Shown: positions 1 through 64,000 of the stretch, one piece after another
How the letters are laid out: every line of letters begins with the position of its first letter
Numbering within the stretch: position 1 is the stretch's first letter
From: Amoebophrya sp. A120
Lineage: Eukaryota > Protista > Dinoflagellata
NCBI GenBank assembly: GCA_905178155.1
Contig: CAJINV010000003.1
Coordinates: 2,955,715-3,019,714, forward strand
Reading direction: 5' to 3'
DNA length: 64,000 nucleotides
Made by a program: the position numbers and the translations under genes
The notes under the pieces: model-generated
What the model was told of the DNA's origin: nothing
Databases searched by the model: none
What the model saw: only the letters and a program-made list of their open reading frames with translations

Positions 1-2861
1 GTCCCTTGAACCGTTCGTTCAGCATTTGCAGGTAGCTGACCCCGACATAGTGGGGCATCCCGGGTGTGAAACCACCACGAACCACCACTATCGTCGGCTC
101 CTCAAACCGGGAAATTGTGCCGCGCCAGAGTCCATTCACGTACACCAAAACCGCGTCGAATTCTTTCGGTGGGGGATCCAACAGTACTTCGAGGATACCG
201 ACCGGTAATGCCTGCGCGACTGCTCCCTGCGACGGGTCGCTAGAAACGAGATCCATGGTCGTGACGGTGGAGTTTATCGTAGTGTTGGCGAACAACGTCC
301 CGTTCGTTGTCGCATTGACGACGGTCGACGCATTCGTCCAATTCGTGCTGTTCGTGTCGTCTTCTTCGTCCGAACCGGCGCCCGGGGCGGGGGAGAAAAG
401 GCTAGCGGGTAGGCTAGGTAGTTGCGGAACAGGAACCGAGTAAGCAAAGCCCAGACGCGCTGGCGGGTCCGGACGGTACTGCAGGGGAGCAAGGCCGCCG
501 TTGGGCACCAGCCCCCATCTCGCGACCCCGTCAAGAAACAAACCGGTTCCTATCCCCAACCAGATGGCAGAGGTTTTGTGCACGGGCGCTTGCGCAAGGG
601 GTATCATCACGAGGCCGATGCTGGCGTGGTGCAGATGCGGGGAAAAGTGCTTTCTCACCTCGCTACCGTCGTGCCAGGTCACGATCGGATGCAGAACGCA
701 CAGCAGAAAGTAAACGACGATGGTTCGTCGCCATTGCGACTTTCGCTTTTGGATCCCTGCGCGGTTTATTGCCTCTGCTCGCCGATTTTGATCAGCCTGC
801 TCTTCGCCGCTTTTCCCCACTTTTCCAGACACGTCGCCAGTGATGTTATCTTCTGTGACGACGCCTCGGTGACCAAGGTCCGCAACCGCAGTTGATCTTG
901 GCTGGCCAGCATCTTCTAAAGAGTCCTCAGGACGCGTCAACCCGGCGTCATCGTGGTCTGCCAAGACCACTTCAGACGATGGGTTGTTCGCACCGCGTTC
1001 CTGTGACGGCGCAGGGTCGTCTCTTTGCGCACTCTCCGAAACGATCATCAGGGTTGCTTGCTTTTCGTCCACCCCCTTCGTTTCCCCCACCTCAACCTGG
1101 GGTCGAGTTTCAGCGTCGAACTCTCGACTCTCCTCCTGCTTCTCCCTTTCGTCCGTGCCTGCGTCTCGTCCTTTAAGCGAACTAGAACTCTTCCTCGATC
1201 CAATTGACGCGAACATCATCTGCCACCACTCCGCACACCGCTGGGACACTTTCTCGGCGGATACTGGGAAGAAGAAGCAGCACAAGGCGCGCAAGACTTC
1301 CAAGAGAAGAAGCGCGACAAACACGATGAGAGCCCAAAACCAGACCACCGATTTCCCCTCCGTGTTGTCGGAGTCCGCGGATTCCTCCCAAACGCTCGCC
1401 GACAAGTTCGAGTCGAAGCTGTTCACCGGCACCACGTTATCAATTTCCGGAAAGAAGCCGAACATGATGCAGTGCGGGACGAGAAAGCACGTGCGCAAGC
1501 AACACAGATCTAGCAAGCCCTGCGGTGGGCCTTTGGTACCGCCTTGAGTCGTGCTGATCAACACGCCCTCTCGCTCGACACCGTCGACGTCGTCCTTGTC
1601 GAGGACGACCATCGAACGCGTCTCTACGATTCCACCGGCGGGAAACAGGAACGGAAATTGGAACATGTAAAAGCAAACCCACAACAGCGACAGGCAAATC
1701 AGCATGGTAATGGGCACGGCCACTAGGGACGTTTGCGGGTCCGGAGTCGGCAGTTGGAAGAAAAGGATGTGCACCACGGCCACGCTCCAAGCCGCAACGA
1801 AGAACCAGCTGCTGCCGTGCAGTCGATTGCTGAGCGCCTTGTGCAGTTCTTCGTCACGATTGTCTTTCCGGGTGGACCGGTGGAAGACTTCTTGCAGCCA
1901 AGCAGTGCCAAAAAGGTACAAGGCAGCAAACGTGAACGCGATCGGCTCCACCACACTCAACACCTCTGCGTACGACCAAGCCGTGCTGTCGCACTGGTCA
2001 AGCTCCACCGCGCGTGGAAAATACCTGGATACAGATACATGCAGCTACTGGCTCAGAGGAAACCAAAACCACATGCAAAGATCACGAAAAACATTGAAAA
2101 AAATCGCTCGAACAGGAGAGCCCAGCCGCGGGGTACTAGGTCCAAAAAATTTACAAGAACGGCGCGAGTACATGTGAGATGAACCACCTATTTACTTCCT
2201 TCTCCTACGATCGCATTTATTTCTAGAGAAAATTAGTACTCACAACTACAACATCACGACTAATGAATCAGAATCTTAGCGAAGATCGATTAGATAAAGT
2301 AAATCCGCACCCCATGGCTGAGGATTGCCCGGCGCCGCTGGTGATACTGGGATAGGAATCCTGTCCGCCAATGACTCGGTACCGCAGACAACCCCCGGTG
2401 CCGTCCTCGACAAGGCCCGCGTGGACGCCGGCGGGGCAGAGCAAACTGGTCGCGGAATAGACAAACGTGTTCCGGGCACCGTTTCCGTTCACCAAGGTGG
2501 CGCCACCATAGATGCTGCCCGCCAGCCGTCGCACTTGCTGCGCGCACCCGCTGCTGCAGTACACCGTCTTCCAATCCGTGCTGAAGTCACACGCCTGGCC
2601 GTTCACACTGCACATTTGCGGCGACCAGTAGCTGGAGAAGCAGCTACTTGTCACGCTGTTCTCCGGCACCGTGAAGAGGATGAGCAGCAGCACTCCGATC
2701 GGAATGACGTAAAGGCACAGGTGGAATAGCAGCCGGGTCCGCCCGTTATCCTTCATCTTGTGCGCAATCGCACTCTGCACCGGCCAGACCTTCTGGATGA
2801 AGACCTCATGGGCGCGTTGTCGCACTGCCTGCATGCGCATCGTCCCCAGCCCAAACACCAT
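1..2861 (-). CDS. LCCL-domain multi-pass membrane protein (3' end runs off window)
   Basis: ORF 2268..2948 has a TM helix followed by LCCL-like motifs (IYGG..., YSATSLLCPAGVHAGLV, GGCLRYRV). A GT-AG intron (~2025-2310) joins it to YFPRAVELDQC...; the stretches of this frame I translated are open and hydrophobic toward position 1. ATG at 2861 is assumed. Confidence 0.65.
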
Positions 2862-3208
2862 TCTCCTGCGTTGCTTGTTGTGCGCCCCAAAAAAAAGAGC
2901 GCCGGCCCGGGTGGCCTGCAACAAATAAAGCGCAAGGTGTGGTGACAAATGAAGATGGGGCTTTGGTGCTTACAGAGCCAATATTTCAGCGGTGAATGGT
3001 TGTTCACCTTGTTGCCGGCTGTGAGTCGAAAAAGGTTTTTTTCACTCCTTCTGCCCCTCCGTGCGTCACATTTTCTCCAACTGATCAACATCTTCCCGAA
3101 GGCAAGCTCCGGATTTCTTGTTGCTCTACAGCACTCACACGCCTCGTCCTCTCTCATGCTCCTCAGAGTGGTGACTTGACTCAACGTCGACCTGAAATAA
3201 AATCCCGA

Positions 3209-3889
3209 CTAGAGGTCGTGGTTGTACTTGGTCATGCTTTGCCTCGCAAGTCGCATCGCGGTGACGTCACTGCGGTACGAGTAAGTTTTCTCCAGCGCAT
3301 CGTGCGGCTCCGTGTCCTTTGCGTATGTTTTCTGTCGCTCGGTGTCGAAGGGCTTTACTTTCCGCTCGGGCCACGGAACTACTTGTCCGGACTTTTTTGC
3401 AATTCGCAAAATCGCACCGTCCGGCTGAAAACTGGTGTTTTTCGAAAACAACTTGCAAATTAAAATCATATGTGCCTGCTCAAAATATGGGTTACATACA
3501 TGCTCAAAATATGGCTGTGTCGCCATCTTCACGAAGAATCCAAATTAAGTCCTATACTTGAGGCAGGTCCGCGTTGCCTCCCGCGTCACCGGGTCCAGCA
3601 GGTTCACGTTGGAGTAGTGAATCTTGCGCTCCACCTGGACTTTGTGCCCGCTCTTGTCCCGGAGCATCTGTAGATTGCAGCCCTTGACCTTGACCATGTT
3701 TCTGCGCTTGTCCACCGCAAGAACGACTCCTTCCTTCTCTTTGTCTTTACCAGATAACACGCGAACATCGTCGCCCGGGGCGATCTTCCACGTGCGAATC
3801 ATGTCCTTCGGCATAACACATTTTGGAAAAAGGAGGGCAGCACTGGCTTGAAAAGCGAATCCACGGGAATGGGCCTGCAGAAATCCCAT
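3209..3889 (-). CDS. MRPL24: Mitochondrial ribosomal protein uL24m (2 exons)
   Basis: KOW motif WKIAPGDDVRVLSGKDKEKEGVV and IHYSNVNLLDP. A GT-AG intron (donor at 3557) joins to DGAILRIAKKSGQVVPWP...KDT. The start could be upstream at 4030. Confidence 0.85.
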
Positions 3890-4435
3890 ACTGAGCTGCT
3901 GCAATCGGCTTCTGTCAATACTCGCGACGGGATTTTTCGTTGGAAAGACGCGCGTCACGCTCACCGGGACGCCCGCAGCGAAACAAGAGGTAAGTCCTCC
4001 GAGGAGAGGAGCGCCTACAACTCTTTCCATGTTTGTTGATGGCGTCCAACCTTCACGGCCAGAGCTTCGTGTGGCGAAGTGCTTGGTTACGTGACAAAAG
4101 TGTCTCAGAAACGGCCACACGACCCAGCCGGAAAACAAAACTACAGAAATTTACCGCCCGACTTCGGCGGGAAAAACAAACACAGTGTATTTCGGATCCC
4201 TTTTCGATGCTTCTAAGAAGTCCGCACGAACGCAAAGGTGAGGGTGATCAAATTGATCCAACGACCGACGATCGCTTCCCAGCTTTTCCTTTTGCTTTTG
4301 GTTTTTCTACAACTTGCGAACACACTTAAAACAAAATTGGCTTCTCTTGTTTGGGTTTGACTTCGACAATTCCCGCGACCTTGTGTTCGCGAAGATTTAG
4401 CACCGTCTTGAAATATGTGTCGTTTGGTCGCGAAA

Positions 4436-6484
4436 TCACGATGCATTGCCACTTTCCTCGGTGGATCCGGAGCAGCACAGAAGACAGGACCTGCATTGCA
4501 GTACTTTCAACCTGCTTATACGTGAGGGGCGCCTGCTACTGTTCTCGCGCTGTAACACACCCGTCAAAGAACTCTGAAGCGTCATGTGCATCACTTCCGC
4601 AGGAACAGGTTTAAGTGAGCCATGGCTTGTTGTTGCCTCTTCCAAAGCAACGAAAGTCGCTTCCGGCGGAAATATTTTGCGACACTCTTCTTCCCGCTCC
4701 GGATGGTAGAAAACCAGTATCGACTCGGGCGTAGAACGCAACAGCACGGTGCGGCTCCACAGCACGAAGTTCGTCAAATCTGACATAAGATTTTCAAACG
4801 TGCGGCGGTCCAGTTTGTTTTGGTCCTGTGAGGGCAAGCAAATCCAAAGTTTGTGGTTTGCGCGTTGTTGTTGCACATAAAATTGCATATTCGGATTCTA
4901 TGAACAGATTTTCAACCAATTCGGATTCTATGAACAGACTTCTCTTTTCGCGTCGGCGTACTATGAAGAGCACCGGAAATTGTAAGTAAGTACCAACTCC
5001 GCGAAGGGCTAGGAACAGCGACAGCGTAGCGTAAGGATCTGCGTCATCTTTCCAGTTTCCACACAGTTTTGGTGTGCATGAAACCAACACCTTCCCCTTT
5101 GAACGGGCCTGGTCCTGCTGTAGCCTAGCGTTGTCACGCTGCTGCAGCTGCGAGTGATGCTGCGCGGTGCTGTCGACGGTTTCTGCATCAGACACCACAG
5201 GACCCGGATTCGGCGGAAGAGTTACAGTGATGCTCTGGTACGCTGTTGAGAAACATGAAAATGTGAGGACTGGTCGTGCTAGTAAACCACGGACAAAACA
5301 TCTATCTCTATCTGAAAATACGATTGATTTTGAATTTGAGAAAAAAGAAGAATTACAGCTGCCTGCATGTGCATGATCATGTCCACGTCAACAAAACAAT
5401 AAATTTGTTTACTTTCGCGTCCTTGCGGGAGCTCGGCCGCCGAAAGCACCGAGTTCCGCGCATCTTCGTAGATATCGCGAGAGGAGAGCTCCACGAACAA
5501 TTTCGATGCCTTGCGGCCCAGGGCTTTGCCTGACCCCGTGCGGCGAAAGGACAGTCGGCTTATGATCGATGAGCCCCCTGCTCGGCCTCCAGCGCTCCTT
5601 TTTCTCGACTTCTTCCCGTGGTGGCTGTGGTCCTTTTTTGCGGACGCTACGGCGTTTGGAAGATTGTCTTCGCCTGCTCCAAGGTCGCTTTCTACCGAGC
5701 TGCCATTCGTCGAAGACGTGGCCGACTTCGAGAGCTTCGGCGGTACAGAGACAGCATCGACGTCTTCGGTGACGGTGACGCTGTCGCGTCCGGCCATCAA
5801 AGGCGCTGCGGCCGCTGCGCTGCACTTGGCATCCGGAGTGCGGGCTTCGTGGTCCACCCCGGATTCACGAAACGACGATCCTGGCGCTGCCAGTAACGAC
5901 AGTCGTGGATCCCGAGCCCGGTTCAGCTGCTCCAAGCTGCACTTCTCGCAGAGTTGGTCCACAATTTCGCCGGCGAGCCGCGAATCCGAATGGTAGGCAA
6001 TGTTCACCGACTTCCAGGCAATCACGGGCGCGGTCTCGGGAATACCGGTGAACCGTTTTCGAAACACATTCGAAAAATTCTTCATCTTGAACACCACGGA
6101 TTTCGACGAAGCATTCAGAGTGCCCAGGGAGCCGCGTTTGTTGTTCCCGCTACTTGTTTTGGCTCCCGAGTGATTCCCATTGCCGCCACTCGAAGAAGAC
6201 GCGGAGGAGGACGTGGATACCCGCCAGGTGGGAAGCGACACGCCCGAGAGCTTGCGTCCTTTTGGCGGTGCCGACCCGCACTTTTTGTCAGCTGGTGTCA
6301 CTACACTCGGTTGTACTGCGCCGGGGGGCCTCGTTTTAATATTTGTGGTTCCAAAGAAAGGACTCTTCATCTGCACCGTTGCTCCTTCGTTCTTCGAGGA
6401 TGGGTGGCCGGTCGCCAATCCCGACACCCCCCCTGGAAGACGGTCAGACCCCATTCTGTCAAACGTTCCCTTCTTCAACCTCAA
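4436..6484 (-). CDS. Hypothetical Ser-rich protein, at least 3 exons
   Basis: The 401-aa ORF 5279..6484 splices in frame (GTAAAC donor ~5412, AG acceptor ~5243) to TYQSITVTLPP..., then probably to ORF 4436..4888. No family recognised. Confidence 0.5.
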
Positions 6485-6865
6485 CCAAGGACGGGGCCAG
6501 ATGCTTATTAAGTAAGTTCAGTTCCCGAATGACTCTTAACAAAGCATCTTCCGCTCACACATGTCCCATCAACTCTCCTCACTCCTAGATGATGTTGGGC
6601 TCGTGCTAGTAACAAGCTCACACTGGTAAGTCACCAACGAGCGGCTGGTGGCTCTCTTTCTGGAAGGATTCATGAAGCGAAGCACGAAATACAACTCACA
6701 TGAAGAAATTGCAACGCACGATGAACTCTGGCACTTCCAGTCACGGGCAAAGCTCCGCACCACCCTGGTACCGGGTTGCCACCCAGGTGTTGTTCAGAAA
6801 GAGAAACAGCGACTACAGTCGTATAATTCATGAACATTAGTACAAATATAGCCGCCGGGGCGGGG

Positions 6866-7568
6866 GTAGTGAGGTCGTGGGCGTTTTTTTGCCGACCGTA
6901 GCCGTGGCCGCGGCTTTGCTTTTCATGGGCTCGCCATACCGCCGTGAGTAACGTTATGCCGCACGGTATGGCGGCCACTTGGGAAACGTCGCAAATTTTG
7001 GCACATTTCCAAAATTCCTTTCCGAAAGCCAGCCCCGATGCTATGGGGCCGATCCGGGTGCCACGGGGGGCGCCCAAAAAGCGAAGAAAAACCGGGCCCA
7101 TAGCATGCGGATTGGCTTTGTGCATCTGGCGCGCTTTTTATTTTTCGCGTTTTTATTTTTCACGCCGGCGCTTTTTGCAAAGCTTCCCAGGCTCTGAAAC
7201 CGGCGAAAAGGCGGCCGCATTCGCGGCCGCCCAAAATGCTCCGAAATCGCGGCCGTGCCATGCTGTTTCGCTGTTCTGATTTTGGGCGCGTTTTTTGCGC
7301 GCCCCTTTTTGGGCGCCCCAAATCGCCAGAAACTAAGGCGGTGGGCGCCTCAGAAGGGCGCCCCTTTTGCCGGCTCCCCTGCGTCGTTTTATCAAGTGCG
7401 AATCGATAGTTTTCGACCGGGCTTGTTTGACAACAAAGCCCCGGCCGCTTGATAAGTGCAAATTTTTTTCGTCAAAAAACACTTTCGGCCGCTTGAAAAC
7501 TGCCGGTCGTTTTTCACGGGAGCTGTCAAAAAAACTCCCTGGTTAGAACCGTTCGGTGACCTCACTAC
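6866..7568. mobile_element. Candidate intergenic MITE-like element
   Basis: 11-bp inverted repeat GTAGTGAGGTC (6866-6876) / GACCTCACTAC (7558-7568) brackets a compositionally distinct block of A/T runs and GC palindromes. No target-site duplication is visible. Confidence 0.35.
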
Positions 7569-7730
7569 ATACGAAAAGTCTGTTTTTGTTTGTCCGTTTT
7601 GGATGCTGTGAAAATGAAAAACCTTGCGAAGAAGTGCTATTACATGATCATGCGCCGTAAAAACGTCAATCCGAGTGCAGTTGACATTTCAATTTCAAAA
7701 TGGAAGTTGCATGATGGCGTTGTCATACAT

Positions 7731-10244
7731 TTAACTCGGGAAGTCATCGTCTCCGAAGACCATCTCTTCGTCATCTGACTCGTCGTCCGGAAACAGGCCA
7801 TTGGTTCGCAGGTAGGCATTTGCCTTCTCAATAGCGACGTCCTTCAGCTTGATGCCAAACCGACCCTTGTCCGGGTCTCCCTTCAACAGCGCAAACGCCT
7901 TGGTCTTCGTAGACCGGTCCTTCAGGTAGCAGCTGCTCTCCCCCATTTCCTTCAGCATCGCCTGCATCCACACGTCGGCAGTGGTTTTATCTGAAAAAAT
8001 TTACGAAGATTTTACCTCCTGCTTAAATTTTTGACACTGGTGGACTACAACACCCGTTCGATTTTTCGTCGATAAAGAAACACAAACACTTCCCCTGCTT
8101 TTCTTGCACGAAGTCCTCACAACCGAGGTGAAATAAAACGCTCAAAATCCTCGCGAAAAAGATACCTTGCAGTTTCTCGGGTACGTAGGCGACGCAAGCG
8201 AGGTCCGTATCCGAGGAGAAAATCATCTTTCCGACGTGGCCAGAGCCACCTTTTCGCTCCTCTTCGCTGGGGTCGGACTTAGCATTCATCGCGTCGACGG
8301 ACATCTCGGTATAGTCCAGGTCCCCTGCGGGGCAATCGACGGAGGTACCTGAGAAAAATATGTGTAGTTGTACGCCGGTCGCTTGCTTGTCAAAATTCTA
8401 TTTTGGTTCTTCTGGGAAAAGGGAATCAAAAATCCAAAATACAATCAAAGTAAGAAGACAATCATTTTCTGTACAGAAAAAGTTGAGGCCGCCCATGTCC
8501 GACACACCCTCGATTTCTACGCCGCGCTTGCCGCCCTCTTTCAAAACCTGAAGAGCAATGGAAATACGGAATAGTACACGCAGACATCTAAGCGGGGCAT
8601 ATCTCCTCGGGAATGAATCTACAACACGAACGTACCAGAGAATGTGCTACTTCTTATCTTACTCTTTCTCTTTTTTAGTTTCTTTCATCACAGAAGTGCG
8701 TATCGGTACTTACCTTCTTCTTGATTTGCTCCGGCGTCGGGCCAGCAGGTGCTTCCTTCTTTGCTGCTTCTGCCTTGGCTTTTGGTTGCTGCTTAGCCTT
8801 GGGTTCCGCCTTCGGTTTGGCAGCTGGTTTTGACGCGGCGGCCTTTCCCTGCTGCTCCTTCTTTCCTGCTCCCTTTGCAGCTTTTGGTTCTGCTGCGGGT
8901 TTCGCTTTTCCACCGCTGTTGAATACGGCCTTGAATCCCGGCTGTACCGTAATCAAATTGTACCTGAAGATAAAGATATCAAATCACGAAGGTAGCCTTC
9001 TAGTCCGAGAAGCGAGCGAGGAGCCCCGCTCTCATGCAAAATCTACACCGTCATATGCAATAAAGAAAAATGCTCTTCAGAATGCCTCACAAGGCTAAAT
9101 ACAAGAAATTGCGTTTTTTTACCATCTTCTCAAGTGGTCGAGCGGTTTCATGACCTCCCCAAGGATGTTGAGATTTTCTACGGCGTCCCACAGGACGGAG
9201 GCAATGTGGATGTCGGCGAAGGTGAGCTTCTCCCCAACCATAAAAGTGCGATGCAACAAGTGCTTGTTCAACACTTCCAAGCAGGTCGCCACGTCCAACT
9301 TTGCCCGAGCTGTCGCTTGAGTCACTTCCTGTTTTAGGCATCGGTGTTTGTCGATGTCTGCAATCGTTGTTCCATTTGTTTCTCGCTCCCAAACCGAAAC
9401 CGAATCGGAATCAGATTGATATTGATTTACATACTTACGCATGGCGCAGCACATCCAAAAACGAGTGGTGCCATCAGAAAAGTGATTGAAAAGTACCGGA
9501 AAGATCTTTTTTATCGGAAAGGCCCAGGCACACATCGGCGTCTCGAGCTCGTGCGTTGAATATTCAATCCAACTGTCAACTTCGCCACCCTCGATAAAGT
9601 TTTGCCCATACCTGTATTGTTGCACGCAGTTCGTCTTCGGTTGTTGAGTGTTTATCATGGATTCCCTAGAAGTGCATCTACATACAGACACGTTTCGCAT
9701 TGAACAGAAGACATTTTCCGGCATAAAATTTCAAAAAAAACTCCGTACAATCCGATATCAGGTCTGATGCGGGCCAGGTAGCGTCCGATTGCGTTCGACG
9801 CGAAGATGCATCCCTTGCCGGTGTCCAAAACAGGTATTTTGCCGAACATATCATTGCTCGTGCTTTGGTCGTCGATTACTTCCACATCGATGTCCGAAAT
9901 TTTCGCCATATCCTATGTAAAAACGTACCCACCCCAGAGTTGTCATGCAATTCTGCATGCCAAAAAAGTTTCTCATGCGGAGCCCTATGAGAAGCATTTT
10001 CTATTCGTGTTTTGGAATTTGTGATGCTAGAATCAGCATGGTAGGCTAGATCTGTAATGCTTCTGAGCTAGCGAAACAGGATTACACTACGAGGACAAAC
10101 TTGTCATGCCAAACGACCAAAGCTGTGTGATTTGTCTAGCAGATTTGCCAACTTGACTCTGGTGTGGGTACGTTTTTACTCAGGATACGCCAGCGCCAGC
10201 AAGCGCATCGTGCGCTCGTTCTCCTTCTTCGCGAACAGCTGCAT
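7731..10244 (-). CDS. GST-fold (eEF1B-gamma-like) N-terminal domain + Ala/Lys/Pro linker + uncharacterised C-terminal domain
   Basis: Spliced MQLFAKKENERTMRLLALAKISD...FGKIPVLDTGKGCIFASNAIGRYLAR...EVDSWIEY...LNKHLLHRTFMVGEKLTFADI (GST N and C motifs), then KEGGKRGVEIEGVSDMGGLNFFCTSVD...GGSGHVGKMIF and an acidic tail DDEEMVFGDDDFPS*. Several GT-AG introns plus one TIR intron. Confidence 0.7.
9909..10187. mobile_element. TIR introner family C (279 bp)
   Basis: Ends TATCCTATGTAAAAACGTACCCAC...GTGGGTACGTTTTTACTCAGGATA; direct repeat CGCCA at 9904-9908 and 10188-10192; removal gives in-frame LLALA|KISD. Confidence 0.92.
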
Positions 10245-11378
10245 TCTGAGTCGATATTGCCAATACTAGCGCAACGACCAGAAAATAGTATCAAAACTAC
10301 CAGAATAAACTAAGCGAGGCTCCTGTGTGTAGTACGCAGGGAAATGATGCAATAAATTCAGACTCAGAGGGGAAATGAAAAAAGCAACTTGCAAGATGTG
10401 AATTTTACTCGTTACAATACAACTTTGAAAAAAGTGGAAATGACCTTCAGAAATCCACCAAGCCTGAAAAAGTTGTGTTAGCCTTCGATCAAAAACAGTA
10501 GGTCATCCATCATGTGGAACTGCAACGCTGTGGCGTTCCTCGACAGTGAACGACAAAAAGATCCTTGAACTCAAGTCAGTACAGACCAGATCGTTCCTGT
10601 TCATGTAGCTTCATTAGAAGACTTGGACTTTCTTGCGGAGCGCAGCAAAAGGCGAGAGGAAGCTAGCGTGGAAGACAGCAACTCGATGTCTTTTATGTCT
10701 TCCTCTGCTTTGATTGCGCTGTTTCGAAACAGCATCCTTGCAGCTCCAGGAACAGGTACAGAGGTGCGCTCCCCGACAAACACAAAGTCATAGACAATGG
10801 AACTATTGCCTCGAATTTTTCTATTCTCTTTTGATATCTACAAATCGAAGTTCAGGTCCAGCTGGGTTTCATCTGCAATCTTACAAACGGGGTATAGTGC
10901 GTCTCCGCCACCAGGGAGTGTGTGGTAGTGGTTGATACATTTCCTACAACTCATCATTTCTTTAATCGGCACTGCAATGTTGCCATCTTAGTATCTAGAA
11001 TCGTAAACGAGTTCGAGTGCAGTGCACATTTTTGAGTTTATTTTGAGTCACTTAATCGAGAGTCTTGGACTTTTGTACGTTTCGCATTTACGTAGTCCAG
11101 ATCTGCTGCAGACATTAATTGGAAACTTGATGAAGCAAACTGCGTTAGCATTTTTGGCATGCGTGAACGCATTCGATGAATTTGTTCGAAAGTGGAATTA
11201 TTGCATTTTTTAGAATTTTCTCATATGTTGAGTGAATTCCTCGAGTGCACATCAACACAAGGGACGTCCTTACAACTCCATAGGATTTTGTCTATCAAGG
11301 TTTCGTACAGTACCCTGTCGGAGAGTCGAGGTTTTAAAAGCTTTGGGAAGCAGGTTTGCGTCCGGCGTTTCGCTTTCT

Positions 11379-14300
11379 TTAATCCGATTTCGTAAGCGAC
11401 ATTTTTATGTTCGGGGGAGACGCCAAGCTGACGAGCTCGTTTAGCGCGAACCGCTTCTCGAAATGCTGTTTCGGTGTCGGAGAGGACAGAGACGCGCTCT
11501 GCTCGTGTTCCTCCGTCGCCACCGCGACCTGCTTATTCTTGACCAGTTGCGAGGCCGTCCAAGACACGGGCCGCAGCTCGCTCGCTTCGTCAACGACCGA
11601 AGTGGCTGATATGGATGTGTCAGGATCGAAATCGACAAAGTCGAAAATTTTATGATGCGTAAAATGTAGGGCACTGAAGGCCTGTATTGGGGAGCAGGCA
11701 AATGAGACGGATTGTCAGCCTGTTTAGGGGTATGCAATGAGCTGCCAGAGTAGCATGACAGGAGCAGTATTCTTGCCCAAACAGCATGACAGACTGGATT
11801 TGGGTGCTCCCGAAATTTGTTATGTGCCACGTAAAAACTGAGGGTCCAACTGACATCGATTTTGTGCATCACAAATTTTTCGACTTTGTCAGTTTCGATT
11901 CTGACACTTCCGTAGCTGACGCGAGAAAGTTATCCGGATCTTCCCCCACTTGGATCGCGGCCGCCGCTCTGAGTTGGTAGAGGAGTTTTTTCTTCGACAT
12001 GAGGATCATTTCAGGCACAAGCACACGAAATCAGTGCAGGAGCACCACGACCGCAAACAAAGCCACCAGAGCGCAGTAAGTAGAGCAGAAGAAACCACCT
12101 CAACGACACAACAAATCACACACGATCAAAGCATGGCGCCATTCAAAATTTTTTTACATATTCCCGTCATCTTCCAGACAAAGAAATTGGAATGGCTCCT
12201 CCCCGTCGTCGCCCGACACAACATCCACGCTGGCCGCGTCCCGCGCATCCGGGTAAAACGCAAATCGATTTCCGCCAGCTGCCGTCCGTGTCCCCTGCGG
12301 TCCCTTGGCCTTCGCGGTGCCTGCAATGTGCCTCGAGACGGACTTGATGTTGGGCGGGGAGCGGCTTCCTGGTCGAGCAGAAGATCCACCTCCCTTACTA
12401 TTTCCCTGGTGCCGCTCGGCCACTTGCTGCACGAAGTGTGTCCAGCCGTCGCGTGCCTTCAGCAGAAACTCCGCGTACTTGCGCAAATCTTGCATGGTTC
12501 CTCGGCGCAGGTCTCGCAGATCCTCACGCATCGCCGCGGCAGTCCGCGCTGCATTCAGGAGCCGTCGCTGGTCAAGATTCGTGTTGCCATCTCGCGAGCG
12601 CAATTCGCGGGACAGCTGCGACACGCGCGCGTTCTGAAACCAGGAAAGGAAGGCCTTCTGCGAAATCTTCCGCTCTATCACTTTCTCGTACATGTCGCTG
12701 ATGTCCTCTAGGCGATACCTTTAGGATGCAGAATGACGTTCACGTTGCAACGAATTAATAGGAGCCCTTCCGTTGTTACTTCAAAGGCGACCAGAAAAAA
12801 CTTTGACAAAATCATGCAGAATCACGCACGGAAAAAAAAAAATTGAAGTGTGATAAGCTAGTGTACTTAATCAAAGCAGTATTTTTACGAGCTCGAAGCC
12901 GCAGAGCCTCCCGCAGCGCCTCCGTCGCTGCGTAGGGCGAAGTTATTTTATCGAGTGCAAATATGTCTGGGTCTGGAAGATTGCGAGAATTGTCATGCTG
13001 ATCTGGAATGGCCCTAAAATCTGTATTGCGTGGCCACAAACAGCCTCTCTCGCCTGTCATGCAAAAACGCAGCTTCTCATGCGGAATACGCAGCACAGAA
13101 GCACGAAACAACTTGTCATACTTGGCGGCGCATTACAGTGCATTTGTTATTGACTGACTTGCATTACAAGTTTCCAGACCCAGACATATTTGCAATCCAT
13201 ATCTTTTCCAAGCTCTCGATTTCTGCTGAGAATTTCTGCAACATCCTGGCGCGATCTTCTGCTGCTTTGCGCTGCATATGAATTGCAAATATGTCTGGTT
13301 CTGGAAGAGTGCATGTTTGTCATGCTTGTCTGGCATGACTGAAGTGTTTGTGATGCGTGACCAAGAAGAGAGCCTTTTGCCTGTCACGCAAATACGCAGT
13401 TTGCCATGCGGACAGCACAACACTAAGCAGCGCAGATATTTCTCATGCTCGGCTGTGCATTACACAGCATTCACTATTCCCAACCGAGCACTACAAGTTT
13501 CCAGACCCAGACATTTTTGCATTTGATACTGCACGGCGTCGCACAAGCGGCAGGGCTTGTCCCCATCCAAGCCAGGGGACCGATCCAGTAGGTCGCTGGG
13601 TGACAACCCCCCTCGAGAAGTGCCGTCGTCGCCGGTCCGCATGTCGAACATGCGCCCTCCACTGCTCTCGGAGAGCAGCGAAGCTTTCAAGGACCGGGAA
13701 AGCGCTGGCCCGCGGTCCGCGGCGATCTCGCGCTCGTGGCTGTACATCCGTTCCATGGACTTGGCCAACTCCTCTTGTCGAATCAGTTGCTCTTTCAACC
13801 GACTCACCTCGAGGCGGTGCTCCACTTTCAGCTTGGCAACCTCCGCCTCCGAGTGCGTCGTTCCGCTCTCCTCCTCGAGTCGCCGCTGTCGCCGCAACTT
13901 GGTCACTTCAAACTCAATCTCCTCCTGGCTTTGCCGTAACTTCCGCACCTCTTCCTTCAGCCGCCCATTCTGGTCCTCCAGTTCCCGCTCTCGCCTGCAA
14001 GAATTCATTGTTGTGTGAGGGAATCAAAAATGACTCGCGGTTTATTTCATAGGCGTGAATACCAAGAAGAAATAACGAGTAAGCCAAGCCCAAGCATTAT
14101 ACGAAAATAAAAGTGTACCTCGGCGAGCCCTTAGGAATGACCAGTTTTTCTTGCTCGCTTTTTGCCAAGAGGTCCTTGAGCTCGTCTACCCGCCGCTGCA
14201 GTCGTTCGATGTCGAGATCTTTTCGCTCCCGGAGGTCGCGAATCTCGCCCTGGAACCGAGCGAACCCCTCCTGCAGCCGCTCTACTTCGCGCGTTTGGTA

Positions 14301-17300
14301 GTACGTTTCCATTTCCTTCATCTTTTGCTCGGGCAGGCCTTTTCTCTCCGCATCGCGCTCGAATTCCAACAGTCTGCGGCGGTAGTAGTCCCGTTCCTCC
14401 TGCAGGAGGTTCTTCTCGTTGCGCAGCACCTCGATGCGTTGCTGCTGCTGGAAATAAGCAAACTGGTCCAGCATGGAGTTCGCCAGCATGGGGCTGCTTC
14501 CCATCAGCGCTGGGCTGTGCAGCATCTGCCCGGCGCTGGTGGGCATCAACTGCGGCGTCGTGTATGCGAAGGCGCCCTGGTGGTGTGCGGGCGGCGCTGG
14601 CATCGGAGTCGCGGGAAAAAACGCGCTCGTGTCGAGGGGCGGGCTCTGCCCCAGCACCGGGGAGGTCTGTCCGAAGAACGACGGCGACTGCGCATGCTCG
14701 GTTGCAGTTCTGCCGGCGGATGACGAAGACGCCGCCGCTGCCGCAGCGTTCATTTGCTGCAATTTCGTGGCGTTCTTCGCTTCCATATCCCGCATTTGCT
14801 TCTGAAAATCCCGCTGAAGGTCCAATTTTCGTTTCTGCTCTTCGAGTTCCTGCCGCTCCCGTGTCTTCTGCGCCTCTTCGCGCTCCTTGGCGATGGTCGA
14901 CTTCATTTCGTTCAGCTGCAACCGAAGCGCATTCATGGCCTCGTCGTTCTCGCGAGCAGCCTTCATGCGCGCCTCTTCGATCAGCCCGTCGCCAAACAAA
15001 GCATCCGGTTTCAGCGCAGAGACGTAATTTTTACCAGAGTCGGTCTTCTTTTCCTGCGCGGCTGCGATCGCGGGACTAGTACTTTTCGAAGAACCTACTA
15101 ACGGCGAAGTAGCTTTCGCAGTGGGGGCGGGCGGCTGTTTCTTTGCAACGAGAGGACTCCTGCTCCTCGATACCGCACCAGCCGCCACCCTGGCGGCTCC
15201 CATGGCTTGTGAAAGAAAGCCCGGACTCTTCCGCTGCCTTGTTTTACCTGCTGTGTCAAAGGAAAGGTCGTGATCATCCTCCTCGTCGTCTGGTGGGGGC
15301 CCGCGGGGCGAAGCTACGGGCTTTGCTGCCTTCGCGGGCGTGAGCGGGCTTTTGCTCTTGCCAGGAGCGCGCTTTGCAGCGGGAGAGCTTTCCGATCGCG
15401 CAGCAGCCTTGTACTTGCTGGTACCTATTCCAGGCGAACTTCGTCCTGGCGAAGCTGACTTTCCACCGCGTATCAGCGCTGCACTGGTGACTGCGCCGCG
15501 GGCCTTCTGCGTTGCTGTCTTCACTCTTCTTTCCACTGGCGAAGTACTAGCTGGGGAAGACTTCGATGGCGTTAGCCTTGCTTTTATGCGTGATTTTGGT
15601 GCTGCACCAGCACTACTGGGTTTTGGGTCCTCGTCTTTCGCAGACAAGCCCACTAGCCAACTGTCCGTAGCGGCTCTAAGCGCACCTGAAGCTTTCCCCA
15701 CGATTTCAGACGACGCTAGCGCAACAGCCGCTGTTCCGAGTGACTCGATTGCGTTCGGCACATCAACTCCTGCATCTTCCCTGCGGTCCTTCTGGTTACC
15801 ATCTCCCGCTGGTTGCTCCTCTGACACCTTGTGGGCGTGTGGTTTGTCTATCATAGCGGCGGCGTAGGAATGCGGGGGCGGGCTCTTCGAGGAGGTGGCG
15901 GGCGAGATCGGACTGATCACCTGCTCACTTACCTCTGGCACAATTGCAGGTGGAGATTCGCCGGCGGCGGCCGCGATGGCGGTTACAGCCGTGCTGGCTG
16001 CGGTACCACTTGCCTGTGCCAAGAGCTTCTCTTCCGCCTGCCGTCGGGCGCGTGCCCGACCGAAAAAGCCTTTCTTCACAGGTGCGGGAGCGGGTGCTTG
16101 CGGTCCCGGAGACGAGTCCGCACCGGAAGCAGTGAGGGCGTCCAGGCTTACGGGCTTCTTCGCTCGCTCCGCAGCCGCTCGGGCTTCTGCGGCACGCTCC
16201 GCAGCCGCTTTGGCGGCGGCCTCCACAGCCGCCGCGGCCGCAGCAGGGTCGTATTTGATGCCGCTGTCGTATTTTCCCCAAACCGAAGGCAAACTCTTCG
16301 GTGGCGCTATGCTTTTCTCCTGTAGCCCCGGCGGGAAACCCCCAAAGGTTTTCCGGTACACCAACAAATGCGCCGGCCGCGGGCCATCGATCACCGCCTG
16401 CAGGTATCAACTGCAAAAATGTCTGGGTCTGGAAACTTGTAATGCTGCGTTGGGAATAGTGAATGCTCTGTAATGCACAGGCAAGCGTGAGAAATGCCTG
16501 CGCTTCTTTGTGTTGCGTTTTTCGCATGACAAACTGCGTTTTTGCATGACAGGCAAAAGGGTTTGTTCTTGGACACGCATCACAAACTTTTTGGCCATGA
16601 CAGACAAGCATGACAAATCTCAAAATCTTCCCGACCCAGACATTTTTGCATTTGATAGCAGGTGCCTCGGGTTGTCGAAGGTGGATGACTTGTTCCCCAC
16701 CACCACCTCGTCGCCCTTGCGCAGCTGCTGCGTTTGGGCCCAGCCCCCGGGGGCGGTGTTTTTGATCGCGTACCCATTCGCATCTAGCCCAAAGCCAAAA
16801 TGCCTTTTATCGTCTTCCTTCGTTACTTGCAGGAACTTCGCGACCTCTAACCGGGGTAGGAAGTGAAAGAAAACGTAGTCGTCCCCGACCTTGTCGGTTT
16901 TGATGGTTTTCTCGACCAGCCGTGCGATCACCTCATCCGGATCGGAGCCCTCGCATTTCGGGAGAAATTGCGTCCGCGTACCGCATACGGCAAGCAGTAA
17001 GTCGCCCAGTGCCGCCTTCAGAATTTCTGTTTCCGAAACCTTGCCCACTCGAACAAACGGAAACGCGCGCCAGTCTAGCGCGAAGCCGAACATTTTTTCG
17101 AAAATCTCGCACGACCCGCCCAGCTCCGAGGCCTCGGTGACCATTTCCCGCGCTCTGCTATGCATTCGAAGGCACTTCACGCCGTACCGCACCTCTGCCC
17201 CGATGCTGCCGTCGCGTCCCTGCAGCAGGTAGGGGAACAAAAAAGGTGCTCCGTCTCGCGGGGAGTCCTTCGGGCCTTCTACTGGCTCTGGTGCCGGGGG

Positions 17301-20300
17301 TGGTGGCTCCTCTTTTTTCGGTGGTTCATCTGGGGGCTTCACTGGTTGTTCTGGGGGCTTGACTGGCTCGGGGGGTGGCGGAGGTGGGGGTGGCGGCTCC
17401 TCTTTCTTCGGCGGCTCCTTCGGTGGCTCTGGTGCCTTGGGGGGTTCTGGAGGCGGCTTCGGTGGCTCCTCCGGCTTTTTTTCCTCCACTGGAGGAGGTG
17501 GCGGCGGAGGCGGGGGTGGAGGTGGGGCGGCTTTCGCATCCCCTTGCAGCTCGTCCCTGCCCGGCGCCTTTCCACACAACTTGTCCCACGAGGCCGGCAC
17601 CGGCCGCAGAAAGGACCGCTCCTTACTGAGCACGGAGTCGGGAAAGCCGGAGGGCCGCGCCACCAGAATGTTTACTTCCTGCCCGGCGAGGTCCAACCGT
17701 TCCAGCACTTTGCTGGACCACCCCTCCCGCACGGCTACCAGGTCGTTGACGACACAAATGATGTCGCCCTTTTGGAATCCCTGCTCGGCCGCCCAGCCTT
17801 CGACCGCGGTAACCTGCCCGTTTTTCTCGTCGTACTTGATCCCGGCCGAGCTTGCGCTGGCCGGCCGCTGCAGCTGCACATACCGGGGACTGCGATGGCC
17901 CGGCAGCATGGCGAAGGAGCAAACCATGTCGTCTTTCCCCTGCCGCTTCTCGATTTTGCCCAACACACGCTGCACGATCGCCTCGTCCGGCCCCGCGCTG
18001 TCCGCCTTTGGCCACGACGAAATCAACCCGACGCGATCGTTGCAGCACGACAGCAAGACGCAGCCGGGAACGACGCCGCATTTTGCGGCCCGCGACTTGT
18101 CCTTGCCGTCGACGGCCAGCTTCTCAATTTTCGTCACCCGCACGATCGGGAAGTAGCGCCAATCGAACTGGAAACCGAAGACCTTGAGTATTTTCTCCGC
18201 GGGCGGCACCGAACTGTCCTTCAGGACCGCCAGCTCTTCGTCCTTGATGCGCTGCTGCCACCCTAGTATTCCGAAGTCTTCCGGCTTCTTGGCGAAGGAC
18301 ATGTTGGCCAGGAGAAAGGACGGATTCGGCCCGCTGCCGTCGTGCTTTTTCAGGCCGCGGACCGCGGACACACCCGGGAGACCCTTCAACAACGGATCGG
18401 AGACGTCGGCCTCTGCCGCCTTAATGTCTTCCTTCGACAGGTTCTTGTTCGAGTCGTGTTCGCCAGATTTCTTCGCGTCATCAAACGTCACCGCCTTGGT
18501 TGGAGCCGCCACCGGAGCGGCGGCGGGCGCAGGGGGAGGCGGTGCAGCGACAGCGGCCGCGACAGCGCCCCCGGCCGGCGCGGCCACGTTCGGTCCCCGA
18601 GCCGCAGCGTCCTTCCACGCCGAGGGGAAGGGGCGTCGGAAGTCTTCCTCTTGCGAAAGGGAGTCTTGCTCAAAACCCTCGGCACGGTACAGAAAGAGAG
18701 TAATAGGTCGCTTCCCCTCCGGGCCAAATCGGTCATTCAACTCGTCAAAGATCTCTTCCGCAACTGTGTCGTCTACGAGGAGCACCTGAATTGGTCCAAA
18801 ATCGAGCGATTTTCCTTTCAAAAACACGACAAAGAAACACATGTAAAAGAGCTTGGGTTTGCGTAGTACACCCCAAAAATACAGAAAAGCGGAACAAGGG
18901 AGTGCTTATCTATCACGACCGCTTCCTCTGATTTTGAAAAGCAATCGTCTTTACCAGATCGTCCTTCTTGAGGCCGCAGCTCTTCGCCCATCCATCCTTA
19001 GCAACCCCGACAATCTTTCCGGTGTTCTCGTTACACTTTGCACCCACGGATTTGCCCGTGCAAGTCAGCTGTAGGTACTGATTTGCCTTCTGTCCGTTTT
19101 CGCCCCAGGGCAGGAACTGCCACGCTGCCACCATGTCGTCTACCGTTTTCCGGCGTCCAATGGCGCGGTTAATCTTTTGCACGAATGCGTCGCTGGGGTC
19201 CTTCCCCTGCCACTGCGTAATCATGGTCACGCGCTCCTGCTGCGTTTTCAGCAGGATGTCGCCGGGCCCCAGGCCAATTTTCGTGGCGCGGCTCTTGTCC
19301 ACCCCATCCGCGGCGAGGTCCTGCGTTTGCGCCACGTAAACCAGCGGGAAGTCGCGGAAGTCCAAATTGAAACCGAAGACTTTGAGCAGCTTTTGGTCTG
19401 CCGGCAGGCTCGGGTCTTCCAGAATGGCTTTTTCGTTGTCCTTTATCCTCTGCTGCCAACCCACAAGTTTCTTCTTGGTAAAATCCACGTCGGGAAGCTT
19501 GGTAAAGAAAAAGGGCCCAGGCTCCTTCCGGGGGACTTTGCCGCGCAGCGGTCGCGCCGCATTTGCAGGCACCGCTTGGTATTTGGCTGACGACGAGGAC
19601 ATCGACGAGGCGCTGGCGGCAGGCGCCGCCATAGACGCTGTGGCGCTCGGGCTCGCCGCAATAGTGGCCGTCACTGACGGAGCTGAGCCAACGCTCGAAG
19701 TTACTGCCGCGCCTCCTACGCTTTCGTAGGCTTCGAGGAACCGCGGGGCGCTCGAGTTCTCATAAACCGCCGCCTTCCACTCTGCAGGCAGCGGACGCTG
19801 GAAGTCGTTCTCCTTGGCGAGAGTTTCTAGTGGAAACATGCTTTCCCGTCGTGCCAGGAGATGCAAGGGCCGCGTTGTTTTGTCTAGCAGCCCCTTCAAG
19901 TCACCGCCCTTCCCCACCTCCACACACAACTCGTTTGCAGCCCAAATCTGATCCCCGACTGCGAGCCCCTGGGCACTCGCCCAGGACCCGGGATCTACGC
20001 CGGTGACACCGCCGTTGTCGTCGACGTGCAAGCCACTCTGTGGCTCGTTCAGCGCCAACTGCACCCACCTGTCGTGCTTGTGCGGCTGCACAAATCCCCA
20101 TTGCGCCACCACGTCGTCGGGCTTCTGCCGACGTGTGCAGGCCCGCACCACCTTCTGGAGGATCGCATCGTGGGGATCTTTGCCAACGAAGCGCGCTACC
20201 ATGGTGACCCGCTCGCCTTGGGAGAGCAGCAACAGCGCCCCTTCTTTCAGTCCAGACTTCGCGGCACGCGACGCATCCGCCCCGTCTGCCGCTTTCGGGA

Positions 20301-22823
20301 TTGTTTTCGCGACGCGCACCACCGGAAAGTGCCGGAAATCGAAATTGAAGCCAAACACCTGCAAATGCCTCTTCCAACTGGGGAGGCTTTCGTCCTTCAT
20401 GATCGCCTCCTCGTTGTCTTTGATGCGCTGCTGCCAGCCTAGAATTTCCGCCTTCCCACGCTTCATGGTCGATAACAGCGACAGCAGATACGGAGGTGGC
20501 CCGCCTTGCGGCTTGACGCGCCCGCGAAACAAACCACCGGACGCAGATGAAAATGATGCAGCAGAGGTAGAAGTACCACCCGCGCCGGGAGCCATGCTGG
20601 CACCGATTCCGGGCGCCGCTGCGATGCTCGTGGTCCCCGCCCCCGGCGCCATGCTGGCATTTGTACTAGCAGGGCTAGTTCCTCCGGCCATGCTCTTCAT
20701 TTGGGGCGACCCCGCCATGCTTGCTGTGGGTGCTGCGTTGGCCATGCTCTTGTTCAACAAGTCCGGCGATCCAGCCATGCTCTTCATCGCACTCGGAGAA
20801 GATCCACCTCCAGACGCCGTCATGCTTTTGTTCATGGCAGCGCCCGCGTCCGCTGCACCCGGCGCCATGGACTGCGCACCCGCGGCGCTCGGCGCCATAC
20901 TCATGTTCGCACCTCCTGCCGGCGCAGGCCGGAGCGGGCACTGCGGACCCGCATCGACCGCGGTCTTCCACTTCGACGGGAGTGGGCGGTCGAAAATTGG
21001 ATCCAGATCTTGCGAATACCCCGCACCACCACGACGAAACAGGGCGGTCACCTTTCCCTTCGCGAGCTCGGCTTGAACCTTCCCCGCGTCGCCCTTCAGG
21101 CTCTCGATCAAGGCAAGCCCATCGGTTGCGACAAGCTCGTCCCCGGCCTGCACGCCATTTTCGGCCGCAAAACCGCTCACGCTCGAAATTTGTCCGAAGC
21201 CGTCCGCTTCGACGCCTAGTCCCCCGCCTTCCGCAGTTAGCTGGATATACCTGTCGATGATCATGTTGGGGACATCAATATCCTCGTTCTCACGTACTTT
21301 TCCTTTACACGGTGCAGTCGGATGGTGCCTGTGTTATTTCGATCGCGAAGAATGTGCGAGAATGATCAAATAAACGAAAATCTTGAGCTGTACCTCTGCC
21401 GGTAGCGGCCCTTGCAAAAGGCAAACGCTGCCACCGGATCATCGGGGGTTTTTCGACGGCCGCACGCACGAACGATTTTTTGCACAAATGCATCGTCGGG
21501 GCCACTTCCCGCCCATTGACCCACCATTGTGATCCGCTCTTGCGACGTCATGAGCAAAATGTCCCCGACGCGCACGTCGATCAGGGCCGAGCGCGATTTA
21601 TCAGAACCATTCGCGTTCATGGGCGTAGTGGCTGCCACGCGCACCACGGGAAAGTCCCGCCAGTCCAGACTGAAGCCAAACACTTTCAGCATTCGCTCGT
21701 GCGCAGGCTGCGACTCGTCTTCCAGGATCGGGAGCTCGAAATCCTTGATCCGTTGCTGCCAGGATATCAGCGCCGTCTGGTCAGGTTTCTTCTTGGTCTG
21801 CCACACGTAGCATATCAAGTATGGAGGCGGCGTCGCGGGCTTCACCTTATTGCTCGGCGCCATGCTGGAACTAGTACCCGCACCGGGGGCCATGCTCGCC
21901 CCGGCGCCCGGCGCCATACTCATGTTGCCAGCGCCGCCCGACGAGAGTGCGCCGCCCGGTGCCATACTGGCGTTACCGCCACCAGGGGCCATGCTTGCGG
22001 AGGCACTAGACGGTGGGGCCATGGAAGCTCCGACCGCGGGCGACCCTCCTGCATGGTAGCTGTCGACGGTCATTGCGGTTTTGTGGTTCCACTTTGACGG
22101 CAGCGGGCGTTGCGGCGTGTACTCATGACTGGCGCGAATGTTGTCAGGCCAACCTCCAGAGCGACGAATCAGCAGCGGCAGCGAAGAAGTGCCACTGAGC
22201 TTCGCCGGTAACTCCTGGCTCTTCTGGGGCACAAGCAGATCAGAGCCGGCCATGATCACGACGTCGCCGGGCTGCAGCCCGACCTGAGCGGCCCACCCTT
22301 CCACCGCTGTTATTGTTCCCATTCCGTCCGCACTGATCCCGGGGGTTTGCCCGCTCGGCGACTCGATATGGATGTACTCGTGCTGCCACTTCTTCCGCAG
22401 AAAGCACCAGGCGCAGACGACTTCCGTGTCGGACTTGTTCGCACGCACGTGGGCCCGTGCGATTTTCGAAATCAGGGCGTCATCGGCGGAGCTCCCCGCC
22501 CACTGCGCGAGCATGGTGATCCGCTCTTGCTGTGACAACAGCAGGATATCCCCGACGGCGATTTTCTGCTGCGCGGCCCGCGTAGGCTCCTTGCTGTCGG
22601 GACGGACCGCTTCCACCCGGGACACCCGGACCACGGGAAACCCGCTCCAGTCGAACTGAAACCCGAAAATCTTCAGGCATTTCTCGTGCGCGCTCATCGA
22701 ATCGTGGTGCAGAAGGTCGGCCTCCTTGATTCGCTGTTGCCATCCTATCAGCCCGTACGAACCGTGCTTATCGGATTTCAGGCCCCCCAGCCCGGTCAGC
22801 AGGTAGTTCGTCGTGGTCGGCAT
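11379..22823 (-). CDS. Giant (~3000+ aa) protein with six tandem double-PDZ-like modules and a C-terminal coiled coil
   Basis: ORFs 21366..22880, 18913..21264, 16620..18842, 14097..16394, 13460..14008, 12154..12693 and 11379..11567 join in frame through GT-AG introns, one probable GC-AG intron and 4 TIR introns. Repeated module: WQQRIKD..KVFGFxxDWRxFPxVRV..SRA..GD.LL..YIQL..WAA..GL..GD. Start ATG is assumed. Confidence 0.7.
11610..11914. mobile_element. TIR introner family E (305 bp, ~55-bp TIR)
   Basis: TATGGATGTGTCAGGATCGAAATCGACAAAGTCGAAAA... versus reverse complement of the right end TACGGAAGTGTCAGAATCGAAACTGACAAAGTCGAAAA; direct repeat GCTGA at 11605-11609 and 11915-11919; removal gives DNFLAS|ATSVVDE in frame. 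Confidence 0.9.
12949..13201. mobile_element. TIR introner family A (253 bp)
   Basis: TATCGAGTGCAAATATGTCTGGGTCTGGAA...TTCCAGACCCAGACATATTTGCAATCCATA; flanks TATTT/TCTTT; removal gives IESLEK|NFALRS, in frame with the next GT-AG exon. Confidence 0.88.
13277..13528. mobile_element. TIR introner family A (252 bp)
   Basis: Family A TIRs; direct repeat CTGCA at 13272-13276 and 13529-13533; removal gives CDAVQ|RKAAEDRAR. Confidence 0.92.
16405..16657. mobile_element. TIR introner family A (253 bp), inverted orientation
   Basis: TATCAACTGCAAAAATGTCTGGGTCTGGAA...CCGACCCAGACATTTTTGCATTTGATA; direct repeat GCAGG at 16400-16404 and 16658-16662; removal gives NPRHL|QAVIDGP, joining two long ORFs. Confidence 0.93.
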
Positions 22824-23935
22824 GGTAGTAGTGGTTTTCGTCTCAGGCTCAGCCGAAGTCAAAATGGCAGTCGTCCGCAAAGATTGGCACCACCATGTAG
22901 ATCATGAACTGGTCCTACTTTCTCCTTTTGGTGTCCTTTGCCCATGTCCACCTCTATGACCCCTAGCAGTGCCGAAATAGTGGTTTCTCGCGTCTGCCGG
23001 AGCAGGTTCGCAGCTGGCCTGTGATCAAGCTATCTAATGCGTCACCATGCAGCACGCGCTCCCTCACACGACGTGAGCGTGTGTGTGACCCCCCAGGAGC
23101 AGGAATTAATACCGCCGAAGCTGGTGGGCGTGCCATGTTTGAAAGCTTCCGGCAAGACTTTGATTCAACAAAAACTGAAAAAAATAAAAAACTGCCGACT
23201 TTTACACGCACACGCTTTGCCGTGTCAGCGAGCATCTTCTATGTCAAAGTCAAGCCCGGCACATTCACACTCTTGACGAAATCAGTTTTTCAGAGCATCA
23301 ACTCTTATCTCTCGCACGACAGCACAGCAGACGGACAGAGCTGTGCCACGAGAAAAACCTTATCGAAACGCAGACCGCGATTTTTGTGCTCTGACTCTTC
23401 CTAATGCAGCCGAGTTTGCCCCTCGTCACTCCCGCCAAATTTGCTTCCGCTCGTTCTCTCGGATCCCTTTTTGCACGTTGGAAGAAAGCAAGAGTTTGTT
23501 CCAAAGCAGGTTGACGCCAGCATTCGAAGACGGCAACAAATCTCGGCGGTACAAACCCCGTACTCAAGTTCTGGGCTCACCCAAATCGTACACAGTGAAA
23601 CTACTGCAAAAGGGTCTTACACGAATCGATCTACATCATTTCTTTCGAGCACAGCGCGCACCTAGCGCTGGCCCGACCTGCTGTTGACTTGTTCTAGTTT
23701 TTCAATCTTAACCCCATTTTGTTCTGGTGGTTTTCAATGACAACGAACTGACATGCTGTAAAACACGTAGGTTCTGACAAAAGCCTGCAAAATATCGGTT
23801 TGGATGATATTTGAAAGTTTGAAATTCCAAGTTGTTTCTGATGACCGGATAAAAATGACATAGTTACATAGGCGAGGACTGAAAGTTCAATTTTGTTTTT
23901 ACAAGAACTGTGGCGGCCCCAGCAGTACGCCAAGA

Positions 23936-26900
23936 CTAGCGCCCACGCTGCTGTTGCTCCAGAAACGGCATGTTGTGGTGCTGGAAGTAAGGTGCATGGT
24001 GCTGATGCGGGCCAGCAACGACATTCTGGCTACTGTAGTAGTCCGTGTAGAAAGGCAGCGGCTGTTGTGAGTGTGAGGGCAGTTTCACTATGGTTTCGCA
24101 TTGCAGAGGATGCGCGTTACTTACTTCGTCGTGCGTGGGCGATCTTGATCTATCTCTCATTCGCGTGCTAACAAATAACTCGAAAATTTTCATTTACCTC
24201 TGTGCCTACCGAAAGGTACTGCGGGGGTTGATCAGCCATGTAGGTAGTCGAAGGGTTCTCGGACACTTGCAGCGAACCCCTGCGCGGATCTACCCCCGTG
24301 GACTGCATACTGCCGCTCAGCGCCACGTGATGCCCCGGAAACCTGGCGGCGTCGTGCTTCTCAAACCGGTTTTGGCTGCGGCGCACCCGATATCTCGCTT
24401 CCTCGCCCACAGATGCGCGGCCGTGCCCAATGGCCGCTTGTAGCTGCGGAGCATCCTCAGGCCGCTGGCGAACTTCACAGTACTGCCGATACACCTGCGT
24501 CGTCAGCGATTTCTCGTACGAGTCATGATCCAAGAAATCGTTCGTGTTTTTGCTGCTTCCCGCGATCCCGAGCATCCGCGTGGCATGTGCCTCTTCTGGG
24601 GAACTCGGGCGCCCAGTCTGTTTGTTTATTTCATCTTTCGCTCTTCTGGCTGACTGTGCGCACTACAAATCGACGGCCAGATGGTAAAAAGTGCAAAAGA
24701 ACAAAAAAAGTCCTAAGTAATAATTCCAATACGAGAACTACTGTGCTTAAGCCACGAACACGCCTCATTTTTCACTGCTGTACCTGGAAGTCTTTGTGGT
24801 AGGTGAGGGCCTTTCGCGCGGCTTCCTTCATCGCTTGATTTATCGTGTCAGAAAAAGCGTTGTCGTCGGCTTGGAAGCGCCTGTGGAGATGCTGCTGCGT
24901 GCTGCTACTACCTTGCCCGTCGTGCGGTGACAAGGCTATCAAAGACCCTGTTGAGAGTCCACCCGGACCGGCGCCCGGAGATGGGCTTTGCGGAATGATC
25001 TGGTGCTTGAAAGTCCCCGTGTTCTGTGATGTTTATGTTTTATCGGAATGATATCACTTCATCTCCTCCCTTACCCGCAGAACGTAAATCATGATGTTGA
25101 CGAAAGGGACGGAATCCGAGGCTGATACTAGAGCGAACAACTGACTGTCCTCTGGCCTTAGTACTTTTGATTAAAAAAGCTCCGCTGCGAAGTACGAGAA
25201 TCAAACAGCACTACTTGTATTCTGAAGGGGAAATTCTTGAGCGTCCCTGCTGGCGACGGCGAGCGCTTCGGAGCAGCACTTTTCCGCAGCGCGCCCTGGC
25301 CATTGATGTCGCGGAACATTTCCCCTGGTGAGTTCACCCGCCCTCGGAAGTCGGCCTTTGGTGACAGACTCAACTTTTCCGACGCGATGGGCCTGTGCTG
25401 CTCCGAGGCCGCTATAGCCTCCCACTCCTCTCGGCTAATCCGAGCTCTAGCTGGCTGCTCAATGCGCGGCACAGCCTGAGTGCATAGAGATTCATGTTGA
25501 ACCATGACCATTGCTATTCGACCAAGAAGAAGAACGAGAGCGTACGACGAAGATCAAATTAATATGTTCATGTATTGGATCAGCCGCAAAACTTTACAGC
25601 AAGTGCAAGATTTCAGTACCGCCTGCAGGCTTTGCGGTTGCTGGAGTTCGCGCCCGCGTCTGGGGTTTCCATACAGCAGCTCCTGCACAATCATTTTCTC
25701 CTGCTCGGGTGAAAACTTGGGATCTTTTTTCCCGACCGAAGAACCGCGGGGTGGCCGCGTGGAATGTTTACCCTCTTGTCCGGATCGTTGCTGCTCCCGC
25801 AAGATTGCGAGCTCCTGCTGCAGCTTCTGCCGTTGCAACACCTCCTCCTCGAGCCTTTGCGCAAGTTTCTGGGTTTCCAAGTCTTTTTGAGAAGACGAGC
25901 CGCCCTGGGGTACGTTGTAGGTAGGCGCGTTACAGATTCATTCCGGTTGCGTTTGCAAAAATTCAATAACAGCATGTTGGCAATCCTTGTAAAGACTTTA
26001 AAATGGTACTACGTGTACGGCCATGCTAGTACACCTATGGTTACAGAATATAAAAGGCACTGCAGTATTCCAACCTTCCTGGACGATCGGGCACTGTGCG
26101 GCTTCCCACGCTGCGACGTACTGAGGCTGACGCTATTGCTGTTCGAGGCCGGGGCGGCCGGTGCTGGCGGCGGTTTTGCCCAGTCACCGATGCAGGGATC
26201 CGTACTGAACACCATCGACCCACCGAAGTTTCTGTTCGCACAGAAAGGCGACGTCTTGTCCACAAGCGAATTTCGCGCGGACAGGCTGCGGGACGCGGAC
26301 GAGGAGCTACTCTGCGTATGCGCGTGAGGTGGCAGATCGTGGTTGTACTGACTTCCACTCTGGGGTTCCGTGCTGGCACGCTTGCGCGCGTAGTACGCGG
26401 CAGTGTAGCTGTTCCGTCGGCTCGATGAGGCCGTCTGTGAGTCGTACTTGTCGTGCGAATTGCGCCTGCTGCTTGAGCCGCTGCCGTGCCCCCCCTCGTC
26501 TTTATTATTCCCCACCGATGCGGACGAGTCCGCGGTACGGGCTGCGCCAGCAGGAGGACCATTCCGCTGCTGATCGTCCTCCGCCTGCCGTAAACGCTGC
26601 TGTCCGTACGGGCTGGGCGGGACTGCATAGTAGTTGCGGTTCTTTTCGGGAGAAGACTTGTTGTTTTCTCGGGAGCCCTTACTGCTGCCCGAACTATCCG
26701 CGTAGAACAACTGCACGCCACGACTCGCAGCCACGGCGGATTTCAAGGCGTTCTCCGAAACACCAGCTTTTTTCTGCTTCTGCTTCTGCTTTCCCGGGCT
26801 TTTATTTTTCTCTGGACTAGGGTGCAAGGCGGATTCATTTTTCGCCAGATTTTCCTCCTCGGCGTCAACGAAAGCCATGGGCAGCATCGCGAGTCCGTGC

Positions 26901-29900
26901 AGTTGTCCATCGACCACCACCGGATCATCGACGTTGTACAGTGCATCGACTTCCCGGTGCAGCGACTGCGCCACTGGCCGCGTGCCTGGCGCGAACATGT
27001 ACTCCATCTGTGGTCCGCCGTTGGAAGAGGCGCCTGACATCGTGTGGCTCGGTGGTAGTTCCACCTCCGCCGGCGCCTGCAGTGCCTGGGACTCGCGAAA
27101 CACGAACTGTTCTGGTCGCGACTGGTATTCGGGATTGTCGAAGGTTCCGCTCGCGTTGTTGGAACTCCTAGAGTAACTCATACTGTCCGCAGCGCCGTAG
27201 GAATTCGCCGAGAACCCCCGTTCCCGCGCAGCGCCCGCTCCTGGGTCGGCGAGCAACTGGTCTTGGGGATTGCTTGCAGAGGTCGGCGTTCTAGGCTTCT
27301 TGTTCCCCAGTTTTTGGATCACCTCGGTCACGCCCTTTTCGCTCTCCAGCTGCGGGAACCGTCCGAATTCCTGCGGGTTTTGCCCCCCGGCCGTGTCGCG
27401 ATCTCGGTCGACGACCACGACGGAGGGGCCCGCTCCTTGCGTGGAAGATCCTCCTCCAGGCTTGTTCTTTCGGCCGCCCGAACGCGAGGCCGAAGAGGAC
27501 GCTGACGCCGACTGCTGTACTATATTGCCAGAGCTCATTCTCTGAAAAAGCTCGTTCCCCACGTATGAAGATTCCGCGTCTTTATCATCAGTTCTTGCAG
27601 CCACGGGGTGTAATTGGCGTAGTTGCGAAGATGTTGAACTGCTCGCAGGCATGGCAAATCCCGTCGACGACTTGCTGCGATTGGGGCTCATGGGGCTCAC
27701 GGTGGCGCTGGGGTTGTGTTGCAGCAGAATTGACATCGATTCGTTGTACCGCTTGCCCGTTGGCGAGTTGGGCGACAGGGACCGCTGCTCTGGAGACAAC
27801 CGCGCACCGTACTCGTGTTGCTCCGCCTTGGCCTCGGGCCAGGTGCCCCGGAAATCGGTTTCGTGCTTGAACTTCAAAACGGAAAAGAAATTCTCCAGCG
27901 ACTCGAGGCCCCGGGAACTCTTGATGATGACCTGCTGCCCCCGAAAATCCGCGTAGATCTTCTTGCCCTGCGCGCGGGCACCCGTGCTGATATCCATGAC
28001 AAAGTACCAGTTCTGATTCAGCTTCGTGATTTGCAGGAAGGGCATGGGGTACTCCTCGAAAAACCGCGTGAGCGCGAAGTCCACCTGGTCCGGAATGTGC
28101 TGCCCCAGAATGATGTCGCACGTACGTCGGCTCTCGGATACCGAGGCGGTCGCCGACGCAGAAGAGGAGGAACCGCCAGTGCGTCTCTGTTGCAATGGTT
28201 GCGTCGCACTGCGCTGCGAAGGTGCCGAGATGACCGTTGCTGTCTTGTTCGGCGAAGCTTTCTTGCCCCCACGACCAGCGTTCTTCGTGGGTGAGGGCGT
28301 TTTCTTGTTGTCGTTTTTACTATCCCCCGCGTCTATTGTCACCTTCGCCCGCGAGCCCGAACGACTTCGACTTGAGGATCCGGTCGGCTCCTGTGTTGCC
28401 GCGGAGGCCCTAGTACCACCTTGATTTGGAGCTTTCGACGCCGCTTTTGTTTTCGGCGCAGCCACTTTCTTGCTGGCTGCTTCCTTGGTCCGCGGCGGGG
28501 TGGTCTTTTCTGCTACTTTTGCAGAAGCAGATTTTGCCAACTGGTCCGAGGAAGACCGCCGCTTTTCCGGTGATGGCGTTTTACTCTTGGGCGGACTGCT
28601 CTTTCGCCCACTCGCCTGTTCACCTCCCTTCTTCGCAGCAGGAGCTTCCGGCTTGTTTGCCTTGGACTTTGAGACCACAACATCCGAGGAAGAGCGTTCG
28701 TCCTTCTTCGCAGGTGAGGCTTTCGCCTTCTTTCCCGGGGGCGGTTGCCGCGCTGCTGGGGTCGTACTACTACTTTTGTCGTCACTTGACCGGTCCCGTT
28801 TCTTCTTCCGCGCAGAGCTATCCCGCGGCTCCTCGGTCGCAGAGGCCGAGGCAGACGCGGCACTGGACCTCAGATTTGACGGCGATTTTTTTCGGGACGA
28901 GGTCGTCACACTCGGCTGCGACTTCGGCCCAACGTCTGCTCCGCTTTGCACCTGCGATCGCCGGACGTGCGCCTGGTCTTCCGGCAAAACAGAACCCTTG
29001 TGATACAGCGTCCACTGCGTATGGTCCAACACAACTTCCGAAGGCGAGTTTTTTCGGCTGTCCACCGAGCGCGGTTGCTTTGCCTTCTCATTGGTCCAAT
29101 ACTCGGTGCTCCGCGGTTGACTAACGTGCATCATACTCGCGCCCGGGATGTACGGCGGGTCGGTGGTCGCACCCATTTTTTCCCCCGCGGCGCTGAGGTC
29201 ACTGCTTGTCCGGGGTCGTCGCTTCGGCGAATAGTCGAAAAATCCGCTGGTACCACCCCGTGAAATCTTTCTCGTTCCCTCCTCCTCCGCGGGCAGCGGA
29301 GCCACCCCCGGATAGGCGGGGCTTTCGGGCGAACTGGCCCGAGAAACGTAGTCATTGACGATGCAACGCTCGAGATCATGCTCTGGCGAAAACACATTGT
29401 GGTGCGTAGAGTGCGCATGGTACACCTTGCCCTCGTTCGTCACAAAAGGCGGCGACACGATTTTCTTGCTTTTCCGCTGTGGTTGCACTACCAGATTCGG
29501 ACTGGCTCGCGATGAGGTCGTACTCTTCATCAAGTTGCTTGTGCTTTTCGCAAGCGTTTCTAGGTCCGCCTTCTGGTTCACCTCCTCCAAACGCACCAGT
29601 AAATCGTCGACCACCTCGGGTGTAGCGTCCTCGAAGACTTCCGCCTCTGACTGCGAACTGGCGGCCGGTCGCGGATCTGCGGAGTACAGAAACGGCCCAG
29701 TCGCAGCCACGGCAGAACTACCCGCGAGCGTTCCACGACCCTGCTGGCGCAACAGAACAAGATCTGACTCAGACGATTTCTGACGCTCCTCCAACTCCAT
29801 CGGCTGCGGAGGAACCTCGACGTCCCCCTGCTGCTGCTGCTGTGTGGAAGTCGTGTTCTTCTCTACCCCTGCTGCCGTCCCCTTGATCATGACATCGTCC

Positions 29901-32900
29901 ACATCCTCGTCCTCCGGCGAGCGGCCCTCTGCAAAAGTGATTTCGTCCTCGTTGCGAAATGTGACTTTCAATTCCGCGGGTGGAGAGATTTCGAACGACA
30001 CCTCGCGGTCGCTGTTCGGCGAATGCTTTTTCCGTCCGCCGCTCTCCGGACTCGCGGCCGCCTGCACCACGTGCGTGGCCACGCCGCTGCTCGACAGGGG
30101 CGGCGACGCCTGTATGTCTTCGTCTTCCGCTGCGGACATTTGCTCGGGGAAGACCGCAAAGTAGGAGCTTTTGCTGTTGTTTTCCTCCGTAGCGGAGGAA
30201 CTACTATCCACTTCATTCGCCGCGGAAGAGGATGCGTCTTCGACCGACATCATTTCCGGGTAAACCGCGCGCACCTCGGACTCTGACTGCTCCTCCTTGC
30301 TGTCCTCCTCGATGTTGGCGAAGATCCCCAGCTCGTTCAGCCCCGTTCGCGAGCTTCCGCCAGATCCCCCATAGTTCTGGAAGGACGCCAGGCCCCCCTT
30401 CAGCCGGTTGTAGGTCAGCAGCGCGTCCTGGTCATAGCACTCGTATTCGTGGTCCCGCGTCAGACTCTTGTAGTTCGACTCCAGCTCCGGGTAGTGGTCT
30501 TTCACCAAGGACGGCGTGCTCTCGAAGGGGTGCGGCATGTTCTCGCCAGAAGAGATTTTTATAGCCTGAAGCAGAAGCGTCCCGTCTTCCGCTTGCACCA
30601 GTTCCTGCAGCTGCTGCCCGGTTGTACCTGTGTTGAAATCAAGTCCTGCAGTTGTAGCTCCACCGTCGAGCGGCGGATAGTGCAGGAAATCATCGGGAAT
30701 CAGTTGCGGCAACGCGTTAGTAATATCGAACTGCAGGTCGTTGAGGAAGTTCTCTCCGTCCTGCATGAAGTTCTGCATTTCCAGGTCCAGCAGATTTTCA
30801 TCGCTCGAGTCCCGCTCGAGATCCAGTTCGTTCAAACCGGTGCGGGAGCCTCGAAGAAGGTCCGGGTCCCCCGACAGGAAACGTTGTTCCGGGCCTCCCG
30901 CACAGGAAAATTGTAGGCCTCTCTGAGCCGCGGAAAGTTTCGGGCCGAGAGGCCAGCTAAGGTGCATCCGGGACCCTTGCATGAGAAACGGCAGGCCCCC
31001 CGGGGCGTGGGAAAGTTCAAGGCGAAGGCGAACCAGAGCCCAGGGCGCAGTATTTCTCTCTCTTGCCAGGAGCTCGACAACCCCAGGGCCGCCCCCCCGG
31101 CGTGCCAGTCCCTGCCTCCCGAAGGTGAAGAAAACTCTGGAGCCCCTGCCTCCCCGGCGCAAAGGCTGTAGACGTGCCCAACCCCTGTCTGCGGCAAAGT
31201 TGCGCGCTCCGAAACCGAATCCAAAACGCCTCGGCGAGCCCGGGCGCAGAAAAATTCTGAAGAGCCCGCGCCGCGCAGGAGGTGTAGGTGAGCTCGCGCC
31301 AGTCGGCACGCGATGGCGAAAGCTCCGCGCCAGCCAGGAAATAAAAACAACTGCGACTTCCCCGAAAGGGAAGCAACGGACCTTCCGCAGGAAAAGATCC
31401 GCCAGAGCTTCCGAGACCGAGAAGTACAGGGCTGCCGAAGGTAAATAAGCTTCGGAGCCTCCGAAGGTCAAAGCTCCGGTGCTTCCGAAGGTAAAAACTC
31501 CGGAACTCCCGAAGGCGAAGGTGCCGAAGTGGAATCCTCGAGACACCTGCGCAGGAAGGCGAAGTGGAAGTGGAATCGCGAGAGATATGGTTCGTGATCT
31601 TCCGAGAGTGAGAAGGCGGAACGAGCATGGAACTCCGAGAGGGACGGACCTTCCGAGGGAAGGCGAAATGCAAAGGGAATCCCCCGAGACATACACCTTC
31701 CGAAGGAAGGACGCACAATGAAATGGAATCCCGGGAACTTCCGTCTAACGTTATTCGCCACGCCTCTATCGACCAGACATAGAAAACAAAGCCAGCAACC
31801 CCTGTGATAAACGTGGCCGCGTTTGAAACAAACAGAGCGAAGAACTTTAGGCACGAGGGTATGGCAGTCACAAAGCCTAGAAAGAGCGCCAGACTCTTCC
31901 AAGGTGAGGCAATACGAGGAGGAGGGCTGACGAGGATGAAGCTGTAATGGTATATTTGATTCCATTCAACTTGATTCCAGGAAGTAACTTGATTCCATGT
32001 AACGGGATTCCAGGTTTAACTTGATTCCAATTAACTTGATTCCAGGTTTAACTTGATTCCAAGTAACTTGATTCCATGATCTTAACTTGATTCCTTGTTT
32101 TACCATTTTCATCGCTCGAGTCCCGCTCGAGATCCAGTTCGTTCAAACCGGTGCGGGAGCCGGCGCTATTTGGTCGTTGAAAATTTCCATATTTGTGCGC
32201 ATATTTGCAAAATGTAGAGGACTCGCAGCAGCAGCTTTTGGCAGCTGACCGGCGGTCTGCCAGCCTTCCTTCTCGTGCTTCCTTTTGCCGCTCCACTGAA
32301 AGTGCGGGAAAGGGCATCAGAAGGTGTCGTTGTAAGCCATTTTCTGCATTTTGCTATGATGGAAATTCCCAGCTCGGTTTTCCGCACTGGCCAAAGGAAA
32401 GTGCCGAAGACCGAGGCCTTCCGGGAAGCCAAAGGGAGGGGGGAGTGGGGCTGCAGGCGAGGCCAGGAGCAGCGCTCTGACTTTCGTGTGGAGCCGCCTG
32501 CCGTGCGGCGTCCCTGTGTTGCGCACCTTCTACACCCGAACGAAGCCTGGGCGCGAGGGTGCGCCCAGGCTTCGTCTGGATATGTCTCCGCGCGCGTAGG
32601 AGTTGGCGAGGCGACCAGCCATCCGCCAACTCCTCGGGTTTGGAAGTCAGACGGTTTGGGGAGTTGAAAGTATTGACGCTCGCCATTTTGCAATGATGGA
32701 AATTCCCCGCTCGGGTTTGGGTGAGAGGCAAGCTACAATTTGCAATGATGGAAATTCCCCGCTCGGGTTTGGGTGAGAGGCAAGCTACAATTTGCAATGA
32801 TGGAAATTCCCCGCTCGGGTTTGGGTGAAACACAAATTGGGATTTTGCAATGATGGAAATTTCCCGCTCGCGTTTCACCTTCGCCAAGCTCACCCAATGC

Positions 32901-35900
32901 GAAAACGCATACCCCAAAGCAATACCCCAACGCGATACCCCAAAGCAATACCCCGTACGAATACCCCCATCAATACCCCCCGGGATTTTTGGACTCAGCT
33001 CGGTGCACAACGATGACGAATACCCCCAGCAAGTACCCCCTTCAAGGGGTATTTGTTTGGGGTATTGGTCTTCATGCGACATCTTTATGCGAACCCAAGA
33101 TGCCTGACAGTATTTCCCGATCGCACCGGAACCGTGGGCGGGTGCTTTGCGACCTGGCTGAAGTACGGCCAAGAGTTTCTGGAGCAGCGGGACATGCTCA
33201 GCGAAATACTGCTACTAGGCATGTTGCGCGGTGGGCTAAAGCTCGGTGGGGGTGCTTTCCTCGGATTTGCTGCGCTTTTTGGGTGCATGCGCGCTGGCCG
33301 GGAGGCCACCTGGAGGCTTTTCACGAATGGCCCCCGGCTTTGGCGAATGCTGACGGCCTGCTTTTCCGCATCCTAAAATTGCAAGAAGACGCGCGGCTGT
33401 GGTGCAGCCGCATATCCGTTCGGCTGACCCTTCGCCAAAGGGGTAGCGCTAGGATGTATTCGCTATCAACTAACTGCGCCAGCGGTGCCAGAGAATGAGC
33501 CTCCGGCTTCCGCTCTCCTCCCCAGCAACTCGCTGACCCGAAAACGTCGGGCGCGGGCGTGAAAAATGAACATGGCAGGCCCGGTAGCGGGTTGCCTTTC
33601 GCTACATTTTGCAAATATGCGGGTAGATATGGATATTTCCAAGGATTAAGAGATCCAGTTCGTTCAAACCGGTGCGGGAGCCTGCGCTGCCGTTCCGCCC
33701 GCCGGCCAGCCGCTTGTAGGTCAGGAGTGCCGCCTCGTCGTACAAAAACTGGTTGCACTCGATAGTATCGTACTTCTTGGACAGCACGGGGTACTGATCG
33801 CTGCTCAGCGTGTTTTTCATCAGGAGCTCCGATAGCGTGTTTTTCTCGAGTATTTCCTCCTGTTGTAGTTCCGGGGCACCACCGTCGTCACCAACAAGTA
33901 GCCCGGTCAGCGCATCTTCACCAGTCGGCTCCTCCGGAGACGCCATCGCGACGACGTCATCTGCCTCCAACACGGCGGGGGCCGTAGTTTTTGCAAAAGT
34001 TCCACCCTGGTCGTGCTTTTTCAGCGGAGAAGGCACGTCAAGGTCGTGCAGCAACTTCGTCGGCGACGTGAACTCCGGCATCTGCTCCGCGACGGCTTTG
34101 TCGATCGGCTCGCCTTGGCGCACTCGGTCACGGACGTACGCCTTCAACGCATGCTCCGTTCGAAAGGAGCTTGGACTGCCACTGCCTTCTCTCCTCTTCA
34201 CCAAGGCGGCGCTGCAGCAAACGACAGTTTTTGGATCTAAAACTTCAGTTCACTCTTTTCCTACGCGCTTGTTTCTACGAAGTCGAAGAAATTAGAGGTA
34301 TATCTTTCTATTTCTACATAGTCGCATCACGATCACCTTTCAGTTTCAAGAACAATGCAACCGCGGCAAAAAATACCGTTGCGCCTGGTAGTAGTATTCG
34401 TTTGCCTTCTCGTGTTTTTGCCGAGTCCCTGGTGACATGTCTTGCTCATACTCGACGAAGATACGGGTCGGCTTTACAACCGGAGGGGCGCCATGGTGTT
34501 TCTTGCCCCGACCGCTGCTTTGCACACTCGAAAATGAACCAGCTGGCGGTCCTGCCGCGACGGGCGCGTCTTGGTACTCTTCCAAAGCATGGTGGACGAG
34601 CCACTCGATCTGGAATACACGCAGAATTTCACGAATGACCGCTGGAGCAGGCTTGGCCACAGCTGCCGCGTAATCCCGCAGGATCTTCTCTAAACAGGCC
34701 TTGCTCCTGGTCGTGTCCGCCCCGTGGTCCATCGATCTCGGTCCACCTGTCTGCGCGTCCGCTACAGCACCAGCGTCATTCGAGTGCAGCCCGATCAATG
34801 CCTTCACATTGGACTCGATGCCAGCGGCCACGGCGGCCGGCTCGTCGACCGCCAGGTTCGGCCACTGCAGTTGCGGTGCGTGTTTCGCCTTGCTCTCGGC
34901 GGCCAGGGCGTTTTCCAGCATGTCCTCACTGGGTTCCTGCGGCGCCTCCTCGGCAGGACAACTCGCCCCGTCGTCGTCAAATGGCGTCGCCGGTGGGGGC
35001 TCCCGCATTTCGGAAAGCGTCGGGGAGCCGTTCTGCAGTGGCTTGGTGTCTTCGCGCGACGCCGATCGCTTGCGCGCATGCGTTGCACGAGTACCACCGA
35101 GCGCGCCCGGGAGGAGGTCCAGCTGCGTGCACGAAGAGGACGCCGAGGAAGAAAAAGAGTGCTCCTCACCAGAGCAGGCACTGTGGTTCTGCACGGCCGG
35201 AACCGCCACGGGCACGCCTGGCCGCAGCGGCGAGGGTCGAAGAGGCGACCGTGCCGCATCCAGAGGCAGGATGGGGGAGACCGCGTTGAGCGGGGCTCGC
35301 ATCCATTGCGCGCCGCCGGCAGATGTTGCAGAAGTAACGCCGCTCGCATTCAGACCCACCCTCCATGGTAACGGGGGCGACATAAAGCCGCCCGAGGACG
35401 ATGAAACGCCGGGCCCGGGCGAGCGCGCCGCCCCGACGGCTCCGGAAGAAACCGCGGGTGCACGCACCGGTGCACTTTTGGCAGCTGCGTTGGAGGCTCT
35501 CGACGCGGATAAGGACGAACTTCTCCCCGTCGGTTCGAAAGCTCCTGGTGCTGCAGTCTCAGTAGCAACTACATCCTCGCCAGCGTTGAGATCCGGAGTT
35601 GGCTCCACGCTCTCGCCGTACGTGGTCGGCACATGTTGCTCTGTGGCGAGCAGCTCCGGATTCTCGATCGTGACGTCCCCCGGATGCTGCACTCCGCTTC
35701 TCGCGCTGTGATGACTCTCCTTGCTCTCGTTCAGCCGATCCACCGCCTTGGCAATGCTGTTGTTGTGACTCAGCAGCGAGAGGCTCTCGCGGACTTTTTC
35801 TCCGAGCCGCGAAACTTCGGAGTTCCAGTCATCCGTCGGCATTTGCAGCAAGTGCGACGGAGCTCCGTGCTCAAGAGCAGCCGAGGACGCACTGAGCGCC

Positions 35901-38335
35901 GTAGCGTTAACGGACGAGGAGTGCTCCACCAGGTGCAAATGGCCATTACCTGGGCCGTTGCTGCTGCTCCCGTCGCCGGCTTGCACGTTGCCGTGATCCG
36001 TCGTAGAAATGTTTGCCGGACTGTCGACGCTGAGACAGCTTTTCTTGCTCGAAGACAGCAACGATCGCTTGCTACTTCCCCCGAACAAATTGTTTCCGAT
36101 CGGCGCCACGGGACCGCCGGAATTCGACCCTGCGCCCGGAGAGGGACTGGGGTTGGTAGCAGAACACGAATTCGAGCTGGAGTTGATCATGGAGTGGAGG
36201 CCTTCCAGCTGCAGCTGCTGCAAAAGGGTTTGGTTCATTCCCTCACTCGGACTCGGAGACGATCCCAACGGACTGCCCTTCGGACTGCCGCTGCTCAGGC
36301 GGATGATGCTGGAATAGGGATTCTGAAAAATGTTCACCCCCGGGGGCCGCACCACGGGTCGAGTGGCGCTGCCGTCCGGCGAAGCCGGACGCTGCTTGCT
36401 GCTGCTGCTTCCCCCTGCTCCCTTCGTGCCTGAGCCCGCCGCCGAGGGGCCCTGATGTTGCGGTGGTGGTGAGGAAACAACTGCTGTTGATGATCCCATC
36501 ACCCCTCCAAGCGCACCGAGCAAATACTGGGCCGGCGCCAGCGACAGAGGCGGGCTGGCTGCCTTGGTCTCCACCGCTTTGGTGTTCTGCTGCACGGCCG
36601 CCTGCTGCGCGGCTTTCTCCGACGTGCTGGTGTGGTACTGCGCCAGCCTCCCCCGCGCAGACGCCACGACATCCAACGTCCCGACAACCGCCAAGAGCAC
36701 CTTGACGGAGGACGGTGAGCTTCCGGAGACGCCGATGCCCAGGACGCCCTGGGCCGTCTCGAAAAACGGGTGGTCGCCGAGCGCCTCCGCAAAGCGCGTA
36801 CTGTGCACTTCCTCGGGTTCCACACTGTCCACCGCGAGTTTGTGCACCACCACGTCGAGGGCCGTGGCACTGCGCGAGGCCTTCGCGCTAGACAGTACCA
36901 GGTTGCGCAGCAGCTCCACATGCGTGGCGAGCAGCTCGTTCTCGCACTCCTCCGCACTCCGGTCCTCTTCCAACAAGCGCTGCAGCGTCAGACTCAACTC
37001 GTCCGACCAAAGCTTCTCGGACCGCCCGCTCCGCACGCGCTCGCAAAACACGACGGCCTAAAGATCCGATGAGTGACCAGATTAGAAGTACTACTAGAGT
37101 ATCTAGAGTATGGGCATCTTCAATATCTTTTCCCCGCACGAGCACGCGGCACAAAGAACTTTCGGATGAAACAAACGTAATTCCTGTACAACCGCCAAAG
37201 TAGCTCCTTGCACCTTGCCGCAGCTCTTTCATCTTTTTCATGTATACAAACTGCTAACTCACAGTTAACATCACAATGATCGAACTCAAAAACGCACCTG
37301 ATCCCACAGCGTCGCGTCCGAGTAGTTGTCGGATTCCTCAAAGCTTACTGCGTACTCGGAGCTTTCGTCCGTGACCGCACTCCGCTTGGATCCAGACCGA
37401 CTGCCTCCTGCGCCCACCGCCTTGCCATGTGCACCGCCTGCCTGTCCTCCATGAAGATGGTGTTGCCTAGTATTCGAGGGCGGAGAGGAGGTAGGTGCCC
37501 CGGCCCCCTCTTCCTGGCCTGCAGTCTGCGTGGCTCTTTTGTGGCGCACAATGATGTCGTTGGGGGGATCTACGCGTCGAACGATCCGATCCAGATTGTC
37601 GTACGTTTCCCGGGACGGATCCATTCCGGCCTGCGTGAGCAGGATCTTTCCGGCCTCCTGGCGGCTCTTCTCGATGACTTTTTTCTTGTTCAGCGCGTAG
37701 CGAAATTTGAACTCCTGGTCGGGCCGCCTGGGCTTGGAACTACTCGCCGCCCCCTCGCTCGGCAGGGAACTGCCGCTGGCGCTGGTCCCCCGTGCACCGG
37801 CAAACAGATGCCGCTTCTGACTTCCCCCGCCGCCGGTTGCCGAGCCTGAGCTTCGCTCGCCGTTCGACGTCCGGTGGTCCCTAGTAGTGCTATTGTCCTG
37901 CTGAGAGTTGATGTCATCCAGGGTGCGCGGCGACCCCGACCCGGGCGTGAAGGGGCTCGTTTCGGTGGTGCTCCCCACCGCCTCACTGCTCACCAACGAG
38001 CTCCGGCTGTTCTGGAACCCTGCGCGCTTCCCGGCCTTCAAGTTTTTCCCGCCGGCAGCGGCGTTGATCGCCACGGTGGTTCGGGCGGGGGCGTGCTCGA
38101 TGACGAAGGAAAGGTCCTCCGCCGTCCGGGCTGACGTAGCCTGCTCTCCTTCCGCCGCCGAGCGGGGACCCGGCCTGCTCGAGGTTGTTGTTCCGGCAGC
38201 CTGTGGCGCGGCTCTGGCAGGACTTGCATCGTAAGGCGCAACGAAGGATGCCTCGAGCTTCGGAACGCGATCGGAGTCCTTCTTGGTGCTTTGCGAGCTT
38301 GCGCTGCGCCGCAGAAACTTCCCCAAAAAGCCCAT
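23936..38335 (-). CDS. Giant low-complexity protein with a GAS2/GAR-like microtubule-binding domain
   Basis: ORFs 37286..38335, 34346..37051, 33602..34204, the 3' part of 26009..31696 and small exons down to 23936 mostly join in frame at GT-AG sites (one 3' junction near 25020-25220 not resolved). GAR-like segment DQVDFALTRF...WYF...KKIYADFRGQQVIIKSSRGLESLENFF at ~27862-28090. Confidence 0.55.
30851..32104. mobile_element. 1.25-kb insertion with a tandem-repeat tail, flanked by a perfect 57-bp direct repeat
   Basis: ATTTTCATCGCTCGAG...GTGCGGGAGCC at 30794-30850 and 32105-32161; the body is rich in CCGAAGG motifs and ends in TTGATTCCA repeats. Confidence 0.65.
31955..32095 (+). repeat. Degenerate tandem repeat (TAAC)TTGATTCCA, ~9 copies
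   Basis: Directly visible; it abuts the 57-bp direct repeat. Confidence 0.9.
32168..33649. mobile_element. 1.5-kb insertion with subterminal inverted repeats, flanked by a 39-bp direct repeat
   Basis: CGCATATTTGCAAAATGTAG (32198-32217) is inverted at 33602-33621, with imperfect outward extension; 39-bp direct repeat at 32129-32167 and 33650-33688 (1 mismatch). Confidence 0.65.
32685..32875 (+). repeat. 52-bp tandem repeat (~3.5 copies), plus a detached copy at ~32350
   Basis: TGCAATGATGGAAATTCCCCGCTCGGGTTTGGGTGA... units start at 32689, 32741, 32793 and 32846. Confidence 0.9.
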
Positions 38336-40939
38336 TTTGTCCCGATCTTTCTAACCATAGATGAACCTATATCCGACCGCTCCTCCGATGACTCTCTCAC
38401 GCCTATGAAGATGGATTTTCCATTTCTTTGCATGAGGCTACCGCTTGAACAAACTCTCACTTTATCATCTCTCCTAACGACTCGCGTGGAGCGAAAAAAG
38501 GACGACCTACGCGCAAACATCAACTCGTCACTCTGGTGCTTTTCAACATACCCATTAAGTCCTCCACGACGACGGAATCATTTCCGAGTCTCATCCAATC
38601 GAACTGCGAGTTACTCCCCTCGCATTTTCACCTGACACTCGAATGCCATCGAGCCCAGCGAGCGATTTTAGTCTTTTTAGATTGGTGTAAAAATCCAGTT
38701 CCCAACTACAAACCTCGTATGTACAGTTTTATTCCCAAACCAACGCCAAAGTAAAGTACAAGCGCCGATTAGCAAGTTTAAAAGCTGCAACTGGTTGTGA
38801 AGTTTTGATGCTCACAGAAAGGATTGTGAGCAGGGTCGTGACTGCAGCTTGCTATACTGTCTAGCGTCGATCGAGCAATTCGTTATTTGTGTCTTTCGGA
38901 CGCATGCACATCGAAATCAGAATCGAATTTGATGTTGAAGCTCACGTCCGCTTGAGGGTCGCTGGCAGATACAAGCATAGATACCGGAAAAGTTTGCCTT
39001 GCGAGGCATTTGCGTATAAAGGTAACAAACAGTAACTGGTGACAAAGGTAACAACTTCAAAAAGTCGACTGAAAGTGAAAGAAGCTTCTTCGTTCTTCAA
39101 CTAACTTCGTGCAATGGTGTAATCAAGATACTTCATGTTCGTTTTCGTTTTCCCCTGGAAATGAAAATATAAAAATGTGGTTTGCGGGTGGGTCATGCGT
39201 GAAAATGTTCCTTCTGGATTCGTTTTGGATTGCTGTCTTGATGTCGTACGGCCTTGCATGCACCCGTTGCCTAGTACGGACCAGCCCTCATGCCGCCTGA
39301 AATGCAAATTTTTTTTTCAATTACATCATGAATTTCAAAATTGGGCATCACTGGACTGTAATATTAAATCCTGCTTCATCATACATGTTATTGTCTCACT
39401 ATACTATTTTTCATAGATACTTCGACGAGCACTAATTATGGAATCTCTCTCGAAAAATGTTCAAAAGCTCTGGTGTTTTTCCACTTCTACAGAATTGCAA
39501 TAGCTAGAGACTTGCCGTTGGCCTACCTTCACACAACAACGGACTCAGTTGTGCGAAAGAGGAACGACACGAAACGAAACGACCGCGGCGAAGAGATCTG
39601 AGCGCTGGCGCTTTGGTCTGTAGCTTCTAAAAAGCAGACGGCTGCCGGTGCGCCTCTGTGGCGGGAAATGGACCTAGGTGCGGCCTGGTCCGTCAGCTGC
39701 GTCAATCAAGCCCGGCATGGGCGACCGGGTCCCGGAGAGTCCAGAAACTGAACCTGCCCTCGTTGGCCTAGCGCGTCTGTGGCAGAGGACATGCGTCCAA
39801 ACAGAAACGCTATCCAACGCTGTGTGGGCTAGCATACGCATACCGCAAGCAGGAGCGGACTCATGAGGGTGGTCCTCGTCGATGTGCCTGATTTTTACAG
39901 TTTTTTTTTGTTTGTTTCGAAGTCAACACGATACACCATGAGATGCATAGCAACATTCAAAAACCGACTGAGTGCAGGTACATTACCAAAGTGAATACAT
40001 AAACGGAAGTGGTCTGTGATGGACTATCATACATAAAATACATACTCGCACAACAGCATACAGTACCCCGCTCCAACAACATCAACAAACTCGATGCTTA
40101 TTTGCCTTTCCTTTTGCGATCTGTCTGATGCTGAAACTGCTTGATGTTGATGATGATGCGGATACAAACGGCCCTCGGTGAGACGAGCCATAAACGTCCA
40201 CACAGCTTCTCCCATACTGAAGACCGCGTCATGCTTCTACTTTCCATCATCCTTTTACCGTTCGTTTCTACTACTTTTCGAATCCTGCCAAGACACACTA
40301 CTTTCTTAGGTGGGTTCCATGTTCTGCCATGCACTTGCACTTCCTTGTAGAAGACTATGCCCATCTTCACTATTCGTCCTGGTCGACGTGCGAGGCTACT
40401 CATTAGAAGGATCATCGGTACGTCTATGTCAATCAATCCAGCTTCATGTTTCTAGTTGTTTGTTCCCAATTTGTTCCGCTTCCAAACTCCCCGACATACA
40501 GAGTTTGCATAGCCTGCGATACAACAGCTTCTTCCTGCAAAGCTTCGTCCTCCCTTTTGATCTTCAATGGTGTTCTTTCATGATGTTCTTTCATGTGCTC
40601 GCTTCTTGCCGTCATACCCATCAAATACTTGTTGCGCTCACTGCGACGTCGTGCCATGTTGCTGTACCATCGCGGATGCAAAAGTCCGTGCATCTGCATA
40701 CTGAACCAAACTGTCGCATGAACAACTGCAGACGGGCTCATACTCGGATGAAACATCTTGTTTTCTTTTCTGTAGAAGTGGAATATTAAACACCGGTATG
40801 TTATTAATTACCGCTGTAGCGATTGCATAGTATCGCAGGGATCAGGAAGTTTTTTTGGAAACGCATCATACATATGAATGGATGCATATTTTAAATAAGC
40901 TGGCAGTGACTGTTATTAATTTAAATAAAAGTTGATCTT

Positions 40940-42914
40940 TTACTTTTTCTGGATTTCCTCTCCGTCTTCTCGTGCTTTATGCAGATGTAAATTGAACGTA
41001 CCTGGAGTCCCCGGCTGCGTTCCGTACGCCGCGTAAGCAGCCGCTGCTTGCTGCTGGTCGGCAAAGCTTGCGAATCCCATCTGTGGTGCGGCCATCATGC
41101 CACTGGCCATGTCCAGTCCTCCATTTTGCATCTGCATGCCGCCCGCCTGGTTGTAGGAGTTCGGATCCACGTAGTAATTGTCCTGCCCGCCAAAGTTCCC
41201 GCCACCATTATCGTAGTTGTTTCGGTTGTTCTTGCCCCAGCTGTTGTGATTTTATTTGTGTAGTTTTATATATTGCAATAGAATTCTGCTTGATTTTTGT
41301 GAGCATGTCTACTTAGTACACCGAGTGAGAACAATGAAAAGCACATAGTCCTAACAAGATGCACCTTGAAAATAATGGAAAAATGTGCGTATAGTCGTAG
41401 TGTCTTGCCCATGACAAAAATCGAATTCTATCAATACCCGCCGCCGCCTTTGTTGTTATTGTATTTGCCCTTGCCGCCCTTGCCCTTTCCCTTGCCGCCA
41501 CCCTTGTTGTTGTTTCCCCAATTGTTGTTGCCCCAGTTGTTGTTCCCGCCCCAGTTGTCGTTTCCCCAGCCGCCGCCGCCGCCGCCCTTGTTTTTGCCCT
41601 TGTTGGCGTTCTTTCCACCTTGCGCGTAGGCCGCTCCCGCGGTGGGCTTGCAGTCGAACCACTTTCCGTCGATCTGGTTGTTCTCCTTGTTCATGACCGC
41701 TTTGTCGACGAACATCTTGTCGGAGAACGTCACATACCCGAAGCACCGGGACATACCCTTGGAGGGATCGAACATCACCCGCGCCTCCATCAGATTCGGG
41801 TCGATCTGCCGGAAAAACTCGTCCAACTTGGTCTGTGAAAGAAGTAAGACAATCCGCATAAAAAAATTTTGACTTTGATGTATCAGAACTACGGTACAAA
41901 ATACATCTTGCACATGCACTGGATGAACAAACTGATGATTCAACATGAAAGGGAATAACAACATCACAAGAACTGTGCCCTGCTCCTGCACCTTATCCAT
42001 GTATCAGTGTAATAGACTAGTATAATACCGAGTCGACGGTCTCTGCCAGACCTCCGCAGAAGATTTTGCGCTGCTCGATGTCCGCCTTGCCCTCGTTGGA
42101 AGACTTGTGTTCGTCGATGCGTTTCACCTCGCAGGCCTTCCCGTCGATATCCACGTGTCGGGTGATGCAGGCCGCCTCTAGTTCCTCCTCCGTTGAGAAT
42201 ATCAAATGCAAATATGTCTGGGTCTGGAAGGTTCTGAGACTTGTCACGCACGTTTTGCATGCGCCATGATGTCTGTGATGCGTGCCATAGCGTCACAGAA
42301 TTTTCGAGGGCAAATGCCCTCTCCGCGTAGACGAAATGGCGTTCCCTTTGCTGCTCATGCAATACAGATTTTTTCAGATGAATCCAAAGACAGCAACACA
42401 GGTTCCAAGCTTCCAGACCCAGACATATTTGCAATGCATAGAGAAAACGACGAACCCAAAACCGCGCGTGCGCCGGTGCCCGGTGTACTGATCGATGGAT
42501 CTGGTAGAGGTTTTTTTGTAGTGTATGAACTTGTTCGAGAGCAATCAAATTCAACCTTCTTTATCGCCTTTCATTGATTTTTTCAATTACTTATTTCATT
42601 TCCGCAAAAGTTCTTGTACCCAAGCTATTAATCTACGAAAATTATGAGAAAATATTAAGAGGTGATATCAAGTACTCCATGACGTTGCAGTCGATGACAT
42701 TGCCAAACTGCGTGAAGAAGGAGCGCAGCGACTCATTGGTGGTGTGCGGGCCGAGGCCACCCACGAACACCTTCTTCGTGTTGTCGTGCTGCGAGGTTGC
42801 GGTTCCTGGGGCCCCCATTCCGTAGTTGGGGCTTTTGCCGTTTTTGCCTTTGCGTTTACCTCCTCCCTTCTGTCCTCCGTAGTTGTTATCCGAGAACGGA
42901 TTTGAAGGCTCCAT
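40940..42914 (-). CDS. hnRNP A/B / Musashi / DAZAP1-type RNA-binding protein (2 RRM + Gly/Asn-rich tail)
   Basis: RNP2 motifs KVFVGGL and KIFCGGL; RNP1 motifs RGFGFVVF and RCFGYVTF; IDGK..EVK; GGGWGNDNW tail. 3' end uncertain. Confidence 0.85.
42200..42440. mobile_element. TIR introner family A (241 bp)
   Basis: TATCAAATGCAAATATGTCTGGGTCTGGAAG...CTTCCAGACCCAGACATATTTGCAATGCATA; direct repeat GAGAA at 42195-42199 and 42441-42445; removal gives RGFGFVVF|STEEE. Confidence 0.93.
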
Positions 42915-44405
42915 TCAGGGGTTGCAAAAAGTTGTACGGGGACAAAGAACTACTGTTATTTTCTTTTGCGCTCCTAGAGGCGGAACTGGTGTCGAACTGA
43001 CGCAAATGGGATAGATGTAGTAGATATACTCTACTAGTTGTTCTGTCCTACTTCTATCTTGGAATGAAACCAACTACTGTATTTACTTTATCCCGCAGTA
43101 GGTGCTGTTTACAATTGCAGAGCAAAAAAACTTTGGTATTGATTGGAAGGATGAGGATCTTTTTCTGTAGCAAGTAGGTCTCTTTCCAGGGGGACGCGAG
43201 ATCTAACTTTGCAATTTGAATTTCCTGCTCAGAAGTTTTTTTCCGTGTCAGCTAAAAATGCAGATCGTCAACTTTCATCGCCCTTTTGCATGCAACGAAT
43301 GGCTTTTTTGCATCTGACTTTGTGCAATGCTTTAACGTAAAAACCGCCTACTTCTATATGATATTCGCAATTCTTGAACGCGCAATAGTACGACTGGGTT
43401 CACGCTGATATAATTTTGTGATTCTACGGTATGGAACTTCGGGCTTCTAGTCTTGTACGATGATGATCCTCGTTGGCACGTTGACCATTCTACCATTGAC
43501 CTGTTTGCACGAGAGACGCTACGACTGATCTATATGCATGCATTTATAATCGCCTCTAGTACGTAGTGCTTTCTGGGCGTTTCTTTTGATTTCTGTATTA
43601 TGCTGACTCTTTACTTACTACAGATTGTGAGTCTCAGAACTACGGCGCGACTCATCGTGGGTCAACAGCTGACCACAGTCCTCAGCAAAAGAACCAAGAA
43701 GTTGTAAGTACTTCTTACGAGGCTCAACTTCGTTCCATTTTCTTCAAAAACTAGAAATTCGTAAAGCTAACATTGTGCGCAAAGCACAGCAAAAATGCCA
43801 GCGCATGGCTGTGTGGAGCGAAAGGCAGCCCCTTTCTTCAGATGAGCAGCTTCCTTGTAAAAGCTGTCGAGAACACGCACGTGGTCAAGGTCAACCAGGG
43901 AACACCCTGATTTGCACCGGACTCTCTGCAACGTCGATGACTCCATGCCCACGCTGGATGAAGGCAGATTGTTCACGTTCTACTACTAGGCAATCATTCT
44001 TACCGTTTCTTCGAAGTTGATTAATACAATCGGCACAGGCACAGATGGTGCGTGCACTACTTCACGATCACAAGTACTTCACTCGATGAAAAAGAAAAGT
44101 GCTACTTCAGTACTAGCTCACAGCAGGATTGATTGGGTTCTTTCGGGGTAAGGCGCAGAACATCTTTGGTCCTTGCAAAATCAAAGGATAGTTCGGGTCG
44201 AGAAAAAACGAGCGCAGCGTCCGGGTGGAGCAGGTAAATTAATATTCACCGTACGTGTTCGTCGTGTTGCACTCCCCGCTCGGTCCGTCGCGTAATGAGG
44301 ATAAAAATGGATCATCAAAATCTGGTGGTTTATTGAAAAAGTCACGCTACGTAGTTCTTTGTACTTGGATCGAAAAACAAACAGTTCCTCAACCAACCTG
44401 GTTGA

Positions 44406-47400
44406 TCACAGCTCGTCATGCCCGAAGTTGGTCGAGTCGTCCGCTTCCTTCGCAAAGTTGTCGTCAATCTGGGCGGCTTTGCCTTTCTTCTTCTTGGCAG
44501 CAGTCTTCTTCACTTTGTCCGCGGCGCCCATCAAGTTGCCCTATCCGGAGTAAAAACGTCCCCACACCAGAATCAAGATGGGAAATCTGCTAGACAAATC
44601 CACAAGGCTTGGCTGTTGCGCATGAGAAGTTTGGCTTCGTAGTGTAATTCTGTTTAGCTAGTTCATCAGCATCACAACTCCAGCACATCATGCTGATTGG
44701 AGCATAACAAATTCCGAAATACGAATAGAAAGTGCTTCTCATGGGGCTTCGCATGAGAAACATCTTCAGCATGCAGAATTGCATTACAGCTATAGGGTGG
44801 GGACGTTTTTACAAGTGATATGCCCCCGAAGCCCTTCATCATGTCCCCAAGCCCGTCCATACCGCCCATAGACTCCATCATCTTGTTAATCCCGTCCACC
44901 CCACCGATGCCGTCAATCGTCTTATGGCTTGCTCAGATACTTGTACAATCACAAGTGGTACAACAGAGTCTGCTGGATTTCTTTGTCGTAATATGGTAGC
45001 TTTTTTACACCTCAAGCCATAAGAAAGTAGTAGTCGTCCACTTTACGACCAATTATGCCTGGGAGTATCATCATGATGAGCAGCATGGGTAACAAACAGA
45101 GCCATGCGCCTTTCCCAATACAAGTTTCGCCGGATTCCGGCGGGGTTGGGGGTTCGTGACCTTGGCATGCGCATGCCTGCGAGAGGAGGCCAGACCCGGA
45201 TCATGATCGCGATCTTCTTGCATCACATCAAATCAGCGCTTTTCTTTGTAAACCAGGTTGAGATTGTACTATCACCTCCTGAGCGGGCCATACATCTTCT
45301 TGACGCCCTCTTCGCCACCTATACCCTCAATCAGGTCGCCGATACCGCCCTCGCCGCCCAAGCTCTCCATCAAACCTCCCAGGAGGTCATCGAAGCCGCC
45401 GCCACCCCCGCCGCTTTTCTTCTTCTTTTTCCCCGCCTTGCCCTTTTTTTTGTCGCCGGCCTTCGCGCTGCTCTTCGTGTCCTTCGACTTTGCCGTCGTG
45501 GAAGTAGAAGCGGCGTCACCCTCGGCCGCCTTTCGCTTCTTTTCGCCACTCATGAACTTCGCGACGGCCTGAATGATTTCCGGGTCCTTGACGAGCTTCA
45601 GGTAGCACTTCTTGTCCGTGGGGTTGCACGCAACCACCTTCTTCATCAGGGCGGGATTCTCCATAATCACCTTCTGCATGTCCTTGTTCTTGATCAGAAT
45701 CTGAGTGAAGTTTGAATTTCGTGTGTCGATAATGATTGTTTGAATAGTGCGAAAATTGTCTTTTTGGTTCTCAGCTTAGAGCAACACCAAAAACGACCCA
45801 TGTTTATTATATTGCGCATTCCTTTTATTATTGTTTTCCTAAAAAGTGCTACACCTCCTTGATCTTTTCTGGTGTGAGTTCCGGTTCTGGTTCTTCGGTA
45901 GTATCTTCTTCCACCACGATTGGCGGCTCCTCTTCGAGGGCTTTGTTCCAAGTTCGCGTGATTTCTTTCATCTCCGCGGGGTTCTGCAGCAACAGCTGCG
46001 AGAACTTTTTCAGTGCTTCCACACCCATCACTTCTGAGGACAGCAGCGGGACCTGGTGGAGAAGCAATGAAGATGAACTAGAAGGACTTACGTATAATTC
46101 TCGGAGGTAAAAAGTGTTTGCTGCCGTGGAAAAAACAAACTACGAGCAAAGAACAGGCTGATCTATCAACAACTTCATGACAGCACTCACCTCAACAAGT
46201 TGGACTTTGTTTTGCTCCCTTTCGGGGCTGTATTTCAGTTCCGCGAGGTACTTCTGTTGCAGGGAGAATTTCGAGGAGTAGACTTCCAGCGAGTTGACCG
46301 CTTTTTCCACCACGGCCTGCGGGAGATCGGTGCTTGTTTTCAAGGCTTTTGTCACCTGCAACAACTCCGACCCCTCTTCCAGCACATTCTGCTCGCTCAC
46401 CAGCTGGTTTACGATCACGTGCGTGGCCTTGACCTTCCTCTCGTGCAGCTCGGCCAGCAACCGCCGCGTCTCCGAGACGGACAGATGCTCCGCCACGCAG
46501 ACCACCACGAACCGCGTCTTCTCTGGGTCGGAGAGCATCTTCGCCACCAGGTCTACCTTCTCGTGGTACCGCTGCAGCTTAATTTCCAGCTTCTTCTTGA
46601 ACGACGGGCTCATGCCGGTCAGGCCCGTGGCCCCGAAGGCGCTCGCAATCCCGTCCACCGCGTTCAGGGCCTTGCTCTGCAGCCCCTTGAGGGCGCCAAG
46701 CGACTCCGCGATGCCGCTCGGCAAGTCCAACAGACGCAGCGTGTGCCCCGTGGGCGCGGTGTCGAATATTACCTTGTCATACCTGATGAAGATGAAATGT
46801 ATGTTGTGTCCAATAGTACAGAAGTCGTGGACACACCAAGTAAACCCGGTCCGCCGGTCGTCCTCCTCGAACGCCCGCGGCACGACGGTCGTTGTTGAGC
46901 CGTTGCAGCTACAAGCTGTCACCGGAACACAAAAAGATCTGTTCTTTCCTTGTAATCATGTTGAAAAATGGAGACAACGATAAGTAAATCCACGCGCCGG
47001 TTGCGCGACCTCGAAATTAATCTACTCTTACCGTCCAGACTTGACGTAGGTATGTGCGTCGGCGAGCGCGATAGCCTCGTCAATACCCTGCAGGCTGTGC
47101 ATGGAGTCCTTGGCTTTCTTGACCATTTCGCCAATTATCAAAATGCAAAATCCCCCCACCCCATATCAAAATGGAAATCTCTGATGCGGGATTTGTGTAC
47201 GCGAATCGGCTTTGTGTTGCGGTAGAGGACTGCAGGCAGGTGCACAGCCTGAGGAGGGGCGTTTTGGTGTAGGCACCGAGCAAGGCAGGCACATCCTCTG
47301 TAGGCGATACAGCATTACAAATTGCCTGCGCAACGCAGCGGAGTCTCTGGAGTTGCCTTCGTGCAATACAGAGACGATTTGTGGTCACAAATCAGCAACG

Positions 47401-48370
47401 CAAATTTTCAGGAGTATCCCTTTTTAGTATGGGGAGGGGGATTTTTCATTTTGATACCAATGGCCCCGCCCTCCTCCAACAATTCGTCCCACTTTGTAAG
47501 CTCCTTACTCAATATCAAATGCAAAAATGTCTGGGTCTGGAAGCCTTCCAGGTTTGTCATGCATATTTTGCATGACTCAGGATGTCTGTCATGCATGCTC
47601 TAGCATCACATATTTTTCGAGGCCTTCCTGATGCCTATCCCGCATGACAAATGCCCTCCTCGCGTAGCACAAACTGGGCTCCTCTTGCTGGTCATGCAAT
47701 ACAGATTTTTTTAGCATTCAAAGTTAGCGTCACAAGTTCCAATCTTCCAGACCCAGACATTTTTACAGTTTATACTCAACGCGGTTTTTGGGTCCAGCTC
47801 CAGTACATCCAGGTTTGGCATCCCCTTCACTCCCGTTGGCTCGCCCCCGAATTTCTGCTGCCATGCATCCCCGGTAGAATGTGCGGGGTCGGTGGACACC
47901 AGGAGAATCTGTACAGAAAAAATGCACTTTTGTTAGGCAAAAAAAATGATCTTTCCAGGCGCAAACGCATTTTGATTTACAGAACGCGCCGAAATAAATG
48001 TTCGCACAACAATCGCACGATGCGGGCAAGAGTGAGAAATGAAAGGTTTGCATGCATGGGCTTACCGAGGTCGCGGGAATCAAAAGAGTTGTGAAATCAC
48101 ATAAACAAAAACCTTCTTGTCCTTTGAGAGCTGTGCTGCTAGTGCGGAGCTGGTAGTTGTTTTTCCCACTCCTCCTTTACCGCCAACGAAGACGAACTTT
48201 ATTTCATCATCCAGCAAACTGCCAAGCGTCGCGTCATTTCTCGCAGGAGCTTCCTCTTCCGCGCGGAAGCAGGCCGGAAACATACCGACAAAAAGAACGG
48301 CGGCGGCCATCGGCCGCCGTGCGAGACCACAAGAGGGCGCCATGGAATCTCGGCTGATGGCCCTTGCCAA
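44406..48370 (-). CDS. Get3/ArsA-family ATPase with predicted signal peptide, STI1-like tail and HDEL
   Basis: Motifs [47 protein letters not shown] and VIVNQL. Hydrophobic N-terminal [16 protein letters not shown]. Ends [11 protein letters not shown] (TGA at 44406-44408). Confidence 0.85.
44542..44820. mobile_element. TIR introner family C (279 bp), inverted orientation
   Basis: TATCCGGAGTAAAAACGTCCCCAC...GTGGGGACGTTTTTACAAGTGATA; direct repeat TGCCC at 44537-44541 and 44821-44825; removal gives KGFGG|NLMGAA. Confidence 0.92.
44923..45292. mobile_element. TIR introner family D (370 bp)
   Basis: TATGGCTTGCTCAG..GTACAATCACAA versus reverse complement of the right end TATGGCCCGCTCAG..GTACAATCTCAA; flanks CGTCT/CATCT; removal gives GVKK(M/T)|IDGIGG in frame. 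Confidence 0.8.
47136..47456. mobile_element. TIR introner family B (321 bp)
   Basis: TATCAAAATGCAAAATCCCCCCACCCCATA...TATGGGGAGGGGGATTTTTCATTTTGATA; direct repeat CCAAT at 47131-47135 and 47457-47461; removal gives EGGAI|GEMVKK..GIDEA. Confidence 0.92.
47513..47774. mobile_element. TIR introner family A (262 bp)
   Basis: Family A TIRs; direct repeat CTCAA at 47508-47512 and 47775-47779; removal gives DPKTAL|SKELTKW. Confidence 0.92.
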
Positions 48371-49999
48371 GCTCGCCTCGTGTCTACAGGTCTAGGTCTA
48401 CTGCACAATGAACAAAAAGGAAGTATTTTTATTACCGCTTAGTTATACAAATATAACACTCCTGTGCAATTGATGGCAGTAATTTAATAGAGGATGCAAC
48501 GGAAATCCCGCGTGCAACTGCAACTTGCAGGCGAGGTCGAAAGTCATACCACTCAGAGGAATGGGTCCAATGATTTTTTCAATTTTGATTTGAGTGCGGA
48601 CATTGAGATCTCAAATTTCCATTCGATCGTAATGGCGCAAATCAATCGAGTGAACACCCCGCAGACAGGAGCTGCCGTTCCCGAGAACTATTGTTCTAGC
48701 GGAAGAATACCAATTTTCATCGGCTGCCGCATTTTCTATTTTTTGTGCCGTCGTATAGACTTTTTTTTGTTTGGAGCCCAGCGTTTCGAGCAAATCACGT
48801 AAATTCACCCTGCCAAGGCCAACGTCGAAAGGTATACAAAGGATCACCTGAATAAAAATAAAAGGTGTTTCGCGGTCGCGAAAATAGTCGTAGATTTGAT
48901 CTGAAGCGCAGAAGCTGATAACTCAAGGAAGCTAATTGAATCAACGAGGATAAAACGAAATAACTTGCTCAGTGAGTCTCAAATTTTCGCATCAACCAGC
49001 GTGGGGCCCAGACGAGAAACGTCCGGGGTGGATTTCTCGAAGGTTGAAGTAAATAAAAGTGGTCGTGTGATATCATAATCCTGGTTCGTTTTCTGAGAGT
49101 TCAGGAAAGAGGAGAGCACTTCGCTCCATAGATAAACGCGAAGGTTTTTAAGCGAGCATTGACAACGCAGAGTTTATCCACGGCGCTCTTTTTCGAAGAT
49201 ACTTTGTATCTGTTGGTAGTGGGGGCTGTCTAGTAACTTGGTCAATCTGCACGTAGAGTTACGCACAAATTTCTCGCACTCATTCCGTCGTCGTCGTCGT
49301 CTTGGTCCCTATCGAAAAAATGAGAAAACCTATGGTCCTCGGGTAGATCGATAGAAACCAAATTTCGCTGATGAGTACATCTCGCAAGCGGGTTGCCTGA
49401 AAACTCACTGCTAGATGCGTCGCTGACGTTCGCTTTTTGTAGTTGTAAAGTGGACCTTCGCAAATCATTTTGGGGTTTATTGCTGAAAAACTAACAGGTG
49501 TGCTGCCCGCCCGATTTAGTGTCAAAAATGGCTTCGAGATGAAACCCTCGAATTTCGTGTCGAATCGAAAAAAGAAACAAAAGGTAAGGTACAAAGAGAG
49601 TTCTTCCCGAAGGCTAAAGATATCGTTGTGAAAAAGTTGAGAACAAAAGTTGAACATCCAGTTAGTTGATCATGAGAAACACAGAGTCGCTGTCGCATGA
49701 ATACAGCAAGAATGCTTTTTATTTCAAGCGCTGCATTTTCTGCATACCCTTGATGACTTCCTTGGCAACCGACTTAGCCTTCTGCTGCTGCAGCGGAGTA
49801 GCCTTGTTTGTGAAACAGCCTTCCACCAACTTCCCTTTTGGCCCGCGCTTGCTCTGTTGATGTTTTTCGGTTTTTTTTTTATTTTTTCGAGCTCGGACGA
49901 ATTCGAATGCACGGCACTGAGCCACCTCTTCGCTGTCAACATATTCGTAACTGTACCTACTTCCACTTGAAGTTTTTTGTCTCTCGACTAGGAGTACTA

Positions 50000-51828
50000 C
50001 TACATGCTATTCACAAAACATTCTACCTGCAATGGCCACATCTTGACTATGTCCGAAACGGCTGGCAGGGGATCCAAGGGCTCCTGCAATTTTGTCACCG
50101 CCGAAGCTGATGCACTTGAGAAAACGCTCATGCGCGAGTTTTCGTCGCCCTCTGTCAATTCCACATCGTCCTGCTCGTCGTTGTAATCGGGCAACAGAAA
50201 CTCACTAGCCTGCAGCGTCTCCCCGAACTTCTTGATCGATGCATCGCGCAACTCCGCCAACATCTCGGAAGCCGTTGCTCTCACCTTCGGGTCGCTGTCA
50301 ACCAGTTGGACAATCCACTTCCGGAAAAAAACCGGCACCAGGTTTAGATGGGGGCTGTGATAGAATTCAGATTTTCCTGCCAGCAATCTTCTAAATTGAA
50401 TAGAGCAGATGAAGTACTTTCGGGGGCTAACTCGAAATCTATCATGACTACTCAAAAACACAGCAAGACGCACTATCATCATTCACGTAAGATTAAGATA
50501 CAAGTCGGCCTCTTCCAGTTCCGCGATGAGGTGGTTCTGCGCCTCCCACAGCTTGCTATGCGGAATATGCTCACAATTTTGGTCCCACTCCGATGAGAGC
50601 GCGGTGCACATGCTCCTTTGGCTGTGCACATTCGTCCAGATCAAGGCAAGGATCATACCTGTCGAAGGTGAAAGCGCAAAGCATTCAAAATGAAGATAAA
50701 AAACCGCACATCAATCACAAGGTTGAAGAACGGAACTGAAACGAGATGAACCTACAAGTTAGTACAAAGCCATGCTTCGAGATATTATTCCTTCTGAAAA
50801 ACAAAAAGCGATCAAACATACCGAGCGAGAACTGGTCGTTTTTGATGCTGTTGTACTGCGTTCTTCTGGAGACGCACTTCAACAACTCTGGACTGGCGCA
50901 GGAGACGTTCCCGGCGGCAACCGTCACTTTTCTCGTGTTGTCGCCCCACCGCGCAGCACCCCAGTCGATCAAAAACGGCGTCTTGGTCTTCTTGTCAATC
51001 ATGATGTTGTCCGGCTTCAAATCTCCATGGGAAATCTCGTACTTTTCGTGCAGGAGCGAAAGTGCTTGGATCAGCTTGCAGCTCCACCTCATCGCCTCTC
51101 TCACCTAAAAAATTTCAAATTGTGTTTCTTATCTGTAAGCCTCCAGCTCTCCTAATTTTATTTCACGCAGACGCGCATATCCCCGGCTATGCACTTGAAT
51201 GATGACCAAAGGCGCATGCAACTACATCAATACGCTAGATACGACTAGAAGCGCAGCCAGATGTACTTGTTAACAAAGCGGCTTTCGTGTTCAGTAGCTA
51301 GCTTTCTCTTTCAAAAAATACTTGTTCCAAACATCAAAACCAATGTATCAATACCGTGATCTGGCGCTTGTTCAGCGCGTCGTGCAGAGACCCTCCGTGC
51401 ACCCGCTCAAGGCGTAGCTGTAGCTTCGTTCCCAGCGAGATTCCAGAGTTGGAATCGTCTCCCACCAGCACCGGCTGCTTCCCTCGGGGGGTGCTGGCTC
51501 GCGTGGCTGCGCTGGAGGCCGCACTGTTGGTCCTTGCGCCGGCGGAGGAGGAGGAACTGGAAGTAGCCCCCACGCGGCCCCCGCGATTCTTAGAAGAGCT
51601 GCTACTGGCCGCCGTCACAATCTGGGCGGACGCCAGCCGGGCGATGAAGGGTTTCAAGTCTTGCTGCTCGCTCATGTACTTGAGCACGGTGCGCTCGGTG
51701 TACGCGTGGGCTTGGACCCCCCGGCCGTCCACCAGCTCCGAAACCTCGTAGGTCTTCCACCCAAACTGGTCCGGGTTCCGGACGTCGGGCTTGAAGCCCC
51801 CAAAAGCTCCGCGTTCCGCTTCCGCCAT
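50000..51828 (-). CDS. Ser/Thr protein kinase (multi-exon, both ends uncertain)
   Basis: Catalytic loop HGDLKPDNIMID, DWG in the DFG position, ASPE, NDQFSLG and DPKVRATASEML (subdomain XI). Confidence 0.8.
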
Positions 51829-54636
51829 TTGTATTGGTACTGTTGCGAGGGAAGTACTTGCTTGGCTTATGGTTGCTTGTAGTGGTCACACGAATCAGAA
51901 CAAATTCCTTTTACTATCTTCTGCCCGATCAATGATGAAATGGGTGCCGTTACGATGCCGAAAAAAAAATTGCGGACTGTGTCTGTTTTGATGGAGCAAC
52001 TCTCGTCGAACCTCTCTCGGTGAAACTGCTAGATTCTGTATCAATTTCAATTTCTAATATTACATGAAAACTTTTATTTTGTAGTTTGGGTCGTTGTCTA
52101 AGAAAATCCTGTCACCTGTGGGAGGAGGAGTCTTTACGCAGATTGATAAACCAGGGTAACAAGGACGCGAACCAAATCAATTTCGAAGTATGTCTTCTGA
52201 CAAAACCTATTTTACAAAAAAAAAGAACAAAACTAAGAATACAAGCTCAAACTTTAACAACAGGAACAGATACAATGACGATCCAGATCATACAGCAAGT
52301 CTTTTCGATCGCAAGCATTAATTTTCTCTTCCAAAAAAAGAACGGGTGAGCATTTGAAAAAACAAACTAGATGGGGATTTTTTTCGAGAATAAGTGGATT
52401 TTCCTCGGAACAAAAGTAGTCAAATTTCATCCTATTTCTCGGTCGGTTCACGAAAGACCAAACTCACACACCCAATCTCCTCGGGACCAGATTTTTTTGT
52501 TCTTTCGAGCCTGGCAAAACATGAGATCCCCCGAACCAACAAAATGCCGTTTACGACCCAAAATCTCTCACCGTCAACGTACGAGCGACCTACTGTCCGT
52601 GGTCGAGAGCATGGAATCATGACGAGAACTTAGTGAGAATGTCTTTGCTTGTCTTCACCGCCATCACGATTACTTGAGATTTAAACGCTGTCACAATTAC
52701 CACGAAGGAGCAAATCATCTCCGTGGCGGTCAATACCTGATACGAAAAGACGAGATGCCTGCCTCAAGACAAACGCTCGTGCCTCATGGGGTGTTCTGGG
52801 TGCCTTTCCGAAATTGAAGATATTCCACTGTTTATACGCGATTAGTAGAAACCAACTTTTACCATCTTCATCAGGACCAAATGCAAAAGTACAGCAACAG
52901 TGGGTGCATTGACTAGAGATGGAATACTTGAGATCTAGGCCTGTGAAAGCAAGGCGCACGAAAAAGAATTATGAGTGGTCCGCCTGATCGTGGAATGCGG
53001 AGACCGATCGAAATGAAGAATAACTCCGCGCCACGATACTCAACTAGTTCTGCTGGTCAGCGTTCGCGCTCAGTCCAGTTACGTGAAGCGGTTCTATCGA
53101 TCTCGTCGCTATCCGACATGTGAAGCGTTCTCTCGATCGCGTGGCTATTCGACATGTTGTAGACTGACTGTAGACGAAGGAATTCCTTTCTTGGTCCAAT
53201 AATCCGCTCAGGCTCCGCCGCACGTCCAACCAAGACCGTGCGTCACAACTGGTACCACACTCGGTCCGTTGTTCCGCACGATGCCACCCACGTAGCGCGT
53301 CATATGCTCCTGTGAAAGCTCTGGTATTCCGGCCTGGTGTGCGCGAACTGCATAGATTTTGCTGATCTTTTCAGTCGCCAAAAGAGCCTGCGCCCCCAAT
53401 GCACGTCCCTCCTTCCTCGAGCGGCTTTCTGCCCTATACGCATCACGTACAGGTCAACCCCGATTTGCGCCGCGATCCCGTACTGCCCAGCTACGCCTGG
53501 AGATCACACCCCTTTAAACGATTTTCTTCCCCACGTCCTCATCTCCCCGTGCGACCGCAACTTCGACACGTCCGTCCCCGCACGATGAGACCACTATCAC
53601 CATCATCATCTAGTCCCCCACTGGGTTGAGACAGAAACGCAAACGAGGCAATCCATCACTACGCGCTGCTACGAGAAATCGCCGCACGAAGCCCTGGACG
53701 TCCATCCTTGCGCAAGTGTCACTCTCACTGTCCATGAACGGAATCCACTATTTCCGCTTTCTAAGGCGCAACGACCGACGACCATCGTGCCATGGAGCAT
53801 TCCGCGGAACGGCGAGTGTCCTTGCCGCTGCAAGGAAATACACTTTGATCGGCTGATGGGTGACCCTAAGACGACCATCGCACCCTGAATCCCCAAAGTC
53901 GACCCGACACGAGCTGGGTGGTGATAGCTGCGGATGAGTCCCTTGCTATAGACGAAGCGCACTCGGGACGCGCATAAGTACATTGCGGCAAATCGTACGT
54001 CATCACTCACCCCTCTCTTATGGTGCAGCTCTCTAGAGAACGTGTACAACCAATGGACAAGGCACGGAGTCGCCCCGACGAGTCGCATCGTCACGATGTG
54101 AAGCTGTAGAAGCCACGAAAGTCCAGTCCAGATAGGGACACTCTCTGAATTAACAACAGCAGGCGTGTAATTACATTGAGATCTACATGCTGCAGACTGT
54201 CGCTGCAGCAAAAACGAGCGAGCACGCCAAACCGATTTGACGTGCGCAGCGCACGATCAACGAATTGTCATCCTAAAGGCGACTTGTCGTTCCCAACACA
54301 GCCCCTGCACTTCCGGTGAGTGCATACTTATCTCTCTTAACGCAGGCATTTGGTACCGTCAGAGTCAGAAACACAACGATAACGAAGAGAGCGAACACTA
54401 GAAAAAACCTTTTGTACAAGTGCAAACTCACAGCTCATACGCGTGATGGACGGCGCTGCTTTTAAAGATAGAATCTAGCTTCAAGAATCACAGTGGCATG
54501 TGTTTTCAATCACCGAATGTGTTCTTCAGTGACCAAGTGTTCTTTCTCGAAGTCTTCGTGTGACGTGAAGAAGAGAAGTGAATTTCGTAGCAGAGTTCAG
54601 TTCGACAAAGTCTAGGCACGACCATCACGTACAGAC

Positions 54637-55508
54637 TTACTTGTTGGCCTTGAAGTTCTTCTGCTTCTGCGCGCCGGCCTTTTGCTGCGGCATCTTGTTT
54701 TGCTGGATCTTCTGCTTCGGCTGGGTGGACTGGGGCTTGGAAGCGCGCTTGACCTGACGGGCCTTGGCCTCCTTCACCGCGGTTTCCTTAGCGGCAGCGC
54801 GAAGGGTGTCCTTCTGCATGCGCTTGGCGCGCATGTCTTCCAAAGTCAGACCGACGATGGCCTGTGGTGTGATGGAAAATAAATTGTTTCTTCCAGGACG
54901 AGTTGTTGTTAGTTGCCCGAATTTCTAAAACGAGACACTGGTATAGACTTGCAGAAGCGCGTGCAATTAAGGGAAAGCAGAATTTAGATTGATTTGACAC
55001 CGGGCAAGAGCAAAAACAAAAGATTCGATACCTTCTGGAACTTGGTTCCCTTCTTCTTGGCGCGGCGGTTGTTGACCTCCAATTTACCTGTTTTTTAGTT
55101 TTATTTCCGATAATCAAAATGAGAACAGCTGCGTGAGAAAAGCAACAACGGATCCGTTCGGTGAAATGTGCACAGCGACTGATCTCCCAGATCCTCTGCC
55201 ATACCCATACCAGCACAGATTTAGAAGCTATCAGATTGAAATGCAAAGCAATTGCGGGAAAAAGAAGAAACATGAATAGATACACAGCACCAGACATATT
55301 CATGTCGTCTAATTATACCTTTCTTGTTCATGCGACGCCAAGCCTGGGACCAGGTCAGCTTGACCGCCTTGATCTTCTGGTGGAAGAGGGAGTCCGCCTT
55401 GGCGGTGATGAAGAAGCTCACCTTACCATCCTTGGCGACGAACTTCTGCCCCCGGCCCGGGTAGATCTTGTACTCGGTGTAGTTACAGATGTCCGTTTTC
55501 ACGACCAT
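54637..55508 (-). CDS. RPL24: 60S ribosomal protein L24 (eL24), 3 exons
   Basis: YKIYPGRGQKFVAKDGKV...LTWSQAWRRMNKKG|KLEV..KFQK|AIVGLTLEDMRAKR; GT donors at 55318 and 55031. Confidence 0.95.
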
Positions 55509-56604
55509 TTTGACACAACGAAGAGAAAACCTGCTACTGCTTCTCTCCTAGATTCTACTTCTTGCCCTGTTCAGTGGTGAGTTTGCAGCAAAATAGTGCC
55601 ATAAGAAAAAAAGAGCCAGGACAGACTATGATCGAAAAGAACAATTTCTTCGCGACAGCGATCTTTGCATTCCGAAACAATTTAGATCTTCCGGAAATGG
55701 ATCCGTCACGTGACCAAGGGTGGAGCGTCTTTGAATTTTAGCGATCTAGATCTTGGATTGCTAACATAGCTAAATCTGCACAATTGCATCTCAAGAGCCA
55801 TTCAAGACTGACCATACACGATTTAGATCCACCTGGAAGAAGCGAGCCTCGATTTCTTAGTACGCACGAGACCGATATTTAGATACGGACCTTCGCATAT
55901 TCGGATCTTGATCGGATTTAGAATCTTGAGGCAAATCCTAAAGAAACTAAACAAGGTTTTTTCAATTCCATGCAGCCATGTTGTGCACATCAGGTGGAGG
56001 CTGGCTGGCTTATTTGCCCAATATGATCTTGACAGATTCCAGTACTAAAGAACGGCCCTTTCGGCTTTTTCGGCAAGCCTCGGGGAATCTAAATCGCATA
56101 TCTGAATTCTCAAAACTCAAGTGAAATCGGATTCAAACGCGAGGATCTCGAGTCAGTGTCGCTCCTGATCTTTAGAAATTTGAGTCCTCCGAATCGTCGT
56201 CATCGTCATCATCAGACGGCTCTGACTTGTCCGAGGCCTCTACCAGCACCTCGGCCTGGTTTGTTCCCGGCTCCGTCACTGTTGTAGGTCCGGCCCTTGC
56301 TCTGCCTCGACAGGAGGGGCCCCGGACACCAGAGGAACTTGATGTAGTACCTGCTCCTGAGCTCATCTGCAGCACATGATCCCCCGCTTTGCTACTGTTG
56401 GAGTGCGGCCGGACGCTCGCGCCCTGTGGTGCAGTCTCGTATTCAGCCGCCACTGTTCTCGAAGCTTGCGCACCGTGGCCGAGCGCCGCATTCACAGAAC
56501 CCCCGTTTGCGGAAGTAGGGCCGAGTGTAGTACTAGTCGCGCCGCCTGCGCCTAAACCGGTCGAGGCCGCCGCGGCCCTGCTGCCAACGCGACCTGCGCC
56601 CGAG

Positions 56605-58185
56605 CTAGATGGATACCCTGCTGCTGGCGCTTCCCCCGCACTGTCGCTCTGGTCCTTCTTCTTCGCTCGCTGCTTCCGAGGGGAAGTTTTCTGGGACGAT
56701 CTCCACAGTCTTCGATTTCGCAGCGAGTGCTTCTTGGCATTTTTGGATTGCCGCTTCGTCAAGACGACCGTGTGATCTCTGCAGTCGTCGATCTTCAACC
56801 GCAGCTATGCAGTGCAAAAAAACCCTCTGGCTCTCAGCATCGCTTTCTTGCTTCAACTGTTTTTCTTTCCTCTTCTTCTCTCTCTCTTCGCAGTACTGGC
56901 CTCTTTTCAAAATTGCCGCTCTGATGTTCTTCATTTGAAGATTATAATACAAAATGCAGCGACCTACTGATGAAGGATGGTCGTGCGTGTGCCCAGTAGA
57001 ACGCGGGAGCAGCTCACGCTGGAGTCAGAAAAATCATGCGGATGAGCAGACACCTGAAAGCGAGCCCGATTTCTGCACGAGCCAGAGACCACCCCCTTCG
57101 ACTACTACCCTTGCGTACTTCTGGGCTAAGGAATTGGAACCAAAACTTGGTCAGTGGATCCAGTCCGACGTCGGTGTACGCATACTGCCATCTGGGAATC
57201 CCCAGGTGCGTCATCATCAGCCGGTAATAACTGGTAAAACCGTCCGCAATGAAAAACCAGGCACCGCTGACGTCCTGAAACCACACCCCGGACCAATTTC
57301 CCTCCTCCAGTGGCTGCGCCTCTTCCGCCGGGGCTGCTGCCGTCGTCACGGTCGTCCCGCCCGTTAACGTTGTTGTTGTTGTACCCGGGTCGCTTATCTT
57401 CCGCCGCAGGCAGACTTTCCCACCGACGCACTTTAAATCGAGGTCAAAGTACGCGTACCCGCTTTCCTCCGCTACGCTTCGAAACTGCTCCAGATTGTTC
57501 AGGTGCATCGACCCGTACGGAAGCACCTTTGACCGGATAGCAGCAGACCACTTCAGGTACAGACCTTTATTGACAGTTTGTTTTTGTTTTGATGTTCTGC
57601 CGAAACCGATAGCATCCTGATCTTTCCTACTGCGATTCTTCGCACTCAGTCGAATGTTACCCGGTACTAAAAGTCGGCAATCTAGTAGGATTGCGGCACT
57701 CATTGGAAATCCAGAGGACGCCGACGTCCAGACATGTTTCAGTTGTTTCACCAAAGAACGAGAGACTGCTTAAGCATCAAACATGATTTTCAGCACATCA
57801 CAGTCGGTCGTTTGCAAGAAGAAAAATTGCAGCACCGTCTAAAAGAACCAACCATTTGTTATCTGCAGAAACGCCTTCAGATCGTCTGGGAGCCGCAACC
57901 CGTGCCTAGTTTCCCAAGCATGGATGGCAGACCCGGGGCATGGGACTCGATATCCAATGCAAATATTTGTGTCCGGGCCAACTTAGGCACGTGTAGTGTC
58001 AAGCAGATTTTGCAATGATGTACGAAACGCGAAGATGCTCCTTCTCCCTCGTCTGCAGACCCGGACTAAATATTTGCATTGGATATGGGACCTTGAAGAA
58101 TGATCTCTGAAACACCCTGGTGCCGCTCCAAGTACTCGATTGCACAGAGCGAGAGATCGTCGAAATGGTCGATGCGCCGCTTCAT
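56605..58185 (-). CDS. TPGS2: Tubulin polyglutamylase complex subunit 2-like (SMI1/KNR4 fold)
   Basis: AWE..LPDDLKAFLQITNG, LPYGSMHLN, GKVCL, WFQDVSGAWFFIADGFTSYYRLMMTHLGIPRWQYAYTDVGLDP. 3' end uncertain; it may extend to 56172. Confidence 0.8.
57951..58085. mobile_element. Short family-A-like TIR introner (135 bp)
   Basis: TATCCAATGCAAATATTT-GTCCGGG at both ends, inverted; flanks diverged (sense TCCCA/TCGAG); removing the element plus 5 nt restores ILQG(RV/PI)PCPGSAIHAWE. Confidence 0.8.
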
Positions 58186-59148
58186 GATGCCTCGCAGCTC
58201 TCTGGGTTACTAGAGCATCGTGTTTATGGACGGGATACAGTATTGAAAACTAAGTACGCAGTTGGCGCTTCTGCTCGAAAGGTTTGTTCGTTTTCTTTGC
58301 GATCGCGAATTCGGTTCGAGGCCTTTCGTACGGAGTTTCTTTGTTCAAGGCCTCAAGGAAAAAACTGCCAAATTTACGCCCAACTCTCGTGCACAGTCAC
58401 AAATACTTCCAATTAACGAAACTCAGCTCCAGGCCATGCAGAACGCACGAAACGTGGTCTACATGTATCTTCTATTGGCCCATGCGCGAACAATATGAAG
58501 ACCCGGCGGTTTATGTCGCTTTTCAGAAGCTCAAGCAAAAGCACAAGCGGCTAAGCGTTATCGGCAGATTAGACGAGGGGCAATCATCTTTGCTACATGA
58601 CATTTGGTTGTTGTGCTGTGGTTCAAATATGAACATGTGTCGACCTTCAATTTGCCGCCTTTGCGGTTAAACAAAAACAGAAGTCATCATGTACAACGCA
58701 AAATTTCGTGCTAGTAACCGCATTTGCGGTCTGCTTCTTTGTGAAAAAAATCTTACATCCTGAACTTTTTCTTGCCAAGTATAAATTTCTGTTGCCATAA
58801 TGCCATTAGGAACTGGTTGTAGTAACCCTATTCAATCGTCTATTCGAGCTGTGAACCCACGTACTTATCGCGTTCCTCAACGGAAATAATGTCGTGGGTT
58901 CGTCCACAGACAGTGGCCGTACTTCGAGAAATTGTGTCGTGCGGAGGCAGCACCAGAAACCTCCTGCCCGTACCAAGCGACCTTGGTTTTGCGCCGGCAC
59001 GCGGTTTGGAAGACGTCTTATGTTGGTGAAAACGCGGCAAGTATGCGGCAGCAACTTCGAATTCGGAAATACTTCTTCTTCATCCTCACCACCGCAGCAG
59101 AAGAGTACAACTCCTCGCTTGCGATGGTCAGCGGGACCCCGTGTTCGC

Positions 59149-62100
59149 TTATGTAGCAGAGGATCCCTCGTACATGTATCAAAGTGAAAAAAACCCCCAC
59201 CCCATATCGGAAACGGAAGACGCGCGAATTTGTGATGCTGTATTTGAGTACACAAATCGACTTGTATTGCTAGAGGGCCAAGAGACGAAGCTGCGGCCTA
59301 AATTGCAGGCAATCTGTCATGCTGTTTCCCACTTCCAGTTGCCTCCTGTCATCCTGGAGCTGCAAGGCTTTCCCACGCTAGGCAGCACTACAGTCCGCAC
59401 TTTTTGCCTTCTAGCATCACAAAGCTGATTTGTGACCACAAATCTGCATCACAGATTTCCGTTTTGATATGGGAAGGGGGCATTTTTCATTGAAATAACA
59501 TGTCGTCACGCTTCAGGTACTCCTCCGTCTCGGAGCCGAAATCCGCCATGATAATCCGCTTTTTGATGTACGTATTTTCCTTCTGGTCTTCCACGCAGTG
59601 ACTCGCACGGACGCACCCCGTTTTGCACGTCCTGGGATTGGACGCATCCGCCGCAAGCTCGTCGCACTTCGTTTGTGTTATTTGCTTGGTCTTGTCAAGG
59701 GGGTTCGGTATGGGGTTGAAACAAAATCTCTCCGCACCTTTCTCTTTCTCAAATTGTTCTTTATTACGTCTCAGGACGGAGCGCTGGTGCGCTAACTACA
59801 ACTCGGTGCTGGCATGCAAAGAGAGGCGCGAAGGAATGGTATTGCGTTCAACTTTGATATCAAACAAAATCGCAGCGCAGTCGGCCGCACTGATTAGAAA
59901 GACGATGTCCCCCGGCTTGGCCTGTTTTGTGCAGGTTTAATATTTTTGGTACAACACGAACAGTATCGCTCGTGAAACGAAAAACGCCTCGTCGTTCCAA
60001 CGCGGAATCACGTCAAGTACTACTTCTGAGAATTATTTAACGGTTATTCTGCGTACATCATATCCTTTCGATTTTTAGGTGCAGCAAAAAGAAAACCTTC
60101 TGTGGGGTCGTCCCGCATCGAAATGAAAAATCCCCCCACCCCACACTCGAACGGAGGCTTGTCATCGACGGGATCTGTGTACACAAATCGTCTGCCACGG
60201 GATCGCAGCTCCCTCCCAGAACTTTTGATGTGTGACGTAGCAGTATAGCTTGCATTCGCGTACGTTGGATGGACGCATCATGCAGGCTAAAACGCAGTGG
60301 ACATCGGAACTGCCTAACTCATCTCACTCTCTCTTCATGCTAAACATCTGCGACCACAGATCAGCATGCCAAACCTCACTTTTCAGTAAGGGGAAGGATG
60401 ATTTTTGCTCGGGATATCCCGTCTTCTTGGACGTGAGTCACGTACTCCACGCTACCGGTCGCACTGCCACCTGGTTTTCTATGAACCTGAACCGTGCCCC
60501 ACAGCCAGGTAAATTAAGGAAAAGTTGTAAAAAAAAAAATTGTCCTGATGCAAGAAGTCGAAAGACTGCATATTTATAGGATTAGCGCTCCTTACAGTGG
60601 CCAGTGATCGATTTGAAGCACAGTGCTGCAATGCAAACTCTCTACCATGACAATATTGCAAATGTTACTTAGTAAACGCCATACACAAGGTGAGGTTCTT
60701 CATCACGAGCTTCCATCAGAGTTCGCATTACCAACATTGGTGAGGCACTCTTCAAGTTGATATTTCCGAACCTTGAGCTCCAGACCGTCAGTCGGGACGG
60801 TGATTCGGTGCAAAAACATGTAGTATCACACAGAAAAAAAGAAGCAGACCGTATCTCAGATGCAAAACGAAACCCAGAAAAAATCCCCTGCAGCGTGCTG
60901 TCTCAGCGAGGAAAAACAATGCCCAAGAAATTCATTTCTGCATCATCATAATCATCATCATTTATCCTGCACTTGGGGAGAGGGGGCGTGCGGAGGGGGG
61001 ACGTGCAGCATCATCATCATCATCATTTATCCTGCACTAGGGGGGGACATCAAAATTGATATCGCGCGCTAGCTCTATTTTCCCGGGATAACATGTTGCT
61101 TAGTGTCACAGCGATCCGACTCGCTATCCGGGCCGGGTGTGCGGCCTTGTTCCTCTACATCTACTGATAGTACGATCTCATACCCGAAGGCTAACAGGAA
61201 GAGATGAACTGCCGACATGATCATGTGAGCACGTAACAACATAAATATTTCACGAGATAGATGTCGGGGCAGGGACGTCTTCATACAGTATCGCTGTGAA
61301 ATTTTACCCACCACCACTTCAGCTAAAGGCTTGCGATCGCTTTCGTTGCAGCACTCACGAAGCCGCTACTTTTTGCTGCATGCCCAAGAACTTGTACCGT
61401 TCGCCTTCTACTTTCGTGCAGAACCAGAAGGTAAAAAAGACTCAAGCAGGCATGACTCATGCAGAAGTAAACTTACTCGACGCCTATTTTTCATGCTGTA
61501 GCTTCGGATTTATGGTGGTGACTATCGCTTTTCACTGGGATATTGAAATGCACAAAACCGCCGCAATCCTGTGAAGGCATCGATAAATGTTTTGCCAATT
61601 CATTCAGAATTCGCAGCAAGCTACTTGGGAAAATATGCATTGACTTCACGGTCACCATCCCACCTGTCCTGTATTTGTGCCAACCACACGATAAGAAAAA
61701 AGAAGTATATGCGGTAGCTCCAGCTGCTGCGCCCGCAAATAAATACCTTGTTCTTGGAACACATTTCCGCCGCGAGATCGAGCTGCAGGGCCGTTGTGCC
61801 TGCCTCGGATTTCTTGATGATCGCATGCTTTTTTGGTTTTCCCCAGCGACAGAACTCCGTTCGACCAGGCGGCAGGTAGTTGAGCACGGTCTGGTTGTAG
61901 TGCGAGAGGATCGTTGTTTCCTGAACCCCGGAGTCTTCAATGGATTTTTTCGCTAGCTCCGTCAGACACGGGAACTCGACCATCAGAGCGTGCAGCCCGT
62001 TTGTGCAGTCCTGGCGCTTGTACTGCACGAAGGCCATCTTCGGGTGCCAGTCCTTCATGAACTTCTTCTGCGCTAAGTCGGCGCTCACCTCCGCTGTCAC

Positions 62101-62295
62101 TTCCTCCCTGAGCTCCCGCCGCATCTTGGTGGTTTCCTTCTTCAACTCACTACGCAGTAAAGAAAGTACGCTCTGTGATCTGCTCCGGCGCGCCAGTGTT
62201 TCCTTGGTGTCCTGGAGCCGCGCACTCTCCCCTGTCCAAAGCTGCCATGTCGCGAGCGAAACAGCCGCACATGCGTAAGTGCTGCTAATTCTCAT
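59149..62295 (-). CDS. Predicted secreted Cys-rich protein
   Basis: Signal-peptide-like MRISSTYACAAVSLATWQLWTGESA; exons join in frame: CSKNK|DCGGFVHF..WFCTK..VAAS|KPGG..TPQK|VRRFCFNP..HCVEDQKENTYIKKRIIMADFGSETEEYLKRDDMYEGSSAT*. One junction (61430-61542) is inferred. Confidence 0.6.
59177..59497. mobile_element. TIR introner family B (321 bp)
   Basis: TATCAAAGTGAAAAAAACCCCCACCCCATATC...GATATGGGAAGGGGGCATTTTTCATTGAAATA; direct repeat ACATG at 59172-59176 and 59498-59502. Confidence 0.9.
60116..60416. mobile_element. Diverged TIR introner family B (301 bp)
   Basis: CATCGAAATGAAAAATCCCCCCACCCC...GGGGAAGGATGATTTTTGCTCGGGATA; direct repeat TCCCG at 60111-60115 and 60417-60421; removal gives QEDG|TTPQK. 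Confidence 0.8.
60940..61046 (+). repeat. Duplicated (CAT)n-TTATCCTGCACT-G-rich unit inside an intron
   Basis: Two copies, at ~60940-60980 and ~61007-61046. Confidence 0.7.
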
Positions 62296-63492
62296 TCCGT
62301 AAGGGCTTACTGTGGTGTGTGAGCACGGGTGTGTGGAAAGGAATCGACTGCAAAGAGCCCGTGATCGTGTGCCCCCGTTCCTTGACTTGCTACGACGCAG
62401 CGGTGCTTGTTTTCCACAACCGCAGCCTGGGGATTATTCGCCGTGCGTCTAAATTCTCCCATTATCATCACTCATGACGCAAGAAACAGGCGGCATGACT
62501 ATTCCTTCTTTATCTATTTCTTCGCGCTGCCACTCATCTTCTCTCAGTTGGTGCCATCAGTTCAAATGCTGCAGAGGAACGACCACGAAAACAGCGCAGC
62601 GGCTCTCAAACAGTTGATCGCAACATGTGGGGCAAGAATATCATCATGATTTCTGCAAGGTAGGTAATACACACCTACAACCCCCATGTTTGTATGGGGT
62701 CGTACTATACACATACACACCCCAAGATGATGATGTTGTGGACTCGATAATCATCTTCCGCTCGTAACTCGAGACACGCATCGCGTGTCCCTGTCCCCCA
62801 TCTAATTTAGTGATGACGATTCCATGTGCTGAGGACTATCAGTAAGTTCATTACTCTCCCTCACCCTCAGCTCACCCTATTCCCTGGCAACGCAAAGGCT
62901 CAAAACGAACGCACAACGCCGCTTCAGACCAGGAAAGTCCTCGTCTCCTGCACAAAGGCAGATCTTCGTGCACTGTGCGCGTTCTATTTCTCATGAATAT
63001 CGATTCATTTTTCAGCCACCACCTTCGCGGGGCACAAAAAACGAAAATTAATTATTATTATGCATTTCCTCAATCACCAACAAATTACTTTCCCTGCTTT
63101 TGCATGGGTCATGTTTCTATCTTGTCAGGTTCATACCATAAATCTTGGATAATAATCATGTGAACGTTAGTACAATCTCTGCAACAAAGACGTGCTATAG
63201 TATCTGAAGTTGAATCGGATCGACTTATTTTTCAGCATCTTACACGTATGGTAAAAGTAATTTCAGTAAAAATATTACTGTAGACCTAGTGCAAATCTTG
63301 CACAGTGGTTCAGCCATCCGTACACGCAGTTCCAGTTTTGTTATCAGGGCGGTGCATTGATGGAGAGACGATATTAAATAGCAGACCTGACAAACCACAA
63401 TCCGACTTCTGATTAAAATAGGTGTCTGTCGACGATCAAAAATGCTCAGAACTTTCCTGTGATTGTAAGAAGATCGTCGTCTCGCAAGTGGT

Positions 63493-64000
63493 TTAGCGCC
63501 CCGCCGCCGTGGTCGTGCTCGTGCTCGTGGTCTGGCCCTCGTACATGTCCGCGGCTGTCAAGTAGTCCTCGGTCTGGGATCCGAAGTCCGCCATGATGAT
63601 GCGCTTCTTGATGTTATCCTGAGCAAAAACGTCCCCACCCCAGAGTTGTCATGCTAAACAAAATGCGACACACTTTGGCCCCCCATTGTACCATGGCCAC
63701 AGGACCCCAGAGTTGTCATGCAGATCCGCAAGCACAAGAGCATTTGTAATGCGCATCCTCATGAGAGGCATTTCTCATCGTGTTTTGTGACTTGTAATGC
63801 TGTGAACAGGATAAGGAGATGGATTTGTTATGCGGATTCCCTTGCTAAACTGCATTACACTACAGCCTGCACCTTGTCATGCGTCGCTCCCAAAACTTTA
63901 AGGTTTGTGTTGCAAAATCCCCATCTTGACTCTGGAGTGGGGACATTTTTACTCAGGATAGATGTAGGTGTTCTCCTTCGCATCCTCCTTGCAGTGCGAC
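63493..64000 (-). CDS. 3' end of a paralog of the 59149-62295 Cys-rich protein (partial)
   Basis: After element removal it reads HCKEDAKENTYI|KKRIIMADFGSQTEDYLTAADMYEGQTTSTSTTTAAGR*. Confidence 0.85.
63615..63960. mobile_element. TIR introner family C (346 bp, internal duplication)
   Basis: TATCCTGAGCAAAAACGTCCCCAC...GTGGGGACATTTTTACTCAGGATA; direct repeat GATGT at 63610-63614 and 63961-63965. Confidence 0.92.

Follow-up and report, generated by a model that had tools for sequence, protein, structure and literature searches.

Within the 64,000 nucleotides of the Amoebophrya sp. A120 genome analysed here (the window), exons of several genes are interrupted by short elements with terminal inverted repeats (TIRs, Table 1). 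Fourteen of them had been listed in a preliminary description, and all 14 were found at the same starts, with lengths of 135-370 bp and TIRs matching at 14-23 of 24 positions. The terminal triplets were TAT in 26 of 28 cases, TAC in one and CAT in one. The list was incomplete, as five further introns of the same kind had been overlooked (at 56806, 59709, 60480, 60802 and 61289), four of them with decayed repeats. The 5-bp flanking repeat ascribed to every element was perfect in 11 of the 14, with one mismatch at 12949 and at 44923 and three at 57951. None of the 14 was intergenic as far as checked, whereas an additional candidate lies outside the nearby long ORF. A window scan for a perfect 5-bp repeat with at least 16 of 24 matching TIR positions gave 10 matches, compared with none in 10 shuffled windows, while a relaxed end-motif scan (33 candidates versus 6-16 in shuffles) was too noisy for adding elements. 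Neither a nested element nor a phage match was found in the window. The host gene of the 9909 element is presumably EF1B-gamma-like. Of the earlier host labels, ArsA/Get3 and GST_C were confirmed by Pfam, while TPGS2 and RRM are names from the preliminary description only; the host of 57951 carries PF09346 (database). The element at 16405 joins an open frame of more than 1,200 codons at a partial PDZ match below the Pfam cut-off, and a homologue search with the exon beside 13277 found none.

Table 1. TIR elements of the window and the introns observed or predicted for them.
Feature	Position	Strand	Intron and observations
Family C element, GST-domain gene	9909..10187	-	Predicted intron 9905-10188; public model gapless vs homologues
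Family E element	11610..11914	-	Predicted intron 11606-11915; open frame only
Family A element, repeat with 1 mismatch	12949..13201	-	Predicted intron 12945-13202; open frame only
Family A element	13277..13528	-	Predicted intron 13273-13529; open frame only
Family A element, partial PDZ match, orientation opposite to 13277	16405..16657	-	Predicted intron 16401-16658
Candidate decayed element without repeat	40978..41138		Strand unset; outside nearby long ORF
Family A element	42200..42440	-	246 nt skipped, contig X5
Family C element, ArsA/Get3 gene, orientation opposite to 9909	44542..44820	-	284 nt skipped in contigs
Family D element, repeat with 1 mismatch	44923..45292	-	375 nt skipped; places the 5' cut at TAT or 1 nt upstream of it
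Family B element, ArsA/Get3 gene	47136..47456	-	326 nt skipped in contigs
Family A element, ArsA/Get3 gene	47513..47774	-	267 nt skipped; homologues gapless over site
Old element, repeat 0/5	56806..57117	-	Intron 56802-57118, unambiguous junction; contigs X5, X3
Short element, repeat 2/5	57951..58085	-	Intron 57947-58086, unambiguous: 1 nt + element + 4 nt; contigs X5, X3
Family B element	59177..59497	-	326 nt skipped (X5, X4); empty site in paralogue near 63546
Old element, repeat 1/5	59709..59859	-	156 nt skipped in contigs
Family B element beside 14-nt exon and GT-AG intron	60116..60416	-	306 nt skipped
Element overlooked previously, repeat 4/5	60480..60762	-	288 nt skipped
Old element, repeat 2/5, 3' end ATC	60802..61259	-	Intron 60798-61260, unambiguous, 22 letters on shorter side; X5, X4
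Old element, repeat 2/5	61289..61542	-	259 nt skipped
Family C element	63615..63960	-	351 nt skipped (X5, X3, X4); empty site in paralogue near 59568

The elements belong to an already published introner class of Amoebophrya A120 and are not new; database proteins that are identical to exons of the window carry the source name Amoebophrya sp. A120. As stated in the preliminary description, non-canonical introners with inverted and direct repeats are known from this genus, and the openly available text on A120 describes inverted repeats starting with TAT, direct repeats of 3-5 nt (5 bp in the legend of Fig. S19), a size of about 240 nt, a mixture with GT-AG introns, RNA-seq support and a hairpin model (Farhat 2021, PMC7789003). 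According to Table S4 of that study, non-canonical introns make up about 65% of the RNA-supported A120 introns. The window elements share the inverted repeat of TAT, about seven looser bases and then an A run. They also show the traits of MITEs, namely TIRs, a target duplication of constant length and no coding capacity. In a comparison set of 171 related elements (147 loci, from a related assembly that may or may not be of the same strain), exact 5-bp repeats were present at 119, compared with 0-3 for lengths of 4 and 6-10, and both insertion orientations occur; none of the 147 loci matched unique window sequence. The families are repeated, with at least 148 matches, and short contigs inside elements from the DNA-like run X1 reached a depth of about 1,900-2,300 versus 28 for the flanks. 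In the window, tandem paralogues provided two reciprocal empty sites, each with a single repeat copy.

With a probability of about one half, the best overall explanation is that the elements represent non-autonomous TIR transposons, with a target duplication of 5 bp, which inserted into exons and leave the transcript as introns in one fixed register; removal would likely be the work of an altered spliceosome for which the terminal hairpin serves as a ruler. An integrase-type (Ginger-like) transposase would mobilise them in trans, given that A120 family 38 is listed as 'Ginger, 5-bp TSD, TA/TA Termini' (Gozashti 2025, PMC12130899). As far as the available part of that source goes, family 38 shares duplication length and termini with the window elements and has ORFs like those of Copia/Gypsy elements, whereas the window elements are without a transposase ORF. 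No autonomous element with an integrase ORF was present among 16 window ORF stretches scanned, and long family A copies (631-972 bp) had no ORF above 137 codons.

The predicted precise loss of the element plus 5 nt was observed in transcript-type contigs for all nine of the initially listed elements that were examined (42200, 44542, 44923, 47136, 47513, 57951, 59177, 60116 and 63615). GT-AG introns were absent from the same contigs, in line with the claim that the elements are removed alongside ordinary introns. The comparison with contigs covered the part of the window beyond position 42000. In total 27 junctions were examined, 14 non-canonical and 13 GT-AG (one junction listing gave 15 of 31 joints). 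This RNA evidence consists of assembled contigs from one study and two samples, their RNA kind being guessed by the tool, and possibly represents the same data as those behind the public models; the raw RNA runs X9-X11 contributed 12, 3 and 4 reads on the window. For gene 58582-62606 the spliced model of 1,874 nt equals the length of contig X5.

Only one register, removing 1 nt, the element from its TAY onwards and a further 4 nt, fitted all 14 non-canonical junctions. Support came from three unambiguous junctions at which no bases are shared (56801>57119, 57946>58087 and 60797>61261) and from four partly ambiguous ones; the host genes all lie on one strand, and a flip of the register with transcription is not visible in these junctions. 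Cut in this way, the junctions have TAY at +2 to +4 and RTA at -7 to -5, and U occupied +2 in 19 of 19 window elements while +1, -1 and -2 were free. For 57951, the two homologues have GPV at the junction, a reading that is compatible with registers 1 and 2 only. As had been stated, there is no constant GT-AG: whatever the register, a GT/GC donor with an AG acceptor was absent from all 19 window elements, and among the related elements at least one register gave it in 7 of 108. That removal always restores the frame, as stated earlier, is expected of any insertion with a target duplication. Length plus 5 was 0, 1 and 2 modulo 3 in 7, 1 and 6 of the 14 elements; frame alone cannot separate removal of the element plus 2, 5 or 8 nt, while the contigs do. 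The cut at a fixed offset is the new part of this analysis. While the accessible text of Farhat 2021 (PMC7789003) reports no clear splice signature and variable or unknown borders, the 1+4 register fits the 14 junctions here, with a dispensable repeat and U at +2. No fixed cut register was found in the openly readable literature, and Fig. 3 and S19-S25 of Farhat 2021 as well as the remaining supplement of Gozashti 2025 may bear on its novelty.

With three junctions that share no bases, the position of the cut must be given by the ends rather than by the repeat, a point against skipping by reverse transcriptase. Such 'falsitrons', template switches over a hairpin between direct repeats, have just this anatomy of hairpin plus short direct repeat (PMC8240250), the libraries are presumably cDNA, and the terms 'RT-PCR' and 'template' were not found in the main text of Farhat 2021 (PMC7789003) as available. 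However, the artefact is lost when one repeat is disrupted, according to the accessible part of PMC8240250, whereas the window junctions showed no dependence on junction repeats; that of 57951 even bypasses a 7-nt microhomology that would correspond to the element plus 10. Removal is also needed in conserved genes: at 9909 the public protein model aligns gap-free to four homologues, and homologues are gapless over the 47513 and 57951 sites. In addition, retention of single elements shortens most reading frames, and ends are kept where repeats have decayed. Template switching is therefore very improbable.

Even less credence is given to excision from the DNA of transcribed chromosomes. Such excision is known for the internal eliminated sequences of ciliates, which the TA-like ends resemble, and an anatomy of TIR plus target duplication suits a transposase. 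Against it, X1 contigs run unbroken through 56806, 57951, 59709, 60116, 60480 and 61289 at a depth of about 28, with no element-free joint, a null result to be read with the caution that contigs drop rare variants and that the assembly itself may derive from X1. The element-free contigs also lack GT-AG introns, and a staggered DNA cut would require matching repeats. We consider it very probable that removal takes place at the RNA level in the 1+4 register.

The signal for removal does not include the 5-bp repeat. In old elements 22 of 24 terminal TAT/ATA positions are intact and 5 of 20 repeat positions still match, a pattern that points to selection having kept the ends but not the repeats. 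The shared, structure-guided removal proposed in the preliminary description thus stands in that one rule applies across families and that the ends matter; the repeat is no signal, and a perfect stem is not always predicted. Hairpins were strong, 14 of 19 elements having folding z values between -3 and -9, while the predicted terminal pairing probability was about 0 at +2 to +9 in 56806, 60116 and 60802. The best offset between the 5' end and the complement of the 3' end was 3 in 19 of 19 elements versus 0 of 13 GT-AG introns, a result that does not depend on the chosen cut for the three unambiguous junctions. Pairing of +1 with -4 as an extension of the stem was ruled out by inspecting the junction sequences. 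G-U outnumbered A-C in window stems only (22 versus 9; p 0.03, one of six tests), with no such excess in stems of related elements (46 versus 54; 46 versus 68 at positions 4-10).

For the spliceosome as the catalyst, we put the chances slightly below even. In the preferred reading, elements would be removed from pre-mRNA in the cell, with the TIR stem, possibly held by protein, joining the ends and standing in for U1/U2AF-type site choice; N-U-A-Y would be read as a donor without G, and the acceptor would be counted 4 nt from the stem. In favour of this, U is constant at +2, a base whose partner in the yeast P complex is U6 A51, and GTAT was the commonest canonical donor in the window (6 of 13). 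In Table S4 of Farhat 2021 (PMC7789003), T is the second base of all nine predominant A120 motifs and all nine A25 motifs begin with TT, although these motifs hinge on aligner placement of ambiguous junctions and a strand error may lie behind CT-AC. The same source reports nearly complete spliceosome proteins, with U1 snRNA not detected, and Fritillaria provides a precedent (PMC13326754). On the other hand, the second spliceosomal step involves G(-1)/G(+1) and A(-2)/branch-A pairs, and the stem would bury +2 onwards. Of the features of U2-type introns, U at +2 was present, while a GT/GC donor with an AG acceptor was not. End bases were tested in 108 of the 171 related elements, after dropping 49 unoriented ones, 12 with a repeat below 4/5 and 2 duplicates; orientation was computed, local and locus scores being in agreement for 53 of 60, and indels have shifted some of the ends, which would blunt asymmetries. 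G at +1 (31 of 108) and an AG end (3 of 108) were not enriched over strand-mirror controls (28 and 4), an association between +1 and -1 was absent (p 0.13; 108 elements), and TAT showed no 5'-over-3' excess (96 versus 97 of 108; 17 versus 17 of 19 in the window). Symmetric retention of TAT at both ends resembles a stem or transposase signal, not a donor alone.

The free +1, -1 and -2 bases, the symmetric TAT conservation and the strong hairpins would suit a separate endonuclease that cleaves the single strands 1 nt upstream and 4 nt downstream of the TIR stem, with a ligase joining the exons. A 1/4 offset is not known to us from any enzyme, which counts against this route. So do three removed introns without a predicted terminal stem, the lack of any Rfam match in the window and the U at +2 shared by two strains whose TIR families are unrelated, a base that a spliceosome would keep. 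Such a route has been proposed for nonconventional introns of euglenids and diplonemids. In euglenids the TIR-paired ends lie at a fixed offset (+4 to +6 with -8 to -6) and the excised introns are full-length circles; in the portions available, proposals for their removal include RNase III-like or tRNA-splicing-like routes (PMC11282704, PMC12621601). A nuclease-ligase pair, and in particular a second nuclear machine that reads only UAY/RUA stem ends, cuts 1/4 and removes most A120 introns, is regarded as a tentative alternative, with roughly one chance in three. Self-splicing, or the action of a domesticated transposase-derived protein on RNA, is very unlikely. Here the 5-nt total overhang equals a transposase stagger, and a 9-nt internal motif has 23 copies in the window, every one within elements; conversely, 9 of 19 elements are without the motif, no ribozyme family matched, interiors vary by family, 135-bp or decayed copies are still removed, and selection for a restored mRNA would likewise lead to a 1+4 sum.

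Several systems resemble the A120 elements, as described in the accessible parts of the respective sources. Nonconventional introns of euglenids and diplonemids also combine fixed-offset TIR pairing, TSD-like repeats and absence of GT-AG with spliceosomal introns in the same genomes (PMC11282704, PMC12621601). Paired ends at a fixed offset were found in 19 of 19 window elements, but the CAG at +4 to +6 and CTG at -8 to -6 were not; offsets are 3 and 5 nt with CAG/CTG there and 1 and 4 nt with TAY/RTA in A120, and circular excision products have been shown for the former. MITE-derived introns of Fritillaria borealis have TIRs and TSDs and escape GT-AG genome-wide (PMC13326754), with preferred ends (AG-AC, AG-AT) that often fit the first-last pair and diverged U2AF paralogues, whereas the A120 end bases look unconstrained. 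Introner-like elements of the dinoflagellates Symbiodinium and Polarella have TIRs and TSDs of 4-8 nt (5 nt in one class), and some are active in both orientations (bioRxiv 10.1101/2020.10.14.339549); their donors begin with G and their acceptors are AG, each taken from either the TSD or the element, whereas A120 elements need neither kind of site.

The 1 + 4 nt removed outside the element add up to the length of the duplication. Every insertion, whichever its orientation, therefore gives back the original mRNA, and scar-free removal would allow spread without target preference. One cut rule turns a list of 'variable' motifs into a single defined substrate, for a mechanism question dating from 2021. 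It gives fixed junction bases for lariat or circle assays and a minimal 140-nt reporter (57947-58086), and would allow re-annotation of tens of thousands of borders. If the spliceosome is responsible, it would work without G(+1) and AG, which would be unusual; if not, an equally unusual second mRNA-splicing chemistry would have arisen independently of the euglenid one, and any Ginger-like insertion with a 5-bp duplication would become a scar-free intron. The A120 TIR introners of Gozashti 2025 (PMC12130899) are similar DNA elements, 150-350 bp long, whose splice ends are mixed. Automated duplication lengths there range from 2 to 6 and several recruitment modes are given, without a common rule in the A120 rows covered; the row coordinates of family 160 fit the 1+4 register, provided that the unlabelled columns are rightly interpreted.

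Precise loss of the element plus 5 nt was found in assembled contigs for all nine examined elements of the preliminary description, with the lengths listed in the table. The five skips in run X5, one of three runs with transcript-type contigs (X3, X4 and X5), each equalled the element plus 5 nt (15 of 31 joints shown), and the X5 contig of the ArsA/Get3 host gene additionally skipped GT-AG introns. The spliced model of gene 58582-62606 measured 1,874 nt, the length of its contig; as drawn, it has eight introns, six of them non-canonical, and exons of 14, 23, 24 and 33 nt. DNA-like contigs of run X1 were continuous through six elements and included no element-free joint. This evidence comes from assembled contigs of one study and two samples, the kind of RNA in each run being a guess of the tool; the raw-read runs (X9-X11) gave just 12, 3 and 4 reads. 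Three X9 reads joined a family A end (47512 / 47774) to a flank absent from the window, which points to a family A copy located elsewhere, read from DNA or from RNA that had not been spliced. The 13 GT-AG introns (42500-61747) are rich in A/C at their 3' ends and show little of a polypyrimidine tract there.

Non-canonical elements and other features of the window (window positions; skip, nucleotides missing from contigs)
Position	Skip (nt)	Runs	Observation
9909			perfect repeat
11610			perfect repeat
12949			1 mismatch in repeat
13277			perfect repeat
16405			perfect repeat
42200	246	X5	perfect repeat
44542	284	X5	perfect repeat
44923	375	X5	1 mismatch in repeat
47136	326	X5	perfect repeat
47513	267	X5	perfect repeat
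56806			intron 56802-57118, from RNA alone
57951	140	X5/X3	3 mismatches in repeat; joint 57946>58087
59177	326	X5/X4	perfect repeat
59709			intron 59705-59860, from RNA alone
60116		among X5/X3/X4	perfect repeat; skipped, adjoining micro-exon
60480	288	among X5/X3/X4	
60802			intron 60798-61260, from RNA alone
61289			intron 61285-61543, from RNA alone
63615	351	X5/X3/X4	perfect repeat
40978-41138			TAT/CAT-ended inverted repeat (13/16), no direct repeat, past 3' end of ORF 41431-42003
60930-61050			segment repeated twice within 463-nt old intron
30794-33700			exact 57-nt direct repeat (30794, 32105); 44-nt inverted repeat (32174/33645)
16620-22901			three long ORFs, minus strand

A scan for TAY-like inverted ends recovered all 14 previously described elements (135-370 bp), each at the start position given for it, with 14-23 complementary bases in 24. 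Flanking 5-bp repeats had been claimed for all of them; they were perfect in 11 and mismatched in three. A perfect repeat combined with at least 16 matches occurred ten times in the window and in none of 10 shuffled windows. All host reading frames lie on the minus strand. Frame restoration by loss of the element plus 5 nt is predicted for any insertion with target duplication, so frame alone cannot fix the junction. The elements belong to the class of Farhat et al. (2021, PMC7789003), whose text reports for A120 non-canonical introns with inverted repeats of 8-20 nt, in which TAT is followed by seven less constrained bases and then a run of A, and direct repeats of 3-5 nt (5 bp in a figure legend). 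Two window exons are 100% identical to database proteins whose source name is Amoebophrya sp. A120. Published work already covers the elements, their removal and the idea of a hairpin; what is new is a testable cut rule, derived from few junctions.

A perfect 5-bp repeat permits six equivalent cuts, which likely explains why Farhat et al., who report no clear splice signature, describe splice sites as variable relative to the hairpin. Where the repeat has decayed, this ambiguity is removed. At 57951 the joint shares zero bases in two runs, and the intron consists of 1 nt, the element and 4 nt. With all equivalent cuts listed for 27 junctions (13 GT-AG, 14 non-GT-AG), this 1+4 register alone was compatible with all 14 non-canonical junctions, three of which permit no alternative. 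The best offset between complementary 5' and 3' ends was 3 in 19/19 elements and 0/13 GT-AG introns (17 offsets tried), and at the three unambiguous junctions it is independent of the cut chosen by the analyst. At the 57951 site, both homologues of the host protein have GPV, as given by registers 1 and 2 and not by 0, 3, 4 or 5. No statement of a single 1+4 register, a dispensable repeat or an invariant U(+2) was found in the literature and supplements searched, though published figures may show more; Table S4 (PMC7789003) and one row of a table of Gozashti 2025 are consistent with these features.

In the four introns known from RNA alone, repeat matches are down to 5/20 bases, against 22/24 for terminal TAT/ATA (Fisher p 7e-6). 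A 7-nt microhomology at 57951 (element + 10) was left unused. Together with the decayed repeats, this argues against template switching, which for CD19, the test case described in PMC8240250, depended on the repeat. Removal most likely occurs at the RNA level, with the element ends as its determinants. In a related assembly, 147 loci among the matches listed yielded 171 elements via internal anchors; an exact 5-bp repeat flanks 119 of them, whereas exact repeats of 2-3 bp number 14-15 and those of 4 or 6-10 bp number 0-3. Among 108 of these oriented by coding model, both element orientations are present, 31 have G at +1, three end in AG, TAT is kept equally at the two ends (96 and 97), and there is no association between +1 and -1 (p 0.13). 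The TIRs look bipartite: pairing is about 90% at positions 1-3 and 11-28 but 62% at positions 4-10, where even a single young element can differ from one end to the other. In predicted folds the terminal bases of many elements are paired (6/19 reach a probability of 0.9 or more at +2), with pairing near 0 at those of 56806, 60116 and 60802; the fold of the 57951 intron has z -5.4.

For the catalyst we slightly favour an altered spliceosome, with a probability of roughly 0.45. The 1+4 register places U-A-Y at +2 to +4, as in GTAT, the commonest canonical donor here (6/13), and in a yeast spliceosome structure U(+2) pairs with U6 A51. T is second in 9/9 predominant A120 motifs and TT occurs in 9/9 A25 motifs of Table S4 (PMC7789003), although the TIRs of the two strains differ, a pattern open to bias from aligner placement. 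A modified spliceosome is also described to splice TIR-derived non-canonical introns in Fritillaria (PMC13326754). Against a spliceosome, the same yeast structure accounts for the need of G(+1), A(-2) and G(-1), all unconstrained here; the ends are conserved symmetrically, and euglenid introns of similar geometry are described to leave as circles (PMC11282704). Excision by a nuclease plus ligase is a possible, somewhat less probable reading. Farhat et al. left the mechanism open in the text covered, where U1 snRNA was not detected in A120.

Two tandem minus-strand paralogues (58582-62606 and 62990-64000) provide reciprocal empty sites for 59177 and 63615, each lacking the other's element and carrying a single copy of the 5-mer, which demonstrates insertion with 5-bp duplication. 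The window ORFs scanned yielded no transposase, and Farhat et al. found none in A120. Long family A copies of the related assembly (L023:632-1465, 834 bp; L049:3862-4492, 631 bp; L070:4024-4995, 972 bp) have perfect 5-bp repeats and short ORFs only. The likely source of mobilisation is a TIR family of A120 that has ORFs resembling Copia/Gypsy and is annotated 'Ginger, 5-bp TSD, TA/TA Termini' (Gozashti 2025, PMC12130899). The 9-nt motif TTGT(A/C/G)ATGC, counted together with its complement, has 23 occurrences in the window, always within elements (5,471 of 64,000 bp), in 10/19 of them (families A, B, C and E), and is possibly a sub-terminal repeat bound by transposase.

The inverted repeat at 40978 could be either an intergenic copy or a decayed UTR intron. 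At 60930, X1 depth is elevated and several runs show loose ends, which suggests a different repeat nested in the old intron. The stretch at 30794-33700 also holds tandem arrays (52 and 32 nt) and lies near a 1,911-codon ORF without Pfam match. The three long ORFs at 16620-22901 have matches to PDZ and an unknown domain that recurs at ~1-1.3 kb spacing.
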